From positions 12,648,001 through 12,712,000 of the forward strand of contig CM022665.1 of NCBI GenBank assembly GCA_012295275.1: 64,000 bases of DNA. The letters run 5' to 3'. Every line of letters starts with the position of its first letter. The first letter of the stretch is position 1. Under the pieces are notes generated by a model. The model did no database searches, was not told where the DNA came from, and worked only from the letters and a program-made list of their open reading frames with translations. Position numbers and translations under genes: made by a program. Shown piece after piece: positions 1-64,000 of this stretch. This DNA is from Chrysomallon squamiferum (taxonomy: Eukaryota; Animalia; Mollusca).

Positions 1-2012
1 AATTTAAGTAAAGACAAAATATAAAAATTGTTTTGAAGTAAAGTACTGGGTAATACTAAAGTGATTCGCATAGCCATTTAATACATTTTCATTAAAAAAA
101 GAACAAATTAAATTGTCTTTATTTGTAAAATAAAAAAAATTAAAAAAATTAAATCAACTGAATTAAATTGATGCTGTTTGATAAAACTACAGTGTAGAGA
201 ATAATCAGAAATTATGTTATTAATTGCAAACCCAGAGTTCCCAAAACTGATAAAACTGGTAATCAAAGTGAATTGAGTTGATGCTGATTAGTAAGTATCA
301 TTAATAAAGTAATAAGAAATTATATTGATAATGTGAGACTTGGAGTATTATCTAAATTTATCTATGTTAATCAATTAATGCTTATTGTAACAAAACTAAA
401 GTTGAGAAAAAAATGAGAGGCAATAATGCTAATCCTTAGGTATTACTAAAATTGATGATTAAGTGAACTTAGCTGATTCTGACTGTGACCAGATTAATAC
501 TGGTAATGTGAAACTTTGATTATTACAAAACTGAACTTAAGAAAATAATGACAGTTATGATTATGAAACTTTGAGTATTAACAAGCTACAGTAATCGAGA
601 GAAATAATTCAGAAAATTATAACATGATCATATTAATGTGGAGCTTTGAGTCTTATCAAAATTTTATCAAACCATGGTAATCACTTGATGCTGATTATGA
701 CAAAACTAATTTAAGGGAAAATCTGAGAATAATGAGAGACACATCACAGGTAGAGGTAGTCAGAGTTTTAAGCATAGTGGAGCTGTAAGGAGAGTAAGTT
801 GGAATGTCTTTAATTTTGTTGTGTGTGCAGCTTCACTCAACTTTCACCTGAATATATTTACTGCTTAATAATGTTACTTGCTGTGGACAACCAAAAAAAA
901 AAGTAAATGCACTCACATTCCAGCAAGTTTCAGTCTTTTAAAGTCTTACCATGTTTCTTAAAAAAAAAAAAAAATATATATATATAAAGCATGGATTTAG
1001 AAATTTCATTATATTCAGCTCTGTTTCACATATATGCTGTCATTTTGTCCTTCAAAAATGTATTCAAATTCAAGCCAGTTTTAGTTTCTTCTAAATATTA
1101 TCCTTTTTTGCTTAAAATAAATAAGCAATTTTGAATTTAAAATATTTATCAGTTTAAGATGTGCAGCAGATATTGGTTTATTTTATATATAATAGAAATC
1201 ATTTTTTACATTTAATAGTTTAAAAATATATGTATCAAAAGTGTAAAAAAAAATAATTAACTACTGAAATTTTTAAATCAAAAAGTAATAAGCTAGTGTT
1301 AATTGTGTTATATATATTTAATAATCTTAAAGTAACTTTTAATGTTGTTATTTTGTGCTAATAAAGCTGATTTAACTCATCAGTTTGCAGATAAAAATAT
1401 AATAAGTTGTTTTTGTTTCATTTTTAATTCTAAAAATACGTTTGAGTTAATTCTAACGGTAGCAGAAATCTGAATAACTGAAACACAATCGCTTTTAAAT
1501 ATATATAAACATAATGAAGGTAAATAATATGTCGATCATTCATATACATCATTTAAATTTATTTCAAAATTATCTTTCATATAGGATTTTTAAAGAAACT
1601 GATTTTTTTTTAGTACTTTTATCAGCTGGTTTGTCAAGTCTAGTAATATAAAACAATTCTTCAGAATAAATAAATATATAAATCATATATAATTTTTTAT
1701 ATATATATATTATAGTATGTCAAAAGACACTGCACTATAGTGCACGTTTATCTGCTTGTTATAGCATTTTGTGTATATATATACCACCCATATATTATTT
1801 TGCATCATAAACAGATGGTAATTCACATGTTTCTTTAATTTTTAATTTTACTATCACTATTATTATTTTTTTTCTTCTTCATTTTCAATTTCATATTGAA
1901 AATTTATTTATTTATTTATTTATTTATTTATTATTATCATCATTGCCATCATTATCACAATCATACATGTTCAAATAAAAATGTATACTTAAATGATTGT
2001 TACTTCATTCAG

Positions 2013-2033
2013 AATTACTGGAAAAAACCAGAG
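2013..2033 (+). CDS. Candidate 21-nt microexon ([E]LLEKTR)
   Basis: ttcattcag|AATTACTGGAAAAAACCAGAG|gtatat; phase 1-1, fits the downstream 8-nt exon. Confidence 0.45.
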
Positions 2034-2139
2034 GTATATTTTTCTTCTATGCATATTTAGTAATTTGTAGTATATTTGTGCAATATTTTATATATAGCTA
2101 TTATTATTTTCAGACATTTTGTTTTATCTTAGTTATTAG

Positions 2140-2178
2140 ATAGGTAGATATATATAGATAGATAGATAGGTAGGTAGG

Positions 2179-2233
<55 letters not shown>

Positions 2234-2265
2234 ACAGACAGACAGACAGACAGACCTATAGACAG
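2140..2265. repeat. (GATA)n/(GACA)n microsatellite
   Basis: Direct reading. Confidence 0.9.
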
Positions 2266-2374
2266 GTAATCAAATAGTCAAGCTTTATATGATTAGAGGG
2301 AAAAAACAGATACTTTGAATTTTATATTTAAAATTACACTTTAATTATTGAAATGTTAACAAACTTACACATGC

Positions 2375-2377
<3 letters not shown>

Positions 2378-2413
<36 letters not shown>
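2378..2413. repeat. (CA)n microsatellite
   Basis: Direct reading. Confidence 0.9.
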
Positions 2414-2415
<2 letters not shown>

Positions 2416-2572
2416 ATTTAATATCATGAAAGAAGTAAATAATGATATATATATGACTGATTTGACTTTAGATTTTGCCATTTCCTTTTTTTTGCTATTC
2501 TTTCTATGCTTGAATGAAAAGCTTCTTTAGTACTAATTTTAATATTTAAATATGCATTATGGTTTTGCACAG

Positions 2573-2580
2573 ATTTCAAG
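2573..2580 (+). CDS. Candidate 8-nt microexon (DFK)
   Basis: ttttgcacag|ATTTCAAG|gtaagc; converts phase 1 to the phase 0 needed at 2801. Confidence 0.5.
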
Positions 2581-2800
2581 GTAAGCTTCTAAAAGCTTAT
2601 AGCTTTGATATGCAGAAACTTACACATGACTTATTTTAATTCTGATATAACTATTACTTTTTTCATTAAAAAAAAAGAAATTATAAAAAAAAGCATTTTA
2701 TTTGCTATAATAATTCAGATAGAATAATTAATAATATTAATTAGATATTTATTTTCTGTACGTCTTGTTCTTTGTGAAAAAACAAAACAAAACAAATTAG

Positions 2801-2879
2801 GATGCAAGGGACCGTTTTTCAACTCCTTCCTTGAAAGGTTCTAGTCTTACTATGGACTCGTCGTTCACTCAGCTAGGAC
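2801..2879 (+). CDS. Probable dynein exon in linker insertion (DARDRFSTPSLKGSSLTMDSSFTQLG)
   Basis: ttag|GAT...GGAC|gtatgt; GC-richer island, open frame; joins 4177 in frame via the 11-nt exon at 2973 or by read-through to 2983. Confidence 0.6.
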
Positions 2880-2972
2880 GTATGTGTGAAAGTAGATCAA
2901 ATAAGTCAGTAAGACAGAAATGTGCAGTTTGTGTTCACTTGTCAAAACTAGCACTCACTGACGTCTTTTCAG

Positions 2973-2983
2973 GTTTCTCAATT
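2973..2983 (+). CDS. Candidate 11-nt microexon (RFSI)
   Basis: ctgacgtcttttcag|GTTTCTCAATT|gtaagt; 79+11=90 nt restores phase 0 for 4177. Confidence 0.55.
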
Positions 2984-3076
2984 GTAAGTTGAATTGAAAC
3001 CATGTTCTGTTTATAACTTTCACTGGATTTTTTTCTTCAGCATGAGACTATTATACTTCTGTTTTGTTATTTAATT

Positions 3077-3119
<43 letters not shown>

Positions 3120-4176
3120 TTTTTCATTATTTGCGTTTTAAAATAAAATAAGATATTACATGTTTTGGGTTTTTATTGCAATTACTTTCTTTTAAACTAG
3201 GTATTGTTTTGTGTTCTTAAATCTTAATATTATTATTATTAAATGTTTTATTGGTTTAAATTTATTCTTAAGATTGTTCACTTAGTATTTTGTTACTAAT
3301 TTTTCATTTACTTATTTATCAAAAGCTACCTTTGTCTTTAACATTTTTATTACCATTTATATCAGATGGCTGCATATTCAAGAGCATCTACACATTAATT
3401 TTAAACACTTTAAATCATTATATTTTATACATACATTTCCTTACTCTCAACAAAAATATTTTATTATTACAATTAGCTGACAGAAACTGATAGATAATAA
3501 CTTTTGTCTGCATTGTTTTATATATTTTTCTTTTAAATAAAAGATTGATGTATATTGTATATTAATTATTTAAATTTTATTATGGAAAATTAGATAAAAG
3601 TGATTCACAATCAAGATATTTGCAAGAATTCTATTAATTTTGAAAGATTATTACTTCTTAAATCAAATATATTGTGTTTATAAATAATAGGTAATTCATT
3701 TATTAACAAGTAGTAAACAGAAATATAGACAAAAGCATAACTGTATATTAATTCAATATAATAATTGTGTTAATATATTATCCTTTAAAATATCTTCTGA
3801 ACTGAATGCTTGAAAATATTTATTAATTTAAAAAAAGGAAATTTATGATCTGATAATTTTAAAAAAATTGTATTTGTTTGTTATTTTTTTGGATCATTTG
3901 TTCTTGTTTTATTATTATTGTTGCTTTCATTGTTGTTATTAATTTTTAAATTATTATTGTTGTTGTTATTTTTATGATTACCATCACCATTATTATTGTC
4001 AATGTTTCAAATATCAAATTAATATAAAAAAAAAAAACCTGAGAGAAACCATGAAATCATCCACTAAACAAATAATATAAAAAATTATATTCTGGTTTGT
4101 TTAGGAAAGAATAAAAAGACTCTATTTACAGGAATTTTTAGTTATAATTATAAAATATTAAAATTCAAACTTTTAG

Positions 4177-4308
4177 AGCATGAACCCAAGTTCATTGCAG
4201 AATGTTCCTACAATGCTGCCCTCAGAGGGCCTCGTGGATGATGTCATTGTCATGGATGCCACTGCTGTTCAGAGTGTTGATGGGGAGCGCCTGGTTCTTC
4301 AGGAGAAG
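4177..4308 (+). CDS. Dynein exon, linker end
   Basis: tag|SMNPSSL...AVQSVDGERLVLQEK|gttggt. Confidence 0.85.
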
Positions 4309-7300
4309 GTTGGTTTAAAAATATCTTTCTTCTTGCCAACTTCAGTCACTTTAGTACACAATATGTCAACAGGTTGTTTTCATTTATCAATTTATATTCC
4401 AATCGGTGCTATAAAGCTATTTTATAAGATGTGTTAAATTAATGCCTGACTATGGGAAGGTGCTCATAAAATACTCCTTTCTGATAACTGGCAACAATAA
4501 TTTTCATTTCTTTTAATTTTTCTTAAATTTTTATTCCTAAGTGACATTATCAGTTAAATAATAATAAACTAAGATTTTATATTTTTTAGATTAATAAAAT
4601 TTTTCTTTATCAGTGCTGTTTTCTGTTGAATTAACAAGTTATAAGAACTAAATAATGTTCATCTCCTTCAGTTTATTTTCTTTTTATTTCTAAGTGCCTA
4701 TTTAAATTAATTTAAAACTTTCCATTGAATATAATGCACAAGTATCAAAATTGGAATTAGTGTACTCAGTTTTATTTTATCTATTATTTACAAATTATGT
4801 TCATTTACTGTTTGTTTCTAGGTAACTCTCGTTGATGGGGTGGAGGTTTGGTTGAGCAAATTAAGAGATTCTGTTGGCAAGACTCTTCATGACATGAATG
4901 TCAGTGTCATTCAGGACTGCATGAATGGAGTTCCAATGGAGGAATTTGCAGCAAAAGTAATTTTTTAATTTCATTTTAGTTTTTTATAGATTTATTATAT
5001 TTTATTTTTACTTTGTCAGAATAATTTTTTTATTTTTTATTTTTATTTTTATACATTATTCATATGCTTTTTTATTCAATTTAGTTTTAATTGTATCTAT
5101 TTTTATTTTATTTAAAAAAAATTATTTATATATCCAATGTTAATTGTATTTCAGTATCCAATACTCATTTTTATTTTAATAGATCAATTATGTTATTTGA
5201 TGTAATTTAATTTTAATTAAATTTTATTTACTTTACTTCACTTATTTTACTTTTATTTTTACTTATCTTCACTTTATTTTACTTCAGTTTACTTTACTTT
5301 ACTTTTCTTTATTTTATTTTATTGTTTTTTTTAAATATTTCGTCATTTATGTTATTATAATTTTATTTTAGTATCCTACACAAGTGTGCAGAATTGGAAT
5401 GCTCTTTAACTGGACAAAAGATTGTGAACTAGGAATCACTGATGTAAAGACTGATCGCAAAGCTCTACACATAACTCTGAGAAAACACATCTCTGCAACC
5501 AACAAAATCTGTTCCACTCTTACTCGTGGTGCTTGGAAAACTTTAGAAGACCCAATGTTGCCAATGCACAAAAACAGGCTGGAGTGTATGCTAACTGTAA
5601 GTTTTCACTAACATTTTCACTATATTTTGTTTCTTCTTTTATAATTTATAATTATTTTATTTATTGGATAAGATTCCTAATTATGTTGTGCTAGATTTAA
5701 AAATGAAATGTAAAATTATACTAAATAATGAATTAAAGATAATTTCATTTCATTATAATATATATATTATCATTGTTATTATTATTATTATAGGTTGGAT
5801 TTTTTGTTGGAATGTCAGTATTGATTTTATTGTAATTAAAAAAAAAATTGGATACAAAATTTTAAAATGTTCTTGTAAATTTTACACCTTTGTTTTAGTC
5901 TGAAATAGGAAATACATTTTTTTTTACTTTAAATGTGTTTCTTTATTTTCAGCAATCACTGTTTCTGAGAGACATTTTGGACAGCATTGTTACAAGAAAG
6001 CTGCGTGAAGTAACAGATTTTGAGTGGAGACGAAGCATTCGATGTTACTACCAGCCTGTTGGTTAGTTTTTTGATTGTCTTTAAGCAGTAACAAATTTAA
6101 ATATTATCTTGTGTAAAACTGATTTTTCCTCCATTAATTTGTGAGTCAAACCAGGTATATGTTTTTATTTTGGATCAAATTAGAGGTGGTAGATTTAGAA
6201 GCAGATTGAGGTGTTTCATTGAAAAGGCCTTTTGCTGGGATGGATAGAAAAGAGGTTTGATTATATAAAAATCAAAGACAATCAAGCAACAAAAAATACT
6301 TGAAGTGTGCTCTAGTTATATTCTTTGTAAATCTGAATAAAGTCTTTCCATTTTGTTTGTTGTTTTTTTTAAATACAGTATTGGAAACAACAACAAAAAG
6401 TAAAAAGCAGTACATGTATATTCTATTAATGTTTTTAATTTTTTTTTTTTTTTTATCTGTTATGCTTCCAGAAGAAGTATTGGAACCTGTGATTTGGATT
6501 CTGGACAATTCTTATGAGTATGGCAATGAATTCTATGGTTCCAATGTCGGTGCAGCAGTCACTTCAGTCTCTGAAAGATGTTTTCTCACAATGTCACAAG
6601 CTTTGGGTCAGTGTCAGGGCACCTGTTTCATTGGACCTTATGGTGCTGGAAAAACAGAAGTTGTCAAGGTAAAGATTTAAATTGTTGATGAGTCTGTATT
6701 TTCACACTATATTTAAACAGTCATTCCATATTATTTTCAGTTGTCTTTCATTTTATTTTTAATGGACTTTCCATTTTAATTAGCCTATATACCTACACCC
6801 ATTATGTTTAAAAAGTCACCCGTCTATTCCTGTGAACACTCTGTTTTTCTGTTTTTAAGCCTTTTTATCTGTATAAATATAGCTGCTGTCAGTTTGATGA
6901 TTTCTGTAATTATTTTTTAAAGACATTAATATCCCCAGAATTCTTTAAACAAATAAATTAAAAGAAAAAGCTTAAATTTTATGTTACTATAACACATTGC
7001 TGAGCCACCCCCTTTAAAATAGTAATTGCTCTATCTATGTAAATACTCCCCCACCCCTTCTAATACACCAGGATTAAATATTTATTGTCAGATACATTAT
7101 TATGATTTCTCTTTTAATTTGTTAACAGGGATTAGCCAACATTCTGGGAAATTTTCTTGGCATGTTCCAATGTTCCCCTTACTTCAGTCATCAGAGTATT
7201 GGAAAGATCATACAGGGAATGGCAATGGCAAGTATTAAATATCAGTTACATCCTGGTAATAGTTTAATTTTTTATTATTAATATATATTTCATTCTTAAA

Positions 7301-8526
7301 TTGTTAGCATGTTGATTAACATGAGCTGATTTTTGTTTAACTCAGAAATATTGAAGAGGGTATTTTATTTTTATTTTTTTATTTTATTTTTTTTTTTGCT
7401 GTTTAAATTTTCATTGAGATATTCTTGAAGACTGTTATTTATTATTTTAACTGAAAAAATAAACAAAACAGCTATGTAATTTTTCTTTCATTACTTCATC
7501 AAAAAAATAACAAATATAGATTATGTGTGTGTCTACATATGTACAGATGTCTATATGTGTTTATTTTTTATAACAAAATCAGTATTTTATATTGTTTATA
7601 GGATGGATGTTGGGGTTGTTTTGATGAATGTCACAATCTGAATAAAGAAGCTATGGCTGTCCTTCTGGATCACATACAAGCAATTCTTGGGGCTCTCAAA
7701 AACAAAATTGGATTCATGTCATTCTTGGATGGCCAAGAGGTGCAACAACTTTTGTTATCAATTTTATTTTATTTTATTTTAAAGACCTCAAAATTGTAAG
7801 ATATAAATGCAGAAAATATATTGTTCAGAGGTAAAGTTATTGAAAATTATCTAAACTCTAAACAAAAAAATAATTTAAATTTAAGGATATCTTTAAATGA
7901 TAGTGTTTTATCAGTTAGTCATTGTAAAGCTTATATTCTGTACTTTATAAATAAAAGAAATTTTAAAAATAAAACAAAAGGTCACTTCATATACCTTTTT
8001 TGGGAATGGATCACATTTTTTCTACCCTCTGTAATGTATGTATCATTTTTTTTATTTTTTTTCCACAAAAGATTCCAGTGCGAAAGTCAGTAGGCATGTT
8101 CATGACAGCAAATTCAGAACCAGTTTCTCCACTCTTCTCTTCTTCCATGCCCATCAATGTGCGTGAGTCATTCAGAGTGGTGACTGTGATGAAACCAGAC
8201 TTTCAGCAAATCTTGAAAGCAAAGTGTTCAGCATTTGGCTTCAGAGCTCCATCTGTTCTTTCAACAAGACTCAAAGTTTTAACAGAACTTGTCAAGGATC
8301 AACTGTTAGTGACATGAATTTGCTCTTACACCGAAAAATGTGTTGTCTATTGTTTTGTTTTTATTATTGTTGCTGTTTTATTATCTATTTGTTCGTTTGT
8401 TTTATTATTGTTGTTATTTTTTTATTGGGGGGGTTTGGTGGTGGTGTTGTATTAGCATATACAAATACATGAGGTTATAGATACTTTCTTTTCTTTATTT
8501 CATGTTTTGAATTTACAAAATAGAGC

Positions 8527-8562
<36 letters not shown>

Positions 8563-11500
8563 TAATTTGATAACAGTTGTGTCAAGTTGAACTGTAGGGA
8601 GAAAAACAAATTATAATTGTAGTCATCTCCCAACATTAATAATAAATAATATTAGTGGAATGGTCATAGAAATTAAGAATAACAAAAAATAAATAAATAA
8701 AATTAACAGAAGGCATGATTCTTGTAGTTTCTACTGACATTTCTGTATTTCAGACCCAAGTACTTTCATCACCACTTCACCATTTCTGCACTTGTTGGTA
8801 CTCTGAAGAGAGCAGCACAGAAGCGCAAGTTGATTCGAGAAGACAAATCAAGTGAAAAGGCTGATAAAAAGGAGGAAAGTTCACGTTCTGATAGCCAAGC
8901 ATCAGAAGCCACATCATCAAGACCAGCTATAGGTAAAATTTTACACATTCTTAACTGTTAATTTGGTTTGTTGACATTAAGTATACCAGTTAAAGCTTTG
9001 GACTGAAGTGTAACAGACAGCAGCATCAGTGCTTGTAAATCATTGAGTTTCTGGTTCTGCCATGACCCAATTAATGAGCTCCTGAATATTCATCTTCCAC
9101 ATAATATTGGGGATATGAATCCAGAAAGGCATGATGTACTTCTTTCATACAACAATAAAACAACTTCCCGATACAGTCTCAGAGGTTAATGAAGCCTTGG
9201 TTTGTTTTACATTCTTGTCCATGCTTCATAGCTGGTTTGCCAAAGAGAATGGTATATACTTTCATTTTTATTATAAATAGTGCATATAAAATCTTTCTTG
9301 TGTTTGATTCATAAAAGTGATGCCAAGAGATGGTAGCTGTGTACTATTCTCATAATTTTTCATAAGAAATACCATGTTGCTTTTGAAAGATTGGTGGCAA
9401 AAAAATGATATATAAAATTGTTTAAGGAAATTATGTTGAGATTAAATCAATAACTTGGTAATCTATAATTCTTCCTTACATTTTCTCATGAAAATTGATA
9501 TAATGACTCAAAAAGCAAAATAAAATAAGAGATATTTCTTTGTCAAATGATGTTTATGCAGGTAACTATAACTATAAATGTTTGCTATTGCATTATCATC
9601 ATCAGTAATTGTCTGTTAATCACAGTGAGTATTTGTTACCACTTTTCTCATTTTTTTTTCTTTTTTTTATTTCTGGGTTTTTTAAATATATGACAATTCC
9701 AAATTTTTTAGTTATAATATTTAGAAGCAGATTTTATTAAAGAAAAAGAAAAATTTATTTATATATATATATATATCTATCTCTGTATTATTTCTGGATA
9801 TTTTGTACATCGCATGTCTTAATTTCAGTATGATGATCCATGGTCAGTCACTTATATTGAGATATATCATATTAATAATACAAACTTTTAAAAAATGTGG
9901 ACAAGGCTTTTTGTTTTTCTTTTCTTTTCTTTTCTTTTTTATTTGCAAATAACTGTATTTTCTTCACTTTTTTATCCTACTTTCTTTTTTCTTTTTCATT
10001 ATTTTTCTTTATTTATTTATTTTTTATTTTTATTTTTATTTTTTTTGTTTTTTGCCCCTCCTTTTTTTGTTAATATAAATAGAAAGACGTTTCAGTTTCT
10101 TACATCCAGACTGCAAACACAAGAAGCGCAAAGGTAACTTTTCATCAAGTTCTGTTTAAGTAAGACTGTCATAGGTAAGAAATTCTGTCCAAGACAAGAT
10201 GAAAGCCATCTGAAGCTTGAAAGTTAAAAGTATATAGAAAAAAATAGAGGTAAAAACTAAACAATAATTTGCTGCCTAACAGTGAACTGGCATCAAAAGC
10301 AAAAACTTTGTTCACTATTAAAGATTAACAAATAAAATATTTCAAAATAAATAAAATAAGAAGTGAAAAATTTGTAAATTAAATTTACAAAAAAGAAAAA
10401 AAAAATGTTTTATATCTTCTCTTGGTCTAATTTGTTTATTTACAGCAAAATGTTTCAAAATTATTATTTGGATATTTCTGTTAACAAAAAACACAAAAAA
10501 CTTAAAAGCAGCCTTACTTTAATATTGTTTACTGGTTATTTTTTGAATTATTTAAATGTTTATTTACTTTGTTTATGTTGTAAATAATTAAATTTTATTA
10601 TGAAGAAGATACTTCTAGGTTTTTTTTTTTTTTTTATTTAATTTGTTTTTAATTTGTGGAAGCATTTATTGTTTCATAAATATATTGAATGTTTCATTCA
10701 ACTTTCTTCATTTTAAATTTATTTTACACACAAATTTATATAAAATTTGAACTATTTCTGTGCTCTCCACATTGTTTCTTTATTATTTCTTCATTCTTTT
10801 CACTTTTTTTTTCTCACTTTTTTCAGTTTTTTTTTTTTTTTTTTTTTTTTCTCTTTTTTATAATAAATAATTTATTCAGTATCAGCATTTCAAAATATCC
10901 AAGACAAACAGTTACTTTCTTGATTGGAAATCTTTAAAACATTGCTTGTTCTGGCTTTTTACACCATGATTTTCATATATTAATCACACCAAATGGTCAT
11001 TAAAACAAAGCAAATAATCTTTTATTCCTAAATATAATTTAATCTTATGCTTTGTTTTTACTAAATTAATCAGGTTATATTTATTAGTGCACATAAGTTT
11101 GTTTACTCTAACAAATAACTGCACTAATTATTTCCATTTTTGCATTTTACATGTGTCCCTGTTGACCTTACAAACATGGCTGTGTAGTCCTGATTTGAAT
11201 GTTTTCAAAGATTTCTGTATCCTTAAATAGGAAAAAAAAATCAACAGTCTTGTGTCATTGATGACATTGAGTAACTTCTATGCTTTGTTTAATCTAATAG
11301 CTTGAAGATGTTATTGTTATTTCACACTGATTTTGATTGTCAGTCATATTTATTATCTGTTAGTTTATTGTGTTGTTTTTTGTTGTGTTAGGGATTATTA
11401 TTATTGTTACCTGTTAATTTTATAATGTATCATATTGACATTAATGTTTATTATTGTTGTTGTTGTTACTTTTATTGTAATTATTATTAGTGTCATCATT

Positions 11501-12992
11501 ATTATCATTATTTTTACTATTATTATTATTGCTTTATACAGTAATAACTTACTTTCACTTTGAAACAATGTAATGCTTTTATACAATAAATAATTATTTT
11601 GAATAAATGTATTTGTTTTTATACAACATAATGAACAATCAATAATAACAAAACCAAACCCAGAATTCATGTATTCTCCTCTTTTGTTTTTCTAATTAAA
11701 CCAGTTTTTTATTAGTACAAAAGTATGTATTTTATTTATTTATTTATTTATTATTATTATTATTATTATTTTGAAATTCATACATTATTTAGATACATTT
11801 ATTTTTTTCTATTTACTTTTTTATTATGACTAATTATTAATTAGAATCTTTTTCTCTTTCTTTTTTCATTTTTTTGTTCAGGCCATTCAAAGATGTCTGC
11901 ACAAAGGAAACCAGGAACACCAAATCCTTTATCTCCAGCAGTCAAACTAGAGCATGCTCTGGTGGCACAGGCAGTGGAAGAGATCATTGGTCCAAGACTG
12001 ACAGCAAGTGTAAGTCTAATTAGAGTAATCCGTTATTATTATTATTGTTTTGTTTTCCTGTCACTAGGAATGCTCTGATGCATTTTTGATTTGTTCCAGT
12101 TAGTAGTATATTATTAAGTCTTCTTGTGTTGTGTTTTTTTTTCCAGTGTTGTATAGTCATAACATGTTGTATTTTATTCTTCAGTCATCACATTATTGTT
12201 TAAGTAGAGTAATCTCACATTATTATTATTAGCATATTATTAAGATTATTATTATTATGTTTCATTTAGTGATGCTCTATAGACCTATATGATATTATTT
12301 CTTTCAATCAGTGGACAAAATTATATTATAGTTTTATATTTCAAATCAATGGATAAGCTCTCTAGGCTCACACTGTTCTGTTTTGTTCCATAATGGCTGT
12401 TTTATTTAATGTTATTTCATGTTGTTGTGTTGCATTTCAGTCAATGGGTATGCTCAAAGCTATTCTGAAGGACTGTTTCAGTGGTCTGCCTGATCCTCCT
12501 CCAGTACAGCACATGTCAGCAAAGTCTCGAGGTCTAGAGATAGAAACTCTTCTTGAAAATAAAGCTCAGGACGCTGGCCTGGTGGCCAACAAACCATTTA
12601 TCAACAAGTGTCTTCAGCTTCATAGTCTCTACCAGGCTTATCATGGTAATAAAAGTTTTGGAAATTCTAAAGAAAATAAATTTCTGACTTCTTCTTAATA
12701 TTCTTTTTTCTTTTTTCTTTTTTTTTGTTGAGATAATAATATAATGCAAATAATTATTTATAATAAAAAATCAGCTAATTAAATCATGGAGTTAAATAAA
12801 CATAAGTGTAACATATATCTGTTAAATCTGTTGAAGAATTATTTAAAAACATTAAAAATCCTTGTATTCATTTTCTTTTTACCGTTATTATTTTTGTTGT
12901 TGTTTTTATATATTTATTATTATTTATAATTTATTAGTAGTATTATTACTATTCTTTTTGTTGTTATTTTATTTATTTATTATTTTTATAAT

Positions 12993-13023
<31 letters not shown>

Positions 13024-13992
13024 AGCAAATTTTTATTTCTTCTTTTTCTTCCTTAACATCCTCATCCTCATCATCCTCATTATTATTAATAATATTAAAC
13101 ATTATGTTATCAGGAATAATAGTTGCTGGTCCACCAGGAAGTGGTAAAACATCAGTCATTGAGACTCTGGTTGAGTCACTGTGTACCTGCCCTCGAGGAA
13201 TGTCTCGCAGTTCTATGTCCAGCAAAACATCAACACAACCCGAAGTCATTCACAAACTGCTGAAAATTAATCCATTGGTTGTGGACAGTTCTGACTTGAT
13301 GTTTGGATACCTGAATCAGAATCATGACTGGGTTGATGGCATTTTCACTACAGCATGCAGGAAAGCAAACAGGGTATATATGATTATAAACTGACAGCAT
13401 AAGAAATTCTTCTCTTATTTATTATTATTATTATTATTATTTTTTTTGTACAAACATTGTTATTTCCATATTTATGTTTGACTAAAGTATTAATTTGTGC
13501 AAATATAAACAGTTAAATTTAAAACATATTAAAAATAATAAACCGTTAAATTGTTTTTAAAATGCATTTAATAATTGTTTATGTCAGTGTCGACTTATTT
13601 TTATGTCTCTGCCTGATATGTTTATATCTATATTTATGTCTATATGTCTGATGTGTTCACATCTGTGTCTAATATTTACCTGCCTGATATGTTTGTATCC
13701 GTATGTGATATTTTTATATATGTCTCTGAAATGTTTGATATGTGATACATTTGAATCTGTTCTGATATTTTTATATCTCTCTAATATGTTTATAATAATT
13801 CTGAAATATTTTTTTCAGTGTCTAATATATTAGCATCTGATGTGTTTAAAACAGAATGTTAAACATTATTAATGAGTGGTATTATGTATCTATGTTTCTG
13901 TGTATTTGTAATCTGCTTTTGTAAATTTGTGCCTGTCTTTATCTGAATGTGCATTTATATATGAATATATTTATGTACATTTCTTTATATAT

Positions 13993-14035
<43 letters not shown>

Positions 14036-15727
14036 ATACAATAATTTATTTACATTATTTTTCAGAATATCAGTGTTACCTGGCTTTGTCTTGATGGTCC
14101 ACTAAATGCTGGATGGGCAGATAATTTTAACAGTATTCTGTCTGGAGACAAAGTGAGTTATCTTTCTTTTCAAACTAGAGGCAGCTTTCCTTGAATTGTA
14201 TTAATTTTTGTATAGTACCATTTAACAATAACCTAAATTACATATGCTTGTAAAATATATATATTTGATAGATAAATTGTGTCTTTTCCAATTCTTTTAA
14301 ACCAAATAGGAAGTCTGAGTTCTGAATGAATAATTAGTTATTTTCAATATTCAGTAAAGATAAAATGTTTTTTAAAAACATGACATCAATCATGATAAAG
14401 AACAGAACAATTAAGGAATCCATTAATATAAATAGTTTTGAAAATTCATTGTATTATAACATGTTTTTGGGTGGGTTTTTTTTGTTGTTTGTTTGTTTGT
14501 TTTGTCATAAATTGTTTGTGGTGAAATAACTTCCTGTAAAATATTTGATAAATTTTTAAAAATATTTTTATTAGACACTTCATCTGAAGAACGGAGACAA
14601 GCTGTTTTTATCTGATAACATTATTTTGCTGTTTGAAACTGACAGTCTTATTTCGGCTTCTCCTGCCACAGTTGCCAGATCTGTAAGTCATTTTTGGTCA
14701 AAAATATTGGTTTGATATATTGTTGTTTTATTGCAAACAGTAATATTAATATTTATGTTAGTTTTGATCATTTATTATTATTATTGTTATGACAATTTAT
14801 TAAATTATTATTATTGTTGTTGTTGTAAATATATTTTTAAAAGTTTATTTACCAAACATTAAGCATAGTATTGTTATTTTAATTTAATTTAATTTTATAT
14901 TATTTTATTTTATTATTATTATTTTTTTTTAAAAAGGGAATTTTGTATTTGGATCAAGATGTTGTTGGTTGGAAACCTATAGCAAAAGCTTGGCTGGAAA
15001 ACCGTACTCAGCAAGAAGTGCATGTAAGTTTTAAATATTTAAATTTTTACTTCTAATATTTCAATTTGAATTACAAAATACATTTATAATTATTTTGGTA
15101 ACTTTTTCATTAAAAAGAAAGATAATATTATCATAAATTTGTAATGAAGTTTTTCCCACCAGTTTTTGTATATTTTTTATTAATATTTTATTTTACTATT
15201 CAGAATTGTGAAAATTTATATGTTGATTTAAAAAGTATTCTAATTAGAAGATTATATATACCAGTATATTTCACTTTTTTCATTTTTATTTATTTATTTT
15301 TTTTTTTCAAAAGAAATGTAATTTTATTGCTGCACATGTCTGAAAAATTAACAACCTGCCACAGCACTTTATTATTAACAAACACTTAAATTAACGCTTA
15401 ACAAAATATTCTTATTGTTTCAGTAACATTACTCTTCCAGCTGGTTATTAATACATTATTATTATTTTTTTCATTTTGTATATTATCTATAATTCATTAA
15501 CAATATAACTGTTTACATATCATCTTGCACAGTGTTCTAACTAAAACCAAAATTAATGTAAGTAAATTGGTATAGTAATACATGGTGTATGTAATTTTTG
15601 TTAAAATTTTATGAACCAGATAATTTGTCAAACATAAATTTCAGATAGTTTGGTCTCTGACTGTCAAATGAAATAATAACATTTTTGATATTCTGAAATT
15701 GCATTAATGTCACTGTTTATTTTACTA

Positions 15728-15764
<37 letters not shown>

Positions 15765-16691
15765 TTACAATTTTTATTTTTTTAAATTATATTTTATAAG
15801 TTATTATTTAATTTATATACATTTTATTTTATAATAAATGTATTTTATTTTGTTTCACTGTTTGTCTATTTTATTTTAGTTTATTATTATTTTTTTTTAT
15901 TAACCATATTTTATATTTTATTTTTCAGTTTATTCATTTTGTTTATTTTATTATTATTATTTTTTTATTATTAACATATCATTTTTATTTTTGCTAAGTC
16001 ATTAAAATTTAGTAGTAAACCATGTAACTAAATTTTACACTGAGGGCTCATTTCATCTCATTCTTTAAACAGATTGATGGAAAAACTGATAATAGCACAG
16101 AGGGGGTAACACTTCTTATTGTTGTGCATTATTACTTTTAAAATCTGCCTTTTCTTTCTCAGAATCTGTCTTCATCATGAAAACTATGTTTAAAATTATT
16201 TCTCTATAATTTATGACATTATTATTAAAATATATTGTTTATCCAAACTGAAGATAAAATGAGACTTAATTCATAAATTATTAATTTATTACATTATTAT
16301 TAAAATATATTGTTTATCCAAAGTGAAGATAAAATGAGACTTAATTCATAAATTAATCATTTTTAAACATTTAAAAAAAAATTTCAATGCACATCATTAA
16401 CTTAATTTAACTTTTAGGATCAGGTGAGTATAGTTCCTGGATCAATTCATTCTAATATTTAGAATCCTGGATCAGGCCCTCATAGATGATAATTTTAAAA
16501 ACAATAAAAGAAAAAAAAAATAGTTGTTTAACAAATGGTTGTACATATTTAAAAAAACTGGATTTCAGGATGCTTAAAAACTGAGGATGATATTTGAACA
16601 AAATAATCACAAATAGTATTAATGGTATTCATTAAGAAACTGAGGCTTTCACATTCAAATTACAAGATTATAAATCAGAAAGATTTGTTTT

Positions 16692-16727
<36 letters not shown>

Positions 16728-19700
16728 AATAATAATATTAATAATTTTTTTATTGTGTTAAAAGTACAAAAATAAGAATTCTCTGAGATGTTTGAAAAAT
16801 AATACCTGTGTTTATCTAATATGTTTGATTTAGCTATTACTGGAAATAATCTATACTGGATAAAAAAAAAAAAAAAAAAAAAAAAAACATATTTAAAGAT
16901 AGTTCAGAAACATAAGCATTATAATAAAGAACATTTAATTTTTGCTTATGCTCTGAGAATTAAATGGCAGAAATTATAGAACTTTTCCACATAGTTCTTG
17001 TATGTGTTCAGTTCAAGGTTTTTAGTTGATATTTTTAGTTGAACTCAGAGATTAAATAATAGCAAATGTTTTCCAATTGCTTGTTATTTGTTTATTTGCA
17101 TGTTTTTTAAATATTCATGAAGGAGCTAAACCCTGGATTATAATTTAACTTTTTAATCTTTACATTTGCTTAATAATCTGTGTTTAAACAGCCTGCATGT
17201 TTAATTCTAGAGTCTCTGTTGTTTTTGTTTGCATAATCAAAAATCTGCATGTTTTTTTTTTTAATATATTTGTTCCTTGTGCATGACAATGTTAGCATTA
17301 TTATATAAACATAAAGTATAAAAAAAACCTTTAAAAAAACTTGACTTATATATCAAGTAAAAACAATATAATATATACTTATATCCACATAACATATACA
17401 TACATGTATGTGTGTGGGTATATGTATGTACACATATACACACATGCACACACACACACACACACCTATACAAAAATTCATACAAACACAGACATATACT
17501 TACCATGCACATAAACATGCATACATTCATGTTAGTGCAGGCATGCACACAGGCACAAACAAAAACTCAAACTTCATATATTTGGTTCTGTTTTCTTATA
17601 GAAGAAATAATTTAGTTGGAGAGTAAACAGCCTTTACCAAACTGTTTTCTGAACAGTTTAAATTTCTTTTTCTTAATATGTGTGTCTGTGATAACTAATT
17701 AATAAAGTACTAATACACAAATCTAAATCAGGAACTTCGACATAACATTTTTGACACATTATTTATAATTGCATTTTTATTATTACCAGTTACAAAATAA
17801 CTGCTAATAAATAATATTTCATTCTTTTCAAAATTACAATTTTATATATATTTAGGAGATATTCTGTTTTTCACCATAATAATTTTGTACTGTAATAATT
17901 TAGTATTCTTACTTGATTCTGTATATAAAGTTGCATCTTTTCTAATAAATTTAGCATTACTATAAATTACTTTGATAATGTTAGATCTTTGAAAGATTGT
18001 ACAGTTAATATAAAATTGTTGAATAATTTCAGGTCCTCCAAAGATCATTTCAAAAAATATTGGACCCTATTTCCCAGTTTGTGCTGCGTGAAACCAGGTG
18101 AGTAACATTTGTTTGTGAGATAAAGAATATTATATATTTCTATGTAAGAATTGTTTTAAAGTAAATAATATATCTCTACTTTGCCAATGGAAGGGAATGC
18201 AGTTAAATTTCTTCTTAAATTTTGAAATAATTTTTTTCTATTTCATTTTGTTTAACTTCTGATGTTTTCTCTTCTTAATTTTTAATTTATATTGCTTTCT
18301 AGTTTTTCTTTTTAATTTACTTCTCCTTTTAATTGTTATTATTATTTATTTATTTATTTATTTTTTTTTTTTTTTTTGCTTTTCCATTTATTTGTATTTT
18401 GTAGTTTCCTTTATCATTCTAATTCTTTCTTTTTTTCTTTATATCAGTATTTTTGCTTTCTTTCATATATCTTCATTAAATAATATATTAGTAATTTTAT
18501 AAATAAATATCCAACCTCTGGAATAATCATATAAGATGTGTATTAAGATTTAATTCTATAAAATAACATAATAAAAAAAAAAAAAAAAAAAAAACTGTTG
18601 ATATCATTCAGATTAATGGCTAATTATTCTGTTGCAAATTTCAGTTTAGACTTTCAAGTACAGAATAATAGTATAATCATTCAAACTAAAATATTTATAA
18701 AATATAATTTAATTTAATGACAATATTCCTTTAAAACTAAGTATCTTTGGTTTTTTTTACTCGTAGACCAAAACTGAGTCTGTGTGAAGTTGGAATGTTC
18801 AAAACATGTCTGGGACTGCTGTCAGCCATGTTGGCAGACAATATTGAGATAGGAGGAGAGCAGCACATTGAGCGAGTTTTTCTCTTCTGTCTTATCTGGA
18901 CATTTGGTGGACTGCTGGACAACTCTGACCGCAAGGCATTCAGTGATCTTCTGAAAACATTGTCATCAGCGTATGTCCTACTTTAAAAAACCAAAACCAA
19001 AAATTTTATTAATTGTGTGTGTGTGTGTAAAATACACAAAATATTACTGTAGTTATGGGAACAAATAATTTTATATCTTTGTATTTTTTTTTTATTGTAT
19101 TATTTGCATCTTGTTATCTTTTGTTTGGAATAATAATGCAAGATATTTTATTTATTTTATTTTATTTATGAGAATATCATTTTCTTAACAACTGTTTTGG
19201 CTTCATATTTTTTTTTTTTTTAATATTTTGTGTTATTAAACATTATTTAAATTTCTTTAATTGATATAAAATATTTTCATTTTCAATTCAAACAAATGGT
19301 TATACAAACACATACACACACATACACACACATACATTATTTTTGATGAAAATGATTAAAGTAATTAAAAAAAAAAGATAAATATAGAAATTTTAGTTTC
19401 ATTTTATTATTATTTAAGATTGCCAGATGATGATCGAGATATCTGTGTGTTTGATTACTATGTGGATGAATCTGGAGAGTGGGATCCATGGCATTCAAAG
19501 TAAGTCCATTATAAAAATATCTCTTAAATATTTTATTGATAAATAAATTAGTGTTTTAAAGATTTCAAAAAGTACAGCAATCTTTTACAAAAAAACTTTT
19601 TATTAGAAGTTTTAAAAGCAAAATAGCATAAATAATTATTCATTGTAAAATAATTTTTTTTTTTTTTTATTATTTATTATATTTTTATTGACTTTTTTTC

Positions 19701-19867
19701 TTATGAATAATGCAATCTTAACATAAATCTTATTAAAGTGAAAGAAGGAAAAATATTAAATTATCAGTTGTGAATTCTGAGAATATATTATATTTAATAT
19801 TTATTAATATACAAAAATGATTTTTGAAAATTATAATAAATTCTCTATAATTTTTATTATGATTATT

Positions 19868-19903
<36 letters not shown>

Positions 19904-22123
19904 TTCAATTATTCCATTTATTTTGTTGGGTTGGCAACTAAGTTCCCGCCATTTTTTTAATTTAATAGATTTAAACAAAATGGCAGGAACTTAGCTGCCA
20001 ACCCAATATTTTATGTTTGTTTTTTTTATTTATATATTTCTTAATTTAATTTAATTTTATTTCTTATTTTTGTATGTGTGTTATTCAAACAAAATTGTAC
20101 AAACAAAATTGAATTATTAACTAACTTTTTATTTTTTATTTTTTTAAATATGTTTTCAGAGTTCCAGAGACCTTGGTTTCAGACAAACAAGATATGCTTG
20201 GTGAAGTATTCATTGACACAATGGACACTGTAAGTTCTATTTGATACCATCTATAATAATAATAATAATAGCAGTAACAATAATAATAATAACTAAATAA
20301 ATAATAATAGTAAATAATAGTAAATAAATAAAATAATAATATGACAAAACCAAAAATGGAATTAACAAAAGAAAAAACACAGAAAAAAAGAAGATAAAAA
20401 GAAAGAGCATAGGAATTATAATAATGATTATTATTATCTAATGTAAGATTTGTTGATTTCCGAGCTGTGTTATCGTTCAGAAATATAAATTTTCACGTCT
20501 GTTCTTACATATGTTTGTGCAAAAAGACTTATGCGGAATACAATTTAAAAAAATTTCAGATCCGCACAAGAATTTTAATGGAGTTTGCTGCTGCTTCTGG
20601 ACAGAATGTTCTGCTTGTTGGGCCTCATGGTTCAGGAAAGACTTCACTCATCAATGACTTCATTGACAGCCAAGGTTTGCAGTATATGATTACAACTGTA
20701 TATGATTTTTTCAAAATATTTTTTGTCCTATGATATAAAAATCAGTTACTATTAATCTCTTAGTGACAAAGATTAAATGTTATAATTTGTGAGGGTTTTC
20801 ATCATACAAACAGCAAATATCATGCAAATATAATCATCATTTTGTTGATATCTATTATTTTTGTTATGATTAATACTACTGTTACTGTTACTGTTACTAC
20901 TACTACTACTACTATTATTATTATTAATGTTTCTTATTTTATTTTTACAGATGCCCAGCTGTCTGTCTGTAAAAGACTTGTGTTCTCTGGAGCTTCCACA
21001 GCTAAACAACTCCAGCAGTTCATTGAGTCCAACATATACCACAGACAAGGTAAAACCAACTTAATCTTAATAGCACTAACAAAAAATAGTCACTGAATTC
21101 AACATAAATCACAGACAAGATAAAATTTACTTCATCTGAAGAGCAGTAACAAAAAATAGTCATTTAGTCCAACGTATACGAGAGACAAGATAAATCCTAC
21201 TTAATTTGAATAGCACTAACAAAAAATAGTCGCCGAGTCCATCATATATCACAGACAAGATAAAAATTATTTCATCTAAATAGCAGTAATGCATAATTTT
21301 TGTCCTATTAAATAAAATGACTACAGGACATTGAGTAATTTTCCAACATCTGCAGCTGCATGTAAAAGTTTGTTTAAACATATATTCCATCTCATTTTTT
21401 TAGGAAACTAAATATGCATTAAATTCTTTTTCTTATTTAGGATTTGTGTATGGAGCAAAAGAAAACAAAAAATTGAAGGTGTTTATCGATGATGTCAACT
21501 TGCCAAAACCAGATGTTTATGGAGTACAAACATCTAATGAGGTAAAAGCCTTATTATTCAAATACATTTTATATGATTAAATAAGATAGGTTTTAGTTAT
21601 TATTGTTAACTTAGATTTTGAATTTTGTATTGAATCTCAATAAAAGTATGCAAATAAGATATAAAATGTATTTTGTGAAAGCGTCATAGATCAACATCTG
21701 TATTTCTCTGAGAGTAAATGCATTAAATGTATTTCATTATTATTATTATTATTGTTATTGTTACTTTTTTATTATTATTTTTATTATAATTATCTATTAT
21801 TATTAATCATTATTAAATATTATTATTATTACTTTTATTAGTATTATCATTATTACTTTTAATATTATTTGTTTTATTATTTTTTATTTTTTAAACTAAA
21901 TTTTTTTTTTTTTTTTGTAGTTGCTCAGACAGTTGTTGGATGATCAGGTATTGTGCACTCTACAAAAGCCTTTTGAATGGAAAACTATTGAAGGACTGAC
22001 AGTGATATCTGCACTGGCCCTCAGTGATTACCCTGGAGTGAAAAATCAACGCATATCAGAAAGGCTTTTGGTCAGTTTTAATATTAATTTATATTGTTAT
22101 TGTTATTACTATTATTATTATTG

Positions 22124-22164
<41 letters not shown>

Positions 22165-22612
22165 ATTATTATTATTATTATTATTATTATTTTGATGACT
22201 GTTATTACTATTATAATCATCATCATCTTCATCATTGTTATTGTTAGTGTTTAAAATTCTTAAAAGCTTCTTCTGCAAGGGATTTATTTATTTCTTCCCA
22301 AAATTCGATTATTTATTTTAAATTTTAAGCAATTTCAAATTTTTTTTTTTTTTTACATCTTTATCCACAAGATTACAAAGATCAATTACTGTATGATTTT
22401 ACATTTCATGGTTTTAGATATTGAATTATATTTAATTATAGCGACATTTTGCTGTGTTCTACCTGTGTGCACCTCAAGATGATTGTCTCAAAAATATTGT
22501 TCATGGAATACTGGAGGTAAGCAAAATCTGTAAATCTCAAACTGAAACATCTGTGATCAATAAGTAATAATACAACAACAAAAATTATTTATCTCTTTAT
22601 TTATTTATTTCA

Positions 22613-22685
<73 letters not shown>

Positions 22686-25600
22686 GTTGTTGTTGTTGTT
22701 GTTGTTGTTGTGTTCTAATCACTTGTAATTTCTGAAATAATTGAATATATGAGAAAACTCACATATTTTTCATCACAGTTTGTTTTCCAGGCACATAAGA
22801 CAGAAAAAATAAACAAAAACATCTAAAATGAAAATGACAGAAAATTAATTTAATGAATTTATTTTAATTATTATTTTGTTTGTTTATTTTGTTGTTGTTT
22901 TTTTTTTACCTGGGAAATATAACAGACAAAGCATAAATTAAAAAAACCTAATTAATTTAACTGTATTTTTAGGAAAATATGATATATATGTGACAGAAAA
23001 AATATTTTTTATAAATTAACAATAATGTGTGTTATCTTCTAGATAAATATCACAGTAAAAAAACACTTTTCAATACATAAATAAAAAATCTAAATAATTT
23101 TTTTTTTTTTTCTTGTAGGCCAATATGACTGATCAGGATGCTCCAGATCTGGATCTTGATCTACACAACAGTCTGGTCGCAGCATCCTGCAAGATCCTCA
23201 CCTCACTGCAGAGTGTGCTCAGACCCACGCCAATGCCTGGACGATACCATTATCTGTTCACTCTCAAAGATCTTTCTAAATGTTTCCAGGTTTGAATGTA
23301 TTCATTTAACAGTCACTTTCTTAAGCTTACATCATTATTTGTTCACTTTCAGTGGTCTCATTAAATGTTTTCATGTTTGAATTTGTTAATTTTATTATTA
23401 TGATCTGTTATTATTAATTGTTATTAACTATTATTATTATTATTTTTATTTTATTTTTTATTTTTTATTTTATTTAGATGCCTCATTCATTTGAAACAAT
23501 TTAAATTATAAATTTATTAGATTTATTAATTTTAATATTTTTGTTTTTCTAATTAAATTAACATGCATATACATAATAATAATAAAACTAATTAAATTTT
23601 TTTTGGAATTTAAATATAAACAATATTTAATTTTAGTGTTTGAAGAGACTGCCTGATGAAAGTCGAGCTGATGAAACAATGGTTGTGTCACTATGGAAAC
23701 ATGAAATGGTGAGGATCTTGCGAGATCGCCTCAGTCGAACATGTGATCTGAAATGGTTCGATGATCTTCTTGAGTTAACTGTTGAAGACAGAGAGGTGAG
23801 ATTTCTTTCTTAGAACAGCCAAAATATACTTCATGTGAGGAAAAATGTTTTATTTTTAGAAAGGGAAATAAAATTTAAAATGTCACTCCTAATGGATATC
23901 AGTCACCAACATGAAAAGTGTGATTGTGTTATGCATACCAAAGCTGAAAAAGAAAAACTGTTTAAATTGTTAGTTTCCCTCTTCTTTTTTAATTAGTAGC
24001 TCTAATTAATAATTAATACATCAACATTCATAAAAAAAAATCTTTTTTAAATATGTCTAGGACATTTATTATTGTTGTTGTTATTGTTGTAATTATTACA
24101 GTTTTTTATTATTATTATTATTATTTATAACTATCTAATACTCAGTTAATGAAGCTTATTATTTTTTTAAATATTGAGAATTTGCTCAGAAAAAATATTT
24201 ATTTTATTTATTTATTTATTTATTTTTTTATTTTGTTGTTGTTGTTGACTTATTTTGTATTAAATTTTTTTAATGTTTTCAGTTGTGGCCAAAATATGAA
24301 GGTCCACTAAATGAGCATTTTGTGACGTTCCCAACTGACACCAGGATGTATCAAAGACCTGTCACATCTTTGGGATCAAAGCAGGTTAAGGTAAGAAAAC
24401 ACATTTTAAATATATAATACTCATTATTATGCCTTCACATATTGTGCACAATTGTTTCTTTGACTGTTTTTAAAAAAAAATACAAAAAAAGTATTATAAA
24501 TTCTTTGTGGGATTATAAAAATATCTTGTAATATCAAATTTAAATATGAAAGTAATAAAAAAAAAAATAATTAAGTAAAATACCATGTTTTTACTTACAA
24601 CTGTTCTCAGGTTCTGAATTATACCTTTGCTTTTTGTTTTTTACTTAATTGTATTAATTTTGTAAAAAATGTATTTAATTTAGTTTTATTTTACCTTATT
24701 ATATTCTGTTTTATTTCATTGTCTTCTGTTCTATTCTAGTTTAGTCTAGTCTATTTTATTCTGTTCTATTTTTCGGTTCTGTTCTGTTTTGGACGATTCT
24801 ATCTATTGTATTGTATTGTATTCTTTTCTATTCTGTTCTATTCTATTAAATTTTAGCCTATTTTTTTCTATTCTGTTTTTCTGTTCTGTTCTGTTCTGTT
24901 CTGTACCATTCTGTTTGTTCTGTTCTGTTCGATTCTGTCTTATTCTGTTGTATTCTTTTCTATTCTATTTCATCGCTTCTCTTTTTAACTTTGACAAGTT
25001 AATAAAGAAATAATTCAATCAGGAATGGTTTCAGGTTGTTCTGCAGCCCATTGAAAAGTTGTCTGATCTACACAGCTGCCTCAACACACACTTGACTCGA
25101 TATAATGAAGAATTTGGCAACGTCCGTCTCAATGTCATGCTGTCTGATTATATCATCTCTCATGTTGTCAGAATGCACAGGATCATTAGCTTCCATCATG
25201 GGTTAGTTTGGAGTTTAATTTATTTTTTTGTTGTTCTTGTTGTTAGGTTATTAACGTATCTGGTGTCCTGTCATTAGTAGTAAATTATTGTTAATATATA
25301 TAATATAGTATATATGATTTATGTTTTTTTCGTGGATAAAGAAAATTTATTTCTTATATAAATAATTTTACCACTTAAAATAGATATATCAAAAAGTGCC
25401 AAAAATGATAGTTAGATATATGCTTTGTTTTAAGCTGTTTTATCCATACAAAGTATTTAAGGTTTTCATTACTGTATTGATATTTTTTTGTTGCCAAACT
25501 TTTATTATTAGATTTATTTGTTTTGTTTATTTTTATTTTATTTATTTATTTTTCTAGAGGAAATGTACTTCAGATATGAGCTTTTTGTTCAGACTTAGAA

Positions 25601-27223
25601 ACATTTTTTTTAAACGGTTTATTTCATTTTATTTATTTATTTATTTATTTCTGTAGAGGAAATCTGCTACTGATTGGAGCTGTAGGTTCTCACTTAGAAA
25701 CACTCTGTCGACTTGCACTCCACGTTGCTGACATCCCCATACACAAAGTGGACACTGGAAAGAAAAGTAATTTCTTTGATGGCCTCCGATCAGCTGTCAG
25801 GCTTACAGGCTCTGAAGGAAAGAGTATCACTCTCATGTTCACTGTAAGTATAATTCATCAATAACATCATTGTACATTAAGCATTGGTTCGAGAAGTAGC
25901 CTCATGTTTGCAAGATTTAAATATCAGTCCATTCTGTATGGTATTTGGGCTTTTTCCCCATTTTGACCAAAGCCACATTAGACAATACTAGTTAGAAAAC
26001 TCTTAATTTGAAATATTTCATTTATGTAGATTAATACATTTTATAGGAAACATATTTTCTTAAATTATTTGTTGTAAAATATTTATCCATGTTCAAATCT
26101 CTGAAGGTTTCTCCTTAACTAAAAAAAAAAAGATTATATTTCATATAATGAAAATTTAAAAAAACATTTCATCCATCAGTTTGTTTATTTTTACAAACTC
26201 AAAATAGTTTCAGATATTTCAAAAAAGTAATACACACAAACATACATACACATTTCCCCCCAAACAAACAGACAATGTCCACATGCTCAGACACATGTCC
26301 ACATGCATGTTCACACATATCTGTTAATTGTGCCTTGTCTTATACATTATGGATAAATCTGCTAAACATTTCATTGTTATTATTACTGCAGGCTCGTCAC
26401 TTGGTTGATGCTGTTTACCTTGATGCAATCAACAGTCTGTTAGTGAGTGGAGAGTATCCTCACCTCTTCTCCAATGATGAAATGGATGGTCTGTTACAGG
26501 TAAAATTAATATATATTTTTTTTTAAATTTTTTTTATTTATTTTGTGATAGCCTTCATTTACATTTTAATTTGATATTTAAGTTATGTACTGTCTTTATG
26601 GTTTTAATTTTTAAAGATGATAGTGAATTTTGTATTTACTTTAGTTTATTATTATTATTATTATTTTTTAAATTGCTTTTATTTTATTTATTTATTTTGG
26701 GTTTGTTTTTTTGTATTTATTATCATTATTATTATTTTTATTATTTACAATGAGAAGGCAAATTTGAATTGATGATATTAATTATATTTTAAAGTTTTAA
26801 CTTAGTAGAAATTAATTTTTGTTTTTTTTAAGCTAATTTTTAACAGTAGAAATTTAAAAAAATATATTTCACAGGCACTTCATCCAGCCATGAAGAGGGA
26901 CTTTCCCAACATGTCAGTGGATCCTATGAAGTTATTTGTGGCCAGAGTGAAAAGTAACCTGCACATCTTGATCTGTCTGCCACCCAATCATGATCTACTG
27001 AAAAATGCATCTCTGTGAGTCAGACAATTTGTACTTTGAAAATTTATTATTATTTATTTCTTTATTTCTTTATTTATTTATTTGTTACATAAACTAATTA
27101 ATTTTTCAGTTTTATTTAAATAAACTTAATTATGAAAGTAATATTACCATTTATTTAAATTATTATCTCACTAAATAAACTGAAATATACCTGTTAAAAG
27201 TAAAGCTTTTATTATTATTGTTA

Positions 27224-27285
<62 letters not shown>

Positions 27286-30064
27286 TTTGTAATATTTATT
27301 TTAAGGCAATACCCTGGTTTGCTCAGTGGCTGTCAGATAAACTGGATGTGTGACTGGCCACAAGAATCTCTGTTAGGAGAAGCTACTTACTTCATAGCCA
27401 AAAACCAGCTGGCTGAGGAGTTTGAAGATCTGAGGTAAATTATTCACATTAAAATTATATAGATAAATATTTCTGTTTATTTATTTACTTCAGATTATTT
27501 TTTATATTTTCTAGATATGCATTTTCTTTTACCATATATTAAATTATAGCTTATTAATACAAAAAATAAGAAACCTTGCATGTCCTTGAGTGTGTAAATA
27601 TATATGTGTGGGAGTGAGTATGTGGATTATATATATATATATATTAATTTATTTTCAGTGAAAATGTCACATCATGCCTGGCCAATATTCACAGTTTTGT
27701 GATGCGTGACTGTAAACAGATGCCTTGGGCAGGGGACTTGGGTGAGGATGTGAATCTCAGTGTGGTCAAAATTAACGAGAAAAAGAAAGATCAGCTCAAA
27801 GTTCACTTCATCAAAGTCCCTAACTTGCCATACTCAAAGTCAATCTTGCAGGAAAGAATTAGGTATGTATAATATGTAATTCGATTTAAATTTAAATTAT
27901 TTTATATATAAATGAATTGTCTTGAAAATGTTTTAACTAAAAAAAGTTTGTGATTACAAAAAATAATAATAATAATAATTTAAAAAATAAGTAAAATGGT
28001 AATGGTTAAAAAGAATAAGTTGAAAAAAAAGATAGTTTTGAAAGCATTTAAAATAAAGAGTCTTTAATAAATAATAAAGAAGTCTTGAAAAGTATTAAAT
28101 AATATATGAAAAACAAATTAAATAAAAACTGAATAATAATAAGAAGAATAAAATTGGATTGGGTTTTGGTGTTTTGGGGGTTTTTTGTTTTTGTTAAGTT
28201 TTTAATTAAAAATTTAAATTAACAAAATTCTATTTTCTGTTTATTATATAAGTATTTGTTTAAATTCTGATTATTAATTGTTCAGTTCTTCATTTAGATG
28301 TAATTATTCTAGAGAAGTATTATTAAGTGTATTTAAAAATAATATTGAAATTCTTAAAATGAAATTCTAAAATCTGAACAGAAAAAATGTTGCTACTCAA
28401 AATTAATTAAATAGAATAAAATAATAATAATAATAATAATTAAAAAAAATTATAAAAGGATTTAAGATGGATTCAGTTTCACATAATTATTTTATTTTAA
28501 TGGAAATAAATTGCAATCTTCTTTTATTATTTATTAATAAATTTAATGTCATAAAATTTGTATATTATTATTTTTTCATTTTGTACTATTATGTATCTTA
28601 TAATGATAAATTAACAAATGGGTATGTAATACTTTATGTACACGTATGTACACACACACACACACACACACACAGGTATTTTATTTATTTTTATTATAAT
28701 TAAATGTTTTGTTCAAATAAAATATGTTCTTTTGAAATCATCAAAGGAAGCAACACATTTTAAGATTTTGTAAGGACAAACTGTTAATTTTTTTTTTTCA
28801 TCTTTCATTTTATTCTTCTAGTTCTGCAGCCAGATACAGGGATGCAAGGTTATTAACATGCAAAACTGTGTTGCAAATATTTAATGCCTATATACCTGTG
28901 TCTTTTGTTTTGATTAATGCACTAAATTACATAATGAATTCATCATGTATATTTAAATTCACTGAAATTTTTATTTTTTGTAATCACATGCAACTGTTTT
29001 TGAAATATATTATTTTAAAATAAAAAGATAATATTTCAGAACACATAAAATAAAACATTTAAATTATTTTGTAAATTATTAATTAAATTAATTAATGTTA
29101 CATTTGTTTTAGTTTTAGCATGAATAATGCTAATTATTTGCTTTGTTTAACCAGATAAAAAAAATTTGCTGTTAAAATGTTTTTATTTGTGATAATACAA
29201 CATTTATACATATTATGACATTTTCTTAATCATTTTAATATTGGATTTGAAGAAATTTTCTTCATAACCAAGTGATTTAATAATAATAAAAATAACAATA
29301 ATGATAATAACAACCATAGTCATGATCATATTAACTGATGATGATGATGATGAATAATTATGATGATTATAATCATGATAAAAACACTGTATTTAATTTC
29401 ACCACTGGTTTAAATGCACATTTTTCAGCTGTGTTGTTTGATACTGCAGCACATTTTCAGTCAAAAATATATACTCCTATTGAAATAAATTCTTTATACA
29501 ATGGAAATACACTGTGTTAATAAATGTTTCACTGTCTATATTCATTTCCCCCCTTTATTACTTATTATCTTTTATCTTATGTATTATTATTATTATTATT
29601 ATGGTACTGTAGATATATTTTATTTATAATTATTTTTATTATAATTAAATACTATTGTTACTTTTTTAATTTTTATTTTAAATAGCTTTAATCCTTTATT
29701 AATTGTGTTTTAACACTGTTATTATCAATGCATGTATTAATGTTTGTTTTGTTAGGTTTTTCAAATACATTTACAAATAATATGTATTTACATCATTTCG
29801 AAAGGTAAGAACTTATGACTATTTGAGTCAATTTTTCTTATGTCAAAAGCAATAAATTTTGATTATAAATTAATATCTAAACCTTTATTTTATTTTTTTT
29901 CAAACTGTAATAGATTAAATCACAGGGATCCATCAATGAAGGCAAGAAATGAGATTTATGTTGGTCCAACAACTTACAAGAGATTTATGGACTGTTTCCA
30001 TTTCCTCTACAACAAGAAATCAAAAGAGAGGACTGAGGTTGTTGAAAAACTGAAGTGAGTAAAA

Positions 30065-30096
<32 letters not shown>

Positions 30097-33000
30097 CATT
30101 ATTTAAATGACAGATTAAAAGGCAATGGCAGAGTTTTGTTATTTTGAGGTTTTCTCTTCTTTTTCTATGATTTTGTTTTTGTTCATTTAAGTATGTTGTT
30201 TTTATAATCTGGATTTTTTTTTTTTTTAATAGTTTTAAATTATATTTTAATTTAATATTTTTAATTATTATTTTAAATTATATTTTAGTTAATTATTTTT
30301 AATATTAATTTAAATTATATTTTAATATATTATTTTAAATTATTATTTTAAACTGTATTTTAATTAATCATTTTTAATCATATTTATTATTCTGTTCTAT
30401 AAGGTATTTAATTATTTGTTTTTTTTTCTAAATAATTTTTTTTTTCATCATCTTTGATTTTTAATTTTTAAATAATTTTCCTTCTTTCTTTAATAAATAT
30501 TATTTTATTTTGTTTGTTTTGTTTTTTAAGTAAAAAAAAGAAAACATTACTTTAGACCAGCCATATTATATTCATATTCATATATCTTACAGAAAAGTCA
30601 TTGCAACACTTGACCAAACAAGAATTGATGCTAGAGCAATGAAGAAGGCTATAAAACAGATGACTGAAAGGTTTGAGGATTCCAAGACAATGACAGCCAA
30701 TTTGCTCTACCAGTTGTCGCAGAAGGCAACAGTGCTGGAAAAGTTAAAGGCAAAGATTGGGTTGAGCACCTCCTTGTATGCCTATCTCAATCTGAACGAA
30801 ATAGAAACCAATGAAGAAGAAGGTGATGAACTTCTTAAGGAAGGTATGTAGAAATATTTTTGAGTTACTTTAATAAGTATATGCAAAAAGATATGAAGCA
30901 TTTTAATAGTATTATTACAGTTGTTAATGATATTATATTTTGTTATTATATTTAGTAGTAGTAGGAGTAATATTAGTACTACTGCTTTATATTTTTTGTC
31001 AGTTTATTTATTTATTTTTAATTATCACTCCATACAGTGCATTTAAACATTTATAGATAGTATAACAGAAATTCCAGATAACAATATTTTGATGATTGTT
31101 TTCGCAGAGGAGTATGATGACTATGATGTTGAATTTGACAAAATGCGAGAAGCCACATTGAAAACAAGACAGGTACAAGCCAAAGAAGAACATGCCCAGG
31201 CACTCAAACAGCTTGAACAGTGTCGACAAAACCTGGAACATGGAAGACAGCAGGTTAGTATTCATTTTAGCAAATTTTCTAATATCAAATCATACAGCAG
31301 CTTGGAAATTAAATGTGTCATGGCTTTGTATTTCTCCATTAGATATTTGGCAGAGGTGGAATTAATTTAGGTTTTATTTAAATGATTTAACTCTTTTTGA
31401 TGTTAACAGAACGTTCAGTCATGTTTTATGGGATTTTTAAAACTATTATTAGAAATTAATTGCATTTTAGATTGCATAATGTTAATGAATCAATTTTTTA
31501 AGACTTCATATGAGTATAATTAGTATGAAATATATCAAATTTATCTTAAAAACTATTATAATGGATATAAAATGAACATGTTGTGAATAGAATTGGTATT
31601 CAATGATTTATTATGGTATAATTAGGACACTTCAAAAAAAAAAAAAAAGGGTTTTAATTTCTTTGACATTATTTAACCCCACCAATAAAAAAACAAATGA
31701 CAACAACAACAAATAATTCAGGTAATACTTTAAAAAACAGTATAAAATATATTAAACTTATGTTAAAAACAATTTTAATGGATACAAAAAATGAGCATTT
31801 TGTGAATAGAATTGTTTTCAGTTCAGCGATTTATTATGGTATTATTTGGACACTTTATAAAAATATTGTTAATATTTTGTAACATTATTTAGCCTATATC
31901 TCTAGCTAATTATTAAAAAATATATATATATATTTCAGGTAATTCACTGGAAGAGTAAGGTAGACAGACAGTGTATTGAGAGACTGAAAGCTTTTTCAAA
32001 CCCACCTCAGCTGGTGGGTCAGGTAATGGAGATGGTGATGACATTGATTGGTAAACGTCTGCCATCTCAGAGGATCCAGGAAGTCCAGATCCACTCACCT
32101 CACAAAGATGACATGTCTAGCAGAATGTCTTCTAGTTCCAGCAGCATCAAATATGTTGTCAAAAAACGTAAGTTTCACTGTTAAGTTAGTAAGACATCAT
32201 TACTGGTTGTTTCCATCAGAAAAATGCATTCATTTTCTGTGTATTTATCATTTTCACCTATAGATTCAAGTAACGGAAAGTTGTGATATCAAGTATGTTG
32301 GTAAGAAACATAGGTTTGATTATCAAGTTAGTTATAGGTAATTTTTTATTTATTTTTATTTTTATTTTATTTTTTTTCTCTTTTTCCAAAAGAAAAATGA
32401 TTAAATCATATCTTTAGCGTATTTATCATTTTACACTTATGGATTCAAGTGAAAGAAATTAATTTATAACATCAAGTATCTTGCTAAAACACAAGTTTGA
32501 CATTCAGATTATAGATCCTTATTTATGTGTTGTTTTAGAAAAGAACAAAGAACAGTCAGAAAGGTTTGATAAAACACAGTGGAAACAGATGCAGCTGACA
32601 ATGTCAGACTCAGCCAAGTTTGTGGACATGTTGCACAATGTATCATGGGAGGATGGCTTGCCAGAAGATGTTCTTACAGGTTTGCAAGAATTAATTTAAC
32701 AATTTTAAATTCTAGTTATAAAATAATTGTATAATGCTGACACAATTTATTATTATCTAGACTAAGGTGGTTTGTGAAACATTACATCTTGTCAAATGTT
32801 TTTTTTAATGTCTTAAGCTATAGAAAAGTGTTCATAGAATAATTTCAACCATACCAATTTATCATAATTCTGAATAAAATTGAAAATAAATGCATTTTAA
32901 TCCTTGTGTATTGTTTGAAACATAGATTGTTTTAAATTGAAAGATTAACTTTTAAATTATTGCATAAGCTATTTGTAATCAAAACCTAAGCATGCATACA

Positions 33001-34109
33001 TATATGTACATATATTTAATTTAATTTTTTAAACATATACATCTTGTGTTTAGTTATATTTCTATATTATAACAAGTGGAGTTTTGTATTTAAAAATTGA
33101 TTCATATTTTCACAGTATTTTTCCAAAAGAAGCTTTAGAATTATCTGGGGTTTTTAAATTTTTATTTTTTTTATAATTACTATCAATGAGTTATAAACTA
33201 TTTAAATTTTGTAATGTATTTTAGCTGTGGAGAGTTATCTGTGTGTTGGTAAAGATGGTCAACTTGGGGTCACAGGAGAAGGATCTCTTCTTGATAATGC
33301 TGCAGGTTTGTAGTGATGTTTTCCATCATGTATTTTCAAAAAACTATTTTACTATACAGTTCTGGAATATGTTTCTTTGTTTAGTTATCTAAATGTATGT
33401 TCATGTTTATTATGTGTGCATCTGTTTGTCTGAATATTTGCCTGTCTTTAAAATTATTTACAACTGGAAAAGTGTTCAAATTGAAATGTAGATAATCGAA
33501 ACTGTCTTCTTTTTTTTTTCTCTTTTTTTCTCCCCATCCTAACTAAAATAAAATTAAATAAATAAATAAATACTAAAAGTTACAGATTAAAACATATATC
33601 TGTATTTTTGTAATTCAGAAAAATTGTGGTTAGCATTAAAACTAAACTTCAGTTTAAAAAATCGTACTTGACCATCTAAATCTTTTATCTGAAACTCATT
33701 TTTATATCAATAAAACATTACAAGAATCCTAAAACAAAATCTATAACATCATTTGAAAATTTTTTAAACAGAAAAATCTTGGTCTGCAGTAAAGAGAACT
33801 CCATCGCCAGATAACAGTAAAGGCATTTCAATAGCAGCAGCTAAATTTTCCAGTGAGGACTGTGCACTTCTTGTACAATACACAATAGCCATTGTTGAGT
33901 ACTCATGGCTCTGTGGGCCTCTCAAAGCAGCCATGGAAAGACTCAGTGAGCTAGAGAGAGAAATTGAAGAAAATGAACGTTTACAAAGATTACAGGAGGA
34001 AGAGGTATTGACTTTTATTTAACTGTTTTTTTGTTTATTTTTTTTTAAATATATTTTTATATATGTGTTGATTGATATTATTATTCTGGTCTATTTATAT
34101 TTTATTTTA

Positions 34110-34168
<59 letters not shown>

Positions 34169-34353
34169 GTTAATATTATTATTATTATTTTTATTTTTTT
34201 TTATTTTTTATTTTTTTAAGAAATTAAATCTCTACTTGTGTGCACTTCTGTAAATTATAAATTTTCAAACAATAAGTGATATAAAAAAATTAATAATCTT
34301 TAAAAAAATCCATAATATATATATATTTTTTTTATCCAGAAAATTGCATTTAC

Positions 34354-34384
<31 letters not shown>

Positions 34385-35685
34385 GAATGGTTAAAAAAAT
34401 ATAGATTTCACAACAGATGCAGTTATGGGACATATTTTGGTTGTTTCCATTAAAAATATTAATAAATCTGCCTTCTGGGATATTTATAATTACAAACTTA
34501 AATAATCAAGTGAAAAAACATTTATTTACTAATACAACTGTCATTTTGGGAGCTTTATTAATCTTTACAAAAATAATTTCTTTAATAATCTTCTTCAAAT
34601 TTATATCATTTTTAAATTTACAATTAAGGGTTTCAGGGATACATAATGCAAAAAGCTTCATTTACTTCATGGTAATGGCTCATACTTATTTTGCTTTATC
34701 TACAACATATTTTTCTTTCTTTTATTTCTTTTTAATCAATTTATATTTACTTAATAATATCAATACATTATGTTAGTCTACTGTAAAGAGTTAAAAAAAC
34801 AAAAATCTATTTTTTATTTTAGTTATTTACATAAAATATTGAAATTTGTTATTACTGGTTTTTTGGTGGAGTTTTAATAAATTGTTATTATTAATATTAT
34901 AAAAAGCACAATATTAAAGAAATATATATTTCTGTAAAAGACTGACTTTTTACACTTTTTAATAAGAAATTATTATTATTATTATTGTGTTTTCATCACC
35001 ACTAACATTGCATGAATTATTTTTTTTTATATGATTTCTTACTTAGGCGTTACTAAGAGCACAGGTAACACACTATGATATACTAACCACTCACTAATAT
35101 TTTTATTTGTTTGTATTGTTTTATTAGCTTTTCCAAAACAATACATCTTTATTTACTTCCTTTATAGTAAAATTATATTGTTTTTGAATCTTAGGGTAGA
35201 CTTCTTTTTGTATTTTATTTTAATTTTTGATTTCTTAAATTTAAAAAAAGAAATTGAAAAGAGAAATGTAATTTGATTTTACATTATCATAAGTATTATA
35301 ACTGGTGAATTTTAATAGAATATTGATATTTGGGGCAGACACTTATTCAGAGTTAACGTAATAAAACTGAAGTACTATCAGTGGTCAAAATGAGTTAAAC
35401 ATCTTCACTATAAATATACCAAATCAGAAAGATTGTTTATCTCAAATAATGTTCCCAAACTGACCCCCTCAGTGTTGAGCTAATTTCATATTAAACTAAA
35501 TGGCTCAGCAACATTTTTTTTAACCCCACACATTCTTATTCTTATCCTATATATATATATATATATAAAATTTAAAATAGATATTAACTTTTGTATTTGT
35601 ATTTTTGTGGAAGATAAGAAATTTCATTAGATTTCTGACATATCTGTGGCCCTGTATATCCAAAATGCATGTGACCATTTTAATT

Positions 35686-35733
<48 letters not shown>

Positions 35734-38700
35734 ATTGTTCTATTTCATATTTAAGTTTGTAAGTACCAAAGATATAAATGAAAGGTAAAAAAAAAAATAA
35801 TAAAATAAAAAATGGTTACATGCATTTGTACATATGAAATTTCTTATCTTCCACAAAAATACAAATACAAAATTTAATATCTATTTTAAAATTTTTGTTT
35901 TTTTTTAGATTAGAAATTAAACAGTTTAATCAAACTTTTATTCAGATAACTTATAAATATTTTACTTTTTAAAATATGAATTTCTGAAAAGAATATTTAT
36001 TTTTAGATCATTTATTCAGGGTGCTGTTTAAATAAAATAAAAAACTAATTAAATTTTGCTTATTGCTTTAAATTTCCATCATAAATTGAACTCACATCCT
36101 TTGGGGAAAAAAAAAAAAAAAATTATTTATATATATATAACCTGAATTTTATTTAGTTGAATTAAATGAAGAGTTATCAAAATTAATCCATAAATATTTC
36201 ATTTGTAATTATTTTTGGAAGTTTTGAAAGCACTTGTAGGTATAGGTAAGTTTAATAATTATAAAACAAATGCCAGTCATTAGAATGAAGTTCTTGTTAA
36301 AGCACTGGTTCAGAAGAAAAATATAATTTCATTTCATTTCTTCATTTATTTATTGTATTGTTTTAATTTTTTTCTTCTTCTCTTTTTCATATTAATTTTG
36401 TACTCAGGTGATTCATTTAATTAAAAAATCCCAGTTCTCATGATTTGAGCTTCATAATAAAATTCTGCTGTTGATTTTTGTTTTGGCTTAATTGGCTCAC
36501 AGTGCTTTCTAAAATGAGATTTTTTCCAAGTTAGCTGAAAAAATATGTAATAATTACATAACACAATGATCAGTCATGTAGTGAGAGTGCCCATAATGAC
36601 TCATAGAGGTTTTAATTTAATTCTTATAAGCCAAAACAGTTCTTTTTTAATATCTGGAAAAAAGTAATCAGCATTTACTTCATACTTTCAACTTCATAAC
36701 ATTATAAACGGACATAATAACTAAATTTTATAAAAATTAAAAATTAAAAAATAAGAAGGAAAAGTATTAAAATGAAAATTGTTAATAAATTAAAGCCAGA
36801 ATAATTTTATTTAACATTCAAATATAAAAAGAGAATAAAACATTGAGGTAATTTATTAAAATATTTTTAAAATAGTGTTTAAATATCTGAAACTATATTG
36901 TTTTCAGTTTCACTTGCTTGTAATTTTTCAAAAAACCTTTCAAATTGTTTTTAGAGATCAGTCAACAATAAACAATTCAGATGGAAATACAATATTAAGA
37001 ATTCATTTAGAAATGGTTTGAAAATAAATAAATAAATAAACAAATAGTAATAATAAATTTTAAAAAGTTACTTATATTTTACTGTGGTTAGTATATTTTG
37101 AAGCATTGCTATATGTTCAAAAAATCTGACTGAAACATAACAGAAATAATTAAATATGATATTCCAACTTGCTTTAAATAAATAAATGAAATAAAGTCTG
37201 TGACTGAACATAGCAGCTCCATGTTGTTGTTTTTTAAGTGTCTTACTCACAATAAGTTTGCAGTAATTTGCATGGAACAATAAAATGTTGAAAAAGCTTA
37301 TTTTAAATTGTCAGTAATTCATAACATGAAATGTCTTTTGTGTATAAACACTCACATTTATGTTGTGTGTGTAAACAAGTAACAGTGATGACTATACAGC
37401 CATTTATAATAGAAATTAACCTATTTTAACATTTAATTTAAACATTTTAATGAATTACTGTGTAAATGAAATAGAAATCATTTTTAAATCAAAATATTTC
37501 TGAAATACAAACAGATTTATTCTACAAAATATTAAAATATGTATGATTATACTTTAAAATATTAAAATATTTACAAAAATACTTTGAACTGTTTAATCAC
37601 ATATAACTACTGTTATTAATAAAATAACTCTTTTTAGTTTAAGTAGTTTCTTTCAAGTATTTTTAGTTATGATCTAATTTTTTGTATAGAAATATATAAT
37701 TTCATACAGCTCTGTTATATTCATTTTAACATCAGTTAATGTTTCTGGTTTCATTGAATCATTTTTCTTGTTCTTGGTTTTGTTTCATTCAGTTGTATTT
37801 TAATTGTTATTTACTTTAATGCTATCAGAGAAGGCAACAACAACTTAAAAAGGTGTGTACTAACAAAGAATAAACTAGAAGGAGAATAGATTTTTGTTTT
37901 GTCTTCATAGATTAGTGCAATTTGTATTTTTCAAATGATTTTTGATCACATAGATATTTTAATTTTAAAGAAATTTGCAGTTACTGGTTCAAAAATGGTT
38001 AAGATATTAAGGTGTAATTTAGAATATGAAGATAAATATATATCAAAAGCTGGTGTTTGTAAAATTATGTGAAACCTTTTTATTTTTAATTTCTCTTTAA
38101 AAAGTTACCTGTAATCTTTAAAAATCTGTTATTAATATACTTACTTTAAAAGAAATAAATAAAAGAAGATAAAATTTGTGGAACATTTTTATTAGATAAA
38201 ATATGTTCAATAAGATTTTTTTTTTTTTAAAACCCACTACATTAGACAGATAATGTTTTATTTTATAATATTTATATTTCATAAAAGTGTATATTGTTAT
38301 GTTATTTTTTATGCGTCTAATTTGGTATGTAATTTATATCAAAATTTAGTTTTTCTCACTTTGTAAAGTTAAACTTCTGAGTCATAGAGAGGTAGAAAGA
38401 GTGAGAGAGAAAGAAAGCAAAGATTTAATGTATGTGTAAAGGTGTGTGTTTCATAGTGTTAAGAATTGTGATGAAATAAAACTAATGGTTCAAGTATACA
38501 GAATATTTATTAGGGAATTATAGAAAAAAATAAAACAGAAAATAAAATGAAAAATATAATTTGGTTCAAAATTAATCTCTAGCCTGAAGAAGAACACAGA
38601 GAGTTAAGTCCAGAACCTGAGGATGATCTTTCAGAAGCAGATCTGGCCAATGTCCAGGAAGAAGTGAACGTCCTCCAGCAGCAGTTTGACCAGGCTGTGG

Positions 38701-41700
38701 TAGAAAAACATTCTCTGGAGATGGAACTCCAGTCAATGAATGAACGTCTCAAAGCAGCAACTGAAATCATTGAAAGGTTGGTGATTCTGGACCATATTTT
38801 AGACTTACTGAAACCCAAAGATATATGAAAATATCGAGATCTTATTTGGCAACAATTAATTAAGCTGTGTTTCAGCTGAAATTAAAATTTGAGAAGCCCA
38901 TTTAGATAGCTAAACCAGATGTAATGTTGTTTTTTTGTTGTTTTTTTTAATATTTAAATCTGTGGCCATATTATATTGATGCAGTTTCTTCATAAACTAT
39001 TACTAAAGTAGTATCAATGCATTAAAACTCAAATGCTTATTCTTAATATTGTTTTGAAAACATTACTCCATTTATTATTTTAATTAAATATTAACAAAAT
39101 AATTTATTTAATAATTTTGAACAGACTTGACAAACAGTATCTAAAATTTCCTCTGATGAAGTATTTCTATAATCAATAAAATAAAATAAACATATATAGT
39201 AGTATATGAATGAAATAATAATAAAACAAGTAACAGATCATTTATCTAGCTTCCAGAAAACTGGTCTTAAAAATCTATTAATTTGAATCAGTTAAATACA
39301 ATTTCATTTTTTCACTTTTCATTGTTTATTTTATCATTCATGCATCTTGGTTCAGAAAACCATAAAATCCTGAAATGTGGGTCATTTTCAGTTTCAGTCT
39401 TACAGGATAAATGGTCTGGTACTGTATTAAAAATGTGTCTACAGAGGAGAATCAGATCCATTAGAAATATTACTGTATTAGTAATCCATTTTTAAAGGGT
39501 TTAGTTCACAACAAGAATTATCATTTGTCAGATTAATCATAAGAATATGAATATGTTTGCATATATATAAATTCTCAAACAATAAAGCTTTTTGACGATT
39601 TATTAGTTTAATTTTATTCCTCCGTTTTTTAATATTATTATTACATGCAGTATGAAGACACAGGAACGTGGTTGGCGGCAGTATGTGAAAGACAATGACT
39701 GCAACGAATTGTTGTTGAGTAACTGCATTGTGGCATCAGCCTTCCTCGTGTATTGTGCTGCTGTTGATATTGATACGAGAACACGAATGGGAGAGTTCTT
39801 CATGAATGTTTGTGAACATCACACCCTGCCACTTCATCAGAAACTGCTGTTTAGAAATATGGAGTTGATTGAATTTCTTTCTTCTCCAGTAAGAAGCAGA
39901 GAATTCTTTTAAGATGATCAAATACTGACTAGCAATAAATTAATTTTAATAAAATAAAGGCCCTTCTTTTTTGTAATATTATATATATTAAACATTTTAT
40001 TTCTGCAAATTTTAAATTTTCGATTATGTTCCAGAATTAGATTTTAAAATATATAATAAAGTTCAAATACAAATTAACATTTTATGTTAACAAATTTTAT
40101 AAAATGGATCAGATGCTAGTATTAGATTTTAAGGCATCGTTTGGAAAATATATATTAAAGTTGAGATGTGAAAATCTAATTTTATGTTTGCAAAGATTAC
40201 ATTTTGGATTAGATTCAAGCTTAAAGTTATAGTTCTTGTGTGTGTGTTTTACAAATATGTTGAACAGTTTCATCAAATGTTACAATTATTTGCTTTAAAT
40301 GTTTTGAAAAGGTTTTAATTCCATTTTACCTGTTACTGATGATGTTACAAAATAATTACTTATTTCTTTGATTATATTATTTATTTGCAATTATATACAA
40401 ATATTAAATTTTTACTTACAACCTTTTTTTCCCCCCTCACTTATTTATTTTTAGCATAACTAAACTGTATAACTGACAAGTTTTATATCACCTTTAATAT
40501 CGAAAAACTAGTAAAAAAAATATCATACTATTTTCTTACAACTTTAAAAAAATGTATTATTCAGCTGGATGTGATGAGACTTGATCTTCAAAATCTACCA
40601 ACAACACAGCTGATGTTGGAGAATGCTGCCTTCCTCATGCAAGAGGAGAGTATTACTGCTTGGCCACTTATCTGTGACCCAACATCCAGGGTTCTTGACT
40701 GGCTGAGATGCTATTTCAAAGACAAGGGACTTGTTGAAACCAAATACCATGTGAGCTGAGTTCATTTGTTCATTTAAAATATGTTTGTGATTATTAAAGT
40801 AACTCAGTTTTTAAGAGTGTGTTTTTCTGAATGTATGAAATGGAAAGAAAAAGGCAAGAAATTGTTATGTTGCTAACGAATGGTCTTTTTATTATTAATT
40901 TTTATTTTTAATTTATTTATTTTTTAGTAGTTTTTGCCATTTAAGACTGTCAGTGACAGAAAATGAATATACTTTTCCTTTTGTTGTTATGGATTTTATT
41001 GTTCTTAGCATAATGTTGCTTGTTATTGTTTGTTTGGGTATTTTATTTATATATTTATGTATTTATTTAATTATATATTTATTATTATTATTATTATTTT
41101 TGTTTTTAAAGTAATATAAATAATGAAATATTTCCAGTTTTAATGTAAATATTATCACTGTTGTTTTAAAATCTCTGCTTGCTGTTTTCTTTATGCATAT
41201 TAGGAAGTATTTTTTCGTAATGGGTAAATTGTTATATTAGGAAATGAGATCTCAACTTGAAAACTGTCTGGCTGATGGTACAGCACTGCTTGTCACAGAC
41301 TGTGATATAATGGAGCTGGTGAACGACAAAAGATTCAGAGACACAATACGTTCCAGCTACAGATTCATTGGTGGCAAGTCTCATTTCAAAGTAATTGTAA
41401 GTATCAGTTAAATATTTTACTGTTTTACAGTTTTTTATTAGATCTATGGACTTAAAACAAACCATAGGTTCATTGGTGGAAAGTCTTATTTCAAAGTAAT
41501 AGTGAGTATCAATTAAATATCTCACTTTTTTAAACATTTTTGTTTAGGAGTATACAATGATCTACAGAATCACTGGCAAATTTCATCTCAAAGTAATAGA
41601 AAGTATCAACAAGTATTTTACTTTTTAAGCACTTATTATTTGATTTTGTGAGAACAGAACAAGGTAAAAATGTATTGGTGGTAAATTTCATTTCAATGTA

Positions 41701-44700
41701 ATAGTAAGTATCAAATATTTTACTTATTAAACTTTTTTTTTTTTTTTTTGAGCTTAAAAGACCCCACAGATTTCCTAGCAGCAAATCTAATTTTTTGTGT
41801 TATATATCATTTTTCTTCTTGTTATCTCTTTTTTTAATATCAGTTTTATGTTTTAAATAAACAAAAATCATTTATATTAAAAATAATTTCAGCAGTTTTC
41901 AAATAAACTTCACTCATCTAAATTACTTGGTAAATTAAAAATTATAACTGAGAAAACAAACAACATTTTAAGTAAAACAGCTAATACAAATTGCAGATAT
42001 AATTATGTTATTTACTGATCTAAATAACACATTTTTAAAATATATAAAATGTATTATTCTTAACTTATACTTCTCAGGTTGAAGATCATGATGTGGAGTG
42101 TGACCCGAACTTTCGTCTTTTCCTGCACACTACAGTAGAGCCACACCAGATCCACCAGAACCTTGCTGCTTACACAGCAGTCATGTTTTTCCAACAAAGT
42201 CGCAGTGACATGGAAGAAGAACTATTGAATGCTTTTATGCAACAGGAGAAATCTCGACTAGAAAATGAGAGAACAACACTTAGACAGGTGAGTTAGGAAT
42301 AAACCTTAAAGAATAAGCCTTAGTAATAAATCATTTTTTTCTCTTTTTTTTTCAATATTTCTCTTAAAAACCTGTGCATTTTATCATATTATGTACTGTT
42401 GTGCAGGAAAAACTTGAGAACATGGAATTACTACATCACTTGGATCACCAAATGAGAAATCAGCTGTCCAGTGATGTTAGACTGATGAATGATCTGCAGG
42501 CCACAAAGAGATTAGCAGATCTCATGAAACAGTATGAAGAAACACTTGAAAGGTAAATAACAGAGTACATGCAAAAAAAAAAAAAAAACTCACTTTTATT
42601 GTGATCTCGTTAACTGAAGTAATTGGTATCATATATATGATCTCACATGTTATCTGAGTTTATTGCGATTATTTGTATTAATGCCCTGTTATTATCATTA
42701 CTACTACTATTATTTATATATTATTTATTTTATTTTATTTTATTTTTGTTATTTTTTATGATTCTAACAATACTTTATTTAATTACAACTGACACATTCT
42801 CGGAACAAGCTTTCTTTACATAAAGTTTTCATTGTTTACAAAACATATTCTCTTGTCATATTTAAATTTTGAAATGAAATCTGTTTTTCTGTTGACAGTC
42901 AGAGTCGAGTGGAAGCTAACGAGACTTCTATTATGAAAGCTCGTGAAACTTACAGGTCAATTGCCCGGAGAGCAGCTGTGTGTTTTGACAGTGCTCAGTA
43001 CATGAGAGAACTTAACCCTGTCTACCAGAACTCATTCAAACAGTTTACAGATCTTTTCCTGGCTGCCGTCAGTCACTCTGAAAGGTAATGAATATTTAAT
43101 GTTTGTACAGGCTTGTACAGTGTGATTCTTTGTTTAAGTAATATTATATATATTAAGTAATGGTATTTAATTTTTGTTATTATCTAAAAAAAAAAAAGGT
43201 AATGCTAAGTTTTATTTAATATTTGTTTCTGTTGTTTTTCATTCTTTTCTTTTTTTTTCTAATAAAAATTTGTTTCTCTTTATTATATGTCTCTGTCTTG
43301 TTTCAAACTATTGCTTTCTATCTAATACTCTTCTGAATCGTTCATTCTTTTCTGTCAAGGTTGTTTCTGTTGTTGTTGGATTTTTTTATTGTTTTCTTTT
43401 AATTTTTAATCTTTATTTTGTTCTGTACATTCATATGTCGGTTTTTCAAACTGTTCATTCATCCATCCATTTCCAGTGAAATTAATCCAGAATAAATAAA
43501 TATTTACATCAAATATCCTGATCAATAAACAGTCACAACACTCTGGTGGTATTATTAAACCAAAACTAACCATCCATCCATCTATCCATTCATCAGTTTT
43601 ACATGCAGCTGTCAGTCTTTAACTGCCTTCTTGTTTAATCTAAATAATATTTATTTGAAAAATGACTAATGTTGTTTATGTTGTAGGTCTGCAGTGAAGG
43701 CAGTGATAGAAAAACTCACATACAGTGCTTACACTAGCATAGCCAGATCAGTGCTTGAGAGAGACAGGCTCATTTATGCCTTACTTCTTTCTATTGAGGT
43801 GAGTGCAATGTAAATTATTCGAATCTTGGATATTACTGATATTACTGTGTATGTGTTGTGTTTGTGTTTATTATCTGGATTATTAAAAGTAATAATTAAA
43901 AGACTGTCCTAATGGTTACTCATGGATATTAAAGAACATTTTATCAAGATCATATTAAATAAATAAAAAAATTAAAAAATTAAAAAAATTCATTTCTAAC
44001 TTTTTTGTTATTACAATAGTAAAAATGTTTTTAAATTTTACGTTAAGATTAGGACATTTCATAAATTTTAAATATTATTTTAGGTTGAGGAATCTCTTGG
44101 TCGTGTTGGACCAGGAGAAAGAGAATTCTTAATCTCTCCAAACTACAGCTCAGTGGTGATGTCCTCTCTCGGTTTCACACAACCTTCAGACAGTCGCATC
44201 GTACAGGCCAAGAAACCATTTGACTGGATGACCGATGACCAGTTCCACAATCTTCAAGTCCTAGCCACTCATTTAGACTGGTTCCAAGAGATGTTCGACC
44301 GCATGCCCAAAGATGGACGAGAGACACAGTGGAGGAACTTGTGTGAGTGCGAACTGCCAGAAAATGTTACATTACCTGACAAGATGGATGACATTTACAG
44401 ACCTTTACAAAGACTGTGTGTTATCAGAGCTGTGAGGAGTGACAGAATTATTCAGGCTTCAACAGCATTTGTGTCACAAGTCTTGGGCAAACAGTAAGTT
44501 TTGGGGTCAGATGATTTCTGGGGTTGTTTTTTTCTTATCATAGAATTTTCTTATTAATACTTGTTTAAGGGTTTTTGTAGGTTTTCTTTTTATCATAAAG
44601 AAACATGTTTTTTCATAGGAAAAATATTTTAGAGTATTTTAATTATAAAAATAATAATAAAATTTTTTATTTTTTTTAATTTTTTTTATATATATATATA

Positions 44701-47700
44701 TATTTTTTTTTTGTTATTATATATATTTTTTTTTTTTTGGTATCATAATCATCATCATATAATAATTATTATTATGAATTTATTAATTTATTTTTATTAT
44801 TATTATTATTTTTAAACATTTAATAAAACAAAATGATAACTTTTGTTAAAGGTATATTGGAGACATGTCAGTTGATCTTTCTGTCATGCTCAAACAGAGC
44901 AGTCCAACTGTACCAATCATCTTGATGTTTTCAAATGAGTCTCAGATGGCAGCCAAACTCTTCACAGACTTTGCCACTAAAAAACAGAACAAGATGGATT
45001 TAATTAGTCTAAGTGACAGCTGTGCTGCTACAGAAAGATCTGTGAGGAGACACATACACAAAGGAATGGCTGAGGTATTGGAAAGAGTGGATTGAAATAA
45101 ACAATAACATTAAATTATACTTTCAGATCTAATATGTTGTATGTAATATGGACTTTGGGGTATAATATTTTAGTTCTTAATAACAAAATAAAGAATTTAG
45201 AGCTTTGGTAATTTTTATATAGTTAGAATCTAAGAAAGTGTAGATTTAAAAAAATAATAATAATAATTAACAAGCATACATACGCACACTCAAATTTATC
45301 ATATTGAAATGGAAAAAAAGATACTTGGAAAGTGATTGTTTAAGGACATCTCATCTCATTTTTCTATGAATTGTTAATAGGTATTAAATGTTTGGGCATA
45401 CGATATTATTTAAAAGGACACTGCTTGGGATTTTTCCTGTTTCCATAGCCTAGAAATAAAATCTGTTAACAAGATACATAATTATGTAGTACTTAGTAAA
45501 ACTGGAAATAACTGATAGGGCTATCTTAGGAAAACTGATCCTGCAACCAGCCATTGTCTCTGACCAACACTGTAACTGAAAAACAGTTGCCATCTTTCAA
45601 ATCTTTGTGTAATTTAGCTCTTCAGTCTAGCTATAATAGTTCTGTAATGTCCAGGGTTTTGATTGTATTTTGCATGAAATATTACATACTGAAAGCTCTA
45701 ATTGTTGTTTACATTATTTTGATTTCAGGGTAGCTGGATCATGCTTCACAATGCACAAAATGCCATCAGTCTGCTGAGTTCTATCGAATCAATGCTGGCA
45801 GAAAACCCAGATCAGATTGACCCTCAGTTCCGGCTGTGGTTGTCCTGTCAAGTCCCTTCAGCTTCAAAGTCAGGCGTCATCAACTTTCCTTTCAGACTGC
45901 TGCAGAATTCAGTGCGAGCCTTCATTGATTCACCAAAGGTGAGGTTTCTCTAATAATGTATATTCAGTGTATACCAGACAAATGCACAGTAAATTTAAAA
46001 CTTATATCACAAGCTATTAAATTAAATTGTTGATATTTTCACTGAAGAAAATCATATGTAGTATTTATGACTTGTTGCTTTTATTCATTGATGGCACTAT
46101 CCAGTGTCAGATTCTTTGTAATGGTGTGTTGCTACACATACATACATTCATTCACTAATATCTGCTTAACTGATTTTTCTAACAGATAATGAAGGACAGT
46201 CTGGTTCGCTCATTCAGCTGGATGGAGCATGACATTTTCAAACAGTCAGGACGATGGGACTGGCCAGTCATGTTACACAATCTGTGTTACTTACATGCAG
46301 CTATTTGTCTGAGAGCCAGATTTGGTCAAGGAGGTTGGAACAACCCAATAGATTTCTTACAAGTTGGCTACACTGAACTCTTGGTATGTACATTTATGTA
46401 TATTAGAATGTATGGACAAGAATAGATTTGTGAAAAATGATTCTGTACCAGGAGAATGCATTGACAAGAATGTATTCATGAAAAATAATTCATTATAAGA
46501 GAATTCATAAGGAAACATAGATTTATGAGAAATAATTGCAAAACCCTTCAGTTGCAAATTAAATTAAATGGATTATTTTTGTAATCCACACTTCCACTTA
46601 ATTTTAATCTATTGCTTAAAAAATGTTATTCTAATTTCAGATGTTTAGATTATCTTTGTTGCTTTGGATAAAAATTGTCCTTTAATTTTAGAAAATAATA
46701 TATTAGATCTAACATAATCAATTTGTGTCTTGTTAACATTTCACGTACTAAATGTTTCTACAGTTTTTTGTCATAAGTAACCCTACACTGACCAGTATGA
46801 AATATTCTAAGTTATAATAATAATTTAAAACTGTGATGTTCATTATAATTATTGGTCTTATTTTTGTTTCAGTTGTCTGTATGTTATAATTAATTATTAT
46901 GGTTCATGTGTTTATTATGAGTTAAATCTACATTTCAGGAATGTATTGACTATACAGTGGGTGAATTTAAGGAGCCTCTTGTAATGGTGAGTGCTGATGG
47001 ATCAACCACACTGAGATCTATCTCTTGGACTGGCATCAGATACATAGTTTCTGAGGTGAGTACATCTATTTAGTATGGCTCGTAATAATTAAATGTGACA
47101 TATATCAGAATGAAAGAATTGTGGAAAGAAAATTTTTCACAGTAAGATTATTAAAGTATTTTAGACTATTTTATGAATTAGGTCCCATCTTTGATGATCC
47201 AGTTTGTGTGTGTTTGTGTGTTTGTATATATGTCTTGAATTTCTAAGTGTGTGGATATATATGTGTAAGTGAATTTTTGATGTCTCGTAGATGAATGTAT
47301 ATTTTAGTCTTTATATTTTTAAACTATACTGGACATCAGTGCAAGATTTATGACAGTCCAGAAATGTTAACGTAATGACTTTTGTCAAATGAATGCCAGC
47401 TTATTAATCCTTTTGTTGCCAAATATGGTGTACCTCACAAGTATTTTGGGGGGAAAAAATTACCTATTGAGATATCTCACCAACAGCAGTTTTCTAGCAT
47501 ATTGAGATATCTCTCCAGTAGCACACAAGAGTTAACATATATCATTTATTGTTACCATCCCAAAAATATTTGTTTTGACATTTTTGAGGCCAGACAGTTT
47601 TATATCCTCTGTATATTTGTATAATGCTTTTTTTAACAAATGAATAAACAAATACGCATGCGTTTCTTCTTTTTACAGCTTATATATGGTAGATATGTAA

Positions 47701-50700
47701 CTGATACCCATGATCAGCAGAGTCTGAGTGCTATGGTAGATTACTGGGTTTCTCCAACAGCTATCAAAAAGGAATTTGAGGTTGCTAGATGTGAGTTTGT
47801 GTTCATTACTATACCAACTAAATAATCTAAGCAAAATAATAATAATTATTTATAATAATGATAAAATATTGGGCTATTAGATGTCAAATAAGTATAAAAA
47901 TATTAAAAAACAAACCCAGGACAATCAGCTGAAGGGCTATAATACCTATAATACCTTCCTTCATGTTGTAATCAAAGAACTATAATATGCATTTCATATG
48001 TTGATTTTTTTTTTTTTTTTTTTCCAGTAAAATATCGTCCTCCACAAGTATTTTTCAACCCAAATGTCAAACTGAATGCAGTGGTTCAAGCTCTTGAGAA
48101 TCTAAATAATCATTTTCTAGACACACCAGAGGGTTGTCACCTACATCCTAGTGTGGAGGTAAGGCTGTAAATTTCTTTATTTAAATGTTATATTCACAGT
48201 TATACATTTTCAGCTGTGAAGAAGAAATAACAGTTTAAATTAAAATGTAATTTAAAAAAAAAATGTAACTGACTTTTTTTTTTCAAATAATATTTATACA
48301 AATAACTTAATTTTTAACTACCTTCTTATTGTATTTGATAATAACCATTTTGTTGAAGTTTCTCTATCACACTGGCTCATTGGATGGATACATATATGAA
48401 TACCACTTAACAGAATACAATTGAAGTTAATCCAGTAAAATTTGACTTTTTGTACTTTATTTTATGATTAATATATATAAATTATATATTTGTAATTATT
48501 GTAATTATTATTATTATTAACTGATCTGTTAATTTTCTTGTAGACTATTCTCGGAGATGACCAGTATGTGTTTACAAGACTAAACAAGATATTTGATGTG
48601 ATGCCATCATCAGCTAGTCTTAGTCATAAACTGTTTCCTAGACCTCCAAGTCCTTTCATTGGTCAGTGCTGTTTAACATAGTCATAAACATGTTATTAGT
48701 AATTAACTAACTTTTACCATGTATATACATATATACACACACACACACCTTGTAAAGTTATAAAAGAAATCCCCCAAAATAAAAACCTGAAATTAAATAA
48801 AAACAGAAAAAAACTAAGAAAAAAATGTATATCAGAAAGAAATCTTAACCTACAATTAACATACATTATTTTCATCTGTGTGTTTGTGTGTACATGTGTG
48901 TGTATGTGTGTATATACATATGTTTAAATTACATGATTTACAAGCTTTTTTGCACATACATTTTATATAGTCATTATAAAGTCCTTGTGCAATTGTAAAC
49001 ATTTAAAACTTCTAATCTATGTATGTCAGAACTGGTCTGCAAAAAGAATAAAGGAAGTGTAACTTTCTTCTTCATATATACACTTTCTTATTAATAATAT
49101 ACATTTTCTCTACTTAAAAAATAAGCTAATATTCATTTGATTTTTTCCTGTCTTAGCTGAAGTACGACCACAGACACATCTAACAACACCCTTTCCTCTG
49201 TGTTATGTTTTATAACTACTTGTTTATTCTTTCTGTTACCAGGTCCTGCTCTGGCTGGTGTAAGTACACAAAGTAACAACCCTGCTGTGGTTGGCATGGG
49301 GACATTCTCAACTGCCAGCTATGCCACCTTCAAGATGAGAAAAGATGTGGAATTGTGGGAAATTTGTCATTCTATGCTGAACAAGGTTCCAAAAGCCTAC
49401 AACAAAGTCAGTACAATATTTTCATTAGGAATAAGTTATAATTTAATAATGAAATTAAAAATAATAACATGAAAGTGAAAATATTTGGAAAAAAAATTAA
49501 AGTAAAAAGAGAATTTTTTTTTTTTTTTGGCTGGATGCTTATTTATGTTGGATATCAGGGGCTGTGAAAAGGAAAAATCAACTTGAAACCTATCAAGCTG
49601 AGTATTCTGTATACTGTTTTAAATATCACAATAGTATTATATTCTTTCTACTAGGCTGTAATTACCAGGATTGTGTACTTATAAACAAGCATCATGCTAT
49701 TAAATAGAATGGCAGTCCTCTTAAATCCAGTCATTTATTACTGGATAACAGATACATGTTCCTCATTAAAACAAATGCTAGTAACCCACATTCAAGACAC
49801 TGATAAAAGTAATATATCTTTCTTCATTCACAGATCAAGAATACAGTTTTGAAAAATTGTAAAATTTTGTTTTATAGGACTACATAACTGACAGGGTTAA
49901 ACAAAAAGGAGGCTTCACAGCTTTTAATAACTTCATCATGAGAGAGCTGGAGACTATGTACAAACTGGTAACAGAAATAAAGACAACTCTACAGGTAAAA
50001 TAAATTTTTAGAGTTTATCTCAGTTATAACAAGATTTGTTCCTTGTGTCAGTTTCAAATTAATTAGCTTTTAGTAATGTCATACTGCAAGAGAAATAAAA
50101 ATAACAACTTATAAATGTATTTTTATTTATTTAATTAAAATGTGACTTTTGTTATTGTGAATGTTTGAGGGACTTTTTATATTTTAAAAATAACGTTTTT
50201 ATATATCTATCTAAGAATAATTTGCTTATAAAATAAATACTCTAATTTACATAAGATGCAGACCTTTTTAATCAGGTAAATTTATGTTAATTAATATTCA
50301 GATCTTTTTTTATCATCCTTCATGAAACAAGGAAATATCGAGGCTCTGAATTTGTTCTTTTTTTTCTTTTTTTTAAATTTCAAGAATTTATTTAATAACT
50401 ATTTTCATATTAAAATAAATAAAATTGAACTACACCTTAGCTATATCATTTATTATTTTTATTTTTTTATCAGGCAATCAGGGTAGCAACTGAAGCTAAT
50501 GTACTGGGAGATCAGCTGTCTACAGATCTTCTTTCAGCTGCAGATGACCTCTATCACTTACGCATACCCCAAGCATGGTGTCAGCTAGCAGGGTATTCAG
50601 CACCCCCACTCACCTGGGGCCTGGGTCAGTGGTTGACTGAATTGCATAACAGATGTCATCATTTTGAGAAAATCTTGTCCATGGTAATTTATATATTTAT

Positions 50701-51145
50701 TTGATTGTTTTGTTTCTTCCTCTCTTGTTGTTTTATTTTGGGATGATTTTTGTTTTTATTTTATTCATTTTAAATTTAATTTTTTTAATTTTAATGTCTT
50801 TGTTTTTTTCTTATTTTGGATTTGTTCTTTTTGTAAAATGCATAGTCTTCAGATATTTTTTTTTTTTTTTTTTACCTTATTGATAAATGTATGTGTAGAT
50901 GGCATATCACTTGTAGGTTTTTGTAAACTGATTCTTCTTTGTCTTTTACTGAAACTGTCTAACAAATATCTGAATTGTGGTTTAATTCATGTACAATTTT
51001 AGTAATATTATTCAAGTACTAGTTTTACTTTTATTTCACTTTTGTTTATAATAATAACAACAACAACAACAATACAAATTATTATTTTTTAAAAAGCATT
51101 ACAAAATACAGTGACCATGGATTCAAATGAAATTTTTTGGTTTTT

Positions 51146-51176
<31 letters not shown>

Positions 51177-51193
51177 GTTGTTATGTTTTGGGC

Positions 51194-51245
<52 letters not shown>

Positions 51246-53185
51246 AATTGTCAATGATTTTATTTTCAGGGAAGAGACAAAATGCCAGCCTATTGGTTAG
51301 GAGCATTCTTCAACCCAAGAGCACTTCTAGCACTTCTAAAGCAGGAGACAATGAGAAACTTCTCAAATGACAGATCATGGACTTTTGAACAATTTGTCTT
51401 TCAAACTGAGGTCACATCCAGGGACAAGGATCACGTAAGTTCAATTTCAGATATTTTTTACAGGCTGAATTTTCTTTATTTTTCTTCTTTTTCCTTTAAA
51501 ATTTGGTCTCACAGGCAGAATAAACTGAAATGTGTTACACACTCAAAACTAAATTAACAAATTAGCTAAAATTTCACTAATTTCACTATTATTTATTTAA
51601 TTTAATGTATTTTATTATTATTATTATTATTAAGTTCTTCCATAGAGCACTAGTTCATTTGGGTGGATTCTTCAATTTTTTGTTAAGCTTTTTGATTGAC
51701 ATTGCTCCTGATCATTGGGTTTGAAACCAATATCTGACAGCCTTCACATTTTTCTTTTGCATTTTCTTCAATCGTTTAATAAATAAAATAAAAATAATTA
51801 AAAAAAAAAAAGCAAAAAATAAAAAGCTTAAAGCAGAACAAAAGTAATAATAAATGAATAAACAGAATTTTAAATAAATCATCAGATAGTTTAACAAATT
51901 TTATAACACATACACAGCCACTTTACTGTATTAAAAGATACACTTTTTGTTCCAGTTACATCATGAGGTATGTAAAATATCCTCCAAGTAAAGAAAAACT
52001 AATTAGTTAGGACAGATAACTCTTTTTTATTAGTCATTATTTGTTTTTAAATACCACTGGATTTTGTCTGAAACAAGTCAAACAAATTTATATCCTTATG
52101 CAAGGAAAGTGGCTTATTTTGTTGTTTTTTAACTCAATGGAACAAAGAATAACTAACTATATGAATAGATTTTTAAAATTATTATTTAGGGTCCCTGATG
52201 TAGTCAGATTTATATACCATATTGTCTTTAGATATTTAGAAAACCTTTAATTTTAACACAGTCTCAGCTGAATATTAAAAACAGTCATATATATAGTACT
52301 ATGATAAAATCACATAGAATTAACAAAACTTATTAATATAAAATTTTAAGAATTTTAATTTATTTTTGCTACTGCTTATTAACATAGAAACACATAATAA
52401 GTATGTTAAATTTAAATTTTCTTGTTTTGTTATGTAAATATAATTACAGCTTTGTAATTTTGTTACAGATATTTTAAAATAATAGTTACTGCAAATGTGT
52501 ATGACCCACAAACTTCAGTCAATAGGATTGGAATTTTGTATTAATTATATAATTTTACATTCTGTTTGAATATACCAATTGGTTATATATTATTTACATG
52601 TTGTCAGAGAATAATGTGAATACACATTGGATTAGTTTCATTTAAAACTATATTGTCTTCAGAAGAAATAAAATAATAATAAAACATCGGGTTGCCAGTA
52701 TGTAAATATTTTTAAAGACAAATTTGAAATAATTGGAGAGTAATTTTTACTTAAAGATTTGTTATTATTATTATTATTTGTTTCTTTATTATTTATTTTA
52801 TTTTATTTTTTATTATTATTTTTTTTAATATAATTTTAATATATTTTTTTTTATTCAGTTGCGAGACCCTCCACAAGAAGGAATATTTGTGTTTGGTATC
52901 TACCTGTGGGGCTGTGCATGGGAAAAGACTACCGGTGAACTATTGGATGCCCCTCCCAAGACCGCCTGTGCCACTCTCCCTGTGGTTCATGTCACCTGCC
53001 ATCCTGTGACAGAGAAACCATCACTGATTGATCCAAACAGAGCAGTGGAGACATTTGCTTGTCCTGTATATCACTCACGAATTGCTCCCCGAGAACCAAT
53101 TTTTGAAATGGATGTTCGAAGAGAAGGGACTCCATCATCAAGATGGGCTCTAAGAGGTCTGTCAGCAACAATAAGACCATATTAA
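4177..53185 (+). CDS. Divergent dynein heavy chain (axonemal-like/orphan class), partial gene: 61 core exons from linker end to stop; 5' part upstream of window
   Basis: Hand-spliced exons join in one frame (9807 nt incl. TAA). Dynein landmarks appear in order: GE-x-V..VEVWL..YPTQ linker end, YGNEFYG, P1 GPYGAGKT, WGCFDE, P2 GPPGSGKT, WVDGIF, ASPATVAR, P3 GPHGSGKT, FIDDVNLP, LWKHE..RDRL, SGEYPHLF, NPP MTBD, WPLICDP, FRLFLHT, WLGAFFNPRALL, terminal WALRGL. Confidence 0.93.
4822..4956 (+). CDS. Dynein exon, linker
   Basis: tag|VTLVDGVEVWLSKLRDSVGKTL...EEFAAK|gtaatt. Confidence 0.9.
5372..5596 (+). CDS. Dynein exon, linker
   Basis: tag|YPTQVCRIGMLFNWTKDCE...LECMLT|gtaagt. Confidence 0.9.
5953..6061 (+). 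CDS. Dynein exon, linker/AAA1 junction
   Basis: cag|QSLFLRDILD...DFEWRRSIRCYYQPV|gttagt. Confidence 0.9.
6472..6668 (+). CDS. Dynein exon, AAA1 Walker A
   Basis: YEYGNEFYG...ERCFLTMSQAL...GPYGAGKTEVVK|gtaaag. Confidence 0.93.
7129..7227 (+). CDS. Dynein exon, AAA1 (GC donor)
   Basis: cag|GLANILG...FQCS...GKIIQGMAM|gcaagt. Confidence 0.85.
7602..7739 (+). CDS. Dynein exon, AAA1 Walker B
   Basis: tag|DGCWGCFDECHNL...FLDGQE|gtgcaa. Confidence 0.92.
8072..8304 (+). CDS. Dynein exon, AAA1 sensor I
   Basis: aag|IPVRKSVGMFMTAN...FRVVTVMKPDF...KDQL|gttagt. Confidence 0.9.
8754..8932 (+). CDS. Dynein exon, AAA1 small subdomain plus insertion
   Basis: cag|PKYFHHHFTISALVGTLKRAAQKRK...SRPAI|gtaaaa. 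Confidence 0.88.
10083..10133 (+). CDS. Candidate 51-nt cassette exon (ERRFSFLHPDCKHKKRK)
   Basis: Long pyrimidine tract, atag|AAAGACG...CGCAAAG|gtaact; phase 1-1 within a phase-1 intron; no stop. Confidence 0.65.
11882..12009 (+). CDS. Dynein exon, AAA1 small subdomain
   Basis: cag|GHSKMSAQ...EHALVAQAVEEIIGPRLTAS|gtaagt. Confidence 0.9.
12441..12645 (+). CDS. Dynein exon, AAA1-AAA2
   Basis: cag|SMGMLKAILKDCFSG...KCLQLHSLYQAYH|gtaata. Confidence 0.9.
13114..13373 (+). CDS. Dynein exon, AAA2 Walker A
   Basis: GIIVAGPPGSGKT...INP...LMFG...DWVDGIF|gtatat. Confidence 0.93.
13996..14034. repeat. (TG)n microsatellite
   Basis: Direct reading. Confidence 0.9.
14066..14152 (+). CDS. Dynein exon, AAA2 Walker B
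   Basis: cag|NISVTWLCLDGPLNAGWADNFNSILSGDK|gtgagt. Confidence 0.92.
14575..14682 (+). CDS. Dynein exon, AAA2 Arg finger
   Basis: tag|TLHLKNGDKL...LLFETDSLISASPATVARS|gtaagt. Confidence 0.93.
14937..15023 (+). CDS. Dynein exon, AAA2
   Basis: aag|GILYLDQDVVGWKPIAKAWLENRTQQEVH|gtaagt. Confidence 0.9.
16216..16355 (+). repeat. 65-bp direct duplication (period 75)
   Basis: 16216-16280 vs 16291-16355, one mismatch. Confidence 0.9.
16418..16423 (+). CDS. Candidate 6-nt microexon (DQ)
   Basis: tttaacttttag|GATCAG|gtgagt in a phase-0 3-kb intron. Confidence 0.5.
18033..18097 (+). CDS. Dynein exon, AAA2 small subdomain
   Basis: cag|VLQRSFQKILDPISQFVLRET|gtgagt. Confidence 0.88.
18767..18970 (+). 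CDS. Dynein exon, AAA2 small subdomain
   Basis: PKLSLCEVGM...FLFCLIWTFGGLLDNSDRKAFSDLLK|gtatgt. Confidence 0.92.
19419..19499 (+). CDS. Dynein exon
   Basis: aag|LPDDDRDICVFDYYVDESGEWDPWHS|gtaagt. Confidence 0.9.
19926..20006. mobile_element. 81-bp mariner-derived MITE (MADE1-like architecture)
   Basis: 30-bp TIRs TTGGGTTGGCAACTAAGTTCCCGCCATTTT (28/30 match), 21-bp AT spacer, TA on the right flank and TG on the left. Confidence 0.7.
20160..20229 (+). CDS. Dynein exon
   Basis: cag|VPETLVSDKQDMLGEVFIDTMDT|gtaagt. Confidence 0.9.
20560..20674 (+). CDS. Dynein exon, AAA3 Walker A
   Basis: cag|IRTRILME...VLLVGPHGSGKTSLI|gtttgc. Confidence 0.93.
20951..21049 (+). CDS. Dynein exon, AAA3
   Basis: cag|AQLSVCKRLVFSGASTAKQLQQFIESNIYHRQ|gtaaaa. 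Confidence 0.9.
21021..21290 (+). repeat. About 4 x 70-bp tandem duplication of exon end plus donor
   Basis: Units start at 21021, 21091, 21161 and 21231. Confidence 0.9.
21441..21541 (+). CDS. Dynein exon, AAA3 Walker B
   Basis: tag|FVYGAKENKKLKVFIDDVNLPKPDVYGVQTSNE|gtaaaa. Confidence 0.93.
21921..22070 (+). CDS. Dynein exon, AAA3
   Basis: tag|LLRQLLD...ISERLL|gtcagt. Confidence 0.92.
22442..22516 (+). CDS. Dynein exon, AAA3
   Basis: tag|RHFAVFYLCAPQDDCLKNIVHGILE|gtaagc. Confidence 0.9.
22615..22710. repeat. (ATT)n-(GTT)n microsatellite
   Basis: Direct reading; similar (ATT)n tracts near 22100-22190, 27210-27285 and 34110-34195. Confidence 0.9.
23119..23289 (+). CDS. Dynein exon, AAA3 small subdomain
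   Basis: tag|ANMTDQD...LRPTPMPGRYHYLFTLKDLSKCFQ|gtttga. Confidence 0.9.
23637..23795 (+). CDS. Dynein exon, AAA3 small subdomain
   Basis: tag|CLKRLP...LWKHEMVRILRDRL...WFDDLL|gtgaga. Confidence 0.92.
24283..24390 (+). CDS. Dynein exon
   Basis: cag|LWPKYEGPLNEHFVTFP...KQVK|gtaaga. Confidence 0.85.
24720..24970. repeat. Degenerate (TTCTR)n pentanucleotide repeat
   Basis: ttctg/ttcta units. Confidence 0.8.
25035..25201 (+). CDS. Dynein exon, AAA4 start
   Basis: cag|VVLQPIEK...LTRYNEE...ISHVVRMHRII|gttagt. Confidence 0.9.
25657..25843 (+). CDS. Dynein exon, AAA4 degenerate P-loop
   Basis: tag|GNLLLIGAVGSHLETLCRLA...ITLMFT|gtaagt. Confidence 0.9.
26392..26499 (+). CDS. Dynein exon, AAA4
   Basis: cag|ARHLVDAVYLDAINSLLVSGEYPHLFSNDEMDGLLQ|gtaaaa. 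Confidence 0.92.
26875..27014 (+). CDS. Dynein exon, AAA4
   Basis: cag|ALHPAMK...FVARVKSNLHILICLPP|gtgagt. Confidence 0.9.
27306..27434 (+). CDS. Dynein exon, AAA4
   Basis: aag|QYPGLLSGCQINWMCDWPQESLLGEATYF|gtaaat. Confidence 0.9.
27659..27862 (+). CDS. Dynein exon, AAA4 small subdomain plus insertion
   Basis: cag|ENVTSCLANIHSFV...SILQERI|gtatgt. Confidence 0.87.
28822..28848 (+). CDS. Candidate 27-nt microexon (SSAARYRDA)
   Basis: tattcttctag|TTCTGCAGCCAGATACAGGGATGCAAG|gttatt; phase 2-2 in a phase-2 intron. Confidence 0.45.
29914..30054 (+). CDS. Dynein exon, AAA4 end / stalk CC1 start
   Basis: tag|LNHRDP...IYVGPTTYKRFMDCFHFLYNKK|gtgagt. Confidence 0.9.
30593..30843 (+). CDS. Dynein exon, stalk CC1
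   Basis: cag|KVIATLDQTRIDARAMKKAI...EEEGDELLKE|gtatgt. Confidence 0.9.
31108..31253 (+). CDS. Dynein exon, stalk CC1
   Basis: cag|EYDDYDVEFDKMRE...LEHGRQQ|gttagt. Confidence 0.88.
31939..32167 (+). CDS. Dynein exon, MTBD H1-H2 plus insertion
   Basis: cag|VIHWKSKVDRQCIERLKAFSNPPQLVGQVMEMVMTLIGK...VVKK|gtaagt. Confidence 0.9.
32539..32679 (+). CDS. Dynein exon, MTBD H3-H4
   Basis: tag|KNKEQ...TQWKQMQLTMSDSAKFVDMLHNV...LPEDVLT|gtttgc. Confidence 0.9.
33225..33305 (+). CDS. Dynein exon, MTBD insertion
   Basis: tag|VESYLCVGKDGQLGVTGEGSLLDNAA|gtttgt. Confidence 0.82.
33772..34004 (+). CDS. Dynein exon, MTBD H5-H6 / CC2
   Basis: cag|KSWSAV...AAKFSSEDCALLVQYTIAIVEY...GPLKAAMERL|gtattg. Confidence 0.9.
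35047..35064 (+). CDS. Candidate 18-nt microexon (ALLRAQ) in CC2
   Basis: tttcttacttag|GCGTTACTAAGAGCACAG|gtaaca; phase 0. Confidence 0.55.
35571..35890. repeat. Foldback/inverted repeat element
   Basis: 57-bp arms 35571-35627 and 35834-35890 (56/57); inner 19-bp arms 35663-35681 and 35809-35827 (18/19); (TA)n inside. Confidence 0.8.
37829..37852 (+). CDS. Candidate 24-nt microexon (RRQQQLKK) in CC2
   Basis: tttaatgctatcag|AGAAGGCAACAACAACTTAAAAAG|gtgtgt; phase 0. Confidence 0.45.
38583..38776 (+). CDS. Dynein exon, stalk CC2
   Basis: tag|PEEEHRELSPEPEDDL...LQQQFDQAVVEKHSLE...RLKAATEIIE|gttggt. Confidence 0.9.
39651..39888 (+). CDS. Dynein exon, CC2 end / AAA5
   Basis: cag|MKTQERGW...NCIVASAFLVYCA...FLSSP|gtaaga. 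Confidence 0.92.
40565..40750 (+). CDS. Dynein exon, AAA5
   Basis: cag|LDVMR...NLPTTQLMLENA...WPLICDPTSRVLDWLR|gtgagc. Confidence 0.93.
41241..41396 (+). CDS. Dynein exon, AAA5
   Basis: tag|EMRSQLENCLADGTALLVTDC...HFKVI|gtaagt (alternative in-frame donor 6 nt upstream). Confidence 0.88.
41358..41730 (+). repeat. About 4 x 100-105-bp tandem duplication of exon end plus donor
   Basis: Recurrent ttcattggtggcaagtctcatttcaaagtaat...gtaagtatca motif. Confidence 0.85.
42078..42287 (+). CDS. Dynein exon, AAA5
   Basis: cag|VEDHDVECDPNFRLFLHT...MEEELL...LENER|gtgagt. Confidence 0.93.
42407..42552 (+). CDS. Dynein exon, buttress/strut
   Basis: cag|EKLENMELLHHLDHQMRNQLS...LMND|gtaaat. Confidence 0.9.
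42899..43084 (+). CDS. Dynein exon, AAA5 small subdomain
   Basis: cag|...ARETYRSIARRAAVCF...LNPVYQNSFKQF|gtaatg. Confidence 0.92.
43687..43798 (+). CDS. Dynein exon
   Basis: tag|SAVKAVIEKLTYSAYTSIARSVLERDRLIYALLLSIE|gtgagt. Confidence 0.92.
44084..44493 (+). CDS. Dynein exon, AAA5 extension
   Basis: tag|VEESLG...PFDWMTDDQF...LQRLCVIRAVRSDRI...FVSQVLGK|gtaagt. Confidence 0.93.
44852..45074 (+). CDS. Dynein exon, AAA6
   Basis: aag|YIGDMSVDL...SSPTVPIILMFS...GMAE|gtattg. Confidence 0.9.
45729..45938 (+). CDS. Dynein exon, AAA6
   Basis: cag|GSWIMLHNA...PQFRLWLS...FPFRLLQNS...SPK|gtgagg. Confidence 0.93.
46186..46383 (+). CDS. Dynein exon, AAA6 lid
   Basis: cag|IMKDSLVRSF...LCYLHAAICLRARFGQGGWN|gtatgt. 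Confidence 0.93.
46939..47055 (+). CDS. Dynein exon, AAA6 lid
   Basis: cag|ECIDY...ISWTGIRYIVSE|gtgagt. Confidence 0.9.
47679..47790 (+). CDS. Dynein exon, AAA6 lid
   Basis: cag|LIYGRYVTDTHDQQSLSAMVDYWV|gtgagt. Confidence 0.92.
48028..48158 (+). CDS. Dynein exon
   Basis: cag|KYRPP...LENL...DTPEGCHLHPSVE|gtaagg. Confidence 0.9.
48544..48661 (+). CDS. Dynein exon, C-terminal domain
   Basis: tag|TILGDDQYVFTRLNKIFDVMP...PSPFI|gtcagt. Confidence 0.87.
49243..49406 (+). CDS. Dynein exon, C-terminal domain
   Basis: cag|PALAGV...ELWEICHSMLNKVPKAYNK|gtcagt. Confidence 0.87.
49878..49994 (+). CDS. Dynein exon, C-terminal domain
   Basis: tag|DYITDRV...FNNFIMRELETMYKLVTEIKTTLQ|gtaaaa. Confidence 0.9.
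50474..50683 (+). CDS. Dynein exon, C-terminal domain
   Basis: cag|AIRVA...LYHLRIPQAW...LGQWLTELHNRCHHF|gtaatt. Confidence 0.92.
51270..51434 (+). CDS. Dynein exon, C-terminal domain
   Basis: cag|GRDKMPAYWLGAFFNPRALLALLKQETMR|gtaagt. Confidence 0.93.
52859..53185 (+). CDS. Dynein last coding exon
   Basis: cag|LRDPPQEGIFVFGIYLWGCAWE...CPVY...WALRGLSATIRPY*. Confidence 0.94.
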   Translation: MRDPPQEGIFVFGIYLWGCAWEKTTGELLDAPPKTACATLPVVHVTCHPVTEKPSLIDPNRAVETFACPVYHSRIAPREPIFEMDVRREGTPSSRWALRGLSATIRPY

Positions 53186-53330
53186 TCTGTTGTTTTCACT
53201 GCTGTTGACAAAAAACTGTTAAAATAGTTAATATCTTAAACTTATGTAAATTAATAATTACTGTGAACAGTTTTACTAGTTTAATTTTTAATATTCGGTT
53301 TGGACTGGCTGTCTGCAAAATCAAGTATGA

Positions 53331-53462
53331 GACTGTCAATATTTAAATGATAAAAACAAAACCCTATTAAGGATCAAACTGTTAATATTTAAATTATAAA
53401 AACATAACCTTAATAAGGTTCAGACTTACTATTTAAATAATAAAAACAAAATCTTAATAAGT
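53331..53462 (+). repeat. 3 x 46-bp degenerate minisatellite in dynein 3' UTR
   Basis: Units at 53331, 53377 and 53423. Confidence 0.75.
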
Positions 53463-54719
53463 TTGCTAATCTTTTTGTAAGCTCTCATAAATACATGGGG
53501 TAAATAAGAAACAAAAAATATTATGTTTGTGTGATATATTTAAAAAAAAGACTTGTGATATTATGAAAGTATTATATAAATTATTAGTTTCAGAGTGTGT
53601 GTTCTTTTTCTATGTTCTAACAGCTTATTTAACCAAAGTTTTGATGTATAATAATTGTTTTTATGTTCTTTTGCAATGAACAAATGAAATGTTAGCTATC
53701 AGAGGTCTTTGTCTTAAATTTTGTTTTATTAAATTAGGCAGAACCTTTTAATATAACTGACAATGCCATTTATAAAATTTTGTTTGAAGAAATGTTACTA
53801 TTAAAACAGTTCTCTTGTGTCTTTATACCAATAATATTTTGTTTGTTGACATAATGTTTTTCATTAAACTTAGCAAAACGTTCATGCTACTTAATGAAAT
53901 TATTTATGTAATTAATGTTTTTTATGTTAACATTGTGATGAATTTTAAATCCATTTTTGGATTTTTAATATTTTTTTCAAACATTAGTATTCTGTTACTA
54001 CTATTTTTGGTCAATTATTTTACATTTAGCAAGTTCATTTATCTGTGATATTTTACAGAATATTCCATCCACAAATTCAGTGCATTAAACATTGTGATAA
54101 TAATAACAACTAAACCAAAATAATATTACAGCAAAGTGACAGCAGAAATTATTTTTGTTTTTGTTTTCATTTTTCTTTTTTGTCAAAATCCACAATAATG
54201 AACCAAACTTTACTTTTCATATGCTTCCAAATCATTCTATTAATGTTATTTATATTTTATTCTTTAATATTTTGTAATAAGTATTTTATTCTGCTTGCCA
54301 AAATTCTTATTAGAAAAGCTGTTTTAAGCTTTTTCTGTTCCTGATAGCTGATTTTATTGTGAACCCCTGCAATCGTCTGTACATTCAGCAATATTCATAG
54401 TTTTAATTCTCAACATTTTGCCATGATCATTTTTATGATTGCAGGGGTTGCAATATATTTCCTAATATATCAGCATTTATTGATAGGCAGTGCTGCAGAT
54501 AAACAAACAAACTTTTTTGGCCTTATCTATCAATGTTTATAGATATTTTTACATATTATTTATTTTGCTGCTGGGAAATAATTTTTTTCATGTCCAAAAA
54601 TTTACAATTCTATTTGAAAATTGTTTATAATTTGTTAATTATATTTATAATGATGTGTCTATGCCACATGTTCATGTTTTTTCTTTCTTACTTTTACTGA
54701 CATTTTGATTGTGTATTGA

Positions 54720-54725
54720 AATAAA
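54720..54725 (+). promoter_or_regulatory. Possible poly(A) signal of the dynein gene
   Basis: AATAAA followed about 15 nt later by a GT/T-rich tract; AATAAA is common in this AT-rich DNA. Confidence 0.3.
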
Positions 54726-57700
54726 ATTATAAAGACTAAATGTTTGTTGTCATTTTTGTTATTTTTATATCTTTTTTTGTTTCTGATCAGTATATGATCC
54801 ATTAATAAACGTAATGTAAAATTTAATACCTCAGTGCATCAAATTCATTTTCAACCATCAGATATAAAACAAATATCACTATAAATAAATATAAATATAA
54901 GGATACACTTCTTTTTTCATTATGCACAGACCTTTTTTTTTAGACAGCAAAAACCACTTATAACCAGCTGTGAGTTTATTTTTTATTATTAATAGTTTAA
55001 ATGTCTTGGTGTGCATGAGATGTGAACTTTAGAAATATTTTCAAATGTACAAACTGGTTATACTTGTTTTTATGTTCTTTTAGAATGAAAATAAGGTGAA
55101 AAAAATAAAAACTTTTCATTTAACCTAAAGCATTATAATAATATTAAAAACAATTTTTTTTGATATTTCATAATTTTTATTATTTACAAAATACTATACA
55201 CAGTATATATTAGATAGATTAGTATTCATTATATTATTAAGTTAGATTCAATAAAATAAGTTATTTACAAAGATATTATACATTAAGTTTTACATTTTGG
55301 CCGAACAGTCACTAATAGTAATATATTATTTTGTGAAAATACAGACAACAAAAAATAAACTAAAAAAGTACAAAGAACAATGAACACATCCCCATTAATT
55401 AATAAATGAAATCTTTGACAAATAAATTTAAAACTAATACATGAATTACAAGATTTGACAATACATAAACTATTTTTTATTTGATAAATAATGGGTTAAT
55501 ATAAAACCTGTTCTTGATTAAGATATCACAAAAATGAATGGAATGCAAGAAAATGGATTTCTTTTTAAGAGTTTGAATGATGCATTTTCAGTTTTGTTAA
55601 TTGTTAAGATGATCATAGTTATTTAGGAATTTAGGTAATTTTAAAAATCCTATGTGCAAGCTACCTTATTTGATAATTATATTCACAACCTTTATTTCTT
55701 TAAGGGGAGAAAAAAAAAAAAAATTAAATTAAAAATTAAAATTACTAATACCTTCAGTTTGGTGTCTATTTTATATTTACCAGTGTATGTCCAAATATTA
55801 CATATGATGAACACTACAGATTTTAATACCTCAACCAAAAAAATAAATAAATCTGTAAAATTGAAATTAATGGGAAAAAACAACAACCTGCCAATCTGAT
55901 CCACAATACACAGGGGTAAAATTAACAAAATATATAATCAGAATATATTCATCATCTGTATATTACATTTAAATAAAATAAAAAAAAAAAAAAAAAAAAA
56001 AAAAAGTTTTTACAGCCAATGCTAATTAATATTAAACAACTGAAAACAGTCTTCCAGTTTACATGGATATATACACTACATGCATGGCCTTTACAGAAAA
56101 AAGGAGGATACCATCTCTATGTTGAATGGTCTTTTAAAAAAAAAAAAAAACACTCAGTTAATCCTTGACAGTTTAGCCACTGTCATGGCTAAATTGCTAA
56201 AATTAAACTAATATGTGATCCATCATGTCGAACCAGGTTTAAAATCACGTTTTGGAGTTGAGAATATTACCTCATTCATCCCAGAGATATGTCCAGACAA
56301 ACTGGAGAGTTTCTTGCATCCAGCAAATAACAAGTGTTCATAAAAGTGTTGTAAATCATCTTAGGATTACTATCTAGCAACTTCATCACTGGATCAAGAG
56401 GTAATGTATATACAAACCCATATTTTACCTAGGTATCAAAATCAAAGTTTTTCTGTCACTCTATTAAATATGTATTAAATATATGGCTAAAGACAAATTC
56501 TTGGTGGCATGAGTTAAGACCTGATTTGATGTGATGGGTCACATGTACTAATGAACACACTAGTACTAGTGATTGTGGTAGTTGTGTATGTGTCATCAAC
56601 ACTTGTATACTTAGTTTTGTATCTTACAAATGGATACAAATGATGTGTTAATGCAGCATACAGTGTATCAGGGCATGTACGTTCCCAAAGATAACAGTTG
56701 TTAGACCATAACAAAACATACTGACAGCCAAAAGTGTCATTTCCTTGCCACTGCACTGTTATTATTTTGTTTACTACCAATGCAGTGCCTGCACACATGT
56801 ATTTGACGCCTAAATTTGAGACCAACAACAGATCTGAATAAATATTTTCTAAATGTTAGTGTTATAATATTAATCCTATTCTGATTACATTAATTCCCTG
56901 CTTAAATCTGAGTTTTTCTGACATAGATAAAAATAAATAGTTGGTATTTTTTCATGTTTGCTGTACTCAAACGGCTGACTTGCCACATATACAATAAAAT
57001 AAAATTTAAATATACATTCATTTTTATTACAGTAAAAATACACTGATCTTTATCTTCAAATTGTGAATAATTTCAAGTAGGATTATGCCTGGGTGGATTT
57101 AATTTAGGTTTTATGTCATAAATAATTAATTGTTATGTAATGTGAAAAGTAAAAGTAGTTTATTGACATCACTGTTTTTGTAAAACCTACTATTTAAGTT
57201 TTTATTTACACATTTATATTGAATTAAAAATAATTAAAATTAAAAAATAATAAAATATCTCAGAATAACTAAAATCAGACATGATTTATTCTATCAAACA
57301 TAACTAACTAACTAACTAAATAAATAAATAATAAATAATTTATCAGTACTCTTAGCAACAAATATAAAGAGGATTAAATCATTCTTTTACTAAATAGTAA
57401 CAATATTAAATAATATATAATTTCAAAAAGTCTGTATATCAACAGTGAAAATAAATCATGATTGAAATATCAAGATGATATTAATGCTTGATAGTTTTAA
57501 ATCTTTTTTATTCCGTTTTCAGATTAATATATTAATTAGTAGATTTGATTGAAATAATTAAAATTTCAAGATCTAACAGTCATAGTGAAATGGCTGTTTT
57601 AAAATTATTTTTTGTTATGATTATTTTAACAAGATTGTCAGATGTTTTAAATAAATATGCATATATATATATATATTGAATAAAGACAATAAAACAACAG

Positions 57701-58569
57701 AAAATCAACAAAACAACAACAAAATAATTATTAAATACTGAAAGAAAGATTATCAAAACAAAATGAATTTATGACACTGTATACAGTTTAGAAAAAAATA
57801 ATAAAAAAATGAAAATGATAATATATTATGCATAGAGATAGAGATTTTTTTTTTTTTTTAGTAATATGAGTGTCATTCTTGACAAGCTCAAGTTTTCACA
57901 GTAAATTTGCTGAATGAGATTTAAGAAACAAACAAAATAAATAAATAAATATTTATAAAAACAGTTAAAATAATAATTAAGTTTTTTAATACAAAGCCTA
58001 AATACATGTAACTTTCAGTTATGTGACTTCTTTTTTTGTCTTATAAAACCTGTTTACTGCAATATATATACGACGATTAAAATACAATTTGACAGAAAAA
58101 AAAAAAAAAAAAAAAAAAAATATATATATATAATAATATTAATAATAATGAAATAAATAAAAATTATGAATATTCTTTATTCTGCCTCTATTCCAAATTT
58201 AGTTTATTTTTCAAAACTTGTGATCAATATGATGACATCTTTATATATCTTGTAATTTAATTTTACCTTTTCGGTGGGTTTCAAGATAATGGAGGCCCAG
58301 CAGAAGTTACAATTAAATATTATGAGTATGGTTTCAGAGTTTTATCATTATGAAAATTAGGTGATTTTTGTATTCAAAATTTGAACAAAAACAATAAAAT
58401 TGGAATAAAAATAAAATACTAAAAGAAAAAACTTTTATTAAAAGATTTGCAAAATATGATAAATGTCTTCATGTGTATATGTGTCTGTAATTCAAAGAAT
58501 AAAATTAAATTAAAATAACAATTAGGATTTCTTGTTCTTCAGAGATTTATACACCAATATAAATGATGG

Positions 58570-58603
<34 letters not shown>

Positions 58604-61026
58604 AGCAGCAATAAATGATCTAAAATAGTGTATCTCATATCTCCTGGATTATTCAGATAAAATCCACCAGTTAATTTTAAGCAGCTGATGTAATAATGAT
58701 GAAAATATAATTCATCTGATTAACAAAACAAGAAAAAGAAAAAAAAATCCACAAATACAAATGTTTCTGAATGCAGTGCTTCATTATATTACAGATCTTA
58801 TTAAAAAGCTTATAAATAAATCAGTGACAAAACTTACATCTGCAGAAAATCACAACTCCTGAAAAGTTGTTTTCCTGATATAGTCATAATTAGCACTGAT
58901 TTGTGGAAAATCCTTATTCACTAAAAAATAAATGAGATAAATAACAAAATGAATGCAGATTTATGTCCAGTTAATGTACATTTATGTTTATGGCAAGAAA
59001 AAGATGATAAGTAAACTTGAATCGATGATATTTAAGTACCAAGTTTATATATATTTTTTTTTATGAACATGGATCTAGATTTCTGTGATTACTGATTCTC
59101 TGGTTAAATTAATTGTTACAAGAATAGAGAATAAAACATACATCACAACAAAAATATCTGAAACATATGATACATACACAAGAGAAAAATTAAGAGAAAA
59201 ATATTCTTAAAACAAATTATCCCATTAAAGAAAATATTAATGTGGAATATGGGAAATTAAATGAAAAAAGTTTAACAATACATGTACTAATATTTGATTG
59301 AAAAATAAATCATAATAATATAAAAGAAAAACTAAATATAAACTAAATAATACTGAATGAAAAGCAAATTCTAAACTAATGAAAAAAACAAAAATGACTA
59401 ATAAATTAAATATATATATATACATATATAAATAATAATAATACAAACAAAACCTTGAAAATCTTATGGTAAAACAGAAAAACTGAAAAGAAAACAGTGA
59501 ATGAATGAATGAATGAATGTTTAATGACAGTAAAGAAAATATGAAAATGAAATCCTGAAAAAATATTACTAATATATCATGCTGGTAATTTGGAATGATC
59601 TTCATGTTGGAATGATTAAATAGACATTGTTATTTAAAATGTTTAATGAAAACAAAATTTAATGTCATGGATCTTTTAACTTACTGTTTGTACAGAACTC
59701 ATATTATTTATCAAATGTTTTATTTATTTGTTTGTTTTACATTTGAGTATTTGAATATCATTTCATTATCTGATATCAATTTTTACTTCTTTCTTTTTTT
59801 TAAATTAAAACAATAAAATTGATCTTAATGTAATACAAATTAGAACAATGTATTTTCCTCTCTAAACAAGAATGGAAATTATTTGTAGACAGTTTCAGAT
59901 TTTATATGGCTATCTGGATCAAAGTAAAAACAAAGTTTGAAATAGGTATAAATTTTCCTTATTTACTACATTGTTTCTTAACAATGTTTATTTTAATATC
60001 ATTTTCAGAACAGCATTGTGCAGATACAATTCTTCCCATAGCAATTCGATGGCTAGACTAAAATATATAATTATATTCAATATTTAGAAAATAAAATAAT
60101 TTACAAAATTTTAAACAACCAGAATAATAAATAATCAGATGTGAGTTTTCTTACAAACCAAAAAAACCTTAAAAACTTAAAAAAAAAAAAAGAGAATCCA
60201 AACAGAAAAATAATGCCTGCAAATTAAATGAAAAATTAATACTAGAAATTAATACCTAAATAAAAATTAAATCTCTGACATAAACATGAAGTACAATTCT
60301 GAAATGCAGTCTTCCTGTCTGCCTGTGTATAAATATTATATACATGTAAATCAGTATCAATGTTTAGATTGTCCCACATAATTTATAAACCCACAAATTG
60401 CACAAGAACATGCTTTATAGCACATGTAACTATTACTACCAATGGAATAACTTCTTCCATACTAAACTAATCTTTCACCAAAAATTTCCATTTCAAAATT
60501 GACTGAATGTTTCACAAATATTTTGAGGTTTTTAAAATTTAATAAACACATTTATTGCTATACATTTTATTTTTATTTTTTTCAATTTATTTTTAATAGA
60601 TGTATGAATGAATATTTTACTATTACCTAAAACAAAGCCAAAATCTTCCACATAAAGATTCTGGTTTCAAAAATGTTTTCATTTATATATTTTGCATTAA
60701 TTTCTTTTAACTAACGCTAGAAAGAATAATATATTACTAATTGCTTTCCCAAAAGAAGTCCAAAATAGTCACAATAAATATTTGTATCTCAAATACATTA
60801 AAAATTCTATTTTTTTTTTTTTTTCTATTTCTTTCAAGTTTCTGTTAGTAAGATTAAATAAAATTAAACAAAATCTGTTACATGTGATCCCCACTTCAAA
60901 TTTAAATACAGATATTGTGTATACATATTTTGAGGTGTTTTTTTTTTTTAATCTTTCAAACAGATACTTGAAACATTTAATTACTATGGAATAGTTTCTC
61001 CAAATCCAAACCAAGTTTATATATAC

Positions 61027-61044
61027 AATATTTATCAAATATTC

Positions 61045-61079
<35 letters not shown>

Positions 61080-61482
61080 TTACAGAAATCTAATCCAAAC
61101 AAGGTCTTTGTTTCAAATTTAAAATTTAAATAAACATTGTCATAGTTCTTTTTTCTTTCTTTTTTTGGTTGTGGTTCTTTCACATTATTAATCAGGATCA
61201 TGTAACATCAGATTATAAAATATTTAAAAAACAAAAATAAAATAAGAAATATACAATATTTCTGTATTTAAATCAGAGAATATTTATCAAATATTCTTAT
61301 AGGTATATTTTACACAACTAATTCAATCATCAGCGAAAGGTTCTTGTTTCACATCTCAAGTTTAAGTATTTTCATAGTTTTTTTCTTTTTTTTTCTTCTT
61401 CTTGTGGCTCTTTCATTTTACCAATCAAGATAATGGTAATATATTATAAAATATTTATAAAATAAAAATAAAATAAGTAAAA
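61027..61482. repeat. Diverged ~250-bp tandem duplication in presumptive TMEM181 3' UTR
   Basis: aatatttatcaaatattcttata...catagtt...tgtgg...aaaataaaataag recurs at about 61027 and 61279. Confidence 0.7.
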
Positions 61483-61564
61483 TGTCATGGTCTCTGCTGA
61501 GATCATTAAAATACAGCATTTTAAAAATACTTATTTATCATCAGACTGTCTTCAAAGAGAACTT

Positions 61565-61634
61565 CTATCTGAAATCATCATCACTATCATATTTGGTGAA
61601 ACTCCTTGCTGTTGTTGTGGCTTCTTCATCAGAC
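61565..61634 (-). CDS. TMEM181: TMEM181 last coding exon
   Basis: aag|G SDEEATTTARSFTKYDSDDDFR*; phase fits; acidic tail as in TMEM181. Confidence 0.8.
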
Positions 61635-62971
61635 CTTTAAATAAATAAAAAAAATAATTAAATAATTAAATTAATTAATATAAATAAACAAATAAATTAA
61701 TAATTTTTTTTTTTTTTTTAAATCTATAAATATTCTAGAAGACCTTCATTAATTTCAGTAACAGATACTATTTGAATTAAGCTTATTTTAATAATAATCA
61801 TTTATGAAGAAGTTATTTATTTATTTATTTATTTATTTATTTTACATTTGAATATTATTTCATTATCAGCTATTAATTATTTTTTTTATTTTATTTTTTT
61901 GAATTAAAATGATAAATTAATACAAACCACACCAGTGTATTATTCTCTTACCTGAACTAAAATTATTTATACTAAAATCTGAACTAAAATTATTTACACT
62001 AAACACATATAAATGTATTCATACATCCATATATAAATTAAACAGAACATCTTAGTTATTATTATTTGTAACTGCTCAAAGTTACAAAGACATATTTGCC
62101 AAAACAATGACAAATTAACTAATTCAAAAATAATTTAAAAATTAAAAAAAAATAAAGCTCTGACAAGCAAAAAATATTTTAAAAACCCATAAAGAACAAT
62201 AAGAAACATACAAACAAGAAAATTGTTTGTTTTTTTGTTTAATTAAAAATAAGTTTCCATTAATTGACAACCAACTTGTGTTCTTGAGCTTCAAAACTTG
62301 TTAAATTTAAATTTCAAACCTAATATGCTTAAAAATAGATAAATAAATAAATAAATAATTAAATAATTACAATATTTTTCAAAAACTTAATTAAAAATAA
62401 ATTTTCTCAACTCTAACAAATGTTTTGAGTTAAATTTAAAGATTTTCAATTAAAAGGACAATTAATAAGAACTTAAATATAGTTAACAATGACATGCAAC
62501 AGTACAATACAATAAATAAACAAAATATAAATTGTAAATAACAAAATAAAAAATAAAAACAATATCTTCATAATTCTACCTGTACTTTATGAACTTTTTT
62601 CTTCCTTTCCATTAAAGTTTTTTCTACTCTTCTTAATAAAAAAATAGTTTACCAAATTATTTTTTAAACTCCAAATTAATTTTAAAAATTATATAAAAAT
62701 TTCAAATGTTGATCATGTAAATAATATTATTTTTTTAGGAAATAAATAATTTTAAATATTTTCAGCAGCTTAAACTGGATTGTACATCTAAGAAAATGTT
62801 TTTCACTGCTATTTTAAAACAAAATAATTAAAAACTAATTAAATAAATAATAAGAAAAAATCACATATTATCTATAATTACCATCTTAGGAACTTGGGAA
62901 GATGTAAACAATGGCTGTTTTAAAGATACTAATAAAAGAATAATGGTTTTATAAAATTCTAAATATATTAC

Positions 62972-63038
62972 CCATAATGCACTTCTTCATCAGAATCATT
63001 GAGCATGGACAATGCAGGGTTGTCTTTGAAATGAGTTT
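62972..63038 (-). CDS. TMEM181: TMEM181 penultimate coding exon
   Basis: ETHFKDNPALSMLNDSDEEVHYG, cf. ESQLKDNPAFSMLNDSDDDVIYG; phases 1 and 2 fit the neighbouring exons. Confidence 0.92.
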
Positions 63039-63350
63039 CTGAAAGAAAAAAAGGAAAAATCTTATTAAATCTCTAGAAATATCAATGTATTAAAAAAAAA
63101 AAAAAAAACCCTATAAAATTAATGTTAATTAAAATTATAAAATCTCCAGACACATCAATTAGGCTCACACACAAACATGAAGATTAAAAAGTAAATTCAG
63201 AAGGAATTTTGATAATACAGACAAGAAAATTAATTAGTCATGTAACCAGAATTCAGAAGAATTAACAGAGAAATTCTAATGATCTAAGAAAATTCAGTAA
63301 GAAAAACACAATGTTAACTGGCATACATTAGAGTATATTTAATTATTTAC

Positions 63351-63575
63351 CATACATAGCATTTTTGGATGGCGAGTATACAAAGGCCATGGTGTACATG
63401 TAGAAGTTGAGAAGACCATAGAACGAGACAAATTCAGCTGAGTTTTCGTAATTTGTTGACATTTCTGCAACGAAATTGTCTTGTAACACGCCACTTCCAA
63501 ACCTGAGAATGGTGATCGCAATGCTGATAGAAAGAACTATCAACATGAGTGCTGTCATGAACTTTAATCTTAAAT
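63351..63575 (-). CDS. TMEM181: Transmembrane protein 181, internal exon
   Basis: DLRLKFMTALMLIVLSISIAITILRFGSGVLQDNFVAEMSTNYENSAEFVSFYGLLNFYMYTMAFVYSPSKNAMY matches the recalled TMEM181 C-terminal TM region (DLRLKFLTAL...LRFG..VLQDNFVAELST.Y.NSAEF.SFYGLLNFY.YT.AFVYSPSKNA.Y); cag/gt boundaries. Confidence 0.93.
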
Positions 63576-64000
63576 CTGTAAGCAAAAATAAAAACAGTCA
63601 CATACTGAACATCTTGAAAAACCCGATTAGAAAATAAAATTAAAATAAAAAATAACACTTCCTAAAATATTTTTACATATATTTTTTTATAAACTCCCCA
63701 ACAAAACATTTATATATGTATCAAAATAATGAACAAAACACATCCTCATGTTGTGTAAAAGAACTATAAGTAAAATGAAAGTATCGGATAATTCATTTAA
63801 AACTTAATACTTAGAATCATGTCAGATATTCATTGACTTTTAAAATGTATGTGAGCCGGGTTTGATATTTTTATTAAATTGTACAAATGACAAATTCTGT
63901 TTAATCACATAACTATAAATTTTATTTCTTAGGTACTGAATAATTAATTAATAACACAGCAAATAATGTGTTGTACCATGAAATAAAATCTATCATAAAT

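What the first reader, a model, noticed from the sequence alone, without database searches (positions are those of the whole stretch)
4177..53185. Intact but heavily remodelled dynein heavy chain: candidate orphan-class or pseudo-motor dynein
Seen: the frame is intact over 61 exons, so this is not a pseudogene, yet normally near-invariant dynein motifs have changed. GPAGTGKTET reads GPYGAGKTEV, FDEFNR reads FDECHN, TMNPGYAGRTELP reads TANSEPVSPLFSSSMP and HYDFGLR reads HHHFTIS; AAA4 nucleotide motifs are gone; stalk and MTBD carry large insertions. Known: conventional cytoplasmic and axonemal dyneins keep these AAA1 motifs almost invariant, and DNHD1 is a known degenerate heavy chain. Inference: this may belong to a poorly characterised divergent animal dynein class acting as a scaffold, brake or regulated microtubule tether rather than a normal motor.
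Basis: partly seen in the sequence, partly recalled or inferred. Interest (0 to 1): 0.78.

Follow-up and report, generated by a model that had tools for sequence, protein, structure and literature searches.

The report
Mollusc non-motile dynein (DNAHX) gene
This is an intact, spliced and expressed gene, likely from a mollusc, for DNAHX, an already described family of dynein heavy chains with a degenerate main ATP site that likely act as brakes or carriers for other ciliary dyneins rather than as motors, and it may also be read from an internal start that would give a tail-less form.

Summary
61 exons (4177-53185) splice into 3,268 open codons, and every motif change quoted is present. RNA contigs support all 9 introns tested. 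The class is not new. The protein is 62-66% identical to mollusc and 50% to sea-urchin orthologues. The S. purpuratus orthologue carries 3 of 4 marker residues of DNAHX (Chai et al. 2025 preprint) at exact spacing. The window protein has the DNAHX insertions (AAA4S +49 aa, stalk +133 aa) and nests in that clade, sister to DNAH5/8. DNAHX is probably Kollmar's 2016 class-12 (inferred). The scan already found an octopus DNAHX elsewhere. 4177 is a splice acceptor, not the gene start; about 2,000 tail and linker residues are absent from the window. Two additions go beyond the preprint. (1) Within the family AAA1 is relaxed, but the microtubule-binding helices and a loop motif are conserved, so the stalk tip likely still binds something. 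(2) One RNA run splices a CpG-rich exon with no tail homology (ending 2983) onto 4177, and no RNA contig shown reaches tail exons. This hints at a tail-less isoform, which is unproven.

The parts
4177..53185 (+). DNAHX-type dynein heavy chain, 61 coding exons, 3,268 codons from the end of the linker through AAA1-6, stalk/MTBD and C-terminal domain to the TAA stop. The start is a splice acceptor.
   Evidence: RNA
2772..2983 (+). Upstream exon spliced (GT donor after 2983) onto 4177 in RNA run X3. No homology to dynein tails, CpG-rich, in-frame ATGs at 2852 and 2882, in-frame stop at 2799-2801. Candidate alternative first exon. The left end is inferred from the 212-nt loose end; only its last 30 letters were seen.
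6633..6662 (+). AAA1 Walker A, GPYGAGKTEV (GKT kept; canonical Thr at position 5 replaced)
7620..7637 (+). AAA1 Walker B, FDECHN (catalytic DE kept here; kept in only 5 of 13 family members with sequence there)
8105..8152 (+). AAA1 sensor-I loop (Asn kept, PGY loop replaced)
8767..8787 (+). AAA1 sensor II, HHHFTIS (Arg replaced by Ser)
10083..10133 (+). 51-nt in-frame cassette exon inside the AAA1S insertion; included in X3, skipped in X1 and X2
13128..13151 (+). AAA2 Walker A, intact
14659..14682 (+). AAA2 arginine finger serving AAA1 (SPATVARS); Arg kept here and in 9 of 15 family members
20620..20643 (+). AAA3 Walker A, intact GxxGxGKT; the Walker B is DD as in the axonemal dyneins aligned
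25676..25702 (+). AAA4 Walker A, degenerate (GAVGSHLET)
27723..29932 (+). AAA4 small-domain insertion (the preprint's PS2i), about 50 aa over exons 33-34, absent from DNAH5/8
30044..39804 (+). Stalk and MTBD with acidic CC1 insertion (30762-31166), pre-H3 insertion (32059-32567), H5 insertion (33242-33821) and CC2 insertion (33972-38639)
   Evidence: proxy model
33266..33292 (+). Conserved motif GVTGEGSLL inside the MTBD H5 insertion

Best explanation
The window holds an intact, expressed orthologue of DNAHX, a DNAH5/8-derived dynein heavy chain that likely binds ATP at AAA1 without cycling and so likely acts as a non-motile partner that holds other ciliary dyneins in an inhibited, transportable state. 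Shown here: the intact frame, splicing, orthology, motif losses and insertions. Shown by others in sea urchin only: ATP retained in AAA1, no post-powerstroke particles, the AAA4S insertion contacting the C-terminal cap, and phi-particle heterodimers. Inferred for this gene: (1) AAA1 binds nucleotide (GKT kept in 14 of 14 family members with sequence there) but turns over little or nothing; (2) the AAA4S insertion locks the ring in the pre-powerstroke state; (3) the full-length chain pairs with another heavy chain during cilium or flagellum assembly. Odds: DNAHX identity about 0.95; non-motile about 0.9; phi-template carrier as the main role about 0.55.
For: Identity over the whole region: Aplysia 66%, Potamilus 65%, Diadema 51%, S. 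purpuratus 50%, fish and frog 37-42%, against at most 29% for any of 22 other dyneins. Marker test: the preprint's DNAHX residues V2221, S2322, T2324, K2393 correspond at the same spacing to V1056, N1157, T1159, K1228 in S. purpuratus P0014 (3 of 4) and 2 of 4 in Diadema P0013. The DNAH5 control gives T, P, Y, R (4 of 4 of the DNAH8 pattern). FastTree: the window protein lies in a clade of 15 with support 1.0 and a 1.32 stem, sister to DNAH5/8 (1.0); its own branch (0.22) matches Potamilus (0.23). All five described insertions are present. Sensor-II Arg in 0 of 15, Walker B DE in 5 of 13, arginine finger in 9 of 15 members. Mollusc-vertebrate identity in the AAA1 core is 0.39 in DNAHX against 0.85 in canonical DNAH8, the largest drop of any domain. 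Expression.
Against: The type sequence XP_041462850 was not retrieved, so the link runs through residue spacing in two other urchins. This copy keeps Walker B DE, the sensor-I Asn and the arginine finger, so residual hydrolysis is not excluded. The MTBD core is not relaxed (0.53 against 0.71 in canonical DNAH8, a ratio like other domains), which sits badly with lost binding. The tail needed for dimerisation was not seen in the window, or in the RNA contig pieces shown. The carrier role is only a model in an unreviewed preprint.
Confidence: 0.8

Rival explanations
1. Same gene, different job: a static microtubule tether or brake. The locked ring presents a still-functional MTBD that grips the doublet (for example at outer-arm positions, as Kollmar suggested for class-12/13) or a partner, and damps sliding.
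For: MTBD H6 is the most conserved segment in the family (59% near-invariant columns against 15% for AAA1). H1, H3 and H6 are the high-affinity binding helices (passage in PMC13191692). All six MTBD helices are predicted in a bivalve proxy model, whose best 22 listed fold matches are dynein-containing structures. G[VI]TGEGSLL occurs in 15 of 15 members and 0 of 22 other dyneins. The preprint purified DNAHX from axonemes.
Against: The MTBD core is only 22% identical to DNAH8, and Pfam MT is missing from 18 of 18 members against present in 42 of 42 other hits. Conservation may reflect folding or a protein partner. The motif is absent in Argonauta, Sycon and two unnamed relatives. The MTBD figures rest on about 108 columns.
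Confidence: 0.3
2. A slow but active motor: this lineage keeps enough of AAA1 to hydrolyse ATP and move.
For: GKT, DE, the sensor-I Asn and the arginine finger are all kept in this copy.
Against: Sea-urchin DNAHX keeps the same four and still held unhydrolysed ATP with no post-powerstroke class. The sensor-II Arg and PGY loop are lost, the AAA4S lock is present, and the catalytic residues vary freely across the family.
Confidence: 0.07
3. A DNHD1 (class-11) or class-13 orphan dynein.
For: Also degenerate animal heavy chains; neither was available for my trees.
Against: The preprint says DNHD1 lacks the Walker B catalytic residues and has its insertions at other sites. Class-13 has a class-4-like tail, a longer AAA5 and a C-terminal extension. 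Here the orthologue tails hit the DNAH5/8 clade first in 5 of 5 tests, the AAA5 Pfam span is 225 against 220 aa, and the protein ends at the same point as its orthologues.
Confidence: 0.03
4. A decaying duplicate of DNAH5/8.
For: Loss of near-invariant motifs; the 5' part is not in the window.
Against: 3,268 open codons, spliced RNA, no branch acceleration, and orthologues from sponge to amphibian sharing the changes.
Confidence: 0.01

Closest known systems
DNAHX / dynein-X (Chai, Loustaunau, Zheng, Yang, Zhang; bioRxiv 10.1101/2025.01.18.633724; type XP_041462850, Lytechinus variegatus)
   Same: [quoted passage not shown]
   Different: Walker A position 5 is Ala and sensor II is Ser (Val and Lys in the urchin). 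The preprint calls the MTBD insertions non-conserved, but I find a conserved motif in the H5 insertion and well-conserved MTBD helices. The preprint does not describe a cassette exon or an internal first exon.
Kollmar 2016 class-12 dynein (DHC12; PMC5100056)
   Same: Tail most like class-3 (DNAH5/8), highly unusual stalk, present in sea urchin and absent in human.
   Different: No class-12 sequence could be fetched, so the synonymy is inferred. Kollmar saw no coiled coil or typical binding site, whereas the proxy model shows long stalk helices and six MTBD helices.
DNAH5/DNAH8 outer-arm heavy chains
   Same: Nearest canonical relatives; same domain order; automatic annotations call the orthologues DNAH5/8-like.
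   Different: At most 29% identity; canonical AAA1 and AAA4 motifs are intact in them and they lack the insertions. Biomphalaria has both a canonical DNAH8 and a DNAHX.
DNHD1 (class-11)
   Same: Degenerate orphan heavy chain, proposed functional analogue.
   Different: Per the preprint, separate origin, other insertion sites and no catalytic Walker B; not compared directly here.

Membership tests
DNAHX | Distinct clade branching from the outer-arm DNAH5/8 lineage | tested here: met
   (FastTree local support 1.0; no DNHD1, dynein-1, dynein-2 or class-13 included; no topology test)
DNAHX | Reciprocal best hit to XP_041462850 | tested here: inconclusive
   Type sequence not retrieved; proxy by marker spacing, 3 of 4 in S. 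purpuratus and 2 of 4 in Diadema, which are 50-51% identical to the window protein
DNAHX | [quoted passage not shown] | tested here: met
DNAHX | AAA4S (PS2i) insertion | tested here: met
   +49 aa against DNAH5/8; 53-residue segment 100% gapped in 5 DNAH5/8-clade rows
DNAHX | CC1, CC2, pre-H3 and H5 insertions in stalk and MTBD | tested here: met
   stalk 479 against 346 aa; loops with pLDDT below 50 in the proxy model
DNAHX | Unusual length (about 5,300 aa) | tested here: inconclusive
   The tail lies outside the window or is not used; orthologues are 5,303 and 5,325 aa
DNAHX | ATP-trapped, pre-powerstroke state; phi heterodimer | not testable with these tools
   Shown only for sea urchin
Kollmar class-12 | Tail related to class-3 (DNAH5/8) | tested here: met
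   Tails of 5 of 5 orthologues score best against the DNAH5/8 clade; the window's own tail is absent
Kollmar class-12 | Aberrant stalk without typical MT-binding signature | tested here: met
   PF12777 in 0 of 18 members and 42 of 42 other hits; sub-threshold 22.7 bits in P0014
Kollmar class-12 | Grouping with annotated DHC12 sequences | not testable with these tools
   No sequences in the supplement passages read
Kollmar class-13 | Class-4-like tail, long AAA5, low-complexity C-terminal extension | tested here: not met
Canonical DNAH5/8 | Invariant AAA1 motifs, AAA4 P-loop, 346-aa stalk | tested here: not met
DNHD1 | Orthology to human DNHD1 | not tested
   No DNHD1 sequence obtained; only the preprint's description

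The most novel reading that the evidence does not exclude
This animal transcribes DNAHX from an internal CpG-rich promoter. The product is a tail-less chain of about 3,300 aa (ring, stalk and MTBD, without the dimerisation tail or most of the linker). It would be a free, locked dynein head that clamps microtubules or caps a partner motor through its conserved MTBD and H5 loop motif. Support: X3 splices a non-homologous exon onto 4177. All 15 AG sites that would make that exon an open internal exon score below all 61 real acceptors. Its CpG o/e is 0.65 against 0.22 in the coding sequence. The 9,921-nt X2 contig starts inside exon 1, and no RNA contig piece shown reaches a tail exon. A Potamilus gene model of 3,274 aa starts in the same exon.
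Probability: 0.25. Interest if true: 0.62.

Novelty: new member of a known kind. Interest (0 to 1): 0.3.

Why it matters
As a gene it is ordinary for its family: one more mollusc DNAHX. Its use is as a test of a one-species preprint. It confirms that the AAA1 decay and insertions are family-wide. It links DNAHX to Kollmar's earlier class-12 by inference. It challenges the claim that the stalk tip has no conserved role, since the MTBD helices and a loop motif are conserved from molluscs to amphibians. If the tail-less transcript is real and translated, it would be a natural stand-alone pseudo-motor dynein head, directly testable by 5' RACE and a binding assay.

Tried and rejected
No whole genome is held, so the upstream tail exons could not be sought. 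tblastn of 8 orthologue N-terminal parts against 1-4176 gave no credible exon (best E 0.14). A scan for extra homologous exons in all 60 introns gave only weak, inconsistent candidates in 4 introns, which I rejected; it also missed the real 10083 cassette, so further non-conserved cassettes may exist. The upstream-exon ORF has no database or Pfam match, which is weak evidence. The C-terminal exon matched no close solved structure (best E 1e-11, Tetrahymena outer-arm chain). Rfam found 0 matches. No RFX X-box matched my recalled pattern; one CRE-like hexamer at 2959 (2 in the window) is not taken as evidence. Three stalk exons gave no Pfam MT hit. dN/dS could not be computed for lack of orthologous coding DNA. 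Absence of RNA cover upstream of exon 1 is not proof, because contigs break at branches and 98 loose ends and 158 pieces were not shown. The upstream exon as an internal cassette of the long form is disfavoured but not excluded: the best in-frame acceptor scores 0.7 against a minimum of 1.1, orthologues vary in length at this very site, and an out-of-frame acceptor at 2719 scores 4.1. The fold of the stalk is a proxy (Solemya, 20-row alignment, pTM 0.43), so its overall shape was not used. Complex prediction was not run. Literature: 'DNAHX' returned one work; a five-term search for an alternative-promoter short isoform returned 0; the preprint has 0 occurrences of 'Kollmar' or 'class-12'. The preprint's supplementary files were not seen, and its ortholog list and figures could bear on the conservation claims.

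Full report
The observation. The window is 25% G+C eukaryotic DNA. tblastn with nine orthologues gave 62 clusters, one of them a spurious intronic hit. Choosing splice sites by frame and homology gave 61 exons, 9,807 nt, 3,268 codons and a TAA stop at 53185, with no internal stop, 59 GT and 1 GC donors and 61 AG acceptors. Coding GC is 0.37-0.52 by codon position against 0.22 in introns. Position 4177 is an acceptor and corresponds to residue ~2018 of a 5,325-aa bivalve orthologue. The window therefore lacks the tail and most of the linker. No genome was held in which to look for them.

Expression. Four RNA runs of one study hold 0.25-0.27 of the words of 42000-48700. My arithmetic from the exon table gives 0.27 for exon-only content. 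Laid on 4100-10250, contigs of X1-X3 join exons at the predicted sites for 9 of 9 introns tested, including the GC-AG intron. X2's contig is 9,921 nt, which fits the model plus 146 nt of 3' UTR. X3 includes a 51-nt in-frame cassette exon (10083-10133) that X1 and X2 skip. The tissue is unknown.

What it is. One exon found five proteins at 64-77% identity in bivalve, snails and a hemichordate. A longer query found 18 members at 36-70% identity and then a drop to 20-26% for 42 other dyneins. A full-library search added amphioxus, caecilian, bichir, flatworm, Argonauta, a sponge and unnamed relatives; 10 of 148 new hits passed my DNAHX-likeness filter. Over its whole length the window protein is 62-66% identical to molluscs, 50-51% to sea urchins, 44% to a tunicate, 37-42% to fish and frog, and at most 29% to other dyneins. 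In a 37-sequence, 2,574-column FastTree it lies inside a clade with support 1.0 and a 1.32 stem, sister to DNAH5/8 (1.0). It is next to heterobranch gastropods (0.985), on a branch as short as the bivalve's. A second tree (41 sequences; five rows dropped, nine added) gave the same placement, with Argonauta, Sycon and two unnamed proteins as long basal branches where attraction artefacts are possible. Neither tree held DNHD1, dynein-1, dynein-2 or class-13, and no topology test was run.

The link to DNAHX. I read parts 1-5 of 6 of the preprint 10.1101/2025.01.18.633724 (not its reference part, figures or supplementary files). It defines DNAHX by a branch off the DNAH5/8 lineage, a length of 5,272 aa, insertions in AAA4S, CC1, CC2, pre-H3 and H5, and AAA1 changes V2221, S2322, T2324 and K2393. 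I could not fetch the type sequence. S. purpuratus P0014 has V, N, T, K at exactly that spacing, Diadema has V, N, S, K, and a DNAH5 control has T, P, Y, R as the paper gives for DNAH8. The window protein has all five insertions. Kollmar 2016 (PMC5100056; sections 9, 10 and 14, passages, and supplement passages) described class-12 as having a class-3-like tail and an extremely unusual stalk. Tails of 5 of 5 orthologues hit the DNAH5/8 clade first, and Pfam MT is missing from 18 of 18 members. DNAHX is therefore probably class-12. This is my inference; the preprint's text does not mention that work.

How it likely works. Across 15 members, Walker A GKT is kept in 14 of 14 with sequence there, Walker B DE in 5 of 13, the arginine finger in 9 of 15 and the sensor-II Arg in 0 of 15 (the urchin alignment at sensor II is ambiguous). 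Mollusc-vertebrate identity in the AAA1 core is 0.39 in DNAHX against 0.85 in canonical DNAH8, while AAA2 is 0.48 against 0.61. That is the pattern expected of a site kept for binding, not catalysis, and it agrees with the ATP-trapped urchin structure. The best reading is a locked, non-motile chain that pairs with and inhibits another dynein. The carrier role is the preprint's model and is untested. Against complete inactivity, this copy keeps DE, the sensor-I Asn and the arginine finger, as the urchin does.

Where my results depart from the preprint. It concludes that the MTBD insertions serve no conserved role and that binding is likely lost. In my nine-member panel, MTBD H6 is the most conserved segment (59% near-invariant columns). 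The MTBD core is 0.53 identical across mollusc and vertebrate against 0.71 in DNAH8, so it shows no special relaxation. The H5 insertion carries G[VI]TGEGSLL in 15 of 15 members and 0 of 22 other dyneins. Near-variants occur in amphioxus and Solemya, and the motif is absent in Argonauta, Sycon and two unnamed proteins. The pre-H3 and CC2 insertions are indeed unconserved (0 near-invariant columns). A proxy model of the Solemya stalk (mean pLDDT 74.5, pTM 0.43) keeps six MTBD helices and places the motif in a mostly low-confidence loop. Its listed fold matches are dynein-containing structures. H1, H3 and H6 are the high-affinity helices (one passage of PMC13191692). The tip likely still binds a microtubule or a partner, although it is only 22% identical to DNAH8.

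The upstream exon. In X3 the 212 letters before 4177 end in 30 letters that match 2954-2983, followed by a GTAAGT donor. This exon has no homology to orthologue tails, no database match, in-frame ATGs at 2852 and 2882 and an in-frame stop before them. Its CpG o/e is 0.65 against 0.22 for the coding sequence, though one of 29 larger coding exons reaches 0.77. All 15 acceptors that would keep it open score below all 61 real acceptors. X2's contig begins at 4209, and an X1 contig runs into the upstream intron. A Potamilus model starts in the same exon, but other split models break elsewhere. This is compatible with an internal promoter and a tail-less isoform. However, it rests on one contig from one study, only 30 of the 212 letters were seen, and this site is a variable insertion in orthologues. 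I give the translated tail-less protein 0.25. A five-term literature search for such an isoform returned nothing.

Verdict. The preprint already modelled gastropod members, and this scan earlier noted an octopus copy (seen after my reading was formed). Interest is 0.3, carried by the conserved stalk tip and the possible short isoform.

Noticed in passing
window 61530-63576, - strand: 3' end of a convergent neighbouring gene. The exon at 63358-63576 matches Pfam WLS-like_TM (PF06664, E 6e-15), with probable further exons near 62958-63038 and 61530-61636. It looks TMEM181-like (name recalled, not tested).
   Followed up: partly
P0007, P0009, P0011, P0002, P0003, P0022, P0094, P0100: DNAHX orthologues occur in heterobranch and land snails, Argonauta, a caecilian and Eleutherodactylus coqui. 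From recall these fertilise internally, which conflicts with the preprint's link between DNAHX and external fertilisation.
   Followed up: no
P0097 and P0136 (unnamed ENA proteins): Two unnamed dyneins with degenerate AAA1 group at the base of, or inside, the DNAHX clade with support 1.0. They may be the non-animal relatives Kollmar mentioned; long-branch attraction is possible and the organisms are unknown.
   Followed up: partly
window 7228-7601: A GC-AG intron between the Walker A and Walker B exons, supported by RNA joints in X1-X3.
   Followed up: yes
window 10083-10133: The cassette exon adds 17 mostly basic residues to the AAA1S insertion in one of three RNA runs; function unknown.
   Followed up: partly
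window 20620-20643: The AAA3 P-loop is closer to the GxxGxGKT consensus in all 15 DNAHX members than in DNAH5/8 (which read TAKT). AAA3 may be a conserved nucleotide site in this family.
   Followed up: no
window 30762-31166: The CC1 insertion is strongly acidic (16 D/E against 4 K/R in 47 residues), and a strict pattern from it matches 13 of 15 members. It could be a binding or autoinhibitory surface.
   Followed up: partly
window 8859: RNA run X3 reads A for G inside exon 9, probably an allele.
   Followed up: no
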